Of a stretch of 64,000 nucleotides of DNA, positions 1 to 64,000 are shown piece after piece. The notes under the pieces are model-generated. The model saw only the letters and a list, made by a program, of their open reading frames with translations. It was not told where the DNA came from and ran no database searches. Position numbers and translations under genes: made by a program. Each line of letters opens with the position of its first letter. Position 1 is the first letter of the stretch. Source of the DNA: Halorarum halobium. GTDB taxonomy: Archaea; Halobacteriota; Halobacteria; Halobacteriales; Haloferacaceae. Location: assembly GCF_032116555.1 (NCBI RefSeq), contig NZ_CP134949.1:1426001-1490000 (forward strand), written 5' to 3'.

Positions 1-1864
1 TCACGCCCCCGGTCGTGGACTGCTTGCCGCGACAGCCGCCACAGCCGTGACAGAGTTCGGCCATGCCCGCGAAGCCGTTCTCGTTCCGCCAGTTCAGTTC
101 GGGTTCGAAGCCCGCGTCGAAGTCGTAGGCCGAGTCGAACCGGAGGTTCTCCGTCAGGTCGGCGTCGCCACAGACGTTCCCGGGGTTCAACAACCAGTCC
201 GGGTCGAACGCGGTCTTGAGCGACCGGAACGTCTCCCAGAGCTCGTCGCCGTACAGCTTCCGGTTCCACTGGGTTCGCGCCCGGCCGTCGCCGTGCTCGC
301 CCGACACCGACCCGCCGAACTCGACGACCAGATCCGTCGCGCGGTCCGCGATGTCGTACATCGTCTCGCGGTCGTCCACGTCCTTCGTGTTGACCAGCGG
401 CCTGACGTGGAGCACGCCCGGCCCCGCGTGGGCGTAGAAGGCGGCGAACGTGTCGTTGTCCGCGAGGATCTCCTCGAAGCCGGCGACGTACTCCGCGAGG
501 TGCTCGGGCGGCACCGCACAGTCCTCGATGTACGAGATGTGCTTGGCGTCGGAGGTGCGGCTGAGGAGGATCGGCATGCCGGCCTTGCGCATCTTCCAGA
601 ACGTCGCCCGCCGGTCGGCGTCGTGGGCTTCGAGGGCGGCCTCGGCGCGGACCGGCGCGTCGGCCTCGACCCGTCCCTCGGTCGGATCCGCATCCGTCTC
701 CGTTCCCGGAACGCGGTCGGCGACCAGATCCGCGACCTTCCCGCGCCCCTCCGCGTCGTCCCCGGCGTAGAACTCGACGAGCAGCACGGAGTCGGTCCCC
801 TCCGGGAGCAGATCCACGACCGGGCCGAACTCCGCCGTCTCGCGGGCGAGTCCGAGGAACACGTCGTCCATCACCTCGACCGCGGCCGGGTCGTGTTCGA
901 GGATGGGGCCGACGTCCTCCATCGCGTCCGCGAGCGACGAGTAGGTGAGCAGCGCGACCGCCTTCGTCTCGGGCACGGGGACGAGCGACACCTCGACCTC
1001 GGTGACGACCGCGAGCGTCCCCTCGCTGCCGGCCATGAGCCGGCCGAGGTTGACCACGTCCGCCTCACCCCGCTCGCCGTTCGCCTCCTCGACGAGCACG
1101 TCCAGGTTGTACCCCGACACGTTCCGCTTCATGTCCGGGAACCGCTCCTCGACGGCGTCGGCGTCCTCCTCGAGGATCCGGACGACCTCGGCGTAGATCC
1201 GTTCGCGGACGCTCCCGTCCGGGTCGCCCGCCTCGCGCATCGTCTCGACCGCGACGTCGCCGAACGTCTCGACGCTCCCGTCGGCGAGCACCACCTCGCA
1301 TTCCTCGACGTACGCGTCCGTCTTCCCGTACTTCAGCGAGTGTGACCCGGTGGAGTTGTTGCCGACCGCGCCGCCCATCGCCGACTTGTCGCGCCAGGCG
1401 GGGTCCGGCGCGAACTTCAGGCCGTCGGGCGCGAGCGCCTCGTTCAGATCGCCGAGGATGCACCCCGCCTGGACCCGCGCGCGACGGGCGTCCGCGTCCG
1501 TCCCGAGGATGCCGTCCATGTATCTGGTGAAATCCAGCACGACCGCCTCGTTCACCGTCTGGCCCGCGAGCGAGGTGCCGCCCCCGCGCGGCAACACCGG
1601 AATCCCCTCGTCCGCGCAGTAGCCCATCACCGCGGCGACGTCCCCGGTCGAGCGGGGGAGCACGACGCCGATCGGCGTCACCTCGTAGGCCGACGCGTCC
1701 GTCGCGTACAGCTGTCTGGAGTAGGTGTCGAAGCGGACGTCGCCCTCGACGCGCGTCTCCAGGGCGGCAACCAGGTCCGGTCGGGCGACCTCCTCGGAGG
1801 TGAAGTCGTAGTCCGCCCCCTCCAGCGCCGGATCGCCGGAGGGAGTCGGTGCGTCGGAACTCAT
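1..1864 (-). CDS. FAD-binding and (Fe-S)-binding oxidoreductase (GlcD/GlpC-type, D-lactate/glycolate dehydrogenase-like); truncated by window start
   Basis: Not in the ORF track because it runs off the edge. Manual translation from ATG at 1864 gives MSSDAPT...DVRFDTYSRQLYATDASAYEVTPIGVVLP, with an RGGGTSLAGQ FAD motif, a GEHGDG motif and a CHGCGGC Fe-S motif at the window edge. Confidence 0.9.
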   Translation of the reverse strand, partial: MSSDAPTPSGDPALEGADYDFTSEEVARPDLVAALETRVEGDVRFDTYSRQLYATDASAYEVTPIGVVLPRSTGDVAAVMGYCADEGIPVLPRGGGTSLAGQTVNEAVVLDFTRYMDGILGTDADARRARVQAGCILGDLNEALAPDGLKFAPDPAWRDKSAMGGAVGNNSTGSHSLKYGKTDAYVEECEVVLADGSVETFGDVAVETMREAGDPDGSVRERIYAEVVRILEEDADAVEERFPDMKRNVSGYNLDVLVEEANGERGEADVVNLGRLMAGSEGTLAVVTEVEVSLVPVPETKAVALLTYSSLADAMEDVGPILEHDPAAVEVMDDVFLGLARETAEFGPVVDLLPEGTDSVLLVEFYAGDDAEGRGKVADLVADRVPGTETDADPTEGRVEADAPVRAEAALEAHDADRRATFWKMRKAGMPILLSRTSDAKHISYIEDCAVPPEHLAEYVAGFEEILADNDTFAAFYAHAGPGVLHVRPLVNTKDVDDRETMYDIADRATDLVVEFGGSVSGEHGDGRARTQWNRKLYGDELWETFRSLKTAFDPDWLLNPGNVCGDADLTENLRFDSAYDFDAGFEPELNWRNENGFAGMAELCHGCGGCRGKQSTTGGV

Positions 1865-2011
1865 TGTCGGTGGTGTGGGTCCGAGTCGCATAAGCCCGGT
1901 GAACGCGGCGACGCTGGGTGGCCGTGCGCGGACGAGCGGGAGCGCCTACGGAAGGCGGCAGATGACACGCGTTAACGCAACACACAAGCGCCGTCGGCCG
2001 AAGACGCTGGT

Positions 2012-2563
2012 ATGAGTACGGAGACGCTCGACTCGTTCCGAAGGAACGCCGAGCACCACCACGCGACCGTCCACGAAACCGCGCCGGAGGACGTCCGCTC
2101 GACGGTGGCCTCGCTTATCGACCCGCCCGCCGTCGGCGTCGCCGCCGGCTACGACCTGCCGGCGGGAATCGAGACGAACCCCACGCCGACCGAGCTGTCG
2201 GCCGCGAACACGGGCGTCACCGTCGCGAGCGTCGCCATCGCGGACTACGGGACGCTCGTCCTCGAGGACGACGCGGCCGGGAGCGAACCGGCCTCGCTGT
2301 TCCCCGAGCGACACGTCGCCATCCTCCGGACCGACGACGTCGTCCCGAGCATCGCCGATGCGCTCGGGACGCTCGGGCCGAGACTGCGCGAGGGAGCGAG
2401 CGCGATCCTCGCCACCGGCCCGAGCGCGACCGCCGACATGGGCGAACTCGTCCTGGGCGCGCACGGCCCCGAGGCCGTGGACGTGGTCCTGGTGGGAGAG
2501 GACGCGGATGCGGGCGAGACCGCCGGAGACGGGGACGAAGCCGGCGGGGAGGCCGACCGATGA
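2012..2563 (+). CDS. lutC: LUD-domain lactate utilisation protein C-like
   Basis: ASLFPERHVAIL and TGPSATADM..LVLGAHGP motifs; divergent from the FAD oxidoreductase and overlaps the next gene by ATGA. Confidence 0.88.
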   Translation: MSTETLDSFRRNAEHHHATVHETAPEDVRSTVASLIDPPAVGVAAGYDLPAGIETNPTPTELSAANTGVTVASVAIADYGTLVLEDDAAGSEPASLFPERHVAILRTDDVVPSIADALGTLGPRLREGASAILATGPSATADMGELVLGAHGPEAVDVVLVGEDADAGETAGDGDEAGGEADR

Positions 2564-4773
2564 GCGAAGCGCGGGAGGGGAAAGCCGAGAAGCTCCACAG
2601 GCTCCTGGAGACCGAGGGCGACGCGGTCGCCGAGAACACCCGCGGCTTCAACCGCGGCCGCTACGAGTCGACCGACGACCTCCCGGCCTACGAGGCGCTG
2701 AAGGACGAGGCGCGCGCGATCAAGGAGGACGCCATCGAACGCCTGCCCGAACTGATCGAGGAACTGCGGGAGGCGGTCGAGTCGAACGGCGGGACGCTGT
2801 ACGTCGCCGACGACGCCGCGGACGCGAACGAGTACGTGCGCGACGTCGTCACCGAACGCGGCGACCGGGTCGTCAAGAGCAAGTCGATGACGACCGAGGA
2901 ACTGGAGCTGAACGAGCACCTCGAGGGGGCGGGCGTCGACGTCACCGAAACCGACCTCGGCGAGTGGGTGCTCCAGATCGCGGACGAGGCGCCCTCACAC
3001 ATCGTCGGCCCGGCGCTGCACAAGTCCAGCGAGTCCATCGCGGAGCTGTTCAACGCGCACTTCGATCCCGACCCGCCGCTCTCGACGCCCAAGGAGCTGA
3101 CGAACTTCGCCCGCGACATGCTGCTGCAGGACATCGAGGCGGCCGACGTCGGCATCACCGGCGCGAACTTCGTGACGGCCGACTCGGGCACCATCGCGCT
3201 CGTGACGAGCGAGGGGAACGCCCGCAAGACCGCCGTCGTCCCCGACACGCACGTCGCCGTCGCCGGCGTCGAGAAGGTGATCCCGTCGGTCGAGGACCTC
3301 GCACCGTTCCTCGAACTCATCGGCAAGTCCGCGACCGGCCAGGACGTCACCTCCTACTTCTCGCTGTTCACGCCGCCGATCGCGTCGCCGCCGGTGGCGT
3401 TCGACCGGCCGGACCGACCGATGGGCGAGGACCCAGCCCGGCGGGAGTTCCACCTCGTCCTCGTCGACAACGGCCGGACGGCGATGCGCGAGGACGAGGA
3501 CCTGCGCGAGACGCTGTACTGCATCCGGTGTGGCGCCTGTGCCAACTCCTGCGGGAACTTCCAGTCGGTCGGCGGCCACGCGTTCGGCGGCGAGACGTAC
3601 ACGGGCGGCATCGCCACCGGCTGGGAGGCCGGGGTCGAGGGGCTCGACAGCGCGGCCGAGTTCAACGACCTCTGTACCGGCTGTTCGCGCTGCGTGCCGG
3701 CCTGTCCGGTGAAGATCGACATCCCGTGGATCAACACGGCCGTCCGGGATCGGGTGAACCACGCGGACGGCGACGGGTCGTTCGACTTCCTCGTCGAGGG
3801 GCTGACGCCCGACGAGGAGCCCGGTGGGCTCGCCCCGGCCAAACGCCTGTTCGGCAACTTCGAGACCCTGGCGAAGTGGGGGAGCCGCACCGCGCCGCTC
3901 TCGAACTGGATCGCCGGCAGCAGGCCGGCACGGTGGGCGATGGATCGCTTCGTGGGCGTCGCCGCCGAACGCGAGTTACCGGCGTTCCAGCGCCGGACGC
4001 TGGTGGACTGGTTCGAGTCGCGCGGGAGCTGCGTCGCCCCGGAGGACGCCACCCGGGAGGCGGTGCTGTACCCGGACGTCTACACGAACCACGTCGCCGT
4101 CGAGCGGGGGAAGGCTGCGGTCCGGGTGCTGGAGGCGCTCGAGGTACGCGTCGTCGTTCCCCGCCGGACGGCGGTCGGCAGCGGGCGAGCGCCGCTCTCG
4201 CAGGGGATGGTCGACACGGCCCGCCGGCAGGCCGAGCGGTGCCGCGACGCACTGGAGCCGGAACTCGACGCCGGACGCGACGTGGTCGTCGTCGAGCCGA
4301 GCGACCTCGCGGCGTTCCGGCGGGAGTACGAGAAACTGCTCCCGGCCGGGGACTTCGAGCGCGTTTCGGGGTCGAGCTACGAGGTGCTGGAGTACGTGTT
4401 CGGCCTGCTGGAGAACGGCGCCGACGAAGGGCGCCTCTCGGCCGGCGACGACGAGCCGGTGGACTATCACGCCCACTGCCAGCAGCGCACCCTGGGGCTG
4501 GACGAACACACCGTCGCGGTGCTGGAGCGGCTCGGCTACGACGTCACCACGTCGGACACGGAGTGTTGCGGGATGGCCGGGAGCTTCGGCTACAAGTCCG
4601 AGTACTACGAGCTGTCGATGGACGTCGGCGAGCCACTCCAGCAGCAGTTCGGGGAGGACGAGCGGCGCGTGCTCGCGTCGGGGACCTCGTGTGTCGACCA
4701 ACTGGAGGCGCTGCTGTCGCGGCCGGCGACGCATCCGATCGAACTGCTCGCGCCCGACTCGTCCGCACGGTGA
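2560..4773 (+). CDS. lutB: LUD-domain Fe-S protein, LutB fused to CCG-type (GlpC-like) domains
   Basis: KSKSMTTEE, ETDLGE, VTSEGN, CIRCGAC..C and CTGCSRC..ACP ferredoxin motifs, CCGMAGSFG. Confidence 0.9.
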   Translation: MSEAREGKAEKLHRLLETEGDAVAENTRGFNRGRYESTDDLPAYEALKDEARAIKEDAIERLPELIEELREAVESNGGTLYVADDAADANEYVRDVVTERGDRVVKSKSMTTEELELNEHLEGAGVDVTETDLGEWVLQIADEAPSHIVGPALHKSSESIAELFNAHFDPDPPLSTPKELTNFARDMLLQDIEAADVGITGANFVTADSGTIALVTSEGNARKTAVVPDTHVAVAGVEKVIPSVEDLAPFLELIGKSATGQDVTSYFSLFTPPIASPPVAFDRPDRPMGEDPARREFHLVLVDNGRTAMREDEDLRETLYCIRCGACANSCGNFQSVGGHAFGGETYTGGIATGWEAGVEGLDSAAEFNDLCTGCSRCVPACPVKIDIPWINTAVRDRVNHADGDGSFDFLVEGLTPDEEPGGLAPAKRLFGNFETLAKWGSRTAPLSNWIAGSRPARWAMDRFVGVAAERELPAFQRRTLVDWFESRGSCVAPEDATREAVLYPDVYTNHVAVERGKAAVRVLEALEVRVVVPRRTAVGSGRAPLSQGMVDTARRQAERCRDALEPELDAGRDVVVVEPSDLAAFRREYEKLLPAGDFERVSGSSYEVLEYVFGLLENGADEGRLSAGDDEPVDYHAHCQQRTLGLDEHTVAVLERLGYDVTTSDTECCGMAGSFGYKSEYYELSMDVGEPLQQQFGEDERRVLASGTSCVDQLEALLSRPATHPIELLAPDSSAR

Positions 4774-4822
4774 GTAAGTCGTCCGCGCGTTGACGGGCGT
4801 CTGACGGGCGTCCGCCCGTGGG

Positions 4823-4837
4823 GACGCTTTTAAGACC
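4823..4837 (+). promoter_or_regulatory. Putative BRE/TATA promoter of the PRC-barrel gene
   Basis: GACGCTTTTAAGACC lies about 25-30 nt upstream of the ATG at 4859, the spacing of a leaderless haloarchaeal promoter. Confidence 0.6.
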
Positions 4838-4858
4838 CGGCGTTCCGTTCGCGGCTGT

Positions 4859-5152
4859 ATGGACGCAGACGGCTCCCCACAGGAGATCACGACGCTCGTG
4901 GGACGCGAGGTGTACTCCAACAACGGGGTCTTCGTCGGCGAGGTCGAGGACGTCCGCCTCGACCTCGACGGGCAAGCAGTGACCGGGCTGGCGCTCACCG
5001 AACTGAACGGGGAACTGTTCTCGGGCCGCATCGAACCCGGGAAGGGCGTGATGGTGCCGTATCGGTGGGTACGCGCCGTCGGCGACGTCATCCTCGTCAA
5101 CGACGTCGTCGAGCGCCTCAAGGACGACGAACACGAGGAAGCGGTCGCCTGA
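4859..5152 (+). CDS. cdpB1: Single PRC-barrel protein, probable cell-division protein CdpB1 family
   Basis: 97 aa; LVGREVYSNNGVFVGEVEDV...VPYRWVRAVGDVILV PRC-barrel signature. Confidence 0.75.
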   Translation: MDADGSPQEITTLVGREVYSNNGVFVGEVEDVRLDLDGQAVTGLALTELNGELFSGRIEPGKGVMVPYRWVRAVGDVILVNDVVERLKDDEHEEAVA

Positions 5153-5236
5153 GCCCGATCGACGGCCGAACCGCCACTCCGATTTTCTCGCTACCAACCT
5201 CCGAGCGGCGACGTCCGAGGCGGTTTCCCGGCCGGG

Positions 5237-6709
5237 TCAGGAGCCGTTGGTGGCGTCGCCGCCCGAACTCGACCCCGAGCTCTCGACGCCCATCGCGTCG
5301 AACAGCTTCCTGCGGACCGCCTCCTCGGAGAGCTGGAGGAGCGTGTCGCGGTTCGACTCGCTCGCCTCGATGCCGGTGAACAGCCCGAGCGGGATCTCCG
5401 CGTTCCCCTGCGTCGAGTGGCCGGCGGCCTCGCCGATGTCCGAGAAGCCGTCCTGCAGCACGGTGCCGATGTTGATGCGGATGTCCTTCGAGCGCGCCGC
5501 GAGGTAGATGGTGTCGTCCGCGATGCCGAACACGGCGGAGGTCGTGATACCCTCGAGGTCGAGGAGTTGCTGGGCGGCCTGCGCGAGCGCCTCGCGGTCG
5601 CGGATGAACCCCGCGTTCGAGACGAGGTGGCTCCCCTGGACCTCCCGGTTCTGGATGGCCTCGGCGAGGACGTCCAGCGTCTCTGGCGACATCGACGGGG
5701 ACTCGACCTCCTCCAGCATGTCGTGGTCGGCGAACGGGTGGAGGTACGCCGCGGCGGTGAGGTCCGCGGGCGTCGTGTCCCGCTTGAAGTCGACCGTCTC
5801 GGCGCGGATGCCGTACAGCAGCGCGGTGGCGACCGTCTCGCTCGGCGAGAGGTCGAACTCCTGGATGTACTTCGTGAGGATGGTCGAGGTGGCCGAGACG
5901 TTCTTGCGGATGTCGGTGAACTGCGCCTCGATCGGCTCCTCGGGCACCTCGTGGTCGATGTAGATGTCGACGTCGGAGTCGACGTCGAGTTCGTCGGCCT
6001 CGGAGTAGTCGACGATCGCGAGGGCCCCGTACTCCGAGAGCGGGGGGGCGTCTTCGCGTGCCAGCAGGTCGATGCCGAGCGTGTTGACGAACGCACGGTT
6101 CTCCTGGTGGCCGATCTCGCCGTCGTAGAGGATGTCGGCCTCGACGCCGTACTCGTCCGCGATGGCCCCGAGCGCGACCGCGGAGGCGATGGAGTCGGGG
6201 TCCGGGTTGTCGTGTGCGAGGATGGCGAGGCGGCCGTCAGCGCTCGAAATGATGTCGGCGAGCTGGCGCGCCTTGTACTCCAGTTCGCCCGATTCGAGCG
6301 AGCGGAGCGCCGAGTCGGCGATGACCGTCGAGGGGGTGATCACCACGTCCGCGCCCAGTTCCGTGAGTTCGTCCTGGCTCACCGGGTCGGAGGCGCGCAC
6401 GACGACGTACTGCTCGCCGTCGTGGTCCCGGATGGCCCGCACCGCCTCCTTGTTCGCGTCCACGTCCGAGGAGAGGATGAGGATGACGTCGCGGTCGGCG
6501 ACGACCCCGGCGACGTCGTCCTCGGCGATGTCCTGGACCTGCGCGTTGAGGTCCTGGTCGCGCAGGGCCTCCACGCGGGCCTCGTCCTTGTCGAGGATGA
6601 GCACGTCCTTGCCCTCCTCGGTGAGTTCGTCCGCGACGGCGTGCCCGACGCTCCCACACCCCAGGATCGCGTAGGTAGACATCGAGGAAATCGTCACCCC
6701 AGCACTCAT
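5237..6709 (-). CDS. TrkA-N (RCK) domain plus DHH/DHHA1-family phosphoesterase
   Basis: N-terminal GCGSVG Rossmann motif, HDNPDPDS motif I, DHE in place of DHH, C-terminal AAGH. Start moved to ATG 6709. Confidence 0.88.
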   Translation of the reverse strand: MSAGVTISSMSTYAILGCGSVGHAVADELTEEGKDVLILDKDEARVEALRDQDLNAQVQDIAEDDVAGVVADRDVILILSSDVDANKEAVRAIRDHDGEQYVVVRASDPVSQDELTELGADVVITPSTVIADSALRSLESGELEYKARQLADIISSADGRLAILAHDNPDPDSIASAVALGAIADEYGVEADILYDGEIGHQENRAFVNTLGIDLLAREDAPPLSEYGALAIVDYSEADELDVDSDVDIYIDHEVPEEPIEAQFTDIRKNVSATSTILTKYIQEFDLSPSETVATALLYGIRAETVDFKRDTTPADLTAAAYLHPFADHDMLEEVESPSMSPETLDVLAEAIQNREVQGSHLVSNAGFIRDREALAQAAQQLLDLEGITTSAVFGIADDTIYLAARSKDIRINIGTVLQDGFSDIGEAAGHSTQGNAEIPLGLFTGIEASESNRDTLLQLSEEAVRRKLFDAMGVESSGSSSGGDATNGS

Positions 6710-6823
6710 TGGTGACTCGCCGTCGGGGGTGACGGGCCTTAAGCGGTGATGTTCGTTCACGCCCGCGCGGCGGGTGGGAAGCGGAAGGCATTTTACACGC
6801 ACGGCGGAACGTAGACTCGCCGA

Positions 6824-6897
6824 GGGCCGGTAGCTCAGTTAGGGAGAGCGACGGACTCTTAATCCGTCGGTCGGGGGTTCAAATCCCTCCCGGCCCG
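6824..6897 (+). tRNA. tRNA-Lys(CTT)
   Basis: Acceptor GGGCCGG/CCGGCCC, anticodon arm ACGGA-CT-CTT-AA-TCCGT, GGTTCAAATCC T-arm; TATA-like TTTTACA about 30 nt upstream. Confidence 0.97.
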
Positions 6898-7016
6898 TGG
6901 AACGAGACGGTGAGCGGAGCGAACCCTCGAGTGGAACGGAGAGGGAGGGATTCGAACTAGACCGGGCGCGCGCAGCGAAGCGAGCACGTCCGGGCGTGGT
7001 TCAAATCCCCGGCCCG
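6898..7016 (+). repeat. tRNA-trailing repeat element, copy 1: REP-like hairpins plus inverted and direct copies of the tRNA-Lys 3' end
   Basis: Inverted copy GGGAGGGATTCGAAC at 6943-6957; direct copy GGTTCAAATCCCCGGCCCG at 6998-7016; GAGCGGAGCGA and AGCGAAGCGAG cores. Confidence 0.85.
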
Positions 7017-7205
7017 TTTTCTCTCGGACGCGGACGACGACCGACGAGCGGCGCCGCCGTCAACGGTAGGCGGAACCGGGGCCAGGTTCCAGCACGACCC
7101 CGCGTAGGGGTACTCCCCAAAAGCACCAGTTGACCACCGCTTCCTCCGAAGTACTCCCTCCCGGCCTGGCCAATCTACAAGTACAGTCGAGTGGTATGCG
7201 TACAC

Positions 7206-7358
7206 ATGGCTATCTGTCCCCACTGCGATCAGTCCATCACCGACTGGGCGGAGCGCATCGAGGGCGCGACCCACCCCCCGAGCACGCCGAAAGTGTGGAC
7301 GTGTCCGAACTGCGACGTCGTTCTCGGCATCTCCGACTGGGGGATGCGAGCGGAGTGA
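7206..7358 (+). CDS. 50-aa CPxC...CPxC zinc-finger micro-protein
   Basis: Manual translation: MAICPHCDQSITDWAERIEGATHPPSTPKVWTCPNCDVVLGISDWGMRAE*. Too short for the ORF track. Confidence 0.8.
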   Translation: MAICPHCDQSITDWAERIEGATHPPSTPKVWTCPNCDVVLGISDWGMRAE

Positions 7359-7406
7359 GTCCGGCGACTTCGCGTCGACGCGGCGCCGGATCGAACGACC
7401 CGCGGT

Positions 7407-7739
7407 TCAGTGTGCCGACATCCCGGAGACGACGTTGAGACAGTAGACGCCGGCGACGATCAGTCCGACGCCGACGACGCCTGCGGGGTCGAGCGTCTCG
7501 TCGAACACGACGACGCCGATGGCCGCGACGCCGACGATGCCGAGCGCCGCCCAGGTGCCGTAGACCACGCCGATGGGAAGGTCTTCCAGCGTGAGCGAGA
7601 CTAGGTAGAAGGCGGCGGCGTAGCCGGCGACGACGCCCAGGCTGGGCAGCGGGCGCGAGAAGCCCTCCGAGAGTTTGAGCGAGGTCGTTCCCAGCAGTTC
7701 CGAGAGGATCGCCACGCCGAGCAACACGTACGGGTTCAT
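7407..7739 (-). CDS. SMR family (EmrE/QacE) small multidrug efflux protein
   Basis: 110 aa, 4 TM segments, conserved Glu in TM1 (AILSELLGTTSLKLSEGF), PIGVVYGTWAALG. Confidence 0.93.
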   Translation of the reverse strand: MNPYVLLGVAILSELLGTTSLKLSEGFSRPLPSLGVVAGYAAAFYLVSLTLEDLPIGVVYGTWAALGIVGVAAIGVVVFDETLDPAGVVGVGLIVAGVYCLNVVSGMSAH

Positions 7740-7896
7740 ACACCCCGGTCCTCACAGGCGTCTGATAGGCGTTTCGAGAGCCCGTCGGCAGGATGGCTGG
7801 CCGCCGGACCGTGGCCGTCGTCGGACTCACTACTCGGGTCCGTCCCTGCGGTTCGGCCCAGACCGGCCCGTTCCGGCGGTTCGACCCCGACCGGTC

Positions 7897-8277
7897 TCAG
7901 TTCACGAACGGGTCCCGCTCCATCAACGCCAGCAACTCGGCGACGAGAACCAGTTCGGGCACGACCGCCTCCGCCGAAGCGGGACCGCCGAAACAGGACT
8001 GCTCGGTCGTGAACCCGACCCATCCGTCACGCACGCCCCACTCCAGGTCCGGCCCCTCCTCGACTCGCCACGAGGCGGCGTCACCCTCCAGCGACGTCCT
8101 GGTGAACCCGCGGTAGAACGTCGTCGCGGCGTCGCCCCCGACGACTGACTCGTCGAGGGGCGACGTCTCGCGCCCGAGCGCGGTCGGCGGGCCACAGACG
8201 ACCAGTGGCCGACCGTCGTGCTCCGTCGTGTAGACCACCTCCTCGGGGAGCACGTGTGGGGGCGTGGTGGAACTCAT
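7897..8277 (-). CDS. Hypothetical protein
   Basis: 126-aa acidic ORF with an ATG start filling the gap between genes. Confidence 0.6.
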   Translation of the reverse strand: MSSTTPPHVLPEEVVYTTEHDGRPLVVCGPPTALGRETSPLDESVVGGDAATTFYRGFTRTSLEGDAASWRVEEGPDLEWGVRDGWVGFTTEQSCFGGPASAEAVVPELVLVAELLALMERDPFVN

Positions 8278-8363
8278 CGGGCTGTTCTCCGCGGGAACGC
8301 GAATAAGGCTGTCGTCGGCAGTGACAGGGGCGTCTTCACGCAGTCCCGATTCTTCACGCAGTC

Positions 8364-8660
8364 TCAGTCGTCATCGCGCCCGCACGCGACGGAGACGTCG
8401 TAGGTGACCGGCAGCTCCTCACAGTCCATGATCTCGGCGATCTGTTCGGCGGTCAGGCTCCCCTCCTCGCGGGCCCGCCGGATGAGCCGCGCGACCCGCC
8501 CGCCCGCCGGCTGCAGGCGGTTGTCGCCGGCCATGAAACAGTAGTACTCCGCGGCGACGTCGATCGCCTGGGATCGGGAGCGCTCGCCCGTCGCCTCCTG
8601 GAGGGCGTCGTACACCGACTGGCGTCGGTCCGTCAGCCTGATCGTCGTCGCCTGGCTCAT
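8364..8660 (-). CDS. Small ribbon-helix-helix-like DNA-binding protein
   Basis: TTIRLTD beta strand followed by two helices (YDALQEATGE / RSQAIDVAAEYY). Confidence 0.7.
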   Translation of the reverse strand: MSQATTIRLTDRRQSVYDALQEATGERSRSQAIDVAAEYYCFMAGDNRLQPAGGRVARLIRRAREEGSLTAEQIAEIMDCEELPVTYDVSVACGRDDD

Positions 8661-8744
8661 ACGAGCAACTAGACGCGAAACGGCAAATATCCACAGTTGA
8701 CTGAAAGCGGCGTTTCAGCAACCGGGCCGCGCCGGACTCGCCGC

Positions 8745-9188
8745 TCAGCGTTCCGGCGCGTCCCCGAGCGCCTCCTCCCGGAGTCGTCGCCCCTCCGCCG
8801 AGTCGACCGAGAGGTCCGGAACCGGCGTCGGTTCGAGGGTTTCGTCGACGGCGACGAACACGAAGTACGACGCGGTCGTCTGCTCGCGCTCGCCCGTTCT
8901 GGGGTTCTCGCGGAAGGCGCGAAGTCGGACCCGGACGCTCGTCCTGCCCGTCGCGTAGGCGTACGAGTCGATGACGCAGGTGTCGCCCTGCGGGACCGGA
9001 CGCTCGAAGTCGAGGCGGTCGATGCTGGCGGTGACACACGACTCGCCGGCGAGCCGCATCGCCGACATCGCGCCCGTCTCGTCCATCCATCGTGCGACGT
9101 TGCCGCCGTGGGCGGTGCCGTAGTTGTTGGTGTCGTCCGGCTGGACGCGCTCGCGGTTCTCGATGCGCGTGTCGAGCAGGGTGACCAT
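8745..9188 (-). CDS. Acyl-CoA thioesterase (hotdog fold)
   Basis: PDDTNNYGTAHGG...WMDE, VTASID...F..PV, TGRTS motifs; start at ATG 9188. Confidence 0.93.
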   Translation of the reverse strand: MVTLLDTRIENRERVQPDDTNNYGTAHGGNVARWMDETGAMSAMRLAGESCVTASIDRLDFERPVPQGDTCVIDSYAYATGRTSVRVRLRAFRENPRTGEREQTTASYFVFVAVDETLEPTPVPDLSVDSAEGRRLREEALGDAPER

Positions 9189-9334
9189 GCTCGCCCTTTC
9201 GGGCGCGTCCGCTTGAAATCGAGCCATCGTCTCCCGCGTCCGCACCGCCGAGTTCGGACCTGGTTCCGGCCACCCTTGCCGCCTCACTCGTGCGGTTTCG
9301 ACGGACCTTTGACGGCGGTACTCCGAGCGCGACC

Positions 9335-10594
9335 GTGTCCCGCGACGCCGACCCGTCAGCGCTTCAGTTCTGGACGCTGTATCTCTCCCGGTTCGCCGGC
9401 GGGTTCGGGTCAATCACGCTCGTCATCCTCATCCCGAAACTGGCCCCGGAACTCGGGCTGGGCGGGGTCGGACTCGGCCTGCTGTACACCGCGTTCACCC
9501 TCGCCCAGACGCTCATGGTTGTCCCGCTCGCGTGGGCGGGCGACCGGTACGACAAGCGGCTCGTCCTGCTCGGGACGCTCGCGCTCGGCGTGCTCACGTA
9601 CGCCGCGTTCGGGTTCGTCACCACCGGACGGCAGCTGATGGCCGTCCGCGCGTTCCAGGGCGTCGTCTTCACCGGGATGGGGCTGATGACGCTCGCGCTG
9701 GTCGGCGAGCTCGCCACGAAGGGCACCCGTGCGAACCACATCGGGAAGGCGAACGCCGCCTCGTTCGCCGCGTCCATCGTCGGCGGCCTCTCGGCCGGCT
9801 TCCTCTACGACTACTTCGCGGGCGGCCGGGAGGTGTTCCTGCTCATCACCGCCCTGTACGTCGTCACGTTCGGGGCGACGGCGCTGCTCCTGTCTTCGGA
9901 CGACACGCGCATTCACGGGTTCCCGTTCTCGGACCTCGCGGTCAACCGGCGGATCCTCACGCTCACGTCCTTCCGCGCGCAGTACTCGGTCGCGGTCACG
10001 CTCGTCCGGAACTGGGTGCCGGTGTTCGCGGGCTACGCGCTCGCGCAGGGCGGGCTCGGCTACCCGGCCTTCGCGGTCTCGGTCATCACCGTCTCCGAGA
10101 AGTTCACCAACATGCTGCTCCAGCCGTTCACCGGCCGGCTCTCCGATCGGTCCGGTCGGTCGCTGTTCGTCTTCGCGGGCGGCGGCACGTACGGGGTCGT
10201 CGCGCTGCTCGTCCCGTTCACGCCGATGATCGGCGCCACGGTCGGTCTCCCCGAGAGCTACCCCATCGTCGGCGCGGTCTCGGCCGCCTTCCTCCCGCTC
10301 GTCGCGCTCAACTGCGGGCTGGGCATCGCCGACAGCTTCCGGGAGCCGGCCAGCATGGCGCTGTTCGCGGACGAGGGGAGCGACGGGGAGGGCGTCGCGT
10401 CGAGCTTCGGCATCCGCGAACTCGTGTGGCGGCCCGGGTCGGTGCTCGCGCCGGTCGCGGGCGGGTGGCTGATGGCCGAGATCGGGATGGACTCGGTGTT
10501 CTACGTCGGCGGCGCGTTCGCGGTGCTCGGGGCGCTGACGTTCCTCGGCATCCTCTGGCGTGCCCACGGCGCGGGTGCCCTCCGGGAGTGGTAG
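9335..10594 (+). CDS. MFS transporter
   Basis: About 12 TM segments, AGDRYDKR and GRLSDRSGR motif A; probable GTG start at 9335. Confidence 0.9.
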   Translation: MSRDADPSALQFWTLYLSRFAGGFGSITLVILIPKLAPELGLGGVGLGLLYTAFTLAQTLMVVPLAWAGDRYDKRLVLLGTLALGVLTYAAFGFVTTGRQLMAVRAFQGVVFTGMGLMTLALVGELATKGTRANHIGKANAASFAASIVGGLSAGFLYDYFAGGREVFLLITALYVVTFGATALLLSSDDTRIHGFPFSDLAVNRRILTLTSFRAQYSVAVTLVRNWVPVFAGYALAQGGLGYPAFAVSVITVSEKFTNMLLQPFTGRLSDRSGRSLFVFAGGGTYGVVALLVPFTPMIGATVGLPESYPIVGAVSAAFLPLVALNCGLGIADSFREPASMALFADEGSDGEGVASSFGIRELVWRPGSVLAPVAGGWLMAEIGMDSVFYVGGAFAVLGALTFLGILWRAHGAGALREW

Positions 10595-10633
10595 GGAGGG
10601 AAAATCCCGGCCGTCCGGCGGGTTCGACGTCGC

Positions 10634-11818
10634 TTACAGTTCGGCCGCGACGGTCTCGGTTCCCGCGCCCACGTCCACGTTCGCACCGTGGTCGCGGAGC
10701 GTCTCGCCGAGCGCGCTCGCGAGGAACGAGACGTTCCCCGGGCGGGCGGAGTGGCCCATGCAGCCGATGCGGAAGACGTCCCCCGAGAGGTCGCCGAGCC
10801 CGCCGGCGATCTCGAGGTCGTACTCCGAGAGCAGGTCGTCGATGACCGCGCCGTCGTCGACGCCGGCCGGGACGCGGACGGCGTTGAGACTCGGGAGCCA
10901 GAACTCGTCGGCGGCGTTCATCTCCAGCCCCATCGCCTCCACGCCGGCCTTCAGCGCGCCGGCGACGCGGCGGTGACGGCCCCACCGCTCCTCGATGCCC
11001 TCCTCGGCGACGAGACGGAGTGCCTCCCGGAGCGCGTAGACGTTGGTGATCGGTGCCGTGTGGTGGTACGCGCGCTCGTCGCCCCAGTACCCCTCCAGCA
11101 GCGAGAGGTCGAGATACCACGAGCGGGCCGGCTCCTCCCGGCTCAACACCTTGTCCATCGCGCGGTCGTTCAGGGTGAGCGGCGACGCGCCAGGCGGGCA
11201 CGAGAGACACTTCTGGGGGCCCGAGTAGGCGACGTCGACGTTCCAGTCGTCCACCCGTAGCTCCACGCCGCCCAGCGACGTGACGCAGTCGGCGACGACG
11301 TACGCGTCGTGGTCGTGCGCGATGGAGGTGAGTTCGGGGACGCTCGGCTGCAGCGCGCCGGTCGACGTCTCGGCGTGGACGAAGCCGAACACGTCGGGCT
11401 GGTGTTCGTCGAAGGCGTCCTGCACGTCGGCCGGGTCGAGCGGTTCGCCCCACGGCGCGTCGACCTCGGCGACCTCGCCGCCGGCGCGGCGGGCCATCTC
11501 GGCCATCCGGCCGCCGAAGTAGCCGTTCGTCGGGACGAGCATCGTCTCGCCCGGCTCGACGAGGTTGCCGATGGCGGCCTCCATCGACGCCGACCCCGTC
11601 CCCGAGACGGGAATCGTCCACCGGTTGTCCGTCCGGAACGTGTAGCGGAGCAGTTCCTGGGTCTCGTCCATCACGTCGATGAACGACGGGTCGAGGTGTC
11701 CGACGAGCGGGGTCGCCATCGCGCGGAGCACGCGCGGGTGAACGTCGCTCGGGCCGGGGCCCATCAGGGTTCGATCGGACGGCGTGAGTTCGCCGACGTC
11801 GGGTCGGTCCATGCTCAT
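10634..11818 (-). CDS. Class V PLP aminotransferase (alanine-glyoxylate/serine-pyruvate type)
   Basis: LMGPGPS, SGTGSASMEA, VHAETSTG, DCVTS, SGPQKCLSCPPG (PLP lysine), YHHTAP, FRIGCMG. Confidence 0.95.
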   Translation of the reverse strand: MSMDRPDVGELTPSDRTLMGPGPSDVHPRVLRAMATPLVGHLDPSFIDVMDETQELLRYTFRTDNRWTIPVSGTGSASMEAAIGNLVEPGETMLVPTNGYFGGRMAEMARRAGGEVAEVDAPWGEPLDPADVQDAFDEHQPDVFGFVHAETSTGALQPSVPELTSIAHDHDAYVVADCVTSLGGVELRVDDWNVDVAYSGPQKCLSCPPGASPLTLNDRAMDKVLSREEPARSWYLDLSLLEGYWGDERAYHHTAPITNVYALREALRLVAEEGIEERWGRHRRVAGALKAGVEAMGLEMNAADEFWLPSLNAVRVPAGVDDGAVIDDLLSEYDLEIAGGLGDLSGDVFRIGCMGHSARPGNVSFLASALGETLRDHGANVDVGAGTETVAAEL

Positions 11819-11914
11819 GGCCACCACGGGCCGGGGCAAAAGCGCCGCGCTTCCGGACGGTGCGGCCGCGTCCAACGGGGAACGCTTACCCGCGCCCCCT
11901 CGGAAGACGACGGT

Positions 11915-12781
11915 ATGACCGACGGGGACACCGACGCGGACGCCGGGTGGTTCGCCGGCGACGACCCGGTCGATCGCGTCCGCACCGGCAGCGCGAGTGC
12001 GCCCGCCGACTGGCCGGAACTGGCCGTGGAGGCGGGCGCCGCGAGCGACCGCGAGGACTACTACCGCCGACTCAAGGAGGCGACGACGGAAGCGGCGCGA
12101 GCGGCCGTCGCCGAGCGCGAGCGGGCAGACGACAGACAGCTCCTGCACGCCGTCCGCGCGATGGACGACGCGGACCGGACCGCGAACGAACTGTCGGAGC
12201 GGCTCGCGGAGTGGGCCGGCAGCGTCTACGACGAGTCCGGCTCGGGCGTCGAGTACGCCCGCGAGGTCGCCGGCCGCGAGCCCGACGGGCCGACCGAGGA
12301 GCGGGTCGGCTCGCTCGCCACCCGGATCGTCGAACTGACCGAGGAAGCACGCGACCTCGAAGCGTTCATCGAGTCCCGTGGGCCGGTGGCAGCGCCGAAC
12401 CTCTCGGCGCTCGCCGGTCCGGTGCTCGCCGCGCGGCTGATCTCGCTCGCGGGCGGACTCGAACCGCTCGCCAAGAAGCCGTCCGGGACGCTCCAGGTGC
12501 TCGGCGCGGAGGACGCGCTGTTCGCACACCTCCGTGGCCACGCGCCGTCGCCGAAACACGGCGTCATCTACACCCACGACTACGTCCGGGGAACGCGGGC
12601 CGAGGACCGCGGGTCGGCCGCCCGCGCGCTCGCCGGGAAGCTGACCATCGCGGCGAGAATCGACCACTACTCGGGCGACCTGCGCCCGGACCTCGAAGCC
12701 GACCTCGACGAGCGGATGCGGACCATCCGTGCGCGTGGTGAGGGTGGCGTCGACGGGAGTGAGGAGGCGACCGATGGATAA
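11915..12781 (+). CDS. nop5: Nop5/Nop56 C/D-box RNP protein
   Basis: APNLSALAG..LAARLISLAGG, QVLGAEDALF, SPKHGVIY, ALAGKLTIAARID. Confidence 0.95.
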   Translation: MTDGDTDADAGWFAGDDPVDRVRTGSASAPADWPELAVEAGAASDREDYYRRLKEATTEAARAAVAERERADDRQLLHAVRAMDDADRTANELSERLAEWAGSVYDESGSGVEYAREVAGREPDGPTEERVGSLATRIVELTEEARDLEAFIESRGPVAAPNLSALAGPVLAARLISLAGGLEPLAKKPSGTLQVLGAEDALFAHLRGHAPSPKHGVIYTHDYVRGTRAEDRGSAARALAGKLTIAARIDHYSGDLRPDLEADLDERMRTIRARGEGGVDGSEEATDG

Positions 12782-13406
12782 TCTGCCCGAGGGAGTGACG
12801 CGCCGCGAGTTCGACGGCCGCGACCGACTCTGTACGCGGGGTGAGCCGGTGTATGGCGAACCGACCGACGGCGACTGGCGAGTCTGGGACGCCTCCCGGT
12901 CGAAGCTGGGTGCGATGCTCGAACTGGGGATGGAGACGGGGCTCTCCGGCGGCGACTCGGTGCTGTATCTCGGCGCGGCGAACGGAACCACCGTGAGCCA
13001 CGTCGCCGACGTCGCCGGGCCGACCTACGCCGTCGAGTTCGCGCCCCGGCCCGTGCGGGACCTGCTGGCGGCGGCGGAGTCGCGCTCGAACCTGCTCCCC
13101 CTGCTGAAGGACGCCCGGCGCCCGGAGTCGTACGCCCACGTCGTCGAGTCGGACGTCGACGTGCTGGTCCAGGACGTGGCGACCCGCGGACAGGCGACCG
13201 TGGCGACCAGGAACGCCCGGTTCCTGTCCGGGGACGGGAGGCTCGTGCTCGCCGTCAAGGCGCGCTCTGAGGACGTCGCCGCCTCGCCCGAGTCCGTGTT
13301 CGCCGACGTGCGGACGGAGCTCTCGGAGGCCTACGAGATCCTGGGGGAGTCGCGGCTCGATCGCTTCCACGCGGACCACCTCGGCATCGTGGCGCGGCCA
13401 CGGTAG
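12774..13406 (+). CDS. flpA: Fibrillarin-like rRNA/tRNA 2'-O-methyltransferase
   Basis: VYGE, RSKLGA, VLYLGAANGTTVSH, YAVEF, QDVA; overlaps nop5. Confidence 0.96.
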   Translation: MDNLPEGVTRREFDGRDRLCTRGEPVYGEPTDGDWRVWDASRSKLGAMLELGMETGLSGGDSVLYLGAANGTTVSHVADVAGPTYAVEFAPRPVRDLLAAAESRSNLLPLLKDARRPESYAHVVESDVDVLVQDVATRGQATVATRNARFLSGDGRLVLAVKARSEDVAASPESVFADVRTELSEAYEILGESRLDRFHADHLGIVARPR

Positions 13407-13674
13407 CAGTTGCCCGGCGGCGTCGGTGCCACGTCCGTGACCAGCACGTCCCGGTTTCTCTGCTCGGCCTCCCGGCTACGCGGACTACGGGTTCGGCCAG
13501 CCACGCCGAACCACCGGCGTCCGTGCGTGCTGGCCCCGGATTCGTATTTGAAGCTTCGCCCGTGAACCGGCGGTACGCTGTGACACGCCGAACCGTCGGC
13601 GCTCGTGCGCGGAAAGCGCACGACGTGAGCCGCTATCCCGGGATATATACCACCCCGTGCCCAACCCCGGTTCG

Positions 13675-14823
13675 ATGGAGCGAGGTTCGCGGGAGGCGTT
13701 CACCCGGCTCGGGACTCTCGGCGTCGAGGAGGAGTTCTACATCGTCGACGACACGGGGCGGCCCGTCTCGGGCACCGACGACCTCGTCTACGGCGACCCG
13801 CCCGAGTCGGACCTCCTCGCGGACCGCATCGACCACGAACTGTTCAAGTGTACGATCGAGACGCAGACGCCGCTCATCGAGAACCCCGGTGACGTGGAAC
13901 CGAACGTCGTCGCGGTCCGGGAAGCGCTCGTCGAACACGCCGAGCGTCACGGCTATCGGATCGCCGGTGCGGGCCTCCACCCGGCGGCGAAGTGGCGCGA
14001 ACTCGATCACGCGGAGAAGCCACGCTATCGGGCCCAGCTCGACCGGATCCAGTATCCACAGCACCGAAACACGACCGCCGGACTCCACGTCCACGTCGGC
14101 GTCGACGACGCCGACAAGGCGGTGTGGATCGCCAACGAACTCCGCTGGCATCTCCCACCGTTGCTCGCGCTGTCGGCCAACTCGCCGTTCTGGAACGGGT
14201 TCGACACCGGGCTCGCTTCCGCCCGTGCCAAGATATTCGAGGGGCTCCCGAACACTGGGATGCCCACGCGCTTTGCGGACTTCGAGGCGTTCGACCGGTT
14301 CGAGCGGCGGATGATGGCCCACGGGTCGATCGACGACCGCGGCGAACTCTGGTACGACGTCCGCCCGCACACCGACCACGGGACCGTGGAGGTCCGTGCC
14401 CCCGACGGGCAGTCCGACCCGGCGGTCGTGTCGCCGTTCGTCGAGGTCGTCCACGCGCTCGTGCTGGATCTCGCGGCACGGTACGAGGACGAGGCGACGC
14501 CGAGCGACGACGGGTCGACCGTCGGCGGAGCCGGCGGTCGCGCCGCCGCCGACGGCGCCGTCGGGTCGTCGTCGGACGGGCTCCGACGCGAACTCCTCGA
14601 CGAGAACAAGTGGCGGGCGATGCGGTACGGGCACGGAGCGTCGTTCATCGACCGCGACGGCGACTCGGTCGTCGATCTCGCCACCGTCGTCGACGGGCTG
14701 GAGGAACGACTGGGCGTCGAGTCGCTGTCGACCCTGTACGAGCGGGAATCCGGGGCCGAACGACAGCGTCGGATCCACGAGGAGGGCGGCTTCGACGCGC
14801 TCCGTGAGTCGCTTCTGGTTTAG
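13675..14823 (+). CDS. gshA: Glutamate--cysteine ligase (GCS2/YbdK family)
   Basis: [46 protein letters not shown]. Confidence 0.92.
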
Positions 14824-14877
14824 TCCTCGCCGCGCCGACGGGTTTTTTCCGACGGAGTTCCGAGCGCCTACAGAACC

Positions 14878-15519
14878 ATGGCTTCCGAGGACGGCCCGGA
14901 GGACGCGGGCGAGGACGACGACGGACGGGTGAGCGTCGGCGCGGAGGGCGCACGGGAGCAGTTGCGGGAGGCGACCGAGCGGATCGGCGAGAGCGCGGGC
15001 GACGTCGCGGAGAGCTTCGACGAGCGCGCCATCGACCTGCTGTCGTGGCTACTGGACACCGAGACTCGAGCGCGGATCTACGTGTTCCTCCGCGAGAACC
15101 CGGACTCGACCAGCCAGGAGGTCGCCGACGGGACCGGACTCTACCCGAGCACCGTCCGGGAGGCGCTCGCGGAGCTTCACGAGGACGAGACCGTGACGCG
15201 ACGAAAGCGGGAGGCGACGGGGGCCGGCAACAACCCCTACGAGTACGAGGCCATCGCGCCGTCGACGCTGGTCGAGGGCGTCGTCGAACAGGTCCAGACG
15301 GAGCTCAACACCGTGTTCAACCTCGACCGTCACCTGGGCCGGGACGCCTCCGACGAGACGACGCCGGTCACCATCTCGGTCGAGACCGCCGACGGCGACG
15401 CCCGGAACGAACCGGGTGGCCGGGGCGACGGCGGCGGTCCGGAGCGTCGCGGCGACCGGGAGGACCGGGGCGAGCGTTCCGGGACCCACGGGGACGAACC
15501 GCCCGCCGACGACTCGTAG
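14878..15519 (+). CDS. Winged-HTH (TrmB-like) transcription regulator
   Basis: ARIYVFLRENPDSTSQEVADGTGLYPSTVREALAEL, G.NPYEYEAIAP. Confidence 0.85.
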   Translation: MASEDGPEDAGEDDDGRVSVGAEGAREQLREATERIGESAGDVAESFDERAIDLLSWLLDTETRARIYVFLRENPDSTSQEVADGTGLYPSTVREALAELHEDETVTRRKREATGAGNNPYEYEAIAPSTLVEGVVEQVQTELNTVFNLDRHLGRDASDETTPVTISVETADGDARNEPGGRGDGGGPERRGDREDRGERSGTHGDEPPADDS

Positions 15520-15555
15520 CGCCCCATTTATGGTCCGGCGGGCAAACGGAGTTCC

Positions 15556-16050
15556 ATGAACGTCGCGCTGGGCGGGACATTCGACCCCATCCACGACGGC
15601 CATCGCGTGCTGTTCGAGCGCGCGTTCGAACTCGGCGACGTGACGGTCGGGCTCACCTCCGACGAACTCGCGCCGAGGACGCGCCACGAGGACCGCTGGG
15701 TCCGCCCGTTCGACGAGCGAAAGCGCGATCTGGAGGCCGAACTCGCGCCGCTGGCTGCCGAACACGGCCGCGAGTTCTCCGTCAGGCCGCTCACCGAACC
15801 GACCGGCATCGCGACCGAACCGGAGTTCGACGCGCTCATCGTCTCGCCCGAGACCCGCGAGGGGGGCGAGCGGATCAACCAACTCCGCCGGGAGGCCGGT
15901 CACGACCCGCTCCGCATCGAAGTCGTCGAACACGTCCCGGCCGAGGACGGCGACCGGATCTCCTCGACCCGCATCGTCAAGGGCGAGATCGACCAGCACG
16001 GGAACCTCACGCCCGAGCGTGAGGGCCGTGGCACCGCCCGCCCGGACTGA
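15556..16050 (+). CDS. coaD: Phosphopantetheine adenylyltransferase
   Basis: GGTFDPIHDGH (HxGH), VGLTSD, VSPET, ISSTRI. Confidence 0.93.
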   Translation: MNVALGGTFDPIHDGHRVLFERAFELGDVTVGLTSDELAPRTRHEDRWVRPFDERKRDLEAELAPLAAEHGREFSVRPLTEPTGIATEPEFDALIVSPETREGGERINQLRREAGHDPLRIEVVEHVPAEDGDRISSTRIVKGEIDQHGNLTPEREGRGTARPD

Positions 16051-16051
16051 C

Positions 16052-16276
16052 GTGCCGTTCAGCGGTGCAACCGGGTGGCTCTCCCGGCGGTCGGCACCGG
16101 TGCTCCTCCTCTCGGGCGGCGCGGGACTCGCACTGGCCGGCTACGCGCTGATCCGTTCGACTGGAACGGATCCCGACAGCCTCCTCGCGTACGTCGGCGG
16201 CGCGCTGCTGCTGCTCGGTCAGCTTTCGGCAGTCGTCGGCCTCGCGATCCTCGCCTGGTGGCTCGTCAGCGACTGA
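16052..16276 (+). CDS. Small 2-TM membrane protein
   Basis: Two hydrophobic segments; GTG right after the coaD stop. Confidence 0.55.
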   Translation: MPFSGATGWLSRRSAPVLLLSGGAGLALAGYALIRSTGTDPDSLLAYVGGALLLLGQLSAVVGLAILAWWLVSD

Positions 16277-16319
16277 TCGTCTTCGCTTCCCTCGCGGAAC
16301 GGGAGCGCGTTGGGCCGGG

Positions 16320-16628
16320 TCACCACGTCGGCGGGGAGAACCCCGCATCCCTGAGGATCTCCTTCCAGCGCTGCTGGACCGACAGCCGCGTCACGTCCAT
16401 CGACTCGGCCACGCGAGTCTGTGACCGCTCGTCGCCGGCGATGAGCGCGCCGGCGTACAGCGCCGCCGCGGCCATCGCGGGCTTGGACCGCTCGGCCTCG
16501 GGGACGTGGGAGAGGAACAGGTCCGTCGCGTTCGACCGCGCCTCGCTCGAGAGCTCCAGCGACTCGGCGGCCCGCCGGAGGTCGCGGAGCCACTCCTCGT
16601 TTTCCACCTCGTCGCTCGCGCGGTACAC
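16320..16628 (-). CDS. Single cyclin-fold (TFIIB repeat-like) protein
   Basis: RSKPAMAAAALYAGALIAGDERSQTRVAESMDVTRLSVQQRWKE resembles the TFIIB C-terminal cyclin repeat; TATA-like CTTAAG upstream. Confidence 0.85.
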   Translation of the reverse strand: MYRASDEVENEEWLRDLRRAAESLELSSEARSNATDLFLSHVPEAERSKPAMAAAALYAGALIAGDERSQTRVAESMDVTRLSVQQRWKEILRDAGFSPPTW

Positions 16629-16711
16629 GGTGGGACTGTCGTCGTTCCGCTACTTAAGGGCTCGGCGTCCTCCGACAGCTACTTACGACGATTTCCGGTA
16701 GTATTCGATGC

Positions 16712-16796
16712 GCGCGGGTAGCCAAGCCAGGCCAACGGCGCAGCGCTTAGGACGCTGTCCCATAGGGGTCCGCCGGTTCGAATCCGGTCCCGCGCA
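16712..16796 (+). tRNA. tRNA-Leu(TAG)
   Basis: Acceptor GCGCGGG/CCCGCGC, anticodon arm CAGCG-CT-TAG-GA-CGCTG, long variable arm, GGTTCGAATCC. Confidence 0.97.
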
Positions 16797-16911
16797 GTGA
16801 CCGTCGCGAGCGGAGCGAGCGGCGTGAACGAGCAGGACCGAATTCGAAGGAGACGAGGCGCGCACGGTGGAGCGAGCAGGTCTCGGGGTGGTTCGAATCC
16901 GGTTTCCGTGC
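16797..16911 (+). repeat. tRNA-trailing repeat element, copy 2 (tRNA-Leu-specific arms)
   Basis: Inverted copy GGACCGAATTCGAA at 16835-16848; direct copy GGTTCGAATCCGGTTTCCGTGC at 16890-16911; GAGCGGAGCGAG core. Confidence 0.82.
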
Positions 16912-16974
16912 TTGGGGGATGAAGTTGCGACTGAGAGGGAACACCTAATGACGACCGCAAAATCCCCCACTTCT

Positions 16975-17350
16975 GTCGGCTCGGTGCGGCCGCTGTGCTC
17001 CTCGCGCTCACTCGCTTCGCTCGTTCGCGCTGTGGTGCTTGTCGGTCCGCGCTTACGGAAGACTCGCTTCGCTCGACTTCCGAATTCTCGTTCGCTTCTC
17101 GCTCACGAGAGCTTCCCCGACGGAAGCGGCCCCTTTCAGTCCCACCCGACCGCGACCGTACGGCACGGCCACATGCCTCCCTTACCTCGGAGCACGCTCC
17201 TCGGAACTCACCCTCGCTTCGCTCGCGTGAACAGCCGATTCGCTCGGTTGGCTCGCTTCGCTCGCCGCCCTCCACTCATCCCTCGCGCGGTTCGGCCGCC
17301 CACGGGGGGCGGCCGCCGCGCGCCACCGCACACCGCCCAGCCAACCGCCA
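16975..17350. repeat. Intergenic cluster of REP-like palindromic repeats
   Basis: Four exact CTCGCTTCGCTCG copies (17011, 17063, 17213, 17252), several inside stems; CCCTTTCAGTCCCACCC core at 17131-17147; CACCGC runs at the end. Confidence 0.8.
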
Positions 17351-17491
17351 CCGCAGACGGTCACGGTGAACCGCCGGACTGCCCCCCGTCGTCGCTCCGA
17401 TTCGAACGTCGTCTCGCGGTCCCGAACACCGCAAGCCGGGCGCATGACGGGTTCGCAAGGACTTTGGCACAGCCCCGGCACCGTATAGGAA

Positions 17492-18301
17492 ATGTCCCGT
17501 CCGACCGACCTCCTGTCCGACCTCGTCGGGGACGTCGACGGGGTCGTCCTCTTCTCCCCGTCCGGCTCGCAGTACACCGAGTTCGTCGAGGCCGAGGGGG
17601 ACCCGGTCGTCGTCGCCGCGGACAACGACGTGGAGGCCGAGCGGTACGTCGAACTGCCGCTGACGTTCGACAACGTCAAGGACAGGATCCGGTTCGGGAT
17701 CGAGGGGGCGATGGAGCGCGACTTCCTCGAGGACGGCGACACGGTCGCCTGCGCGGTCGGGGTGTTCGACGACGCCATCGACGGGGTCGTTCGGACGCCG
17801 GTCGACGAGTCGATGCACTCGGGCATCTTCGACCTGTTCGCCAACTCGCGGGCGGACCCGAACGTCGTCCGCGACGTGTTCGACGTCGCCATCGAACTCG
17901 GGAAGAAGGGCCAGAAGGGCAAGCCCGTCGGCGCGCTGTTCGTCGTCGGCGACGCGGGGAAGGTGATGAACAAGTCCCGTCCGCTCTCGTACAACCCGTT
18001 CGAGAAGTCCCACGTCCACGTCGGCGACCCCATCGTGAACGTGATGTTGAAGGAGTTCTCCCGACTCGACGGCGCGTTCGTCATCAGCGACTCGGGCAAG
18101 ATCGTCTCGGCCTACCGCTACCTCGAACCGGCCGCAGAGGGCGTCGACATCCCGAAGGGGCTCGGGGCACGCCACATGGCCGCCGGGGCGATCACCCGCG
18201 ACACGAACGCCATCGCCATCGTGCTCTCGGAGTCCGACGGCCTCGTCCGCGCGTTCAAGGGCGGGACGATCATCCTCGAACTCGATCCGGAGGAGTACTG
18301 A
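17492..18301 (+). CDS. dacZ: Diadenylate cyclase (DisA_N domain)
   Basis: KPVGALFVVGD, LDGAFVI (DGA motif), GLGARHMAA, AIVLSESDG; archaeal N-terminal extension. Confidence 0.93.
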   Translation: MSRPTDLLSDLVGDVDGVVLFSPSGSQYTEFVEAEGDPVVVAADNDVEAERYVELPLTFDNVKDRIRFGIEGAMERDFLEDGDTVACAVGVFDDAIDGVVRTPVDESMHSGIFDLFANSRADPNVVRDVFDVAIELGKKGQKGKPVGALFVVGDAGKVMNKSRPLSYNPFEKSHVHVGDPIVNVMLKEFSRLDGAFVISDSGKIVSAYRYLEPAAEGVDIPKGLGARHMAAGAITRDTNAIAIVLSESDGLVRAFKGGTIILELDPEEY

Positions 18302-18304
18302 CCC

Positions 18305-19123
18305 ATGTCGGTCCTCGACCCCACACTCGCGCTCGTTCAGGCGACGCCCAGCCCCCTCGATCGAGCCGTCCGGTCGGTTCCCGCGAGGGTGTGGCTCGCC
18401 GTGGGCGTCCTGCTGTTCGGCGCGCTGCTCAGCTACGCCGTCATCGCCGTGAACCGTCGGATCCTCGAGAGCGCCGGCGTTCCGGGGACGATCGAGGGGA
18501 CCGCGTTCGAGCGGACAGCACGCGAGTTCGGGACCTCGACCGTCTCCATCATCGCGAAGCTGTCCGGCTACTTCATCTTCATCCTCTCGATGCTCGTCGC
18601 GCTGACCGTCGCGGACGTGAGCTTCATCTCGGAGTTCTGGAACCGCGTCGCCGTCTTCCTCCCGAAGGTGTTCATCGCCATCCTCGTGCTCATCGTCGGC
18701 ATCGTCGTCGGCGACAAGGTCCAGTTGCTCGTCGAGGAGCGACTCCGCGGGGTGAAGCTCCCGCAGGTGAGCGTGCTCCCGCTCGCCGCGAAGTACAGCG
18801 TCTTCTACATCGCGGCGCTCGTCGCGCTCAGCCAGATCAACGTCGCCACCGGCGCGCTCGTCGTGCTGCTCGGGGCCTACGCGCTGGCGGTCGTCCTGTT
18901 CTGCTCGCTCGCGTTCCGCGACCTGCTCGCCTCCGGTGCGGCCGGCATCTTCCTCCTGCTCAACCAGCCGTACGGCATCGGCGACCGCGTCCGGATCGGG
19001 GAGACGGAGGGCATCGTCCAGGAGGTCGACATCTTCGTCACGCACGTCGAGACCGACGACGAGGAGTACGTCGTGCCGAACCGCCGGGCGATGACCGACG
19101 GCATCGTTCGAATCCGCTCTTGA
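18305..19123 (+). CDS. MscS-family mechanosensitive channel
   Basis: TM helices followed by AGIFLLLNQPYGIGDRVRIGETEGIVQEV...VVPN. Confidence 0.9.
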   Translation: MSVLDPTLALVQATPSPLDRAVRSVPARVWLAVGVLLFGALLSYAVIAVNRRILESAGVPGTIEGTAFERTAREFGTSTVSIIAKLSGYFIFILSMLVALTVADVSFISEFWNRVAVFLPKVFIAILVLIVGIVVGDKVQLLVEERLRGVKLPQVSVLPLAAKYSVFYIAALVALSQINVATGALVVLLGAYALAVVLFCSLAFRDLLASGAAGIFLLLNQPYGIGDRVRIGETEGIVQEVDIFVTHVETDDEEYVVPNRRAMTDGIVRIRS

Positions 19124-19177
19124 GGGGCCGCGTTCGCGGCTCGCGTTCGGCCGGCGCGGCCCGATGCGCTCATCGGG

Positions 19178-19792
19178 TCACTCCCGTCGGACGGGCTCGG
19201 CCGGAACGCCCGCGACCGTCTCGCCGTCCGGGACGTCGTCCGCGACGAGCGAGTTCGCGGCCACCTGCGCGTCGTCGCCGACGTGGACGCCCGGGAGGAC
19301 CGTCACGTTCGCGCCCAGCATCGCGCGGTCGCCGACGACGACGTCGCCCACCCGGTACTCGTCCTGCAGGAACTCGTGACACAACAGCACCGAGTCGTAG
19401 CCGACGATGGCGTCCTCGCCCAGGCTGATCCGTTCGGGCCAGAACACGTCCGGGGTCGCCTCCAGCCCCCACGAGACCCCCTCGCCGACGTCCGCGCCGA
19501 GCCGACGGAGCAGCCAGTTCTTCGCGCGAAGGCTCGGCGAGATCCGGATCAGCCAGACGACGAGGTAGTTGAGAGCGACCCGTACCGGCGACTTCGCGTC
19601 GGTCCAGAACCGGAGCGAGTTCCGGCCGCCCGGGGTCGGGTGCCGTTCGAGCCGGTCGTAGCGGGCGGGTCCGCCGGAGCCGGCCGGGACGTGGTCGGTC
19701 GGTACGTCGTCGGCCGGGTCCTGGTCTGCCGTGGCGCTGTCGGCCGAGGCGTCGGCGTCCCGATCGTCGTCGCCCTGGTCGTCCTCGATCAC
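19178..19792 (-). CDS. Hexapeptide-repeat acyltransferase
   Basis: LLRRLGADVG, GDVVVGDRAMLGANVTVLPGVHVGDDAQVAANSLV, VAGVPA; GTG start uncertain. Confidence 0.85.
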   Translation of the reverse strand: MIEDDQGDDDRDADASADSATADQDPADDVPTDHVPAGSGGPARYDRLERHPTPGGRNSLRFWTDAKSPVRVALNYLVVWLIRISPSLRAKNWLLRRLGADVGEGVSWGLEATPDVFWPERISLGEDAIVGYDSVLLCHEFLQDEYRVGDVVVGDRAMLGANVTVLPGVHVGDDAQVAANSLVADDVPDGETVAGVPAEPVRRE

Positions 19793-19857
19793 GTTCCCCT
19801 CTCGGACTCCCCGGCTAATCAAACCGTGTGGGCCGGGGTTCGAACAGCGGCGGCCCC

Positions 19858-21150
19858 TCAGTCGTCCTCGCCGCGAAGCTCGGCCATGTGGTCGACCCGT
19901 CGTCGGACGAGCGATTCGGTCCCGACGTCGTGCCGGACGTGGAACCCCTCGCCGGCCGCGGCCAGCGCCGACTCGGCCCGCCCCTCGGCGGCGGCGATCG
20001 AGTCCCCCAGGCCGACGACCGCGAACGACCGGGAGGTCGTCGTGTACAGGCCGTCCTCGCGCTCGTCGACGCTGGCGTAGAAGAGGATCGCCTCGCCGGC
20101 GGCGTCCTCGTCGACCTCGATTCGCGCGCCCGCCTCGGGGTCCGTTGGGTAGCCCGCCGGCACGGCGTACTTGCAGACCGTCGCGTCCCCGGAGAACGAC
20201 AGTTCGGGGAGCGAGTCGCCGTCGCGTGCCGCGGTCAGCACGTCGAGGAACGGCGTCTCCAGGGCGGGCAGCGTGTTCATCGCCTCCGGGTCGCCGAAGC
20301 GCGCGTTGAACTCGACCACCTTCGGTCCCTCGGCACCGAGCATGAACTGGCCGTAGAGGACCCCCTTGTACTCCGGGAGGGCGTCGACGACCGCCTCCAG
20401 CACCGCGACCGCGTCCTCGTAGTCGTCCCCGGTCATGAACGGCAGCGTGGGGGTCGTGTCCGAGTAGCTCCCCATCCCGCCGGTGTTGGGCCCCTCGTCG
20501 CCCTCGTAGGCGCGCTTGTGGTCCTGGATGGCGGGCGTGACGCGGACCTCGCCGTCGGCTACGAACGCCTGGACGGTGAACTCCTCGCCGACGAGGCGCT
20601 CCTCGACCACCCACTCGTCGTGGTCGGCCTCGCGGACGTACGCGGCGGCCTCGGCGTGGGCCACCTGGTCGCCGGTGACGCGGACGCCCTTCCCGCCGGT
20701 GAGCCCCGTCGGTTTCACGGCCACGTCGTCGTCGACCGACTCGACGTACTTCGCCGCCGACTCGGCGTCCTCGAACGTCTCGAACGCCGGACAGCCCGGG
20801 ATCGACTCCTCGCGCATGAACCGCCGCTGGAACGCCTTGTCCGTCTCCAGGCGTGCTTGGGCGGCCCGCGGGCCGAACGTGTAGACGCCAGCGTCGTCGA
20901 GGGCGTCCGCGACGCCCGCTTCGAGCGCGGACTCCGGGCCGACGACGGCGAGATCCGCGCCGACGTCCGCCGCGTAGTCGACGATTTCGCCGGCCTCGCG
21001 CTCCCCGACGGCTTCGAACCCGTCGGCGAGGGCGGCGATGCCGGGGTTCCGGTTGCTCGCGCAGGCGTACAGGTCACAGTCGTCGGCCAGCGCACGGGCG
21101 ATGGCGTGTTCCCGTCCGCCGCCGCCGACGAGCAGCACCGTCTCTGTCAT
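19858..21150 (-). CDS. purD: Phosphoribosylamine--glycine ligase
   Basis: VLLVGGGGREHA, VVGPE, GGKGV, QDHKRAYEGDEGPNTGGMGS, EFNARFGDPE. Confidence 0.98.
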   Translation of the reverse strand: MTETVLLVGGGGREHAIARALADDCDLYACASNRNPGIAALADGFEAVGEREAGEIVDYAADVGADLAVVGPESALEAGVADALDDAGVYTFGPRAAQARLETDKAFQRRFMREESIPGCPAFETFEDAESAAKYVESVDDDVAVKPTGLTGGKGVRVTGDQVAHAEAAAYVREADHDEWVVEERLVGEEFTVQAFVADGEVRVTPAIQDHKRAYEGDEGPNTGGMGSYSDTTPTLPFMTGDDYEDAVAVLEAVVDALPEYKGVLYGQFMLGAEGPKVVEFNARFGDPEAMNTLPALETPFLDVLTAARDGDSLPELSFSGDATVCKYAVPAGYPTDPEAGARIEVDEDAAGEAILFYASVDEREDGLYTTTSRSFAVVGLGDSIAAAEGRAESALAAAGEGFHVRHDVGTESLVRRRVDHMAELRGEDD

Positions 21151-21298
21151 GGGTGCATTCGGTAGGCATACGAGTGTAAGTCTTGCTCTCTCACGGCGCA
21201 AGAATGTTCACGAACGTGGTCACCGTTTCCGTACCCCGGGTTCGCCCCGAAGCCCGCCCGACCGCCCATCTTTTCCGGCGGGCGCGCGACCATGATCC

Positions 21299-23494
21299 AT
21301 GAGCGACCCCACGGCGCGAAACCGGCTGGACGAGGAGGCCAGCCCGTACCTGCGCCAGCACGCCGACAACCCCGTCAACTGGCAGCCCTGGGACGACGAC
21401 GCGCTCGCTGCCGCCCGCGAGCGGGACGTGCCCATCTTCCTCTCGGTCGGCTACTCGGCGTGCCACTGGTGTCACGTCATGGAGGAGGAGTCGTTCGAGG
21501 ACGACGCGGTCGCGGCGGTGCTGAACGAGTCGTTCGTCCCGGTGAAGGTCGACCGCGAGGAGCGCCCCGACCTCGACCGCGTCTACCAGACGGTCTGTCA
21601 ACTGGTCAGCGGCCGCGGGGGCTGGCCGCTCTCCGCCTGGCTCACGCCCGAGGGGGAGCCGTTCTACGTCGGGACGTACTTCCCGCGCGACGGGCGGCAG
21701 GGGATGCCCGGCTTCCTCGAAATCTGCCGGAACATGGCCGACTCCTGGGCCGACCCGAAACAGCGCTCGGACATCGAGGACCGGGCTGACCAGTGGACGA
21801 CCGCGGTGCGTGACGAACTCGAGGAGTCCGAAACGGGGGCCGGAGCCGCCGACGATTCCGGCTTCGATTCCGACTCCGACGACGGTGACGACCGGACGCT
21901 CCTCGACGACGCGACGACGGCGGCGATCAGGAGCGCGGACCCCGAACACGGCGGCTTCGGCCACGGCGGGCCGAAGTTCCCCCAGCCCGAGCGGGTCGAC
22001 CTGCTGATGCGGGCCTACGCGCGTTCCGGTCGACAGGAGCCGCTCGACGTCGCGCTGGGCGCGCTGGAGGCGATGGCGAACGGCGGCCTCTACGACCACG
22101 TCGGCGGCGGCTTTCACCGCTACTGCACCGACCGCGAGTGGGTGGTCCCCCACTTCGAGAAGATGCTGTACGACAACGCGGAACTCGCGCGGACGTACCT
22201 CGACGCCCACCAGTTGACGGGTCGGTCGCGGTACGGCGTCGTCGCCCAGGAGACGCTCGGGTTCGTCGACCGCGAACTCTCCCATCCGGACGGCAGCTTC
22301 TACGCGACGCTCGACGCGGACTCCGGCGAAGGCGAGGGGGCCTACTACGTCTGGACGCCCGAGGGCGTCCGGGAGGCGGTCGGCGACGAACTGACGGCGG
22401 ACCTGCTGTGCGAGCGATACGGGGTGACCGAGGGCGGGAACTTCGAGGGCGGCCGCACCGTCGTGACGATCGCTGCCGACGTCGAGGCGCTGGCGGAGCG
22501 GCACGAGCTCGACGTCTCGGACGTCCGTCGGCGGCTCGTCGACGGTCGGCTCGAACTGTTCGCCGCGCGCGACGGGCGGGAACGACCGCCGCGCGACGAG
22601 AAGGTGCTCGCCGGCTGGAACGGGCTGATGATCTCGGCGTTCGCCCGGGGCGGCAGGGTGCTCGGCCCGGAACTCGGCGAGCGGGCCGAGCGGGCGCTCT
22701 CGTCCGTCCGCGAGCACCTCTGGGACGGCGAGCACCTCTCGCGCCGGGTGATGGACGGCGAGGTCAAGGGGGTCGGCTACCTGGAGGACTACGCCTTCCT
22801 CGCGCGCGGCGCGTTCGACACCTACCAGGTGACCGGCGACGTGACCCACCTCTCGTTCGCGCTGGACCTGGCGCGGGTCGTCGTGGACGCGTTCTACGAC
22901 GCCGAGGCGGGCACCGTCTACGCGACGCCGGCGGACGGCGAGGAACTCGTCGCACGGCCACAGGAGCCGAAGGACCAGTCCACCCCCTCGAGCCTCGGCG
23001 TGGCGACGTCGCTCCTGCTGGACCTGCACCAGTTCGCGCCCGACGAGGGGTTCGAGGTGGCCGCGACCGACGTGCTGGCGACCTACGAGGATCGGGTCCG
23101 CGCGAGCCCGCTCGAACACACGACCCTGGCGATGGCGGCAGCCAAGCGTGCGCGCGGGCCGATCGAGGTGACGCTGGCGGCCGGGTCGGTCGGGACTGCT
23201 GGCTCGGCCGAATCCGCCGGGTCGTCGGACCGGATCGACCTCCCCGACGGGTGGCGAGAGACGCTCTCGGACCGGTATCTCCCGGGGGCGGTCGTCGCGC
23301 CACGGCCCGCCGACGAGGACGGGCTGGCCGAGTGGCTCGACGCGCTGGACCTGGACGACGCGCCACCGATCTGGGCGGATCGGGGCGCTCGCGACGGCGA
23401 ACCGACGGCGTACGTCTGTGAGAACTTCACCTGTTCGCCGCCGAACCACGACCTCGCGGAGGCGCTGGCCTGGGCTGACGACCGGGAAGCGTGA
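21299..23494 (+). CDS. YyaL/SSP411 thioredoxin-domain protein
   Basis: NRL..EASPYLRQHADNPVNW, GYSACHWCHVM, PHFEKMLYDNA, DEKVLAGWNGLMI. Confidence 0.95.
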   Translation: MSDPTARNRLDEEASPYLRQHADNPVNWQPWDDDALAAARERDVPIFLSVGYSACHWCHVMEEESFEDDAVAAVLNESFVPVKVDREERPDLDRVYQTVCQLVSGRGGWPLSAWLTPEGEPFYVGTYFPRDGRQGMPGFLEICRNMADSWADPKQRSDIEDRADQWTTAVRDELEESETGAGAADDSGFDSDSDDGDDRTLLDDATTAAIRSADPEHGGFGHGGPKFPQPERVDLLMRAYARSGRQEPLDVALGALEAMANGGLYDHVGGGFHRYCTDREWVVPHFEKMLYDNAELARTYLDAHQLTGRSRYGVVAQETLGFVDRELSHPDGSFYATLDADSGEGEGAYYVWTPEGVREAVGDELTADLLCERYGVTEGGNFEGGRTVVTIAADVEALAERHELDVSDVRRRLVDGRLELFAARDGRERPPRDEKVLAGWNGLMISAFARGGRVLGPELGERAERALSSVREHLWDGEHLSRRVMDGEVKGVGYLEDYAFLARGAFDTYQVTGDVTHLSFALDLARVVVDAFYDAEAGTVYATPADGEELVARPQEPKDQSTPSSLGVATSLLLDLHQFAPDEGFEVAATDVLATYEDRVRASPLEHTTLAMAAAKRARGPIEVTLAAGSVGTAGSAESAGSSDRIDLPDGWRETLSDRYLPGAVVAPRPADEDGLAEWLDALDLDDAPPIWADRGARDGEPTAYVCENFTCSPPNHDLAEALAWADDREA

Positions 23495-23589
23495 GCGGCC
23501 GGATGAGCCATCTCGGGGACGTTTCGGCCGGGCCGGCCGACTCGCCGTGTGCGGCCCGCTCACACCCGCGCAGGGCGGTCACTTCGTGA

Positions 23590-23600
23590 TGTTTAAGTAC
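23590..23600 (+). promoter_or_regulatory. Putative TATA box for the tRNA-Ser/ribosomal protein operon
   Basis: GTTTAAGTA about 100 nt upstream of tRNA-Ser. Confidence 0.5.
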
Positions 23601-23694
23601 GGCTCCCGTGTCCGTGCAAACGGAGACACTGCAGGGGCGATCGGGTCCCGAGTCCGACGCACGGACGCGGCGGGCGGTGATACTGAACGCAGGT

Positions 23695-23778
23695 GTTGCG
23701 GTAGCCAAGCCTGGCCCAAGGCGCTGGGTTGCTAACTCAGTGGCGCAAGCCTCCGGGGTTCGAATCCCCGCCGCAACG
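23695..23778 (+). tRNA. tRNA-Ser(GCT)
   Basis: Acceptor GTTGCGG/CCGCAAC, anticodon arm CTGGG-TT-GCT-AA-CTCAG, long variable arm. Confidence 0.96.
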
Positions 23779-23798
23779 CTGTCTAGCCACCAAAAGAC

Positions 23799-24341
23799 AT
23801 GAGTGCAGAAGAACCAGAGGACGCGCCAGACGGCGAGGAGGACGACGACGACCTCCAGTACTTCGTCCGGATCGGGCAGACCGACCTGGACGGGACGAAG
23901 ACCGTCGAGCGCAGCCTCACGGACATGAAGGGTATCGGCCAGCGGACGGCGCGACTGGTCGCCGAGTCGGCGGACGTGGACCGAACGGCCACGTTCGGCC
24001 GCCTCGACGAGGAGGCCATCGACGCCGTCGTCGACGTCGTCGAGCACCTCGAGGACCACATCCCGGCGTGGATGGTCAACCGGCAGAAGGACTTCTTCAC
24101 CGGCGAGACCGCCCACAAGACGGGCTCTGACCTCCAGGAGAAGCGACGTCACGACATCAACCGCATGAAAATGATCGACTCCTACAAGGGGACTCGCCAC
24201 AAGCGCGGGCAGAAGGTCCGCGGACAGCGGACCAAGTCCACGGGCCGGACCGAGGGCACCATCGGCGTCAACGTCGAGGAGATCCGCGAGGAGGCGGCCG
24301 AGGAGGCCGCAGCCGCCGAGGAGGAGGGTGAGGAGATCTGA
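23799..24341 (+). CDS. rps13: 30S ribosomal protein S13
   Basis: SYKGTRHKRGQKVRGQRTKSTGR. Confidence 0.98.
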   Translation: MSAEEPEDAPDGEEDDDDLQYFVRIGQTDLDGTKTVERSLTDMKGIGQRTARLVAESADVDRTATFGRLDEEAIDAVVDVVEHLEDHIPAWMVNRQKDFFTGETAHKTGSDLQEKRRHDINRMKMIDSYKGTRHKRGQKVRGQRTKSTGRTEGTIGVNVEEIREEAAEEAAAAEEEGEEI

Positions 24342-24865
24342 TGACGACCGGAAACTCCACCAAGCGATACGAGACGCCCAACCACCCGTACCAGGGCGAG
24401 CGCATCGCCCAGGAGTCGGACCTGGTCGGGCGCTACGGCCTGAAGAACAAGGAGGAGCTCTGGCGCGCGCAGTCGGAACTGCGCGACTACCGCCGCGAGG
24501 CGCGACGCCTCATCGGCGAGGCCCAGGGTGACGTCGAGGCCGCCGGCGAGGCGGGCGCCGACTTCGTCGATAGCCTCCGCCGCTACGGCATCCTCGGCGA
24601 CAACGACGACATCACCGAGGTGCTCTCGCTCGAGGTCACCGACGTGCTCGAACGCCGCCTCCAGACGGTCGCCTACCGCAAGGGCGTCGGCAACACGCCC
24701 GACCAGGCGCGACAGTTCATCGTCCACGGCCACGTGGTCGTCGGCGACGCCCGCGTCACGCGGCCGTCCTACCAGGTCCCGAGCGACGAGGCGGACCTCG
24801 TCTCCTTCGACGAGACGAGTCCGCTCGCGGACGAACTCCACCCGGAACGCGCGGAGGGTCAGTAA
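24341..24865 (+). CDS. rps4: 30S ribosomal protein S4
   Basis: YGLKNKEELW, LERRLQT, ARQFIVHGHV. Confidence 0.98.
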   Translation: MTTGNSTKRYETPNHPYQGERIAQESDLVGRYGLKNKEELWRAQSELRDYRREARRLIGEAQGDVEAAGEAGADFVDSLRRYGILGDNDDITEVLSLEVTDVLERRLQTVAYRKGVGNTPDQARQFIVHGHVVVGDARVTRPSYQVPSDEADLVSFDETSPLADELHPERAEGQ

Positions 24866-25270
24866 ATGAGCGAATCCGAGAACACGCCAGAGGGCGAGGG
24901 CAAGTGGGCCATCGCCAACGTCTTCGCATCGTTCAACAACACGCTCATCACCGTCACGGACGTCACGGGCGCCGAAACGCTCGTGAAGTCCTCCGGCGGC
25001 GCGGTCGTGAAGCAGAACCGCGACGAGGCGTCGCCCTACGCCGCGATGCAGATGGCGGAGGGCGTCGCCGAGGACCTGCTCGCCCAGGGCATCGAGGGCG
25101 TGCACGTCCGCGTGCGCGGTCCCGGCGGGAACGCACAGAAGTCCCCCGGCCCCGGCTCGCAGGCGACGATCCGTGCGCTCGCGCGGGCCGGACTCGAGAT
25201 CGGTCGCATCGAGGACGTGACTCCCATCCCGCACGACGGCACGCGGGCACCGAAGAAGAACCGGCTGTAA
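24866..25270 (+). CDS. rps11: 30S ribosomal protein S11
   Basis: [27 protein letters not shown]. Confidence 0.98.
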
Positions 25271-25276
25271 TCCACC

Positions 25277-26026
25277 ATGGCAGACGAATTCGACGTGGAG
25301 GTGGTTTCCCGGGACGACCGCACCGCGAACCTGCTCGTGCGGGGGCTCACGCCCGCCGTGGCGAACGGGATCCGGCGCAGCGTCCTCGCGGAAGTGCCGA
25401 CCCTATCCATCGACACCGTCCGGTTCGTGGAGAACACGTCGGTGATGTTCGACGAGATGGTGGCGCTCAGGCTCGGGCTCGTCCCGCTGACGACGCCGCT
25501 CGACGACTACGAGATCGGTGACACCGTCACCGTCGCGCTCGAGGTCGACGGGCCGGCCACGGCCTACTCGGGCGACATCGAGACGTCCGACTCGCTCGTC
25601 CAGCCAGCCGACGAGAACGTTCCCATCATCGAGCTGAAGGAAGGCCAGCGCCTCGAGTTCGAAGCCGACGCCGTGCTCGACACCGGGAAGGGCCACGCCA
25701 AACATCAGGGCGGCGTGGGCATCGGCTACCGACACCTCCAGAAGGTGGAGGTCGTCGGGGAGCGCGGCGAGTTCGACGAGGAGGAGCCTCACATCCTCCG
25801 GGGCGTCATCGAGACCGAGGACGGCGAGTACGTCCACACCGACGAGTTCGACGCCGACCTCACGAACCGCTACCCCGGCAAGGAGCTGGAGGTGACCGAC
25901 GTCCCCGACGCGTTCGTCTTCCACGTCGAGTCGGACGGCTCCGTGGACGTCGACGAACTGATCCTCCGCGCGGTCGAGTCGCTGCAGGACCGCGCGGACG
26001 AACTGGCAACGAAGGTCGCAGTCTGA
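25277..26026 (+). CDS. rpoD: RNA polymerase subunit D (Rpo3)
   Basis: [39 protein letters not shown]. Confidence 0.97.
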
Positions 26027-26163
26027 CGTGACCATGTCCGCATCCCCCACACGAACGGCGTTCGCTCCCGCAACGAGCGGCGCGTCCGCGAGCCGAATCG
26101 CGGCGCCCGCGGCGGGTGGGACCGAAAGCCGTTTAACCGGGGATGCGGTACGACGGAGTGCTT

Positions 26164-26248
26164 GCAGGGATAGCCAAGTCTGGCCAACGGCGCAGCGTTC
26201 AGGGCGCTGTCCTGTAGAGGTCCGCAGGTTCAAATCCTGCTCCCTGCA
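26164..26248 (+). tRNA. tRNA-Leu(CAG)
   Basis: Acceptor GCAGGGA/TCCCTGC, anticodon arm CAGCG-TT-CAG-GG-CGCTG; BRE/TATA-like GAAAGCCGTTTAAC upstream. Confidence 0.97.
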
Positions 26249-26349
26249 CTCCCACTCCGTTTCTCTCGCGGCTCCGAGCCGGAGCGGCCGCCCCGCGACT
26301 GGGCGGCGCTCCGGGGACGGGGCCACCCACTCCACTACGGAGGTTCACT

Positions 26350-26706
26350 ATGAGTAGTAGCAAGACCAATCCGAGACTTCAGAACCTCATCGCCGAACTG
26401 AAGTCGGTCGCGCGCTCGTCCGAGGCCAGCGTCTGGCAGGACGTCGCCGACCGGCTCGAAAAGCCGCGGCGCACGCACGCGGAGGTCAACCTCGGCCGCA
26501 TCGAGCGGTACGCGAACGAGGACGAGACCGTCATCGTGCCGGGCAAGGTGCTCGGCTCGGGCGTGCTCCGCAAGGACGTCACCGTCGCCGCCGTCGACTT
26601 CTCCGGCACCGCCGAGACGAAGATCGACCAGGCCGGCTCCGCGGTGACCCTGGAGGAAGCGCTGTCGAACAACCCAGACGGGTCCGACGTACGGGTGATC
26701 CGATGA
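26350..26706 (+). CDS. rpl18e: 50S ribosomal protein L18e
   Basis: [26 protein letters not shown]. Confidence 0.97.
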
Positions 26707-27182
26707 GCCTCGCCGAGTTCGAGGCCGACCTCGTCGTCGACGCCCGGGACTGCATCATGGGTCGGGTCGCCTCCGAGGTGGCCCAGCGCGCGCTCGAGGG
26801 CGAGCGCGTCGCGGTGGTGAACGCCGAGCGGGCGGTCATCACCGGCAACGAGGAGGCCACGATGGAGACGTACCGCACGCGCGCGGAACTCGGCTCCGAC
26901 CGTGGCCCCGAGTACCCCAAGCGGCCGGACCGCATCTTCAAGCGGTCCATCCGCGGCATGGTCCCGTACAAGAAGCCCCGCGGCCGCGAGGCGTTCGAGA
27001 ACGTCCGCGTCTACGTGGGCAACCCGTTCGCGGACGACGCCTCGACGCGGTCGCCCGCCGGCGACGCCGAGTCGCCCGAGGCCGAGATCCTCGAGGGGAC
27101 CTCGCTGGACCGACTGTCGACCATCAAGTTCACGACCCTCGGCGACGTCGCCGAGGACCTTGGAGCGAACGTCACATGGTAA
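26703..27182 (+). CDS. rpl13: 50S ribosomal protein L13
   Basis: [33 protein letters not shown]. Confidence 0.97.
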
Positions 27183-27574
27183 CGAACACATCAGGAAAGA
27201 AGAAGACGGCCGTCGCCCGCGCCACGGTACGCGAGGGCGAGGGCCGCGTCCGCATCGACTCCGAGCCCGTCGAGCTGGCAGAGCCGGAGCAGGCCCGCCT
27301 GAAGATGCTGGAGCCGTTCCGCATCGCCGGCGAGGACCTCCGCTCGCAGGTCGACATCGACGTCGCCGTCAACGGCGGCGGCTACGCCGGGCAGGCAGAC
27401 GCCGCCCGCACCGCCATCGCCCGCGGGCTCGTCGAGTATCTCAACGACGCCGAACTCCGCGACGCGTTCATGGAGTTCGACCGCTCGCTGCTCGTGAACG
27501 ACTCGCGGCAGTCCGAGCCGAAGAAGTGGGGCGGGCCCGGCGCGCGCGCCCGCTACCAGAAGTCGTACCGCTGA
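27176..27574 (+). CDS. rps9: 30S ribosomal protein S9
   Basis: [33 protein letters not shown]. Confidence 0.98.
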
Positions 27575-27586
27575 GGTGATCCATCC

Positions 27587-27781
27587 ATGATGATTCCAGT
27601 CCGGTGTTTCACGTGCGGCACGGTCATCGGTGAGCACTGGGAGGAGTTCAAGGCCCGCGCCCGCGAGGGCGAGGAGGACCCCGGCGAGGTCCTCGACGAG
27701 CTGGGCGTCGACCGGCACTGCTGCCGGCGGATGATGATCTCCCACACGGACCTCGTCGACGTCGTCTCACCGTACCAATGA
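27587..27781 (+). CDS. rpoN: RNA polymerase subunit N (Rpo10)
   Basis: IPVRCFTCG...RHCCRRM. Confidence 0.98.
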
Positions 27782-27969
27782 GCGGGAACGAGCCCGCCAT
27801 CCGGTACAACCGGTACGAGAAGGCACGCATCCTCGGGGCACGAGCCCTGCAGCTCGCGTACGGCGCGCCCGTGCTGGTCGAGAGCGACCAGTCCGAGCCC
27901 ATCCTCATCGCGGCCGAGGAGTACGACGCCGGCGTCCTGCCGTTCACGGTCAGGCGGGAGGGCAAATGA
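27778..27969 (+). CDS. rpoK: RNA polymerase subunit K (Rpo6)
   Basis: [20 protein letters not shown]. Confidence 0.97.
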
Positions 27970-29177
27970 CGCGCATCGCCTCGGTGTCGCTCCGGCGCGT
28001 GCTCGACTCGCGGGGGAACCCGACCGTCGAGGCGGACGTCCTCACGGAGTCGGGCGGCTTCGGCCGTGCGGCGGCCCCGTCCGGGGCGAGCACGGGCGAG
28101 TACGAGGCGATCGAGCTCCCGCCGCGGGAGGCGATCGCCGCGGCCCGCCAGCACGCGGTTCCCCGGCTCGTGGACGAGGTTCACGCCGGCAACCAGCGCG
28201 ACGTCGACGCGGCGCTGCGCGCGGCCGACGGCACGGACGACTTCTCCGAGATCGGCGCGAACAGCGCGGTGGCCATCTCGATGGCGGCCGCGAAGGCCGG
28301 CGCCGACGTGCTCGGCGCGCCGCTGTTCCAGCACCTCGGAGGGACGTTCCGCGACGCGGAGCGCTCGTTCCCGGTGCCGCTCGGGAACGTCGTCGGCGGC
28401 GGCGAACACGCGAAGGAGGCGACCCACATCCAGGAGTTCCTGGCCGCGCCGGTCGGCGCGCCGTCGGTCTCCGAGGCCGTCTTCGCCAACGCCGCCGTCC
28501 ACGCGACCGTCGGCGATCTGCTCGACGAGCGGGGCGTCGCGGCCGCGAAGGGCGACGAGGGCGCGTGGGCGCCCGCCATCGACGACGCCGAGGCGTTCGA
28601 ACTCGTCGCGGAGGCGACCGAACTCGTCGCGGACGACGTGGGCTTCGAGGTCCGCTTCGGCCTCGACGTCGCCGCCTCCGAACTGTGGGACGCCGACGCC
28701 GGCGTCTACCGCTACGGCGACGATGAGCGCACGCCCGACGAGCAGGTCGACTACGTGGCCGACCTCGTCGAGGAGTACGACCTCGCGTACGTCGAGGACC
28801 CGCTGGAGGAGGACGACTTCGACGGCTTCGCCGCCCTGACGGATCGGGTCGGCGACCGGACGCTCGTCTGTGGCGACGACCTGTTCGTCACCAACGTCGA
28901 GCGGCTGGAGACCGGCATCGACGTCGGCGCGGCCAACAGCATCCTGATCAAGCCGAACCAGATCGGCACGCTGTCGGACGCGTTCGACGCGGTCGAACTG
29001 GCCCAGCGGAACGGGCTCGACGCCGTCGTCTCCCACCGCTCGGGCGAGACCGAGGACGCGACGATCGCACACCTCGCCGTGGCCACGGCCGCCCCGTTCA
29101 TCAAGACGGGCACCGTGGGCGGCGAGCGAACCGCCAAGCTGAACGAACTCATCCGCATCGCGGAGGAGGCAGTATGA
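27966..29177 (+). CDS. eno: Enolase
   Basis: [40 protein letters not shown]. Confidence 0.98.
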
Positions 29178-29965
29178 GCGAAAGCGAAAACGACACAGAC
29201 GAGGCGCCCGCCGAGGAGGAGGTCGAGGAGACCGAGACCGAGGCAGAGACGGCGCCCGAGACGAACGCACAGCCGGACGAGGCGGCCGAGGCCGCCGACT
29301 CCGAGGGAGCCGAGGAGTCCGAGGAGGGCGCGGAAGCCGACGAGGCCGAGACGCGCTTCGACGAGGACGTCATGCCGGACGAGGAGGCCGACCTCCTCAT
29401 CCCGGTCGAGGACTACCTCTCGGCCGGCGTCCACATCGGCACCCAGCAGAAGACGAAGGACATGGAGCGGTTCATCCACCGCGTCCGCGACGACGGCCTC
29501 TACGTGCTCGACGTGAGCCAGACGGACGGCCGAATCCGGACGGCGGCGAACTTCCTCGCCAACTACGACCCCGAGCAGGTGCTCGTCACCTCCTCGCGGC
29601 AGTACGGCCGGTTCCCGGCCGAGAAGTTCGCCGAGGCCATCGGGGCCCGCGCCCGCACCGGGCGCTTCATCCCGGGGACGCTGACGAACCCCGAGTACGC
29701 CGGCTACATCGAGCCGGACGTCGTGGTCGTCACCGACCCGATCGGCGACGCGCAGGCGGTCAAGGAGGCCATCACGGTGGGCATCCCGGTCATCGCCATG
29801 TGCGACTCGAACAACCAGCTCAGCAACGTCGATCTCGTCGTCCCGACGAACAACAAGGGCCGCCGCGCGCTGTCGGTCGTCTACTGGCTGCTCGCCAACG
29901 AGACGCTCGACCGCCGCGGCGCCGAACCCACCTACGCCCTCGAGGACTTCGAGGCGGAGATCTAG
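29174..29965 (+). CDS. rps2: 30S ribosomal protein S2
   Basis: [25 protein letters not shown]; acidic N-terminal extension. Confidence 0.98.
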
Positions 29966-30064
29966 TCGGGACCAGATTTTCAGTTTCTCCCGCCGGGGTC
30001 GACACCACTCGGTAGCCGTGGCACTGTCGATCCGGTCGTCCCGAAACCGAACTCCCGTGGGCCG

Positions 30065-30415
30065 TTACTCCGCGAGCACCCGCTCGGCGGTCCGCCTGTC
30101 CGGAGCGGTCCGTTCGGCGTTCGACACCGCCTCGCCCTCGCCGACCCTGACCACGGCACGAGCACCGGCGAACTCGAGAACCCGTTCCCACTCGGCGAGC
30201 GTGGGGAGCGCCCCCGGGTCGTCCGCCGTGAACTGCCGGGCGTCGATGATGACCGTGAACCCGGACTCGCACTGCTCTGCGGCGTGTCTGACGCGGGCCA
30301 TCGCGGCGACGACTCCCGACGTGGAGAACGCGCCCGAGAGTGTGAGATACAGCCGGTTTCCGTCCGGGTCTCGGTTCACTGTCGGGCCGGAGTTGGTGGG
30401 AGTCGTCGAACTCAT
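30065..30415 (-). CDS. Hypothetical protein, possibly SpoIIAA/STAS-like
   Basis: NRLYLTLSG..F, GFTVIIDARQF, GARAVVRV pattern; start at ATG 30415 or 30451. Confidence 0.55.
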   Translation of the reverse strand: MSSTTPTNSGPTVNRDPDGNRLYLTLSGAFSTSGVVAAMARVRHAAEQCESGFTVIIDARQFTADDPGALPTLAEWERVLEFAGARAVVRVGEGEAVSNAERTAPDRRTAERVLAE

Positions 30416-30900
30416 CGAACTGGACACGGGGCCGGGAGCACATAATTCCACCGCCTGATTATTTGATTGGATAACTGGAAGGGATAACCAGTCGCCGTCC
30501 GTCCGGTTCCACCGTCCCGTTCGGTTGGTTCCCCGGTGAAGACGGGTTGGCGAAGGTTTCGGCGCGTTCGCCGTCGATTACTCCGGGGAGACGACGCTCG
30601 TGGGAACGCGAGCGCTGGTCGGAACGAACCGGCCGTACGAGAAGCGTCCATCCGCGGAACCGGGGACCGAGCGCCCGTCGACACGGGCTGCGGCGCGGCG
30701 CCCTTCCCCCTGCCCCGTCCCCGGTCGAGCCGCGACGAACGAACTGTCACACGCGCAGTGGCGACGCTGCGCCACAGCATCAAGAGCGGCCGTCTCTAGC
30801 TTAAACCTACCGGTGCGGTATCAGTACGAAAAGAAGTCCCTCCCGCTCGCACGCGGGCGGGAGTCGCAACTTCTGTTACCCCTCCCCCGGAGTAGGAGAT

Positions 30901-31917
30901 ATGACTACCTGCAGCGCGCCGGGGAAGGTGTACCTCTTCGGCGAGCACGCCGTCGTCTACGGCGAGCCTGCGGTCCCCTGTGCCATCGAGCGGCGGGCGC
31001 GTGTCACCGCCGAACCCCGCGAGGACGGCCGGGTCCGGGTCGAGGCTGCCGACCTCTCGCTGGACGGGTTCACCGTCACCTGGGGCGACGGGACCGACGA
31101 CCACCCGGACATCGACGCGCCGACGCCGCTCGTGGAGGCCGGGATGGGCTACGTCAACGAGGCGGTCGAACAGGCCAGGGACGCGGCCGACGCGCCCGAG
31201 GTCGGCTTCGACGTCACCGTCGAGTCGGACATCCCGCTCGGCGCGGGGCTGGGCTCCTCGGCGGCGGTCGTCGCCGCGGGCATCGACGCCGGCACCCGCT
31301 CGCTCGGCGTCGAACTCCCTCCCGAGGAGATCGCGGACCGCGCGTACCGCGCCGAGTACGAGGTACAGGACGGCCAGGCGTCCCGTGCCGACACGTTCTG
31401 TTCGACGATGGGCGGGGCCGTCCGCGTCGAGGGCGCGGACTGCCGGACCATCGACGCGCCGGAACTGCCGCTGGTCGTCGGCTACGACGGCGGCGCGGGC
31501 GACACCGGGAAACTCGTCGCCGGGGTCCGGGCGCTTCGTGACGAGTACGAGTTCGCGGCCGACACCGTCGCGGCCATCGGCGACGTGGTCCGCGAAGGGA
31601 CCGAGGTGCTCCGCGAGGCCGACCCGGACGGGGAGGCCGACCCGGACCTGCTCGCCGAACTGGGTCGTCTGATGAACTTCGATCACGGCCTGCTGTCGGC
31701 GCTGGGCGTCTCCTCCCGCTCGCTCGACGCGATGGTCTGGGCCGCCCGCGACGCCGACGCCCACGGCGCGAAACTCACCGGCGCGGGCGGGGGCGGCTGC
31801 ATCGTCGCGCTCGACGAGACCGGCGGGACGGAGACGGCGCTCGATTACACGCCGGGCTGTGAGAGATCGTTCCGCGCGGAACTTGCGACCGAGGGGGTGC
31901 GCGTCGAGGAGCCATGA
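30901..31917 (+). CDS. mvk: Mevalonate kinase
   Basis: SAPGKVYLFGEHAVVYG, PLGAGLGSSAA, AKLTGAGGGG (GHMP motifs). Confidence 0.97.
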   Translation: MTTCSAPGKVYLFGEHAVVYGEPAVPCAIERRARVTAEPREDGRVRVEAADLSLDGFTVTWGDGTDDHPDIDAPTPLVEAGMGYVNEAVEQARDAADAPEVGFDVTVESDIPLGAGLGSSAAVVAAGIDAGTRSLGVELPPEEIADRAYRAEYEVQDGQASRADTFCSTMGGAVRVEGADCRTIDAPELPLVVGYDGGAGDTGKLVAGVRALRDEYEFAADTVAAIGDVVREGTEVLREADPDGEADPDLLAELGRLMNFDHGLLSALGVSSRSLDAMVWAARDADAHGAKLTGAGGGGCIVALDETGGTETALDYTPGCERSFRAELATEGVRVEEP

Positions 31918-32648
31918 CGGTCGTCCTGAAGCTCGGCGGCTCGGTGATCACCGAGAAGGACAGCCCGGAGACGCTGGACGGGCGGGCGCTCGACGCGCTC
32001 GCGGCTGCCATCGCGGCGGCCGACGTCGAGAACCTGGTGATCGTCCACGGCGGCGGCTCGTTCGGCCACCACCACGCCTCGGCCCACGGCGTCTCGACGA
32101 CGGAGGGGTCACACGACACGGCGGCGATCATGGACGTCCACGGCGCGATGACGACGCTCAACCGGTTCGTCCTGAGTCGGCTCCACGAACACGACGTGCC
32201 CGCGCTCCCCGTCCACCCGTTCTCGGCGGCCGCCCGCGACGAACACGCGACCCTCTCGATGCCGACCGACCAGGTCGGAACGATGCTGGAGGAAGGGTTC
32301 GTCCCCGTGCTCCACGGCGACGGCGTCGTCCACGCGGGCGAGGGCGTGACGGTGCTCTCGGGCGACGAACTGGTGACACACCTCGCGTCGGCGCTCGACG
32401 CGGACCGGGTCGGCGTCTGTTCGACGGTCCCGGGCGTGCTGGACGCCGAGGACGCGGTGGTCCCCGAGATCGACTCGTTCGAGGAGGTGGCGGACCTGCT
32501 CGGCGCGAGCGACGCCACGGACGTCAGCGGCGGCATGGCCGGCAAGGTGCGGGAACTGCTCGACCTGGGCGCGCCGGCACACGTGTTCGGCCCCGACGCG
32601 CTGGCGGCGTTCCTGGCGGGCGGCGAGCCGGGAACCAGGATCGGTTGA
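31914..32648 (+). CDS. ipk: Isopentenyl phosphate kinase
   Basis: LKLGGSVITEK, HGGGSFGH, LSGDE, DVSGGMAGK; coupled to mvk. Confidence 0.95.
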   Translation: MTVVLKLGGSVITEKDSPETLDGRALDALAAAIAAADVENLVIVHGGGSFGHHHASAHGVSTTEGSHDTAAIMDVHGAMTTLNRFVLSRLHEHDVPALPVHPFSAAARDEHATLSMPTDQVGTMLEEGFVPVLHGDGVVHAGEGVTVLSGDELVTHLASALDADRVGVCSTVPGVLDAEDAVVPEIDSFEEVADLLGASDATDVSGGMAGKVRELLDLGAPAHVFGPDALAAFLAGGEPGTRIG

Positions 32649-32661
32649 GCCGACGCCCCGC

Positions 32662-33564
32662 TCACCCGAACGCGCGTCGCAGTCCCGACCGCAGCGACCG
32701 TCGTTTCACGACGAGGAACGCGAGCAGGATGAGCAGGAACCCGGCGACGGTGTCCCACGTCACCGTCTCGTCGAGCACGAGCCAGCCGAACAGCGCGGTG
32801 AACGGTGGGATGGCGTACTCCAGCATCCCGGCCTGGATCGGACCGAGCCTGTCGAGCAGCCGGAAGTACAGCAGGAAGCCGCCCGCGCCGGGAACCACGC
32901 CGAGGTAGACGAGCCAGCCGACGCTCTCGGCTGTCGCGGTCACGTCGCCGAAGCCCTGCCCGAGGGCGACCGCCGCGAGATGGAGCGACGCGGCACCGAC
33001 GAACGCCATCCAGGCCTGCATCGGGAGCGGCGAGAGCGTCGCCCCGTCCTCCCGGGTCGTCACCGCGCCCAGCACCCACGCGACCGCCGAGCCGAACACG
33101 AACAGCGCACCGGCGTTCGACGCGAGCGCCCGTGGCTCAGGCCTCGCGACGACGAGCAGGCCGGCGAACCCGACGACCACGCCGGCCGCGCTGACGGCGT
33201 CCAGCCGCTCGTCCGGACGGAGGACCCGCGTCGCCATCGGCGTGAGCACGGGGATGAGACCGACCAGCGTCGCGGCGACGGCGCTCGTCACGTACGCCTG
33301 GCCGCTGAACAGGAGCGCGTGGTGCGCGCCGATGCTGAACAGCCCGCCCGTTGCGATGGGCCGAAGGTCGCCGGCGCCATCGGGGCGGATGGACCGCCCG
33401 GTGGCGAACGCGAGCGCGAACAGGAGCACCGACGCAACGTCGAACCGCAGGGCGGCGAGCAGTACGGGTGGGAAGTCCGGAAGCGCCGCCTTCGTCGCCA
33501 CGAACGCGGTTCCCCAGACCGCGGCGAGCGCGAGAAAGCCAGTCCAGTCCCCGAGGTCGCTCAC
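32662..33564 (-). CDS. DMT/EamA family transporter
   Basis: About 10 TM segments, AAVWGTAFVATK, PPVLLAALRF; GTG start overlapping the upstream stop. Confidence 0.92.
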   Translation of the reverse strand: MSDLGDWTGFLALAAVWGTAFVATKAALPDFPPVLLAALRFDVASVLLFALAFATGRSIRPDGAGDLRPIATGGLFSIGAHHALLFSGQAYVTSAVAATLVGLIPVLTPMATRVLRPDERLDAVSAAGVVVGFAGLLVVARPEPRALASNAGALFVFGSAVAWVLGAVTTREDGATLSPLPMQAWMAFVGAASLHLAAVALGQGFGDVTATAESVGWLVYLGVVPGAGGFLLYFRLLDRLGPIQAGMLEYAIPPFTALFGWLVLDETVTWDTVAGFLLILLAFLVVKRRSLRSGLRRAFG

Positions 33565-34319
33565 ACCTCGAACCGGAGACCGTCGCGCGCCACCCGAACG
33601 TCGCCGTCGAACCGCTCGCGTACGCTCTCGATCATTTCCTCGTGACGGCCCTCGGTGTGCGGATAGAGGTGCGTCAGGTACAGTCGCCCGACGTCGTATC
33701 CGGAAAGCGCCGCGCCGAGCTGGCTCGGGATCGGGTGGTTGTCGACGTCGACCTCGTCGGGGAACGAGCAGTCGTGCGCGAGCACTTTCGCGCCGTCGGC
33801 GAACGTCGAGAGCCCCTCGAACGCCTCCGTGTCGCCCGAGAAGACGAACTCGTCGTCGCTCCCGGGCTCGGAGAACCGGTAGGCGAGACACGGCATCGAG
33901 TGGCGGGTCTCCCGCGCGGCGACCTCGAAGCCGGAGACGGCGAACGGCTCGTTCGGGTGGATCTCCCGGACCTGGAGGTCGACGCGACCGTCGAGATAAT
34001 CGTGAACGCCGAGCAGGTCGTCGACCAGCGCCTTGGTTCCCGTCGGCCCGACGACCTCGAGGTGGTCCTCGCCCGCGAGCCAGCGGGCCTTCAGCAACGC
34101 GAGCAGGTCCGAGACGTGGTCGAGGTGGTGGTGGGTGAGCAGCACCGTCGAGACGGCCTCGTAGCCGGGATCTGTCTGGGAGAGCCGGTGGAGGACGCCC
34201 GCACCGCAGTCGACCAGGAGCGGCCCGCCGTCGTCGGCCGCGGGTTCGAGGAGGAGCCCCGTCTGGACCCGCTCGGCCAGCGGCATCGCGGAGCCGGTGC
34301 CGAGGAACGTGACGCGCAT
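33561..34319 (-). CDS. MBL-fold metallo-hydrolase (RNase Z/arylsulfatase-like)
   Basis: FLGTGS, LVDCG, THHHLDHVSD, SGDT, THLYP. Confidence 0.92.
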   Translation of the reverse strand: MRVTFLGTGSAMPLAERVQTGLLLEPAADDGGPLLVDCGAGVLHRLSQTDPGYEAVSTVLLTHHHLDHVSDLLALLKARWLAGEDHLEVVGPTGTKALVDDLLGVHDYLDGRVDLQVREIHPNEPFAVSGFEVAARETRHSMPCLAYRFSEPGSDDEFVFSGDTEAFEGLSTFADGAKVLAHDCSFPDEVDVDNHPIPSQLGAALSGYDVGRLYLTHLYPHTEGRHEEMIESVRERFDGDVRVARDGLRFEV

Positions 34320-34392
34320 GTCATCGGGTCCGGCGGCGCGTCGGATAGCCGTGGCGGTTGGTGCGAGGAGGGGACGCCGGGGTCGGTCGGCC

Positions 34393-34818
34393 TCAGCCGT
34401 CTGCGAGTCCGAGCTGTTCGAACGTCTCCTGTCGGTCGAAGCAGGTCCGGTACTCCTGAATCCTCCCGTCATCGACGCGATAGCTTGCCATCTCTCGAAC
34501 CTCGGCCGTCCGTCCCGTCGGTGCGATCCCTTGGAACTCGCCCTCGTGGGTCATCGAGAGCGTCGCCTCGTACATCACCACGTCGTCGCTCGACAGCATC
34601 TCGTGAACCGTCACCCGGAAGTCGGGGAAGCCGGACAGGATTCCCCGCATGAACGCCTCCAGGTCCTCCCGTCCGTGGAGGGCGCCCCCGGGTGCGGTCG
34701 GGTTGTGGGCCACGACGGACTCGGAGACGAGGTCCGGTAGCCTCCCGAACTCCCGTTCGTTCCATGCCGTGACGTACGCATCGACGATCGGCTCGGGTTT
34801 CGCTTCGATCTTAGACAT
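34393..34818 (-). CDS. SnoaL-like ester cyclase (NTF2 fold)
   Basis: GFPDFRVTV, THEGEFQGIAPTGR, YRVDDGRI. Confidence 0.9.
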   Translation of the reverse strand: MSKIEAKPEPIVDAYVTAWNEREFGRLPDLVSESVVAHNPTAPGGALHGREDLEAFMRGILSGFPDFRVTVHEMLSSDDVVMYEATLSMTHEGEFQGIAPTGRTAEVREMASYRVDDGRIQEYRTCFDRQETFEQLGLADG

Positions 34819-34964
34819 CCGTGAGCCACCGTGTGTTACTGGGGCGCAGCGCCGCTTAGCGTTACGCCGTGGGAGCGTTCCCACGGTGTGGACGGCAGTG
34901 GGCCCACACGCCGATGGATGTCCTGCCCGGGGGACTTTTACGCGACGGCGTGGTAATAAATGAC

Positions 34965-35786
34965 ATGGGCGGCGCGCTCGAGGGCGTTCGGTTCCTGGCG
35001 AACTCCGCGAACCGTGTGCGGGTCCTGGAGGCGCTCGCGGACGGGTCGGCGACCCGACGCGAGGTTCAGGAGACGACGGGAATCCCCCGCTCGACGGTGG
35101 CCAGGAACCTCGCCGCGGCCGAGGACCGCGGGTGGGTCAGTTCGGAGGGGAGCCGCTACGACCTCACAACGTCGGGTGAACTGTGGGTGGCGGAGTTCCG
35201 CGGCTACCTGGAGACCACGGCCGGGATGAAGCACCTCGGTCCCGCCATCGAGTGGCTTCCCGACCCCGCGTACGAACTCGACTTCCGTCACTTCCGGGGC
35301 GCGACCGTCACCACGCCGACGGACGGTAATCCGACCGCCCCGTTCGATAGGGCGCTGAAGCTCGTTCGGGAGGCGGACTCGTACCGTGGCCTCACGCAGA
35401 ATTCGCTTCCACAACTCATGAGCGTCGTCCGCGACCGCGTCGTCGCCGACGAACTGGCATACGAGGGCGTCATCGAAGCCAGCTTTCTCGACGTCGTCCG
35501 GGAGAGTGAGGATCGGGCGGCACGCTGGCGGGGTATCGCATCCCGAATGTATCGGTACGACGGCCACGTCCCCCTCAACGTGCACATCGTCGACGGGCGG
35601 ACGCTCCTCTGGCTCTGCACCGAGAACGAAGCCGGCGAGGACGTGATCGTCAAGGGGCTACTGGAGAGCGAGGTGCCGGCTGTAGTCTCGTGGACGGAGT
35701 CACTGTACGAGGAGTTCCGGGCCGAATCGGACCCGGTCGACGCCGAACTGATGTCGCCGGAGGGGCCGGATCCGCCGGAGTCCTGA
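34965..35786 (+). CDS. Haloarchaeal winged-HTH transcription regulator
   Basis: FLANSANRVRVLEAL, TRREVQETTGIPRSTVARNL, RGWV; divergent from the SnoaL gene. Confidence 0.88.
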   Translation: MGGALEGVRFLANSANRVRVLEALADGSATRREVQETTGIPRSTVARNLAAAEDRGWVSSEGSRYDLTTSGELWVAEFRGYLETTAGMKHLGPAIEWLPDPAYELDFRHFRGATVTTPTDGNPTAPFDRALKLVREADSYRGLTQNSLPQLMSVVRDRVVADELAYEGVIEASFLDVVRESEDRAARWRGIASRMYRYDGHVPLNVHIVDGRTLLWLCTENEAGEDVIVKGLLESEVPAVVSWTESLYEEFRAESDPVDAELMSPEGPDPPES

Positions 35787-35911
35787 TTCCGCTACGGGAT
35801 CGCCCCCGGTGTAGCCCGAGCCGTCACCGCGCTCGTCCGGCGCCGCTCCCGCTCGATTTCACTTCCGGCGTCGGCACAACCCACTTACCCGCTCGCCACG
35901 TCCCCTCGCCA

Positions 35912-38713
35912 ATGCGAGGACGGGAACTGCTCGCGACGTCCGGGATCGACTACGGCTTCGACCCCGCGTCGGTTCCCGTCGAGGACGGCGACGTGCTCGA
36001 CCTGCTCGAACCGTCGGTCCGGGAGTGGTGGGTCGACCAGTTCGGCGAGTACGTCCCGGGAAACGGCGGCTTCTTCACCCCGCCACAGCGCGAGGCGATC
36101 CCGCTCATCCGCGAGGGGACGAACAGCCTCATCTGCTCGCCGACGGGGTCGGGCAAGACGCTCGCCTCCTTCACCGCGATCATCAACGACCTCTACCGCC
36201 GGGAGCGCGAGCGAGCGGACGGGCTCGACAACGCGGTGTACTGCCTCTACGTCTCCCCGCTCAAGTCGCTCGCCAACGACATCCACCGGAACCTCGAACG
36301 CCCGCTCGCCGGCATCAAGGAGAACCTCGCGGCCGACGGGCACGAGACGGAGATCCGCCACGCCATCCGCCACGGCGACACGAGCGACAGCGAGCGACAG
36401 CGGATGCTCGAGGAGACGCCCCACATCCTCAACACGACGCCCGAGACGCTCGCCATCCTGCTGAACTCCCCGAAGTTCAAGGAGAAACTGGCGAGCGTCG
36501 AGTACGTCGTCGTCGACGAGATTCACAGTCTCGCGGGCAACAAGCGCGGCACGCACCTGTCGGTCTCGCTGGAACGGCTCGAACGAATGTGCGAGGGATC
36601 GCCGACGCGAATCGGCTGTTCGGCGACCGTCGAGCCGCTGGAGACGATGGCCGAGTTCCTCGTGGGGGGCGAACGGACGGCGGGAAACTCCGGTGCCGGT
36701 GGAGGTGCGGGCGACTGGGAGCCACGCGAGTACGAGATCGTCGACACCCGGTTCGTCCGCGAGTTCGACCTCCGACTGGAGTGTCCGACCGACGACCTCA
36801 TCGGCACGCCCCGGGACGTCGTCACCGACCGCTTCTACGACCGCCTCCACGACCTGATCGGCGACCACGAGAACACGCTCGTCTTCACGAACACCCGGTC
36901 GGGCGCCGAGCGGGTGCTCGGCACCCTCCGCGAGCGGTTCGACGCGTACGACGGGGACAACTCCGGCTGTCACCACGGGTCGATGTCGAAGGGGACGCGG
37001 GAGTCGATCGAGGCGAAGCTGAAATCGGGCGACGTGGACGTCGTCACCTCCTCCACGTCGCTCGAACTCGGCATCGACATGCCCCACATCGACCTGGTCG
37101 TCCAAGTGGGCTCCCCCAAGTCGGTCGCCTCGCTGCTCCAGCGCGTCGGCCGCGCCGGCCACCGCCTCGGGCAGACCGTCGAGGGGCGGGTCGTCGCGCT
37201 CGACCGCGACGAACTCGTCGAGTGTGCGGTAATGTTGCGGAAGGCCGAGGAGGGGTTCGTCGACCGCGTGTTCGTCCCCGAGAACGCCCGGGACGTCGCC
37301 GCCCAGCAGGTGTACGGGATGGCGATCAACGACGTGTGGCGCGAGTCGGACCTGCGCGAGACGCTGGGTCGGGCGTACCCGTACCGGAACTACGACGGTT
37401 GCGACTGGGAGGAACTCATGCGGTATCTCACGGCCGGCTACGAGGGGATGGAGGATCGGAACGTGTACGCGAAAGTCTGGCGCGACACGAACGACGCGCC
37501 CGACGGCGAGCACCACTACCCCGAGTACGACGTCGGCGAGCCCCTGATCGGAAAACGCGGCCGGCTCGCACGGGTCATCTACATGACGAACGTCGGCACC
37601 ATCCCGGACTCGTTCACCTGCGACGTCTACACCCGCGCCGACGACGAGTGGGTGGGACAACTGGACGAGAACTACCTCGACACGCTGGAGCCGGGCGACG
37701 TGTTCCAGCTCGGCGGCGGCACCTACGAGTACCGCTACCGGCGCGGCTCGAAGGTCCGCGTCGACCCCTCGAGCGCCCGGCCCACCGTCCCGTCGTGGTA
37801 CTCCGAACGGCTCCCGCTGAGCTACGACCTCGGACGGGAGGTGCTCGACTTCCAGGCGGCGGTCCTCGACCGGCTCGAGGACGGCGGCCAGCCCGCGGCC
37901 CGCGAGTGGCTCCGGGAGTTCCCGCTCGACGAGAACTCGGTGCGGGCCCTCGCGCGGACGTTCGACGAGCAGGTTCGCTACGCCGGCCGGGAGTCGGTGT
38001 CGACGCCCGACAGGCTGGCGATCGAAGTCGAACTGGACCGGGAGGAGTACCGCCGGCACTACTACGTCCACTCGAACTACGGCCGCGAGTTCAACGACGG
38101 CCTCTCGCGGCTCGTCGCGTACCACTGCACGAGACGGGCGAACACGAACGTCCAGGTCGCGGTCGCCGACAACGGCTTCACGGTCTCGATGCCGCTCAAC
38201 CGGAAGGTGGACGTGCCGGGCGTCATCGAGGAGCTCGATCCAGACGAGGTCCTTCCGGACCTCCGTGCGGCCCTCGACGGGACCGACCTGCTGAAGCGCT
38301 ACTTCCGCATCAACGCGACGCGGGCGCTGATGATCCTCAAGCGGTACAAGGGGTACGAGAAGTCGGCCGCCCAGCAGCAGGTGTCCTCGGAGATGCTCAT
38401 CTCGTTCGCGCGGGACCTCGACTCGTTCGCGGTGATGGAGGAGACGTACCGCGAGATCACCGAGGACAAACTGAACCTCGGGGGCGTCCGGGAGGTGCTC
38501 GGCCGCGTGCAGGCGGGCGAGATCGACGTCGTGGACCGGGAGGTCGAGAGCCCGTCGCCCCGGGCGTTCGGCCTGGCGACGCTGATGGCGAGCGACGTCG
38601 TGCTCGCCGAGGACGAGTCGGCCGTGCTCCAGGAGTTCCACGAGCGCGTCATGGACGAACTCGGCGACGACGCGAGCGACGGCGCGCTGGCCGAGATCGA
38701 GGGCGACGACTGA
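35912..38713 (+). CDS. lhr: Lhr-family ATP-dependent DEAD/H helicase
   Basis: SPTGSGKT, SPLKSL.ND, DEIH, SAT, HHGS, LELGID, QRVGRAGH. Confidence 0.95.
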   Translation: MRGRELLATSGIDYGFDPASVPVEDGDVLDLLEPSVREWWVDQFGEYVPGNGGFFTPPQREAIPLIREGTNSLICSPTGSGKTLASFTAIINDLYRRERERADGLDNAVYCLYVSPLKSLANDIHRNLERPLAGIKENLAADGHETEIRHAIRHGDTSDSERQRMLEETPHILNTTPETLAILLNSPKFKEKLASVEYVVVDEIHSLAGNKRGTHLSVSLERLERMCEGSPTRIGCSATVEPLETMAEFLVGGERTAGNSGAGGGAGDWEPREYEIVDTRFVREFDLRLECPTDDLIGTPRDVVTDRFYDRLHDLIGDHENTLVFTNTRSGAERVLGTLRERFDAYDGDNSGCHHGSMSKGTRESIEAKLKSGDVDVVTSSTSLELGIDMPHIDLVVQVGSPKSVASLLQRVGRAGHRLGQTVEGRVVALDRDELVECAVMLRKAEEGFVDRVFVPENARDVAAQQVYGMAINDVWRESDLRETLGRAYPYRNYDGCDWEELMRYLTAGYEGMEDRNVYAKVWRDTNDAPDGEHHYPEYDVGEPLIGKRGRLARVIYMTNVGTIPDSFTCDVYTRADDEWVGQLDENYLDTLEPGDVFQLGGGTYEYRYRRGSKVRVDPSSARPTVPSWYSERLPLSYDLGREVLDFQAAVLDRLEDGGQPAAREWLREFPLDENSVRALARTFDEQVRYAGRESVSTPDRLAIEVELDREEYRRHYYVHSNYGREFNDGLSRLVAYHCTRRANTNVQVAVADNGFTVSMPLNRKVDVPGVIEELDPDEVLPDLRAALDGTDLLKRYFRINATRALMILKRYKGYEKSAAQQQVSSEMLISFARDLDSFAVMEETYREITEDKLNLGGVREVLGRVQAGEIDVVDREVESPSPRAFGLATLMASDVVLAEDESAVLQEFHERVMDELGDDASDGALAEIEGDD

Positions 38714-38908
38714 ACCGCTCGCTCTCGGAACACGGGGACGTGGTCGAGGCGAGCACCGCGGTCGCCTCGCGACGACACCGACGGTGGCGAGGAATTTCAC
38801 GTCGGGATGGATGCCATGACCCCGGAGGAACTCAGCCGGAAAGCGTGTCCGCTTCCTGATCGGAAGCTCGATCCCAAAGGCTATCTGTTTTTCGTCTGAT
38901 GTCTACGT

Positions 38909-39448
38909 ATGCTGCCCTCCTTTCGGCTGACGCTTCGAAAGGCCTGTAAACGGTACGGCCCCGGTCGTCTTCCCAGCGCAGATCGCCCCGACGTCGGCGC
39001 CGGATACGCAGCCGCTTCCGCGGCGGTTTTCGCGACCGTCCTGTACGGCATCGTGCTGAGCGCGTATGCCGTGGGAGGGCCGAGCGACGACTGGATCGCG
39101 AGTTTCCTGTTTCCCGCCCTCGCGCTCCCGCTCGTCGTGCCGTCGGCGTTTCTCCTCGGCGTCGTCGGCTGGCGGCTGTCGCCGTCGGCCTCCTCGTTCG
39201 CCGGCATCGTTGCCGGCGGGCTCGGAGCGATCGCGACGTATCTCGTGTCGCTCGTCCTCCTCGCGGGAGTGCTCGCCGCCGGAGCCGTCCTTTCACTGAC
39301 CGGTGGGACCCTCGTGGAGGCCGCCGAGTTCTCGGCAGCGCTCGTCGCGCTGGCGTTCGTTCTCACGTGGTGGGTCTCCATCCCGGTCGGCTGCCTCTCG
39401 GGACTGGTGTACATGAACGTGACCGGGACCGCCGCGAACGCCACGTGA
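38909..39448 (+). CDS. Hypothetical membrane protein (4 TM)
   Basis: Four hydrophobic segments; start uncertain. Confidence 0.7.
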   Translation: MLPSFRLTLRKACKRYGPGRLPSADRPDVGAGYAAASAAVFATVLYGIVLSAYAVGGPSDDWIASFLFPALALPLVVPSAFLLGVVGWRLSPSASSFAGIVAGGLGAIATYLVSLVLLAGVLAAGAVLSLTGGTLVEAAEFSAALVALAFVLTWWVSIPVGCLSGLVYMNVTGTAANAT

Positions 39449-39499
39449 CCGAGCGCCGATACCCCTCACCCTTTTGATGGAGCGTCTGAACCCACGCCC

Positions 39500-39958
39500 A
39501 TGGAGACACTCGACTCTCGCGTCCGTCTGGTCTGGATCGCGGGCACGCTCGTCACGGCCGGCGTCCTCGCCGTGATCGGCTACGGCCTCCTGCGGTTCGA
39601 CCTCCCGGTCCCCCGGGCGCTCGTCGTCGCCGTCGTCGCGCTCGTGGCGATCGCCGGCGTCGTGCTCGCGCTCCTCCGCTACCGCGTCTGGCGGTTCGAG
39701 GTGCGAGAGGACTCGCTGTATCTCGTTCGCGGCGTGCTGACGCGGACCGACACCTCGGTGCCGTTCGTCCGCGTCCAGCACGTGGACACCCGACGCGGGC
39801 CGGTCGAGCGCGCGGTCGGCCTGGCGAGCGTCGTCGTCTACACCGCCGGCACCCGCGGCGCGGACATCTCGATCCCCGGACTGACGCCGGAGCGCGCCCG
39901 GAGCCTCCGCGAGCGACTGCGCGATCTCGCGACCGAGAGCGAGCTGGACGCCGTCTGA
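39500..39958 (+). CDS. Bacterial PH-domain membrane protein (YdbS-like)
   Basis: 2 TM segments plus RGVL....VPFVRVQHVDTRRGPVER. Confidence 0.9.
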   Translation: METLDSRVRLVWIAGTLVTAGVLAVIGYGLLRFDLPVPRALVVAVVALVAIAGVVLALLRYRVWRFEVREDSLYLVRGVLTRTDTSVPFVRVQHVDTRRGPVERAVGLASVVVYTAGTRGADISIPGLTPERARSLRERLRDLATESELDAV

Positions 39959-39959
39959 G

Positions 39960-41798
39960 ATGACCCGACTCCACCCGCTCTCGGCCGGCATCGACGCCGT
40001 CCAGCGCGCGATCCAGTTCGGGTCGTTCGCCTTCTTCGGGGTGATCATGCTGTCGGGACCCCTCGGCGTCCTCGAGTTCTTTCCGGCGCTGCTGCTCGCG
40101 CCGGTGGCGGCCGTCGTCGGCGCGGGCTATGCGGTCGCGCGCTATCTGCGGTTCGAGTACGAACTCGCCCCGGAACACCTGATCGTCACGTCCGGCGTGT
40201 TCTCACGGCAGGAGCGGGAGATCCCCCTCCGTCGGGTCCAGAACGTCGACGTCTCCCGGACGCTCGTCCAGCGCGTCCTGGGGCTGGCGACGGTCCGGTT
40301 CGAGACGGCCGGCGGCAGCGCCACGGAAGCGGAACTCGACGCGCTCGACGCGGACGAGGCGGACCGACTCCGACACGAGGTCGGCGAGCGCGTCAGGGCG
40401 ATCCGGGATGCGGAGCAGACCGGGGACGACGAATCCACGGTCGACGACGGCGAGCCCGGCGTACCTGCCGACCCTGCCGACTCGGCCGCCGAAACGCGTC
40501 GACCCGCGTCGGCACCCGACTCCCGGGGCGAGACCCTGTACGAGATCTCGACCGAGGACCTCCTCGTCCTGAGCGCCGTCTCGTTCCGTCCGAGCGCGGT
40601 CGTCGCACCCGTGTTCGGCGCGCCGTTCCTCGGGGACGTCGTCGCGGAAGGCGGACTGTTCGTGTTCCGTCTGGTCGGCGGTGCCAGGGCGGGCGGGCTC
40701 TCGGACGTGCTCGCGGCCGGCGCGACCGCGCTCGTCGGCGTCGTGGCGTTCGCGCTCACCGTCTGGGTCGCCAGCGCGGCGCTGACGTTCGCCCGCTACT
40801 ACGACTTCAAACTCGACCGGGTGGCCGACGAACTCCGGTACGAGCGCGGCCTGCTCGGTCGGTACAGCGGGACCGTCCCGCTGGGGAAGGTCCAGACGGT
40901 TTCGGTCGGCGAGAACGTCGCCATGCGTCGGCTCGGCTACGCCAGCCTCTCGGTGGAGACGGCCGGCTACGCGCCGGGGTCGAGCCGCGCGGGCGGCGCC
41001 GAGACGGCGATCCCGCTCGCGGCGCGAACGCGGGTCGTCGAACTCGCCCGGGACCTCCAGCCGTACGGCGAGCCGACGTTCCAGCGCCCGCCGAACCGCG
41101 CGCGGCGGCGGTACGCGATCCGGTACGCGCTCGTCTCGCTCGCCGTCGCTGCCGGCGTCTTCGGACTCAGCGTCGCGGTGGCCCCGCTGCCGGCGTTCGC
41201 CGCGGTGGCTCCGCTCCTGGGGCTCCTGCTCGCTCCCGTCGCCGCCCGGGCCAAGTGGCGACACCGCGGCTTCGACGAACGCGCGGACGCGGTGCTCACC
41301 CGGTCGGGGTTCTGGCACCGGACCACGCGAGTCGTGCCCTACTACCGGCTCCAGACCGTGTTCGTGCGCCGGACGATCTTCCAGCGCCGCTGGGGACTCG
41401 CCAGCCTCACGGCCGATACGGCCTCGACGACGAGCCTCGTCGGCGGCGACGCGACCGCCCACGACATCGACGAGGACGCCGCGGACGGGCTCCGCGAACG
41501 CCTGATCGAGCGACTCCGGGAGGATCTGGCGGAACGACGCGAGGACGTGAGCCCGAACGGAACGGCTCGCGGGCCGAACGGTGTCGGGGAACTCGATGAC
41601 GGTGACGGCACCGGACGGGGCCGCGGAACTACCGGACGAGGAGACGCGGACGGTGTCGGTGACGGTACCGGCGTCGGCGGCGACGGAAGCAGCGCCGGTG
41701 GCGACGGAACCGGCGTCGGTCGTGACGGCGGACGCGATGGTGACCGCGGCGGGGATGGCCGAACCGACGACGGCACCGCCGACGGTTCCAGCGGGTGA
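39960..41798 (+). CDS. Bacterial PH-domain membrane protein (YdbT-like)
   Basis: RLHP start, three bPH repeats (IPLRRVQNVD, VPLGKVQTV, VPYYRLQTV); Gly/Asp-rich tail. Confidence 0.9.
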   Translation: MTRLHPLSAGIDAVQRAIQFGSFAFFGVIMLSGPLGVLEFFPALLLAPVAAVVGAGYAVARYLRFEYELAPEHLIVTSGVFSRQEREIPLRRVQNVDVSRTLVQRVLGLATVRFETAGGSATEAELDALDADEADRLRHEVGERVRAIRDAEQTGDDESTVDDGEPGVPADPADSAAETRRPASAPDSRGETLYEISTEDLLVLSAVSFRPSAVVAPVFGAPFLGDVVAEGGLFVFRLVGGARAGGLSDVLAAGATALVGVVAFALTVWVASAALTFARYYDFKLDRVADELRYERGLLGRYSGTVPLGKVQTVSVGENVAMRRLGYASLSVETAGYAPGSSRAGGAETAIPLAARTRVVELARDLQPYGEPTFQRPPNRARRRYAIRYALVSLAVAAGVFGLSVAVAPLPAFAAVAPLLGLLLAPVAARAKWRHRGFDERADAVLTRSGFWHRTTRVVPYYRLQTVFVRRTIFQRRWGLASLTADTASTTSLVGGDATAHDIDEDAADGLRERLIERLREDLAERREDVSPNGTARGPNGVGELDDGDGTGRGRGTTGRGDADGVGDGTGVGGDGSSAGGDGTGVGRDGGRDGDRGGDGRTDDGTADGSSG

Positions 41799-41822
41799 GG
41801 CCGGCGCGGCGTGGTAGCCCTC

Positions 41823-42449
41823 TCAGGGCTCCCACTCCACCTCCGCGTCGGGAGCGTTCTTCAGGACGCTTCGCAGCCCTCGCCGGGCGGAGCGATCGGA
41901 CGAGTAGCCCTCCCCGGATGTGGCGATGACGTTCCCGTTCCGGTGGACGAGCCGCCAGCGCCACTCGTCGGCGCTGTCACGGTAGAGCTGGAAGCGGGCC
42001 AGGCTGGGTCCCTCGGCGGTCGGGGCGTCGGCGGGCGGGGCCACGAACGCGTCGCACTCCTCGATCCCCTCGGCGTCCCGGTGTCCCGCGGCCTCGGCGC
42101 GCATCGGTTCGCCGGGCGGTGCGCCCCAGAGCCTGGACCCGGTCGCGCTCCCGACCGTCGCCGCTCGCCCGCTCGCATCCGCACCGGTCGTTCCCGACGC
42201 CGCGTACTGCCGGCTCGACGTGCCGAGCGCGCTCGCGGGCGAGAGGCCGCCGGCGAGGATGGCCGCGACGACCAGCAGCGCCGCCGAGAGCACGACGAAG
42301 TTTCCGCTCGGCGCCTGTCCGGCCAGCGCGCCGCCGGTCCGGACGACGAACACGGTCAGGTAGAACGCGACGACCGCGAGCACGATCATCACGAGGAACC
42401 CGACGACGCTCTCCAGGAAACTGCCGAGTGCCCTGCCAACTCGTGACAT
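41823..42449 (-). CDS. Membrane-anchored YegP/DUF1508-domain protein
   Basis: N-terminal 2 TM segments; C-terminal FQLYRD..DEWRWRL...NGNVIATSGEGYSS. Confidence 0.82.
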   Translation of the reverse strand: MSRVGRALGSFLESVVGFLVMIVLAVVAFYLTVFVVRTGGALAGQAPSGNFVVLSAALLVVAAILAGGLSPASALGTSSRQYAASGTTGADASGRAATVGSATGSRLWGAPPGEPMRAEAAGHRDAEGIEECDAFVAPPADAPTAEGPSLARFQLYRDSADEWRWRLVHRNGNVIATSGEGYSSDRSARRGLRSVLKNAPDAEVEWEP

Positions 42450-42661
42450 GCCTAGGCGGACCCGACCCGCCCCAATAACTATTCTCCGCTTACCGTCCCA
42501 TCGCGGACGCGCTTAACCCGGATTCCCGCCGCTCAGGCGGTACGGGTTCCCTTCCTGTTTCCTCGTCGCCCCCATCGAGACGACGCGGACCGGAACCGGT
42601 CGGCCGTTCCGGTGGGCGCCGCGAGGTATCCGGGGCTCGCCGCGGTCGGCACCGACCCGCC

Positions 42662-43168
42662 TCACACGTCGTACCGGGGGATCCGGGCGAACCGCGCGAA
42701 CAGCGAGCCGAGGACGTACCCGTACACGAAGTGTGCCAGCAGGGTGACGACGACGAACGTCCAGAACGTCCCCTCGGCCCTGTTGGCCCCGAACGCGAAG
42801 AAGAAGCCGGTCCAGACGATGCTCGCGAACACGACGCCGCGGAGGCCGATGGAGCGCGAGGGGGGCAGGGAGCCGGCTAGGGCGACGAACAGTGTCGGGA
42901 GCATCGTCATCCCGATGGCGACGAAGAGGGCGACCCCGACCGGGAACGCCCAGGGGGAGGGGACTGCCACGCCGAGGAAGGTCGCGAGGCTGGCGAACTC
43001 CGTCGGCGAGAGCGCGCCGAGGGCGGCGGCGGCGACGAGCAGCGGTGCCATGGCGAGCACGCCGACGAGGCCGGCCCCGCCAGCGATCGCCAGCTTCCGC
43101 GGGGTGATGTCGCTCGACCCGTCCGATTCCGACTCCGTGGACGTCGCCGTCTCGGCGGAGTTCGACAC
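42662..43168 (-). CDS. Hypothetical 4-TM membrane protein
   Basis: Hydrophobic segments, HFVYGYVLG; GTG start. Confidence 0.75.
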   Translation of the reverse strand: MSNSAETATSTESESDGSSDITPRKLAIAGGAGLVGVLAMAPLLVAAAALGALSPTEFASLATFLGVAVPSPWAFPVGVALFVAIGMTMLPTLFVALAGSLPPSRSIGLRGVVFASIVWTGFFFAFGANRAEGTFWTFVVVTLLAHFVYGYVLGSLFARFARIPRYDV

Positions 43169-43211
43169 GGGTCGACGGAGGGGCAGGCCGACAATAAACG
43201 CCGAGCCTGCA

Positions 43212-45917
43212 CTAGCGACGTGCCCACGAGAGCATCCGCTCGTAGAACGGCTCGGAGGCGAGCGCGTCGGCGTCGCCGACGAGACAGAGGGCCTTCTTCG
43301 CCCGCGTCAGCGCGACGTTCACCCGCCGCGGGTCCTCGAAGATCGGCGAGGCGAGCGAGCCGGTGGCGACGAACGAGACGACGATCACCTCCTCGCTCGA
43401 CCCCTGGAAGCGGTCGACCGTGTCCACCGTCACGTCCGTGCGACGACCGATCTCGGCGACCTGTGCGCGGAACGGCGCGATGACGCCGACGTCCTCTCGG
43501 GGGACGCCGGCGTCGACGTACTCCGTCACGATCTCAGCGACGCGCTCGGCCTCCACGGGGTTCGCGTTCCCCGCACGCTCGCCGTCGGGGTCGACGAACG
43601 AGACGCCCTCGCGGAGTTCCGGCGGCAGGTCGCCGACGTCGACGCCTACCTCTCCGAGCGTCTGCCCGGCGACCTCGGGGGTCGCCGGGCGCAACGCCCC
43701 GTCGTAGAACTCGCTCGAGGAGAACGCCTGGATGCGCTGGCTCATCCGGTACTGCCGGTCGAGCATGACGCCTGCGTCGGGGTGCTCCTCGATGAGCCGC
43801 TGGAACAGCGAGCGCCGGAGGTCGGCTCGCGGCCCACTCCCCTCCCCGCTCGTACCCGAGGCGTGGAACGCCTCGCCGTTCTCCGCGCGGACGACTGGCG
43901 GCAACTGCTCGTGGTCGCCGACCAGCACGAACCGGTCGGCGAGGTTGACCGCGGCGAGCGTTCCCGGCTCCGTGAGCTGTGAGGCCTCGTCGACGAGCGC
44001 GACGTCGAACGCCTGCTCGCGCATCGCTCGCGACCCGCAGGCGGCCGTGGTGGCCGCGACGACGGGTGCGGAGTTCAGTTCGGCGGCGCGGTCGTTCGGC
44101 TCCCCCTTCCTGACGAGCCTGACGTCCTGCATGTCGCCCCGGACGCCGGTCTCCGTGCCGTAGCGGACCGCTCCCTCGAACCCCTGCTCCCGCAGTGCTT
44201 CCAGCGCGTTGTCGACCGCGCGGTTCGTGAACGCCGACAGCAGGACGCGGTCGCCGCGGTCGACGAACGCGCGGACGATGCGGGCGATGGTGTACGTCTT
44301 TCCCGTTCCGGGCGGTCCGTGGACGAGCGCGAAGTCCTCGGCGTTCAGCGCGCGGTTCACGGCCTCGTTCTGGGCGTCGTTGTTGTCGACGTACGTCGAC
44401 TCCCCGGAACCGAACTCCGGGTCGCGCCGGCCGAACAGCACGTCCTTCCGGTCGGGGTCGCCCTTGAGGACGGCGTCGTGGAGCGCGGTCAGCATCCGGT
44501 CGACCGAGATCTCGGAGGGGTAGACGTCGAGCCGTCGCAGGTCGACGGGCTCGTCGGTCGTCACGACGACCGACTCGCCCAGTTCCTCGATGCGACAGAG
44601 TTCGCTGTGGCCGCCCGTCGGGTCGCCGTCGGAGGCGAGCGCGACGTCGCCCTCGCGGAGCTTCGACACGGCCTCCGGGTCCTTCTCGGCCCGGAGCCGC
44701 CAGCGCCCGCCGGGGAGTTCCTCGCGGTCGACGGGGTCGAGGTCGATCAGCGCGCGGTCGTCCGCGGCGCGCCCCTGGGGGGTCTGCTCCCAGAGCTTCC
44801 GGTACTCGGCGTGGGTCTCGGCCCGCTCCTCCTCGATGGCGCGGTAGAACCGGTCGAAGTACTCGCGCTCCTCCGCGGGGAGCGGGGTGCCGATCTGGCC
44901 CGCCTTCGACTCCTGGTCCAGGCGGCCCGAGACGACCATGCAGGTGTCCTGCTCGAAGCAGTACTCGCAGTTCGCGTCTGCTTCGAACCCCGTCGGAATC
45001 GACGTGTCGTACTCCATCGCGGCGATCTCGTTGCGCGTGCGGACGACGAAGTCGAGCAGCCCCTTCCCGACCGAGAACTCCTTGGCGGGCGAGAGGTCCC
45101 CGCTGGCCTCCGACCGGTCGAGCGCGGTGTTCTTCGTGTACAGCAGCGTCCCCGTGTCTGCAGACACGCCGCGCTCCTCCAACAGCAGCGCGTAGCAGGC
45201 CGCCTGGATCTTGTCCTGGAACCGCGGGTCGCGGTTGGTGTTCTTCCCGGTCTTGAGTTCGACCGGCATCCCGCGGCGCAGGGCGTCGGCCCGTCCCTTG
45301 ATGCCGAACGTCGGCGAGATGAGCGTGTACTCCGAGCGCCAGTCGTCCTCCTCCGGGGTCAGCGTCCCCTGGTTCAGCCAGCCCTCGATGGCGGCGGCGT
45401 TCCGGCGAACCTCGTCTTCCACCTCCTCGCGCTCGCGCCCCAGCAGGCCGAGTTCGAGGCCCGCCTCCGCGACCTGCTCCTCGATGGACTCCTCCAGGTC
45501 GACGCCGCGGAGCAGGTCCCCGAACACCTCGTGGACGATGGTCCCCTTGACGACCGGGTAGTTCAGCGGGATGCCCGAAAGCTTGTTCAGGTAGTACATC
45601 CGCGGGCACTGCACCCACGAGCGGACGTCGGTCACGTCCACGAGGAAGTCCGGTTCGAGGACGACGGACGACTCCGAGGAGGTGGTGTACCCCTCGCGGT
45701 CGCCGAAGTCGTCCCGCTCGGCCTCGGTGAGCAGCAGTTCCATCCCGACCGCGGCGTGCTCGGCGGTGTGGGTCCACTTGCCCCACAGCGTCACCGTGAC
45801 GGGGTCGCCCGCGCCGCCGTCCGGCCGGACGGTGAGTTCCGCCAGGTCGCGCTCGCCGTACTTGGTGTCCACCGAGCGCACCGCGCCGACGTCAAGGATG
45901 GGCCCGCGAACGTTCAC
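43212..45917 (-). CDS. Dna2-like nuclease/helicase (OB fold, Cas4-like PD-(D/E)XK Fe-S nuclease, SF1 helicase)
   Basis: QCPRMYY, GRADA..PVELKTG, QAACY, CEYC....C; GPPGTGKT, DEASQ, GDHEQLPP, QYRM, VDRFQG, NVALTRAK. Confidence 0.94.
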   Translation of the reverse strand: MNVRGPILDVGAVRSVDTKYGERDLAELTVRPDGGAGDPVTVTLWGKWTHTAEHAAVGMELLLTEAERDDFGDREGYTTSSESSVVLEPDFLVDVTDVRSWVQCPRMYYLNKLSGIPLNYPVVKGTIVHEVFGDLLRGVDLEESIEEQVAEAGLELGLLGREREEVEDEVRRNAAAIEGWLNQGTLTPEEDDWRSEYTLISPTFGIKGRADALRRGMPVELKTGKNTNRDPRFQDKIQAACYALLLEERGVSADTGTLLYTKNTALDRSEASGDLSPAKEFSVGKGLLDFVVRTRNEIAAMEYDTSIPTGFEADANCEYCFEQDTCMVVSGRLDQESKAGQIGTPLPAEEREYFDRFYRAIEEERAETHAEYRKLWEQTPQGRAADDRALIDLDPVDREELPGGRWRLRAEKDPEAVSKLREGDVALASDGDPTGGHSELCRIEELGESVVVTTDEPVDLRRLDVYPSEISVDRMLTALHDAVLKGDPDRKDVLFGRRDPEFGSGESTYVDNNDAQNEAVNRALNAEDFALVHGPPGTGKTYTIARIVRAFVDRGDRVLLSAFTNRAVDNALEALREQGFEGAVRYGTETGVRGDMQDVRLVRKGEPNDRAAELNSAPVVAATTAACGSRAMREQAFDVALVDEASQLTEPGTLAAVNLADRFVLVGDHEQLPPVVRAENGEAFHASGTSGEGSGPRADLRRSLFQRLIEEHPDAGVMLDRQYRMSQRIQAFSSSEFYDGALRPATPEVAGQTLGEVGVDVGDLPPELREGVSFVDPDGERAGNANPVEAERVAEIVTEYVDAGVPREDVGVIAPFRAQVAEIGRRTDVTVDTVDRFQGSSEEVIVVSFVATGSLASPIFEDPRRVNVALTRAKKALCLVGDADALASEPFYERMLSWARR

Positions 45918-46017
45918 TACCCGAATGGACGGCCCTGCGCGAAAAACGGTGTCGGTACCCGGGCCGGAGCGGGAACCCTCCGGTGGAGTTTACCCCGCCG
46001 CCGACCCAGGGTGTCCC

Positions 46018-46698
46018 ATGGAGTACTTCGTCGTCGCGGTCCGGTGGCTCAGTCTGGGCGACGACGGCCTCGCGGGCAAGCACCGCGCGCTCGTCGAGCA
46101 CGTCGCCCCCGCGATGCGCGCCGTCGAGGACGCGGGCGAGGTCGCGCTGTGGATGCACTCGTTCTGGGACGCGAGCGGTCGGTTCGACGCGCCGACGCTC
46201 CGGGTCATCGTGGCGACCGACGGCGACGCCGCGGCCGCCGCCGCCGCGGTCGCGGACTCGCTTGAGGCACACGGCGTCTCCGCGGACGAGTTCGACCTCG
46301 ACACGTCGTTCGCCGCCGAACGACTGCACCGGTTCTGGGGCGAGCACCTCGACCAGTGGGCGGTCGCCAAGGCCGCCCTGTCGGATCTCGCGGTCGCGGC
46401 GATCGCCGACGATCTGGGCGAGTCGTTCGCGTTCCACCGGACCGTGAACCGGCCGGGCCACGTCTGGGCGAACATGCTCGGCTGCACGTACCTCGACGAG
46501 GCGGCGCTGTACGTCGCGCTCGCCCGCGGCTACCTCCAGTTGCTGAACCACGGCGACGGCCCGGACGCCGGTCCCGTCGCCGACGCGCTCGCCAGCCTCG
46601 ACGCGGCCGCGGCCGACCTCCCGGACCCGATGCGGGAACTCGACACCACGGAACTGGGCTCGGCGAACGCGAGCGGGACGCGGACGCCGCGGCGCTAG
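46018..46698 (+). CDS. Hypothetical protein resembling the Lant_dehydr_C (thiopeptide-type elimination) domain
   Basis: WMHSFWD...PTLRV, ERLHRFWG, SDLAV, HVWANMLG..EAALY pattern; divergent from the Dna2-like gene. Confidence 0.65.
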   Translation: MEYFVVAVRWLSLGDDGLAGKHRALVEHVAPAMRAVEDAGEVALWMHSFWDASGRFDAPTLRVIVATDGDAAAAAAAVADSLEAHGVSADEFDLDTSFAAERLHRFWGEHLDQWAVAKAALSDLAVAAIADDLGESFAFHRTVNRPGHVWANMLGCTYLDEAALYVALARGYLQLLNHGDGPDAGPVADALASLDAAAADLPDPMRELDTTELGSANASGTRTPRR

Positions 46699-46779
46699 CG
46701 GGTCCGGCCGGTCTTCGGGTTCCGATCAACGACCCGCAGAATGGCGACAGTGGCTCCGGAGAGCGACGGACGGGTGCGC

Positions 46780-47229
46780 TCAGTCGCCGTCCGGGGAGAA
46801 CTCGACGAGCGTGAGGTCGCGGTCCAGCGCACACGTCTCGTGGGGCGGGTCGCCGCGGACCTCGTCGATGCGACGTTCCTCCTCGAAGTCGGCGCCCAGC
46901 GGGACGCAGTACTCGTGGCTCGGACACTCGACGTGGGGACACGGCCCCGCGAGCGAGGCTTTGCTGCCGGCGTACGCGCCACGCGAGGGGACGCAGGCGG
47001 TGAGGCCGGTCGGCTCGACTTCGACCGCGCGGACCCCCTCGTCGTGGACCGCACAGTCGAGCAGTTGCGTGTTGTCGCGGACGCCCGTCACGCGGTAGCG
47101 TCGCCCCTCGGTGAGGTTGAGACACTGGCTCCGATAGGGGCAGCCCTCGCAGGCCGAGGACTCGCCCTCGTAGACGAACTCGGCGCCCGCCTCCGCAAGA
47201 CGGCTCCCGACGAGCGTGACAGCGGTCAT
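46780..47229 (-). CDS. UPF0179 family protein
   Basis: TLVGSRLA..G.EF, C..CPYR..C.NL..G..YRV, Cys-rich. Confidence 0.9.
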   Translation of the reverse strand: MTAVTLVGSRLAEAGAEFVYEGESSACEGCPYRSQCLNLTEGRRYRVTGVRDNTQLLDCAVHDEGVRAVEVEPTGLTACVPSRGAYAGSKASLAGPCPHVECPSHEYCVPLGADFEEERRIDEVRGDPPHETCALDRDLTLVEFSPDGD

Positions 47230-47254
47230 GTGACCCCCTTCCGCGGGGTCGCGG

Positions 47255-47647
47255 TTACGCCTTTCGCCCGACCAGTTCGTCGAGCTTCTCGAAGTAGCGC
47301 TCCCGGGGCACCTGATAGACGTCGCGGTAGTCGATCCCGCCCGAGGCGAACCGGTCCGCGAGCTCGCGCGCCGCAGTCACCGCCGCCGCCCTGTCGTCCA
47401 GCCGCTCCGACGTCGCCTCGACCTCGGGTTCGAGAAACAGCGTCACCCGCCACTCGTCGGTCTCGCGGTGGGCCGCACCCGGCCGTTTCCGGGGCGAGCC
47501 GTTGGTCACGTACAGCGTCGGGAGACAGGCGGCCGGGGAGGCGTCACCGTCGAACACGTCCGGCCGGTAGACGAGGACGGTGCGACCCTCCGGCTCCTCG
47601 TTCCACACGCGCCAGCCGTCCGCGAGGGCGTCCGACTCGAAGCTCAT
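47255..47647 (-). CDS. Conserved haloarchaeal hypothetical protein (DUF5820-like)
   Basis: GWRVWNEEP.GR..LVYRPDVF, CLPTLY, DYRDVYQVPRE.Y. Confidence 0.8.
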   Translation of the reverse strand: MSFESDALADGWRVWNEEPEGRTVLVYRPDVFDGDASPAACLPTLYVTNGSPRKRPGAAHRETDEWRVTLFLEPEVEATSERLDDRAAAVTAARELADRFASGGIDYRDVYQVPRERYFEKLDELVGRKA

Positions 47648-47947
47648 GCTCGAACGGACGCGCCCGGTCCACTAAGGCAGTCCGCTCCGCAGGGGCGGGA
47701 CTTATAAAGCCTGTCGGACGCCCGGCTGCCGTGAGGCTGACGCGTGCGACTTCTCCCACGGGGGGCACAAGGCTTTTAGGTGTTAACAACCCACATGGCA
47801 TTAAGCCTCCCCTCCGGAGGAGGGAGGTCGACCCCGCTCGCCCCGCTGCTCTGGTCGCATCCCCGCCGTCACGTCGCGTGGGTAGGGTCGCACACGGTCG
47901 GCGCTGTATCGACGGAACTCGTCGAACACGCGGACACACAAACCACA

Positions 47948-50020
47948 ATGACCGGAGCCATGAAAACCCTCGAGGAGCTCAGTGATCGGTACAAGGAGAC
48001 GGTGCCCTCGGACCTGCGCGAGGCCAAGTCGTTCGACTGGTACCTCTCGGAGGTCCACGAGCACCCCCGGATCGCGCGCAACGCACACCAGCGCGTCGCC
48101 GACATGTTCGACCACTACGGCACGCGCTACGACGAGGACGCGGGCGTCGTGGAGTACCAGCTCGCCAGCGAGGACCCGCTGCACGACGGCGAGAACAACT
48201 TCTACGGCAGGGAGGTCCACGAGTCGATCCACGAGTTCGTCAACAAGGTGAAGTCGGGCGCCCGCGGGCTCGGTCCCGAAAAGCGGATCAAACTCATGCT
48301 CGGCCCCGTCGGGTCGGGCAAGAGCCACTTCGACTGGCTCGTGCGTCGCTACTTCGAGGACTTCACCCGAACCGACGAGGGGCGACTGTACACGTTCCGC
48401 TGGACCAACCTCTGTGAGGTCATCCCCGACCAGGACCCCGCCGACGACACGGTCCGGTCCCCGATGAACCAGGACCCGCTCGTCTTACTGCCCCAGCCCC
48501 AGCGCGACGAGGTGATCGAGAACCTCAACGCGTCGCTCGATGCGCCCTACACCATCCGCAACGAGCAGAGCCTCGACCCGGCGTCGGGCTTCTACATGAA
48601 CGAACTGCTCGCCGAGTACGATGACGACCTCCAGGCGGTGCTCGAGAACCACGTCGAGATCGTCAGGCTCGTCGCCGACGAGAACCGTCGCCGCTGCGTC
48701 GAGACGTTCGAGCCGAAGGACAAGAAGAACCAGGACGAGACCGAACTCACCGGCGACGTCAACTACTCCAAACTGGCCGTCTACGGCGAGAACGACCCGC
48801 GCTCGTTCGACTACGCGGGGGCGTTCTGTAACGCCAACCGCGGCATCTTCAGCGGCGAGGAGCTGTTGAAGCTCCAGCGCGAGTTCCTCTACGACTTCCT
48901 GCACGCCTCCCAGGAGCAGACCATCAAGCCGCGGAACAACCCGCGGATCGACATCGACCAGGTGATCGTCGGCCGGACGAACATGCCCGAGTACCGGGAC
49001 AAGAAGGGCGACGAGAAGATGGAGGCGTTCAACGACCGGACCAAGCGGATCGACTACCCGTACGTCCTCGAGTACGACGAGGAGGCCGAGATCTACCGGA
49101 AGATGCTCCGGAACGCCGACGTGCCCGACATGCACATCGAGCCCCACGCCATGGAGATGGCGGGGCTGTTCGGCGTGCTCACCCGCATCGAGGAGCCCTC
49201 CGACGGCGGCGTCACGCTCGTCCAGAAGGCGAAGGCCTACAACGGGGAGATCGACGAGACCGACGACGTCGACGAGCGGAAGCTCCGGGAGGACGGCGAC
49301 GCAGTCGCCGACATCGCGGAGGGGATGGAGGGCGTCTCCGCGCGCTTCATCGGCGACGAGATCGCCGAGGCGATCATGGACGCGACCCACCGCGGGCGCG
49401 GCTACCTCTCGCCGCTCTCGGTGTTCACCCACTTCGAGGAGAACCTGGAGAACCACGGCTCGATCCCCGAGGAGAACCTCGACCGGTACGAGCGCTACCT
49501 CGAACTCGTCCGCGACGAGTACCGCGAGCGCGCCATCGAGGACGTCCGCCACGCGCTCGCCTACGACGTCGAGGAGATCCAGCGCCAGGGCGAGAAGTAC
49601 ATGGATCACGTGATGGCGTACATCGACGGGGCGACCGTCGAGGACGACATCACCGGCCGGGAGCAGGAGCCCGACGAGACGTTCCTGCGTTCCGTCGAGG
49701 AGAAACTGGAGATCCCCGGCGACCGGAAGGACGACTTCCGCCAGGAGGTCGCAAACTGGGTGTCCCGACGCGCCCGCGAGGGCGTGAGCTTCGACCCGCA
49801 GGACAACGACCGCCTGCGCCGCGCGCTCGAGCGGAAGCTCTGGGAGGACAAGAAGCACAACATCAACTTCTCCGCGCTGGTCTCGGCCGGGGAACTGGAC
49901 GACGACGAGCGGAGCGCCTGGGTCGACGCGCTCCACGAGCAGGGCTACTCGCGGGAGGGGGCCCGCGAGGTGCTGGAGTTCGCCGGCGCGGAGGTGGCAA
50001 AGAGCGAACTGGAGGACTGA
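47948..50020 (+). CDS. prkA: PrkA/YeaG-family AAA+ protein (copy 1)
   Basis: LGPVGSGKS Walker A, DPRSFDYAGAFCNANRG, EELLK, EAFNDR, GMEGVSARF. Confidence 0.94.
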   Translation: MTGAMKTLEELSDRYKETVPSDLREAKSFDWYLSEVHEHPRIARNAHQRVADMFDHYGTRYDEDAGVVEYQLASEDPLHDGENNFYGREVHESIHEFVNKVKSGARGLGPEKRIKLMLGPVGSGKSHFDWLVRRYFEDFTRTDEGRLYTFRWTNLCEVIPDQDPADDTVRSPMNQDPLVLLPQPQRDEVIENLNASLDAPYTIRNEQSLDPASGFYMNELLAEYDDDLQAVLENHVEIVRLVADENRRRCVETFEPKDKKNQDETELTGDVNYSKLAVYGENDPRSFDYAGAFCNANRGIFSGEELLKLQREFLYDFLHASQEQTIKPRNNPRIDIDQVIVGRTNMPEYRDKKGDEKMEAFNDRTKRIDYPYVLEYDEEAEIYRKMLRNADVPDMHIEPHAMEMAGLFGVLTRIEEPSDGGVTLVQKAKAYNGEIDETDDVDERKLREDGDAVADIAEGMEGVSARFIGDEIAEAIMDATHRGRGYLSPLSVFTHFEENLENHGSIPEENLDRYERYLELVRDEYRERAIEDVRHALAYDVEEIQRQGEKYMDHVMAYIDGATVEDDITGREQEPDETFLRSVEEKLEIPGDRKDDFRQEVANWVSRRAREGVSFDPQDNDRLRRALERKLWEDKKHNINFSALVSAGELDDDERSAWVDALHEQGYSREGAREVLEFAGAEVAKSELED

Positions 50021-52416
50021 TGACCGACTACATCGACCGCGCCGACCGCGCGCTCGCCGGTGCCTACGAGCCGCCGATGAGCATCGCGGAGTACGTCGAG
50101 CAGGTGTTCGAGCGGCCGGAGACGGCCGCCGGTTCCGCCGCGTACCTGCTCGGCGCCATCGAGTCGCTCGGCACCCGCACGGTCGTCGAGGAGGGGGAGA
50201 CGCGCGAGCGCTTCCGCTTCTTCGACGACCCGCACAACGACGGCGAGCACGCCGTGCTCGGGAACACGGCCGTCCTGAACGCGTTCGTCGACGACCTCAG
50301 AACCCTGGCTGCGGGCCGCGGTAAGGACGAGAAGATCCACTGGTTCGACGGGCCGACCGCGACCGGCAAGTCCGAACTGAAGCGCTGTCTCGTCAACGGC
50401 CTGCGCGAGTACTCGAAGACCGACGAGGGCCGACGTTACACCGTCGAGTGGAACATCGCCGACGGGACCGACGCCGGAAGCCTCGGGTACGGTCCCGCAC
50501 AGGACCACGAGGACGACTGGTACGAGAGCCCCGTCCGGAGCCACCCGCTCTCGGTGTTCCCCGACGACGTGCGACGTGACCTGCTCGCGGAACTGAACGA
50601 GCGAGCCGACCCGGAGTTCCCGATCCGCGTCGACGCCGGCATGGACCCGTTCAGCCGCGAGGCGTACGACTACCTCGAGGAGGAGTACCGCCGTGCTGGA
50701 CGGAGCGACCTGTTCTCGGCGGTCACCGACGACCGCCACCTCCGGGTGAAAAACTACGTCGTCGACGTCGGCGACGGCATCGGCGTCCTCCACGCGGAGG
50801 ACGACGGTAGCCCGAAGGAGCGGCTCGTCGGCTCGTGGATGCCGGGGATGCTCCGCGAACTCGACAGTCGCGGCCGGAAGGACCCGCGGGCGTTCAGCTA
50901 CGACGGCGTGCTCTCGCAGGGCAACGGCCTCCTCACGGTCGTCGAGGACGCCAGCCAGCACGCCGATCTGCTCCGGAAACTGCTGAACGTCCCCGACGAG
51001 AAGCGGGTCAAACTGGACAAGGGGATCGGGATGGATCTGGACACCCAGCTCGTCGTCATCTCGAACCCCGACCTCGACGCCGAACTCGACCAGTTCTCCG
51101 ACCGGAACGGCCGCGACCCGCTGAAGGCGCTCAAGCGCAGGCTCGACCGCCACGAGTTCCGCTATCTCACCAGCATCTCGCTGGAGACCGAACTGGTCCA
51201 CCGGGAACTCACCGACGAGACCGAGGTGTGGGAGACGGTCGCCGCCGAGACGACGGGATCGGAGGCCGCCCGCGGACCTCGTGCCGTCGGCGGCCCCGGC
51301 CCCGGCGCCGAGTACGACGGCGGGGCCGACGCGGCGCGAGCCGACGTGGAGCGTGCCGACGTGGACGACCTGGACGCCGTCCGCGAGGCGGTCGACGAGC
51401 GCGTCCGCGCGCCGCTGTTCATGACCGTGCGCGACGAACGGGGGCGGACGACCGAGCGTGAACTTGCGCCCCACGCCGTCGAGGGCGCGGCGACCTACAG
51501 CGTCCTCACGCGGCTGGACGGCGAATCGCTGCCGGCCGACCTCTCGCTGGTCGACAAGGCGCTGCTGTACGAGAACGGGTTCCTGCGGGAGGGCGACGAG
51601 CGCGTCGACGCCGACGAGTTCGACCTGGACGGCGAGGACGGCGTCCACGGCATCCCCGTGACCTACACCCGGGACGTCATCGCGGACCTGCTCCACGAGC
51701 GGTCCGAGCGTGCCCACCCCGAACTCGACGTGGAGTCGGTGCTGATGCCCGAGGACGTGCTCGACGCGATGGCCGAGGGGCTCGACGACGCGCCGGTGTT
51801 CTCCCGCGCGGAGGCCGCCGAGTACGAGAACCGGCTCGCCGAGGTGAAAGAGTACGTGTTCGACAGACAGGAGCAGGACGTGCTCGACGCGGTGCTCGCG
51901 GACAAGGGCGTCCCCGAGGACACCGTCGCGGAGTACGTCGAGCACGTGTTCGCCTGGGACGCCGGCGAGCAGGTGCGGACCGACCGCGGCGAGGTCGACC
52001 CCGATCCGCTCCTCATGCAGGTGTTCGAGACCGAACACCTCGGGCGGTTCGAGGAGGCAGACTACGACGGCACCGACCCGACCTCGCCGGTCGCCCGCTT
52101 CAGGTCCGAGAAGGTCATCACCGCGCTGAACCGCTACGCGTGGGAGCACCGCGACGAGGACTTCGCCGTCTCGGACGTCGACCTCTCGGAGATCCCGGTC
52201 ATCCGCGAGGTGATCGACACCCACTCGTGGGACGACGTGAAGCGCATCTACCCCGACTTCGACCCGACGCGGTGGGACGACCCGCCCGCCGACACCGAGA
52301 CCGAACGGGTGAAGGAGCGAACCGTCGATCACCTCCGCGAACGCGGCTACACCGCCGCATCCGCGGAGCTGACCGGCCGGGCCGTCCTCAAGGAGGTGAG
52401 CGCACGATGGGACTGA
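50020..52416 (+). CDS. PrkA/YeaG-family AAA+ protein (copy 2, divergent)
   Basis: DGPTATGKS Walker [16 protein letters not shown]; translationally coupled to copy 1. Confidence 0.9.
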
Positions 52417-53717
52417 GAGAGGATCTCGAGCGGTTCCGCGCGGTCGGCGAGGAGCGCCGGCCGGACCTGGCCGAGTTCATCCGCGAGGGCGACCTGGCGG
52501 GCGGCAGCGACACGGTTCGCATCCCGGTGAAGCTGGTCGATCTCCCGAAGTTCGAGTACGACCGGCGCGACATGGGCGGCGTCGGCCAGGGCGAGGGCGG
52601 CACGCCAGAGCCCGGGCAGCCCGTCGACGTCCCCGGCGACCCCGAGGACGGCGACGACGACGGCGACGAGGCCGGCGACGGGCCGGGCGAACACGGCTAC
52701 TACGAGATGGACCCGGCCGAGTTCGCGGAGGAACTCGACGAGACGCTGGGGCTGGATCTCGAACCCAAGGGCAAGCGCATCGTCGAGGAACTGGAGGGCG
52801 ACTTCACCGAACTCGCCCGCGCCGGCCCGAACTCCACGCTCGACTTCGAGACGCTGTTCAAGCGCGGGCTGAAGCGGAAGCTCGCGACCGACTTCGACGA
52901 GTCGTTCGTCCGGGAGGCCTGCAAGGTCGAGGGTGCCAGCGCGCGGGACGTGTTCGAGTTCTGCCGCGAGGAGAACGTCCTCGTCTCGCTCGCCTGGGTC
53001 GAGGAGGCGATGACCGACGTCGCCGACGAGCGGGGCGCGTGGGACTCCTTCGAACAGGTCCGCGAGGCGGTCGAGCGCGAACCCGTCACCGACCGAATCC
53101 GGCGGGACGGGCTCCGTGAGGTGCCATTCCGCAGCGAGGACGAGCGCTACCGCCACCCCGAGGTCGTCGAAAAGAAGCGGAAGAACGTCGTCGTCGTCAA
53201 CATCCGCGACGTCTCCGGGTCGATGCGCCAGCGCAAGCGCGAACTCGTCGAGCGGGTGTTCACGCCGCTCGACTGGTATCTCACCGGGAAGTACGACGAG
53301 GCGGAGTTCCGCTACGTCGCCCACGACGCGGAGGCCTGGGAGGTCGAGCGGGGCGAGTTCTTCGGCATCCGCTCGGGCGGCGGGACGCGCATCTCCAGCG
53401 CGTACGAACTCGCCGCGGAGATCCTCGAGGAGTACCCGTGGCACGAGTGGAACCGATACGTGTTCGCCGCGGGTGACTCGGAGAACTCCAGCAACGACAC
53501 CGTCGACAGCGTCGTCCCGCTGATGCGCGAACTCGACGCGAACCTCCACGCCTACGTGGAGACACAGCCCGGCGGCGGTGCCGTGAACGCGACCCACGCC
53601 GAGGAGGTCGAGCGCGAACTCGCCGACCGGGACAACGTCGCCGTCACCCGCGTCGGCGGCCCCGAGGACGTGACCGACGCCATCTACGACATCCTCAGCA
53701 CGGAGGAGGAGACGTGA
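52407..53717 (+). CDS. YeaH/YhbH family (DUF444) VWA-domain protein
   Basis: [34 protein letters not shown]. Confidence 0.92.
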
Positions 53718-53739
53718 CCAGCAACGCCGAGGTGCGATC

Positions 53740-55725
53740 ATGACAACGAACCAGAACCGACACGCCCGCCGCGAGGCGGCGCGGCTGACCGAACCGACCG
53801 AGAGGGCCCGGGAGCTGGCCGAACGGCTCGGCCTGCGGCCGTACCCGGTGAACTACTGGGTCGTCGACTACGACGAGATGAACGAGCTCATCGCGTACGA
53901 CGGCTTCCAGACGCGCTACCCGCACTGGCGCTGGGGGATGAAGTACGACCGCCAGCGCAAGCAGGACGCGTTCGGCATGGGGAAGGCGTTCGAGATCGTC
54001 AACAACGACAACCCCTGCCACGCGTTCCTCCAGGAGTCGAACGGCCTCGCCGACCAGAAGGCGGTCATCACACACGTCGAGGCCCACGCGGACTTCTTCC
54101 GGAACAACGAGTGGTTCGCCCGGTTCGCGGGCGACCGCGAGGAGCCCGCGGCCGCGGCGATGCTGGAGCGACACGCCAGCACCATCGCCGGGTTCATGGC
54201 GGACCCGGAGATCGACCGCGGCGAGGTCGAGCGGTTCATCGACGCCGTGCTCTGTCTGGAGGACACCATCGACCAGCACCGGGCGCTCGCCGAGGAGCGC
54301 GGCGGCGAGTTCGAGGAGGACGTCGCCGACATCGAGGAGCGGCTCGACCGGCTCGGGCTCTCGCCGGAGGTCCGCGACCAGGTGTTCGACGAGGAGTGGG
54401 TGTCGGCCCGCGAGAGCGAGGAGAGCCCGAGCGTGCCGCGCCCGGACGTGCTCGCGTTCCTCCGCGAGCACGGCGAGCGGTACGACGAGGACGAGGGCAA
54501 GGCCGAGGAGCGCGAGCCCTGGATGGACGAGACGCTGGAACTGCTCCGACGCGAGGCGTACTACTTCGCGCCACAGAAGCTGACGAAGGTGATGAACGAG
54601 GGCTGGGCGGCCTACTGGGAGTCGCTGATGATGGCCGAGGAGGGGTTCGCCACGACCGACGAGTTCCTCACCTACGCCGACCACCAGTCGCGCGTCCTCG
54701 GCTCGAAGGGGCTGAACCCGTACAAGCTGGGCAAGGAGCTCTGGGAGTACATCGAGAACACCACGAACCGCCGCGAGGTGGTGGACAAACTGCTTCGCGT
54801 GGACGGCATCACCTGGCGGAGCTTCCACGACGTGGTCGACTTCGAGGCGGTCGAGGAACTGCTCGCGCCCGACGAGATGGTCGACGAGATCCGGTCCGAC
54901 ACGCTGGACCGGCTCGACCCCGAGGATCCGCGGGTGGACGCGGACGGGCTCACGGCGGCGCGCGACGGGGAGGTTGACGTCGACCGCTATCCCTGGTACG
55001 TGCTCACCTCCGACGGCCTCGCGGAGCGACACTTCTCGCTTGCCAAGCCGGCCAATCGGGGGTTCCTCTCGCGCGTCGGACGCTCGGAACTCGAACGGCT
55101 CGCCCGGTACATGTTCGACGACTCGAAGTACGCGAGCGTCGAGGAGGCGCTCGCCGAGGTCGACTACGGCCTCGGCTGGGACCGGATGCGTGAGGTCCGG
55201 GAGAGCCACAACGACGTGACGTTCATCGACGAGTTCCTCACCTCGGAGTTCGTCACCGAGGGCAACTACTTCACCTACGAGTACTCGCGGGCGGCGGGCG
55301 GCTATCGCGTCTCCAGCACCGACCCCGAGGACGTGAAGAGGAAGCTCCTGCTCCGGTTCACGAACTTCGGCAAGCCCAGCGTCGCCGTCTTCGACGGCAA
55401 CTACGCCAACCGCGGCGAACTGCTGCTCGGGCACCGGTACAACGGCGTCGCGCTCGACGTCGAGCAGGCCGAGCGGACGCTCGAACGCGCGTTCGAGCTC
55501 TGGGGCCGCCCGGTGAACCTCGCCACCATCGTCACCGAGTACGACGAGCACGAACTCGAGGTGGCGAGCCGCCGCGGCTACGAGCCGGCCGGCGAGGAGG
55601 TCGGCACGCTCATCAGGTACGACGGTGCCGAGATCGAGCACCACGACCTCGACCCGGACCTGGAGGAGCGTATCGGCGCGGAGGGCGTCGATTACGACAC
55701 GAAGCCCGAGGAGTGGCTCGCGTAG
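53740..55725 (+). CDS. SpoVR family protein
   Basis: RYPHWRWG..Y, EIVNN.NPC.AFL, HVEAHADFFRNN, TKVMNEGWA, NPYKLG. Confidence 0.95.
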   Translation: MTTNQNRHARREAARLTEPTERARELAERLGLRPYPVNYWVVDYDEMNELIAYDGFQTRYPHWRWGMKYDRQRKQDAFGMGKAFEIVNNDNPCHAFLQESNGLADQKAVITHVEAHADFFRNNEWFARFAGDREEPAAAAMLERHASTIAGFMADPEIDRGEVERFIDAVLCLEDTIDQHRALAEERGGEFEEDVADIEERLDRLGLSPEVRDQVFDEEWVSARESEESPSVPRPDVLAFLREHGERYDEDEGKAEEREPWMDETLELLRREAYYFAPQKLTKVMNEGWAAYWESLMMAEEGFATTDEFLTYADHQSRVLGSKGLNPYKLGKELWEYIENTTNRREVVDKLLRVDGITWRSFHDVVDFEAVEELLAPDEMVDEIRSDTLDRLDPEDPRVDADGLTAARDGEVDVDRYPWYVLTSDGLAERHFSLAKPANRGFLSRVGRSELERLARYMFDDSKYASVEEALAEVDYGLGWDRMREVRESHNDVTFIDEFLTSEFVTEGNYFTYEYSRAAGGYRVSSTDPEDVKRKLLLRFTNFGKPSVAVFDGNYANRGELLLGHRYNGVALDVEQAERTLERAFELWGRPVNLATIVTEYDEHELEVASRRGYEPAGEEVGTLIRYDGAEIEHHDLDPDLEERIGAEGVDYDTKPEEWLA

Positions 55726-55964
55726 TCCGACCCCTTTTCCGTGGGTTTCGATCCGATCGAAACGAAACCTCCGATCGGTGAGTCGCGTCCCGGCGGGGCA
55801 TCGTCGTCCCACCGAGGCCCGCTCCGTTGTCGGCCGAGCTAGACCCGTCGCGCGATTCGGGGGTATCTCCGTCTTCCACCGGGGCGATCTCATCCTCCCG
55901 TTGCCAGATTCACAGCTGTTTTATCACCGCTCCGTCATCTCCCGGCCATGTGGGGTAGTGCCAG

Positions 55965-56564
55965 ATGTCACTGACGGACGCGTGGAGACCGGAGAACAGA
56001 CGCGAGCGGTACAGTCTGATGGCGGATGCGGCGGATCGGAAGTTTACGACCGGCGCGGTCGCCGTCCCACTGATACTCCCGATCGCGGGCTACCTCTCGA
56101 ACGACCCGCGAATCCTGTTCACCGTCCACCTCTTTCTCGGGGCGTTCTGGTTCGGTACAGCGGTGCTGGGGGCGGTCGTTCTCGGCCCCGTGATGGGGAG
56201 TCTCTCCCGGGAAGCGAACGCCGAGTTCGCCGAGGGGTTCGTGCCGAAGATGACGTTCCTCATGGAACCGCTCTCGATCGGCGTCGTCGGGTCCGGTATC
56301 GGCCTCGCCGGGTTGATGGGGCTGTGGGACTCCCCGACGCCCGCTCTCTGGACGTCACTCGTCCTCGCCGTCGCACTCCTCGTTCTCGGCTTCGGACCGC
56401 TGCACAAGTTCACCGTCGGAATGTTCGACGAGATCGCCGCACAGGAGACGGATCACGAGCGTCTTGCCGATCTCAACCGGAAGTATGGCATGCTGAGCAT
56501 GGTCGAACTCGTGTTGATGGTTGCGATCGTCGTCTCGATGTCCGGCCTTCGCTGGGGTTTCTAG
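55965..56564 (+). CDS. Hypothetical membrane protein
   Basis: About 5 TM segments, HLFLGAFWFG. Confidence 0.75.
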   Translation: MSLTDAWRPENRRERYSLMADAADRKFTTGAVAVPLILPIAGYLSNDPRILFTVHLFLGAFWFGTAVLGAVVLGPVMGSLSREANAEFAEGFVPKMTFLMEPLSIGVVGSGIGLAGLMGLWDSPTPALWTSLVLAVALLVLGFGPLHKFTVGMFDEIAAQETDHERLADLNRKYGMLSMVELVLMVAIVVSMSGLRWGF

Positions 56565-56684
56565 CGCCGGTTCGTCACCCGAAGGGGAACGGGCGACGTC
56601 TCCCCGAACAGGACGCGCTCGCTTCGCACTCGGTCCCTCCACGCTCTTCCTGCGCTTCAGCTCGTCACTTCGTTCCTCGCAGAA

Positions 56685-56803
56685 TGCTCGGTCAGGGATT
56701 GGAACCACACCGAGACGGTCGCCTCGCTTCGCTCGACGCCGCGTCTCGTCTACTTCAAATCCCCTACCTGGGCGTGTTCTTCCTCACTCCGTTCGTCAGA
56801 ACA
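56685..56803 (-). repeat. tRNA-trailing repeat element, copy 3 (tRNA-Glu-specific arms)
   Basis: Direct copy at 56685-56706 (21/22 identical to the tRNA end 56804-56825); inverted copy TTCAAATCCCCTACC at 56754-56768; CTCGCTTCGCTCG at 56723-56735. Confidence 0.88.
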
Positions 56804-56878
56804 TGCTCGGTCAGGGATTTGAACCCTGGTCGTCGGCTCGAAAGGCCAACATGATTGGCCGGACTACACCAACCGAGC
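56804..56878 (-). tRNA. tRNA-Glu(TTC)
   Basis: Reverse complement reads GCTCGGTTGGTGTAGTCCGGCCAATCATGTTGGCCTTTCGAGCCGACGACCAGGGTTCAAATCCCTGACCGAGCA. Confidence 0.97.
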
Positions 56879-56938
56879 GTATCACCACCTTCCGCTCCGG
56901 GTGTGTTAATCGTGTCGAATCGCGGTGCCGGCGCCCGG

Positions 56939-57916
56939 TCAGGTCCAGTCGTCCAGTCCGGTCTGGGTCAGCCCCTCCTCGATGCGCTCGAAGCCGCGTT
57001 CGACCTCCTCGGGGTCGACCTCCCACTCGTCGACGACGTACTCCCGGGCGGCGGCGACGTCCGGGCTCACCGTCGCGTCGAGATCGTAGTCGTCCGTGAC
57101 CGGCGGGTGGTGGAAGAACTCGCGGATGCGCTCGGCGTGCTCGATGTCGGCGTCGCGGGCGTCCAGAACGGCGAACAGGTCGCCGTGCTCTCTCACGAGT
57201 TTCAGCGCCGTCTTCGGCCCGATGCCCGAGACGCCCTCGTTGAAGTCCGTCCCGCAGAGCATCGCGATGTCGACCAGCTGCTCGTAGCTCACGTCCAGCT
57301 CCGCGAGGGTCGCGTCGAGGTCCATCAGTTCGGGGTCGCCGGACGAGGTGAGCTTTCTGAGCGTCCGCGGCCCGCCGAACAGCAGCACGTCGTAGTCCTC
57401 GCTGCCGGTGTAGTCCACGTCGCCGACGCGGTTCATGTGGGCACACTGGGCCTCGCCCTCGGCCGGCGCTTCGATCACCGGCACGTCGAGCAGTCGGAGC
57501 AGTTCGCGCGACGTCTCGTGGATGGTGTCGGTGAGCCGCTGGGTCCTGGCCTCCAGGCGCGCCGCCTCGACGGAATCGCCGCGGTCCTCGGCCGCCTGCC
57601 GCCGCTCCTCGGCCTTCTCTCGCGCCTCGCGGCGCTTGGCCACCTCGTCGTCCTTCAGGTCCGTGACGCCGCCGTCGAAGACGAACACGGGAGTGAGGTC
57701 GTGCTCGAAGAACTTCGGCAGCCCCTGGACGATGCCGATCAGGTTCGCCACCTCCGTCCCCGACGCCGTCGTGTACGTCCCGTCGGCGGTGAACTTCACC
57801 GTCGTCGTGAGATAGCGGTAGAGCCAGTTGTGCGCGTCGACCGCGACGACGCCGCCCAGGTCCTCGAAGGCCACCTCCTCGATGGCGGCCAGGTCACGGA
57901 GGTCTGCGTTTCCCAT
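56939..57916 (-). CDS. fen1: Flap endonuclease-1
   Basis: [50 protein letters not shown]-terminal QTGLDDW PIP box. Confidence 0.97.
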
Positions 57917-58050
57917 CGGCGGCCATAGGACGGTCCGGGTGTTGAAACTCCCGAGTCGCGTTCGCCCGTCCGGAACGGCCCTTCGAACCCCCGGCCTTCC
58001 CTCGAACCCTCGGCGCACTCGAATTCTCGGGCCTCCCCCGAACTCTCGGC

Positions 58051-58665
58051 TCACTCGACCGCGGTCGGCTCCGGTGGTCCGCGCGCCCGCTTCTCCCGGA
58101 TGAACGTCCGCTCGGCGTCGGTCAGTTCCCCTCGCCGGGCGAAGGCGTCCAGGCCCGCCCGGTACCGCTCCGGATCCGACGTGGCGGGCGCGCCCGTCGG
58201 CCGTTCGAGCACGAGTTCGGCCAGCCCCGTTTCCTCGCCGGTGAACCCGAACCCGGCGCGGTGGAGCGCCTCGTAGGAGTACGGGTTGTTCACCGCGATG
58301 CCAATGCGGTCGTAGCCCCGCTCGGCGGTGCGCTCACAGACGAACGCACAGAGTCGTGGGCCGAGCCCCTCGCCGCGTTTGTCGTCCCGGACGGTGACGT
58401 ATCGGAGCCGAACGGTTCCGGGGTCGGTTCGGTCCTCGTCGAACGCCACGCCCGCGAACACGTCCGTCCGCATGGACGCGTCCGCGTCGGTCGGATCGGT
58501 CGGATCGGCCCGTCCGGACCGGCCTTCGCGACCGTCCCACCCGTCGGGGACGAGCACGGCCTTCCCGGTGCTCGACATGACGAACTTCCCGGCGTAGGCG
58601 TACCGACGGTAGTCGAGTCGGAGCGTCGGGCCCGCGGCGGGCCAGCCGAGCAGCCGGGACTCCAT
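58051..58665 (-). CDS. GNAT family N-acetyltransferase
   Basis: LRYVTV...[21 protein letters not shown]. Confidence 0.85.
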
Positions 58666-58731
58666 ACCCCCACTCGGGCCCGGACCGCCATGAGCGCCAC
58701 GGCTTTGCCCGGCGCGGACGAACCACGACGC

Positions 58732-59322
58732 ATGCTCGGGCACGGAGACGTCAGGTTCTTCGACGCCGTCGCCGCGGGGTACGACCGCGTGATGCCGGCC
58801 GCGACGCCCGAGGACCTCCGGGCCGGACTGGCGTTCGCACACCGGCCGCTCGAGCGAGTGCTCGACGTGGGCGGCGGGACCGGGCGTGCCGCACGCGCGC
58901 TCGGCGGTCGCGGGATCGACCCGATCGTCGTCGATCTCTCGGTCGGGATGCTCGCCCGTGCGCGGAACGCGGGTCACCCGGTCGTCCGCGCCGACGCGGG
59001 CGCGCTTCCGATCGGCGACGGGACCGTCGACGCGGTCGTCGTGACCGACGCGCTCCACCACTTCCCGGCCCCGGAACTCGCGCTCGCGGACTGTGTTCAC
59101 GTGCTCGCTCACGGTGGCGTCCTCCTCGTCCGGGAGTTCGATCCGACCACGCGACGGGGCCGTCTGCTGGCCGCGACCGAACACCTCGTCGGGATGGACT
59201 CACGCTTTTTCGCGTCCGAGGACCTCGCGTCGGTCCTCGAGACGCTCGGTCTCCGGAGCTACGTCGTCCATCCCGGCTTCGGCTACACGGTCGTCGGCGT
59301 AAAACCGACCGACGCAGCCTGA
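58732..59322 (+). CDS. Class I SAM-dependent methyltransferase (UbiE-like)
   Basis: VLDVGGGTG, VDLSVGML, ADAGALP, DALHH. Confidence 0.9.
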   Translation: MLGHGDVRFFDAVAAGYDRVMPAATPEDLRAGLAFAHRPLERVLDVGGGTGRAARALGGRGIDPIVVDLSVGMLARARNAGHPVVRADAGALPIGDGTVDAVVVTDALHHFPAPELALADCVHVLAHGGVLLVREFDPTTRRGRLLAATEHLVGMDSRFFASEDLASVLETLGLRSYVVHPGFGYTVVGVKPTDAA

Positions 59323-59396
59323 TCGCTCGACGAGAGGGGCGCGATCGGCCGACCGAGAACCCGGGAGATTAAGCCGGGTCGGGCGAACGCCCGGAC

Positions 59397-59819
59397 ATGG
59401 CAGTCGCCGACTTCCTCGACCGCCGGGTGGACGCGGGGGCGCTCCCGCTCGCACTCGGGGACGTGCTGGTAATCCTGGCGTTCGTCTACGCCGGGTCGAT
59501 CCGTCACCAATCGGTCTCGTTCCCGCCCGCGGGGGTCGGGGACCTGACCGCCCTGCTCGCCATCGCCGCGCCGTTCCTGCTCGGATGGGTCGTCGCCGCG
59601 CCGCTCGTCGGCGCCTACTCGGCGGGCGCGGTCGAGTCCGCGAAGGCGTCGGTCCCGCTGACGATCCGCTCGTGGGTCCCGGCGGCCGTCATCGGCCTCG
59701 CGGTCCGGGCGACCCCGTGGGTCGACGGGGGCGTCCAACTCGTCTTCGCCGTCGTGATGATCGTCGTCGGCAGCGTCTGTCTGGGCCTCTGGCGGGTCCT
59801 CGCGGCACGACTCGTCTGA
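59397..59819 (+). CDS. DUF3054-like membrane protein
   Basis: GDVL..F...G.IRH, APFLLGW, terminal WR. Confidence 0.8.
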   Translation: MAVADFLDRRVDAGALPLALGDVLVILAFVYAGSIRHQSVSFPPAGVGDLTALLAIAAPFLLGWVVAAPLVGAYSAGAVESAKASVPLTIRSWVPAAVIGLAVRATPWVDGGVQLVFAVVMIVVGSVCLGLWRVLAARLV

Positions 59820-59963
59820 GCGTCCGGGTCGACGGAACCCCGGCCACGCTCGACCGACGGAACCCACCGCAGTACGCCGACTTTCGCCCCCGTTCAGTGC
59901 GCGCTTGCCATCGAAAGCCGTCGCTTCTTCCCTCCGACTGGCGAATATTACGGGGGTGGCACC

Positions 59964-60425
59964 ATGAGTGAACGAACCGGAGACACGGAGATGGACGACG
60001 AGCGGACGGGAGAGACCGACCGCACGACCACAGGGAGCACGACGGCGGACGATCGCGGCAGGTGGATCTCGGCGATCATCGCGCTGCTGGGCGTCTGGAT
60101 GATCGTCGAGGCGGTCCTGCTCGACCTCGTCGCGGGACAGTTCTGGAACGACGTCGTCGTCGGCCTGCTGTTGCTCGCTGCCGGCGGGTACAACTACTAC
60201 AGACGGGCCGACGCGCAGATGGCCAACGTAGCCGCAGCGAGCCTCGCGGCCGTGCTCGGTCTGTGGCTCGTCGCGTCGCCGTTCGTGTTCGGCGACGCCG
60301 GAGCCGCGACCGGCTTCGCGTTCTGGAACGACGTCGTCGTCGGCCTGTTCGCGTTCATCCTGGGTGCCTACAGCGCCTACAGGGGACGTGACCGGCGACG
60401 GACCGCTCGACGGACGACGGGGTAG
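59964..60425 (+). CDS. SPW-repeat membrane protein
   Basis: Duplicated LG.W....P/FWNDVVVGL unit. Confidence 0.82.
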   Translation: MSERTGDTEMDDERTGETDRTTTGSTTADDRGRWISAIIALLGVWMIVEAVLLDLVAGQFWNDVVVGLLLLAAGGYNYYRRADAQMANVAAASLAAVLGLWLVASPFVFGDAGAATGFAFWNDVVVGLFAFILGAYSAYRGRDRRRTARRTTG

Positions 60426-60494
60426 TCGAGGAGGTCGACCCGCCACGGCCGGTCCTCGTCCCGGCGGTCGGCGAGGCCCGGCCGGTCGAGCGTC

Positions 60495-60761
60495 CTACTC
60501 CGCCGGCGTTCGGGTCACGCGCTGGCGTCGGTACGACGCCACGTGGTACTGGGTGACGAGAACGGAGTAGGCGACCACCACGGCGGAAAAACAGGCGATG
60601 ACGAGGAGCGAGCCGTCGTTGATGACGCCGTTGATCAACTGGAACAGCGCGAACAGCGGCAGGCCGAACGTGAAGATGCACGTCCGTACCGGGAACTCGC
60701 GCGCCATCCGGTAGAACAGGTCCACGTCGCCCGCGGTTTCGGTCGTCGGTACGCGGCTCAT
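60495..60761 (-). CDS. Small 2-TM hypothetical protein
   Basis: 88 aa with an ATG start and two hydrophobic segments. Confidence 0.6.
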   Translation of the reverse strand: MSRVPTTETAGDVDLFYRMAREFPVRTCIFTFGLPLFALFQLINGVINDGSLLVIACFSAVVVAYSVLVTQYHVASYRRQRVTRTPAE

Positions 60762-60859
60762 ATCGCTTCTTGTTCACTCCCTACCGAGGACAGGGATACG
60801 TGCTTCGAATCCGACCGGGATGACGGACTATCGGCCCCGTACGAGCCGGGAACCGACGC

Positions 60860-62164
60860 TCACCGACCGCGTGAGAGCCAGATGCCGACCGCGCAGGCGA
60901 CCAGCGCGAAGCAGGCGAGCACCGCGAACAGCGTCGGCGGGTTCGCGTACTCGAGGACGACGCCGGCGACGGTGCCGCCCAGCGCGCCGACGCCGAACAC
61001 GCCGAGGTAGGTGTAGCCGTACGAGAGGCCGCGCGTCCCGGCCGGGGTGTACTCCGCGACGGTCGCCTGGTAGAACGGCTGAACGACGAATAGCGCCGCG
61101 CCGAGCACGAACCCGAGCGCGAGCAGCGGGATCACGCCGGCGTTGGCCGCGGGGAGGAACAGCACCGCGAGGACGGCGAGCAGCCCGAAGCCGCCCGCGA
61201 TGCCGTGCTCGACCGGGATGCGGTCGGTGAGCTTTCCGCCGACGAACTGGCCGAGCACGCCGACCATCAGCAGGCCGGAGTAGAAGTAGTCGCCCGGGCG
61301 AACCCGGGTCGACCCGACCTGCTCGATGCCCAGCGTCTCCAGCAGGCCGCCGGGAACGACCGCAGAAACGGGGATCGGCTCGAACGTCGGGAGCCCCTGG
61401 AGGAGGTCGGGCATGAACGTGAGGATGCCCCGGTAGTAGAGTCCGGAACACATGACGACGAGGAAGACGAGCGCGAACGAGCCGGTGAACAGCTTCGCGC
61501 TCTCGGCGCGGAACTCGGCGAGCGAGTCGACTCCCGAGGACGCCTTCGAATCGCCGCCGTCGGCGGCGGGTTCGACCGCGGCGTTCTCGTCGAAGCTGGC
61601 CGTCGTCGCGTACGCCGCCGCGAGCAGCGCGGGCACGGCCAGCACCATCGCGACGGCTCGCCAGTCGAACACCAGCAGCATGACGGCGGTCAGCAGCGGG
61701 CCGAGCCCGATGCCGAGGTTCCCCGCGATGCCGTGGTAGGCGAACCCGGAGCCGCGCTCCTCGACGCCCTTGGAGATGAGCGCGAGCCCCGCCGGGTGGT
61801 AGACGGAGGCCGAGACGCCCCAGACGACCATCGCCAGCGTGATGGCGACGAGCCCGGGGGCGAGCCCGAGCAGGAGGAACGAGCCGGCCATGCCCGCGAG
61901 ACAGGCGACGATGAGCCGACGCGAGCCGACGCGGTCCACGAGGATGCCGCCGGGGAGCGCGCCGAGCCCGAACAGGCCGTAGCCGACGGTGACGAGCACG
62001 CCGAGCGTCGCGGAGGTGACCGCGAGTTCGACGGGGCCGAGGCTGATGACGTCGAACGCGTCGAGCCAGACCGGGATGAAGATGGGGATGGAGAGCTCGT
62101 AGGTGTGGACCATCCCGTGGGCCAGCATGACGAGCGCGACGATCGAGCGATCGTTTCGATTCAC
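60860..62164 (-). CDS. MFS transporter
   Basis: About 12 TM segments, GILVDRVGSRR, VYHPAG, GKLTDR; GTG start at 62164. Confidence 0.92.
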   Translation of the reverse strand: MNRNDRSIVALVMLAHGMVHTYELSIPIFIPVWLDAFDVISLGPVELAVTSATLGVLVTVGYGLFGLGALPGGILVDRVGSRRLIVACLAGMAGSFLLLGLAPGLVAITLAMVVWGVSASVYHPAGLALISKGVEERGSGFAYHGIAGNLGIGLGPLLTAVMLLVFDWRAVAMVLAVPALLAAAYATTASFDENAAVEPAADGGDSKASSGVDSLAEFRAESAKLFTGSFALVFLVVMCSGLYYRGILTFMPDLLQGLPTFEPIPVSAVVPGGLLETLGIEQVGSTRVRPGDYFYSGLLMVGVLGQFVGGKLTDRIPVEHGIAGGFGLLAVLAVLFLPAANAGVIPLLALGFVLGAALFVVQPFYQATVAEYTPAGTRGLSYGYTYLGVFGVGALGGTVAGVVLEYANPPTLFAVLACFALVACAVGIWLSRGR

Positions 62165-62328
62165 TAGTTCGGCGTGCGGGACTGGCGCACCTGTAAGCGT
62201 CGGTTGCGGCACATTGGGGTTCGAAGGTTTAGGTCCGAGCGACTCGATCCCGAGAGGTTTGCCTACCGAATCGTTCGTTATATTACGAAACCCCGAGACG
62301 ATGGTGTATCTGTCCGCAGTCACGGAGT

Positions 62329-63081
62329 ATGTCCGAAAAAATAACCGTAAGGCGGCAAACTCGAGGGACTGATCCACTCGCGGTCTCGATAGTTATTCCG
62401 ACGTACAATGAGTCCGAGACCATCGGCTCCGTCGTCAAGGGGGCTATCGCTGCTCTCTCGGGGTATTCGTTCGAGGTCCTTGTTGTCGATGACAGTAGCC
62501 CCGACCAGACGGCACAGACAGTCAGACGTGAGTTCGAGAACGACTTTCGTATCACCGTTGTCGAACGCAGTAGTAAGCAGGGCCGTGCGAGCGCGGTGGT
62601 AGAGGGGATCGAGCGCTCCGAAGCCGACATCGTTGCTGTACTCGACGGTGACGGCCAGCACCCGCCGGACGTTCTCCCCGAGCTATTCACGAATGTTAAT
62701 TCTGGCACATGTTCCGTCGCAGTTGCATCACGGTACCGGGCCGGTTCGGCAGTTCAGTGTTCACTCCCCCGGGAGGCGATCAGTCGGGCCAGTACTCGAC
62801 TGGCGAAGATGAGTTGCGAGCAACTCAGGCCGCTTTCGGATCCACTCAGCGGACTGTTCGTTGCCGATAAATCCTGTCTGTTCGACATAGAGATTTCCGG
62901 ATACGGACTGAAAATCCTCCCGGAAGTACTCGCACAGGTGGGTAGCGATGCGGTAATCGAGGTCCCCTACCGCTTCGATAGGCGAGCCGCCGGCCGAAGC
63001 ACCGTGTCACTCCGGACCGGCGTCGCGTTTCTCCATCACATACTCCGGGTCGGCCGCGGAAATTTCGGGACAGTAGAGTGA
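62329..63081 (+). CDS. GT2 glycosyltransferase (polyprenol-phosphate mannose synthase-like)
   Basis: SIVIPTYNE, VVDDSSPD.T, LDGDGQHPP, DPLSG.F, EVPY.F..R..G.S; atypical codon usage. Confidence 0.88.
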   Translation: MSEKITVRRQTRGTDPLAVSIVIPTYNESETIGSVVKGAIAALSGYSFEVLVVDDSSPDQTAQTVRREFENDFRITVVERSSKQGRASAVVEGIERSEADIVAVLDGDGQHPPDVLPELFTNVNSGTCSVAVASRYRAGSAVQCSLPREAISRASTRLAKMSCEQLRPLSDPLSGLFVADKSCLFDIEISGYGLKILPEVLAQVGSDAVIEVPYRFDRRAAGRSTVSLRTGVAFLHHILRVGRGNFGTVE

Positions 63082-63603
63082 TTATTCCGGGACCGTAATC
63101 TCCTCGTACCATTCGGAGTGTTTGCCCTGGTGATACGAGACGTAGAGAAAGACGGTAGAACCCAGGATGAGGAGGATCATCCCGCCCCCGCCGAACCACC
63201 ACCAGACGGTGTCGGATACGGACGTCGAAAGCAGCCAGGAGAACGCACCTCCAGCGGTAAATACGCTGGCGACTAACATTCCTTTGGCGTTTTTCGTCAT
63301 ATCCTTCCCCTTCTCGAACACTTCTGAGTCGTTCCGGCTCACGCCACAGGAGAACACCGTGTTCGCTACACTGAAGGTGTGAAACGAGATGGACGTACTC
63401 AGGGTCGCAAGCGTAAATGCGCCGACGACGGAGACGCTCTTGCTGTCGATCAGGAACAGCGCGGACAACGCAACCGAGGCGACAATCTGTATGCTCCCCA
63501 CCGCTACCCATGCCTCCCTTCCACGAAACGTCTCGAGCCGTGAGTAGAAGGCATCGAGTGCGTTTCCCGCACCATCTGACCTGTTAGAGCCTGAATCAGT
63601 CAC
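63082..63603 (-). CDS. Hypothetical 4-TM membrane protein, lower GC
   Basis: 173 aa, four hydrophobic segments, convergent with and abutting the GT2 gene. Confidence 0.6.
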   Translation of the reverse strand: MTDSGSNRSDGAGNALDAFYSRLETFRGREAWVAVGSIQIVASVALSALFLIDSKSVSVVGAFTLATLSTSISFHTFSVANTVFSCGVSRNDSEVFEKGKDMTKNAKGMLVASVFTAGGAFSWLLSTSVSDTVWWWFGGGGMILLILGSTVFLYVSYHQGKHSEWYEEITVPE

Positions 63604-63731
63604 GATGAGTACACCTATCGTTTCGGTCCCGAATGCGTAGCTTCATAATTTTTCCTCCCGAAACCGGGGGACTCAGTCGGCGCTTCCGAGGAACGAAACA
63701 CCTAATCCGAGCCCGTCTGTACGCAGTTGCA

Positions 63732-64000
63732 ATGAGCGCGCAGGACTGGCCACACGACCCGGACGGCGAGCAGGGTAGCGAGGGTCGACGCAAGTACGGC
63801 CACGCGGTGCTGGTGAAGAACGTCGACGAGGAGGAGGACTTCCCGCTTCGGGCCGGCGACTACGCCGAGGAGTACGGTGACTACCCGGTTCGGCTCGACG
63901 CCGACACCGTCGTCTCCGTCGAGGACATCTTCGCCGGCATCGACGACGACGAGGTGTACGACGACATCGTCGCGTTCCACAAGGCGGTCGGGGCCGCCAT
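63732..64000 (+). CDS. Conserved haloarchaeal hypothetical protein (DUF5785-like); truncated by window end
   Basis: Manual translation: MSAQDWPHDPDGEQGSEGRRKYGHAVLVKNVDEEEDFPL...FHKAVG; typical acidic composition. Confidence 0.75.
   Translation, partial: MSAQDWPHDPDGEQGSEGRRKYGHAVLVKNVDEEEDFPLRAGDYAEEYGDYPVRLDADTVVSVEDIFAGIDDDEVYDDIVAFHKAVGAA

Follow-up and report, generated by a model that had tools for sequence, protein, structure and literature searches.

What places the same kind of short DNA unit behind three different tRNA genes in a 64,000-nt stretch of the Halorarum halobium genome (hereafter the window), and why does part of each unit resemble the tRNA beside it? A first-pass annotation of the window described these units, and we found them as it reported. 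The genes for tRNA-Lys(CTT) (6824..6897, plus strand; tRNA call and Rfam), tRNA-Leu(TAG) (16712..16796, plus strand) and tRNA-Glu(TTC) (56804..56878, minus strand; tRNA call and Rfam) are each followed by a spacer hairpin (H1), an inverted copy of the T-arm, a core hairpin (H2) and a direct copy of the tRNA 3′ end. In the Lys unit (plus strand), H1 with a GA-GC-GGA-GC-GA mini-hairpin and a linker (6898..6942) precedes the inverted T-arm copy (6943..6957), which fits tRNA-Lys(TTT) better than tRNA-Lys(CTT), H2 (6958..6997) and the direct copy (6998..7016), from which 3 nt are missing. The Leu unit (plus strand) has the same anatomy, with H1 and linker at 16797..16834, the inverted T-arm copy at 16835..16848, H2 at 16849..16889 and a direct copy (16890..16911) that is exact over 14 nt (to 16903) and decayed beyond. 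On the minus strand, the Glu unit consists of H1 with a GA-AC-GGA-GT-GA mini-hairpin and a linker (56765..56803), an inverted T-loop copy (56754..56764), H2 (56707..56753) and a direct copy matching at 21 of 22 positions, with one T-loop change (56685..56706). The direct copies are thus partly decayed at all three tRNAs. Beyond the Glu direct copy, an H1-type hairpin (56647..56684, minus strand), of the same type that opens units at other loci, is likely the remnant of an older unit. The genes for tRNA-Ser(GCT) and tRNA-Leu(CAG) carry no unit, again in line with the annotation. Rfam matches in the window were confined to tRNAs, and the units of six array loci gave none at E values up to 1. The folding z-scores of the window cores (DNA parameters, with an energy model that omits G-A pairs) were modest on both strands, from −1.0 to −2.5.

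Seven full units were found in the genome, the four outside the window lying behind the tRNA genes for Lys-TTT, Gly-TCC, Ser-GGA and Met-CAT. By the strict rule, a full unit follows 6 of the 46 tRNAs, and most free-standing tRNAs also have none. The unit pattern was matched in 135 of 151 Halobacteria genomes (0 in the control) and in 2 of 240 other Halobacteriota; Woesearchaeota and methanogen-side units were seen as well. Because the search patterns required the arms at the T-loop and a portion of the core loop, these parts of the units are subject to ascertainment bias. A called tRNA lay within 260 nt of 111 of 131 matches and of 103 of 131 metagenome matches; of the other 28 metagenome matches, 19 have a tail copy upstream and 9 a short flank. 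The units, which are gene-less and typically about 124 bp long (range 97–219 bp), occur behind at least 27 named anticodons across a whole archaeal class, with one to three per locus within the short flanks read. Plasmids gave one match to the units and viral contigs one weak, non-tRNA match. A count of 157 of 201 genomes based on AGATT/ATCT was unusable as a prevalence, being inflated by matches apparently inside tRNA-Ser(CGA). Mismatches at position 62 were seen in 54 of 201 genomes.

The direct arm was proposed to be cognate to the adjacent tRNA, and this was confirmed. The arms were ranked on a set of 47 tails drawn from the genome's tRNAs, 45 of them called by ARAGORN (at least one call is doubtful) and two from intron tRNAs added by hand; for the direct arm, the unit's own tail came first at 7 of 7 full units. 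The arm reproduces the stretch from T-loop to discriminator of the neighbouring tRNA, with a mean of 9.9 of 11 specific bases compared to 4.9 in the control; 73 of 98 units reached at least 10 of 11, as did 70 of 89 metagenome loci. The own tail outscored a foreign tail of the same anticodon in 302 of 332 pairs, and the arm tracks lineage-specific tRNA changes. Its boundaries are sharp: the copy comprises 20–21 nt from tRNA position 53/54 to 73, without CCA, and the identity ends 5′ of 53 and 3′ of 73. Position 52 and the 5′ T-stem are absent, and the copy carries A in only 9 of 26 cases behind A52 tRNAs. Since the exact 53/54–73 span is what an insertion duplication would give, the local copying step held to be required in the annotation is unneeded for this arm.

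Cognate arms in both orientations had been claimed, which holds for the direct arm and only in part for the inverted one, whose match to its tRNA is much poorer. Among the seven full units, the cognate tail ranked first for four inverted arms, second for two and fifth for that of Lys-CTT, to which Lys-TTT is the better match; the inverted arm of the Lys-TTT unit itself is perfect over 19 nt. The T-loop purine is matched in 91 of 98 units (84 of 89 metagenome loci), and rare T-loops such as TTCGACT and TTCAATT are mirrored. The arm is cognate at positions 63–65 (27% vs 3%) and 70–73 (20% vs 5%) and not at 66–69 (8% vs 6%). Only 3 of 98 inverted arms match at least 9 of 11 bases, those in units with perfect direct arms are no better (4.5 vs 4.7), and the bubble in the arm persists even in fresh units. 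The first two of these results speak against a fresh templated copy, and fold-back copying followed by decay was rejected. A primer-binding site of the retroviral type was also rejected, as the pairing is centred on the T-loop and not on the 3′ end.

The scaffold shared among the tRNAs proved to be a real family and, as was argued from the window, not a fixed-end MITE: terminal inverted repeats of the MITE type are absent, the arms vary with the tRNA and the inverted arm is internal. The stems of the loop mini-hairpins covary (GC/GC vs AC/GT) around a GNA loop in which all four middle bases occur, and the outer core stem is fully paired in 74 of 140 cases, compared to 7% of shuffled sequences. 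The mini-hairpins lie on the tRNA sense strand (H1 motif strand count, 15 vs 2). GCGNAGC/GCGNNAGC mini-hairpins are described in parts of PMC13037366 as extra-stable as DNA and weaker as RNA, and the GNA loop signature points to a predicted fold of the DNA type. Judged from the sequences, covariation and strand bias would fit the folding of an inverted site pair on one strand. Cores at least 90% alike belonged to different tRNAs in 19 of 27 cases and linkers in 2 of 13. One array (L335) combines the same H1 with two different cores. At other loci, Gly-TCC and Ser-TGA (L091, L178) are followed by H1 hairpins of one type. A large non-tRNA palindromic repeat family of the genome (142 clusters, 8 of them near tRNA ends) has the mini-hairpins and core modules of the units.

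The units also turn over. Mixed tandem arrays show a clear polarity, with the proximal direct arm better in 11 of 17 comparisons, equal in 6 and worse in none, and with the distal arm the most decayed; displaced units carry decayed direct arms. Congeners differ in whether a whole unit is present, and an extra proximal unit with exact junctions was found in G079 relative to G110 and G124 and likewise in G199 and G047 relative to G154 and G117. By the strict rule, 9 of the 12 positive tRNAs of three congeners are positive in just one genome. Deletion of the stretch between two direct repeats could also account for presence or absence, and gene conversion that varies with distance could imitate the array polarity.

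The explanation we prefer, at a probability of roughly 0.45, is that the units are non-autonomous cassettes which insert serially at the tRNA as folded single-stranded DNA, using a borrowed tyrosine recombinase, supplied by the host or by a virus. They would move as circles, single-stranded DNA would be the working form, and the recombinase class is likewise our supposition. The excised unit (tail copy, H1, inverted arm and H2) would fold into a dumbbell in which the tail and the inverted arm pair across the T-loop, giving an attP-like duplex with two GNA mini-hairpins as its caps. A single strand exchange at the left edge of the T-loop (53/54), followed by replication, would complete the insertion in the manner of CTX-phage attP(+), and the older tail would be pushed distally and then decay. 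H2 cores would be swapped between units at the attP-like duplex, which would account for near-identical cores behind different tRNAs, and the half composed of tail, H1 and inverted arm would stay adapted to one tRNA. A crossover in the T-loop would hand the donor tail to the tRNA, so that spread to a new tRNA would need an extra step. The attP(+) of CTX phage (an IMEX), as presented in sections of PMC3442271, is similarly an inverted site pair forming a double hairpin with unpaired bases on one strand and used in a single strand exchange, and integron attC is a hairpin site in single-stranded DNA (sections of PMC5737381) that occurs in tandem arrays. The units differ from both in targeting the tRNA T-loop instead of dif or attI, in having no cargo and in their size of about 124 bp.

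We consider it rather doubtful that a nuclease or an HUH-type enzyme places the same mobile cassettes behind the tRNA 3′ end, making staggered nicks or priming synthesis at the target. The direct arm would then be a target-site duplication of 20–21 bp, and the inverted arm a guide pairing with the T-loop. No donor tail would be required, which would explain both the spread across 27 named anticodons and the exact cognate tails, and the duplication indeed stops at the discriminator. The dispersed palindromic family of the genome resembles REP/PATE repeats; PATEs, REP/BIME and MITEs are, like the units, short, non-coding, palindromic mobile DNA, and the core modules of the units are shared with these dispersed repeats. 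However, the units lack fixed terminal repeats, are strictly targeted to tRNAs, have the 20–21-bp duplication and show no Y1 association, whereas PATEs cause no target duplications according to passages of PMC3119063. The Y1/HUH starter suggested in the annotation was not borne out either: Y1_Tnp is absent from this 99.9% complete genome, every one of the 16 pattern-negative genomes carries Y1, and the pattern is present in each of the 49 genomes without Y1 (p 0.0015, with kin not independent). Searches for a linked recombinase by tblastn with four integrase queries gave matches in 4 of 160 loci, two of which were the query sources, and none of the eight integrase-domain matches over the cut-off in the genome was tied to units. 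Three longer regions considered as an autonomous partner turned out to be two ordinary integrase islands and two separate tRNAs. No circle, transcript or joint was detected in contigs from three read runs of other organisms (word share 0.05), which is evidence neither way.

Considerably less probable is a view of the units as long-standing tRNA trailers that local template switching or gene conversion keeps matched to the tRNA and that would serve as a pre-tRNA processing switch or a small RNA. This would suit the strand fixed to the tRNA sense, the inverted arm perfect over 19 nt at Lys-TTT, the decay of displaced direct arms, the pairing of the inverted arm with the true T-arm in predicted RNA folds and the report, in parts of PMC8144298, that E. 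coli tRNA-linked repeats (TLRs) of rRNA operons are transcribed and bound by Hfq/CsrA. Against it stand the patchiness in the three congeners, the mixed arrays and whole-unit indels, the bubble present even in fresh units and the GNA triloops, whose tolerance of any middle base suits DNA.

The att-decoy idea of the annotation, taken to mean that the direct copies draw integrating viruses off the tRNA, is very improbable. Haloarchaeal tRNA 3′ ends are integrase targets (sections of PMC5861418 and PMC8371274), and the L333 island sits between two units in an event order that is not readable. However, in three of three readable cases (Val-CAC in this genome, an Ala-type site in G069 and Glu-CTC in G078) the island had gone into the tRNA gene itself although a unit was present, and the unit was displaced or duplicated. 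The copy also does not extend to position 52 or the 5′ T-stem. Another tRNA-targeting island (L334) carries a unit in its att repeat. Tyrosine-integrase islands (SNJ2 family and others; the SNJ2 core is given as 14 bp in a part of PMC5861418) duplicate a tRNA 3′ segment and are stacked at the same genes, as the units are, but they bring genes for an integrase and cargo with them and lack an inverted copy of the tail.

The annotation knew of no characterised system with this design; E. coli TLRs, however, share the inverted arm, mini-hairpin and direct copy. Because of this shared design, the units represent an archaeal form of a kind of repeat that is known yet unexplained. The TLRs (the tyrT 178-bp repeats and those of lys, proK and rrA/B/F) comprise one to five units behind tRNA or rRNA genes, with 18–19 bp identical to the 3′ end of the upstream gene, and their function is not known (parts of PMC8144298). 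In K-12 we found a cognate inverted arm (10/10 for Tyr; 9/10 by eye for lysT/W/Y/Z) and a scaffold with GAGCGAAGCGAG-type mini-hairpins common to the Tyr, Lys, Pro and partly the rrnB units. TLRs and archaeal units alike lie directly downstream of the gene, copy its 3′ end and occur in one to a few copies per locus. The TLR copy begins near 58–59 and includes CCA, whereas the archaeal copy runs from 53/54 to the discriminator. Unlike TLRs, the archaeal units have a single-hairpin core, which a full T-loop duplex closes, form mixed arrays and occur class-wide behind at least 27 anticodons. As to a possible common descent of the two scaffolds, the mini-hairpin motif and inverted arm are shared by inspection only, and the junction position differs. 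An E. coli TLR gave two short matches to phages, and the words 'inverted', 'mobile', 'duplication' and 'insertion' are absent from the main text of PMC8144298. The units are not described in the tRNA passages of PMC3119063, PMC7002104, PMC3184786 and PMC5737381, and TLRs are the only related description that the literature searches gave; how new the units are may also depend on the repeat tables of PMC3119063 and the motif files of PMC5737381. It is conceivable, if unlikely, that protein-less dumbbell mini-elements of single-stranded DNA, which would integrate at T-loops via hijacked tyrosine recombinases and swap hairpin modules, form a cross-domain class from which the E. coli TLRs and the haloarchaeal, Woesearchaeota and methanogen-side units originate.

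Since 1978, TLRs have been a curiosity of E. coli with no function assigned to them. An archaeal version that spans a class and shows polarity, turnover of whole units and a mini-hairpin signature of the DNA type makes them the subject of a mobile-element hypothesis that can be tested in tractable haloarchaea. If a borrowed recombinase does insert a 124-bp folded strand at tRNA genes, the units would rank with the smallest site-specific mobile DNAs and might be of use as an integration tool. They also reshape the target sites of proviruses and can mislead att-site and provirus callers.

All five tRNA genes of the window lie where the first-pass annotation had placed them. Lys-CTT, Leu-TAG and Glu-TTC are each followed by a gene-less unit consisting of a spacer hairpin (H1), an inverted T-arm copy, a core hairpin (H2) and a direct copy of the tRNA tail (the stretch from T-loop to discriminator), and Ser-GCT and Leu-CAG have none, also as annotated. 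Across the whole genome, four further full units were found behind Lys-TTT, Gly-TCC, Ser-GGA and Met-CAT, and partial units behind Arg-CCG, Arg-CCT and Thr-CGT. The unit matches no Rfam family. A profile built from the seven cores (cut-off E < 1e-4) gave eight matches in the genome, seven of them at most 80 nt from a tRNA end. The eighth lies 9.4 kb from tRNA-Val(CAC), after a short tail copy and adjoining an integrase. A lower-GC 9.4-kb island in this tRNA (G000:C1:2354640-2364207), carrying an integrase split into two ORFs and a transposase-like ORF, has pushed away a unit whose direct arm is decayed. Structured trailers of another type follow Leu-GAG (G000:C1:1570641) and Leu-CAA (1700421). 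The first is kept in all three congeners; the second terminates, in both genomes read, with a short copy of the Leu-CAA tail. At G000:C1:3077070-3077232, a divergent tRNA-Gly(TCC) call follows a doubtful Arg-like call that includes a T-loop; the two may be a tRNA pair of foreign origin or in decay.

The unit family is real and class-wide. The search pattern, an inverted plus a direct T-loop, was present in 135 of 151 Halobacteria genomes (reversed control, 0) and, phylum-wide, in 54/61 Halobacteria versus 2/240 others. The two non-halobacterial Halobacteriota positives (L481 in G376, L482 in G373) have three 177-bp tandem units of the same design, near and downstream of tRNA-Ala genes. A scan of species genomes matched at least 120 stretches, and the 80 listed comprised 79 from Halobacteria and one from Woesearchaeota. 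A sense tRNA was found within 260 nt for 111 of 131 matches (121 loci), with 27 named anticodons; the other 20, judged by eye, were mostly intron tRNAs, contig ends or array tails. In metagenomes, possibly an overlapping sample, 103/131 matches were tRNA-adjacent; of the remaining ones, 19 had a tail copy upstream and 9 only a short flank. A 149-kb congener contig carries an array (G001:C4:45500-60500) that comprises at least 25 divergent tRNA genes, and none of the 25 scored there had a unit.

Cognate arms, as claimed in the first-pass annotation, were borne out fully for the direct arm and partly for the inverted one: scored against the 47 tails of the genome, the cognate tail ranked first at 7/7 full units for the former and at 4/7 for the latter. 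We extended the comparison to 98 tRNA-proximal units (the 109 of 111 with a readable T-loop, minus 11 later array members), in which the direct arm matched 9.9 of 11 tRNA-specific bases versus 4.9 for other tRNAs. It was closer to its own tail than to the same-anticodon tail of other species in 302 of 332 pairs (14 ties, 16 against), and lineage-specific changes in the Lys-CTT T-loop recur in the copy. In 73 near-perfect units, identity starts at position 53/54 and stops at 73; the copy carries A in 9/26 units behind A52 tRNAs. The inverted arm tracks the T-loop purine (91/98; 84/89 in the metagenome set) and follows position 62 imperfectly. Its agreement with the cognate tRNA holds for 63-65 and 70-73 and is lacking at 66-69; a near-perfect inverted arm was seen in just 3/98 units, and a perfect direct arm is not accompanied by a better inverted one. 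The inverted arm therefore looks like a built-in paired-bubble-paired structure, and its interpretation as a decaying copy was rejected.

The median unit is 124 bp long (range 97-219), and units stack as arrays within which the cores differ. The proximal arm was the better one in 11 of 17 arrays and equalled the distal one in 6; it was worse in none. In G079, an extra complete unit lies between tRNA-Gly and a unit base-for-base identical in G110 and G124, and at tRNA-Met a whole-unit difference likewise separates G199 and G047 from G154 and G117. Among three congeners (46, 40 and 40 tRNAs read), 9 of 12 positive tRNAs were positive in a single genome under strict scoring, which overlooks decayed units. 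Near-identical cores sat on different tRNAs in 19/27 cases, near-identical linkers in 2/13, and one array pairs an identical H1 with two different cores. Part of this pattern could stem from deletion between repeats or from gene conversion, neither of which alone would yield the mixed arrays. Serial insertion of units by some route is probable (about 0.75).

As to the route, we tentatively favour insertion of the unit as a folded single-strand attP, by analogy with CTX-phage attP(+) (PMC3442271). Three features speak for this reading and have a counterpart in the phage site as described there: the left boundary of the unit coincides with the edge of the T-loop, a loop complement is required, and an inverted pair is flanked by two hairpins. 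No recombinase gene was linked to the units; integrases were found in 4/160 loci. The hairpin loops follow the consensus GA-NN-GNA-NN-GA, with all four bases seen at the centre, and the H1 motif was in sense orientation 15 times versus 2. Core loop stems, whose 3' side was partly set by the search pattern, were GC/GC in 47 and AC/GT in 25 cases versus 9 cross-combinations; in H1, which the pattern left unconstrained, the counts were 23 and 14. Of 140 cores (from 248 distinct ones, kin not being independent), 74 had a fully paired outer stem, versus 7% with shuffled partners. Standard folding gave modest z-scores on both strands. GCGNAGC and GCGNNAGC are described as extra-stable DNA mini-hairpins, weaker as RNA, that occur at single-strand origins (PMC13037366). 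The mini-hairpins and core modules of the units also occur in 142 motif clusters genome-wide, 8 of them near tRNA ends. One copy of this large dispersed palindromic repeat family lies at window positions 16950-17350, on the strand opposite to the Leu unit.

Duplication from a nick appears doubtful as an alternative route. The suggested co-occurrence with a Y1/HUH transposase did not hold: this genome has none, and by-eye comparison of the lists found the enzyme in 16/16 pattern-negative genomes (which need not be element-free) and the pattern in 49/49 genomes lacking it. An RNA role maintained by conversion is improbable. The proposed att decoy is very improbable because integrated islands sit in the true tRNA in the three readable cases. 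The unit may travel with such islands from host to host: at L334 (G078:C14:13500-21500), a 4.9-kb island with small membrane and hypothetical ORFs has att repeats running from the tRNA-Glu anticodon loop through the whole unit, which is therefore present on either side of the island.

The first-pass annotation knew of no characterised system of this design. The E. coli tRNA-linked repeats (TLRs) have it: 22 units at ten loci, of unknown function, carry 18-19 bp of the upstream tRNA/rRNA end at their terminus (PMC8144298), and the K-12 sequences have, like the haloarchaeal units, a cognate inverted arm and the mini-hairpin motif, neither of which is mentioned in the main text of that paper. In the E. 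coli rrnB trailer, the 5S-linked TLR (L351:455-480) has an anti-T-loop word resembling the haloarchaeal inverted arm and adjoining the shared mini-hairpin scaffold, despite no preceding tRNA. The literature searched, outside subscription journals and supplements, held no archaeal description, and the family is apparently undescribed in archaea. It represents a variant of the TLR kind and does not form a separate category.
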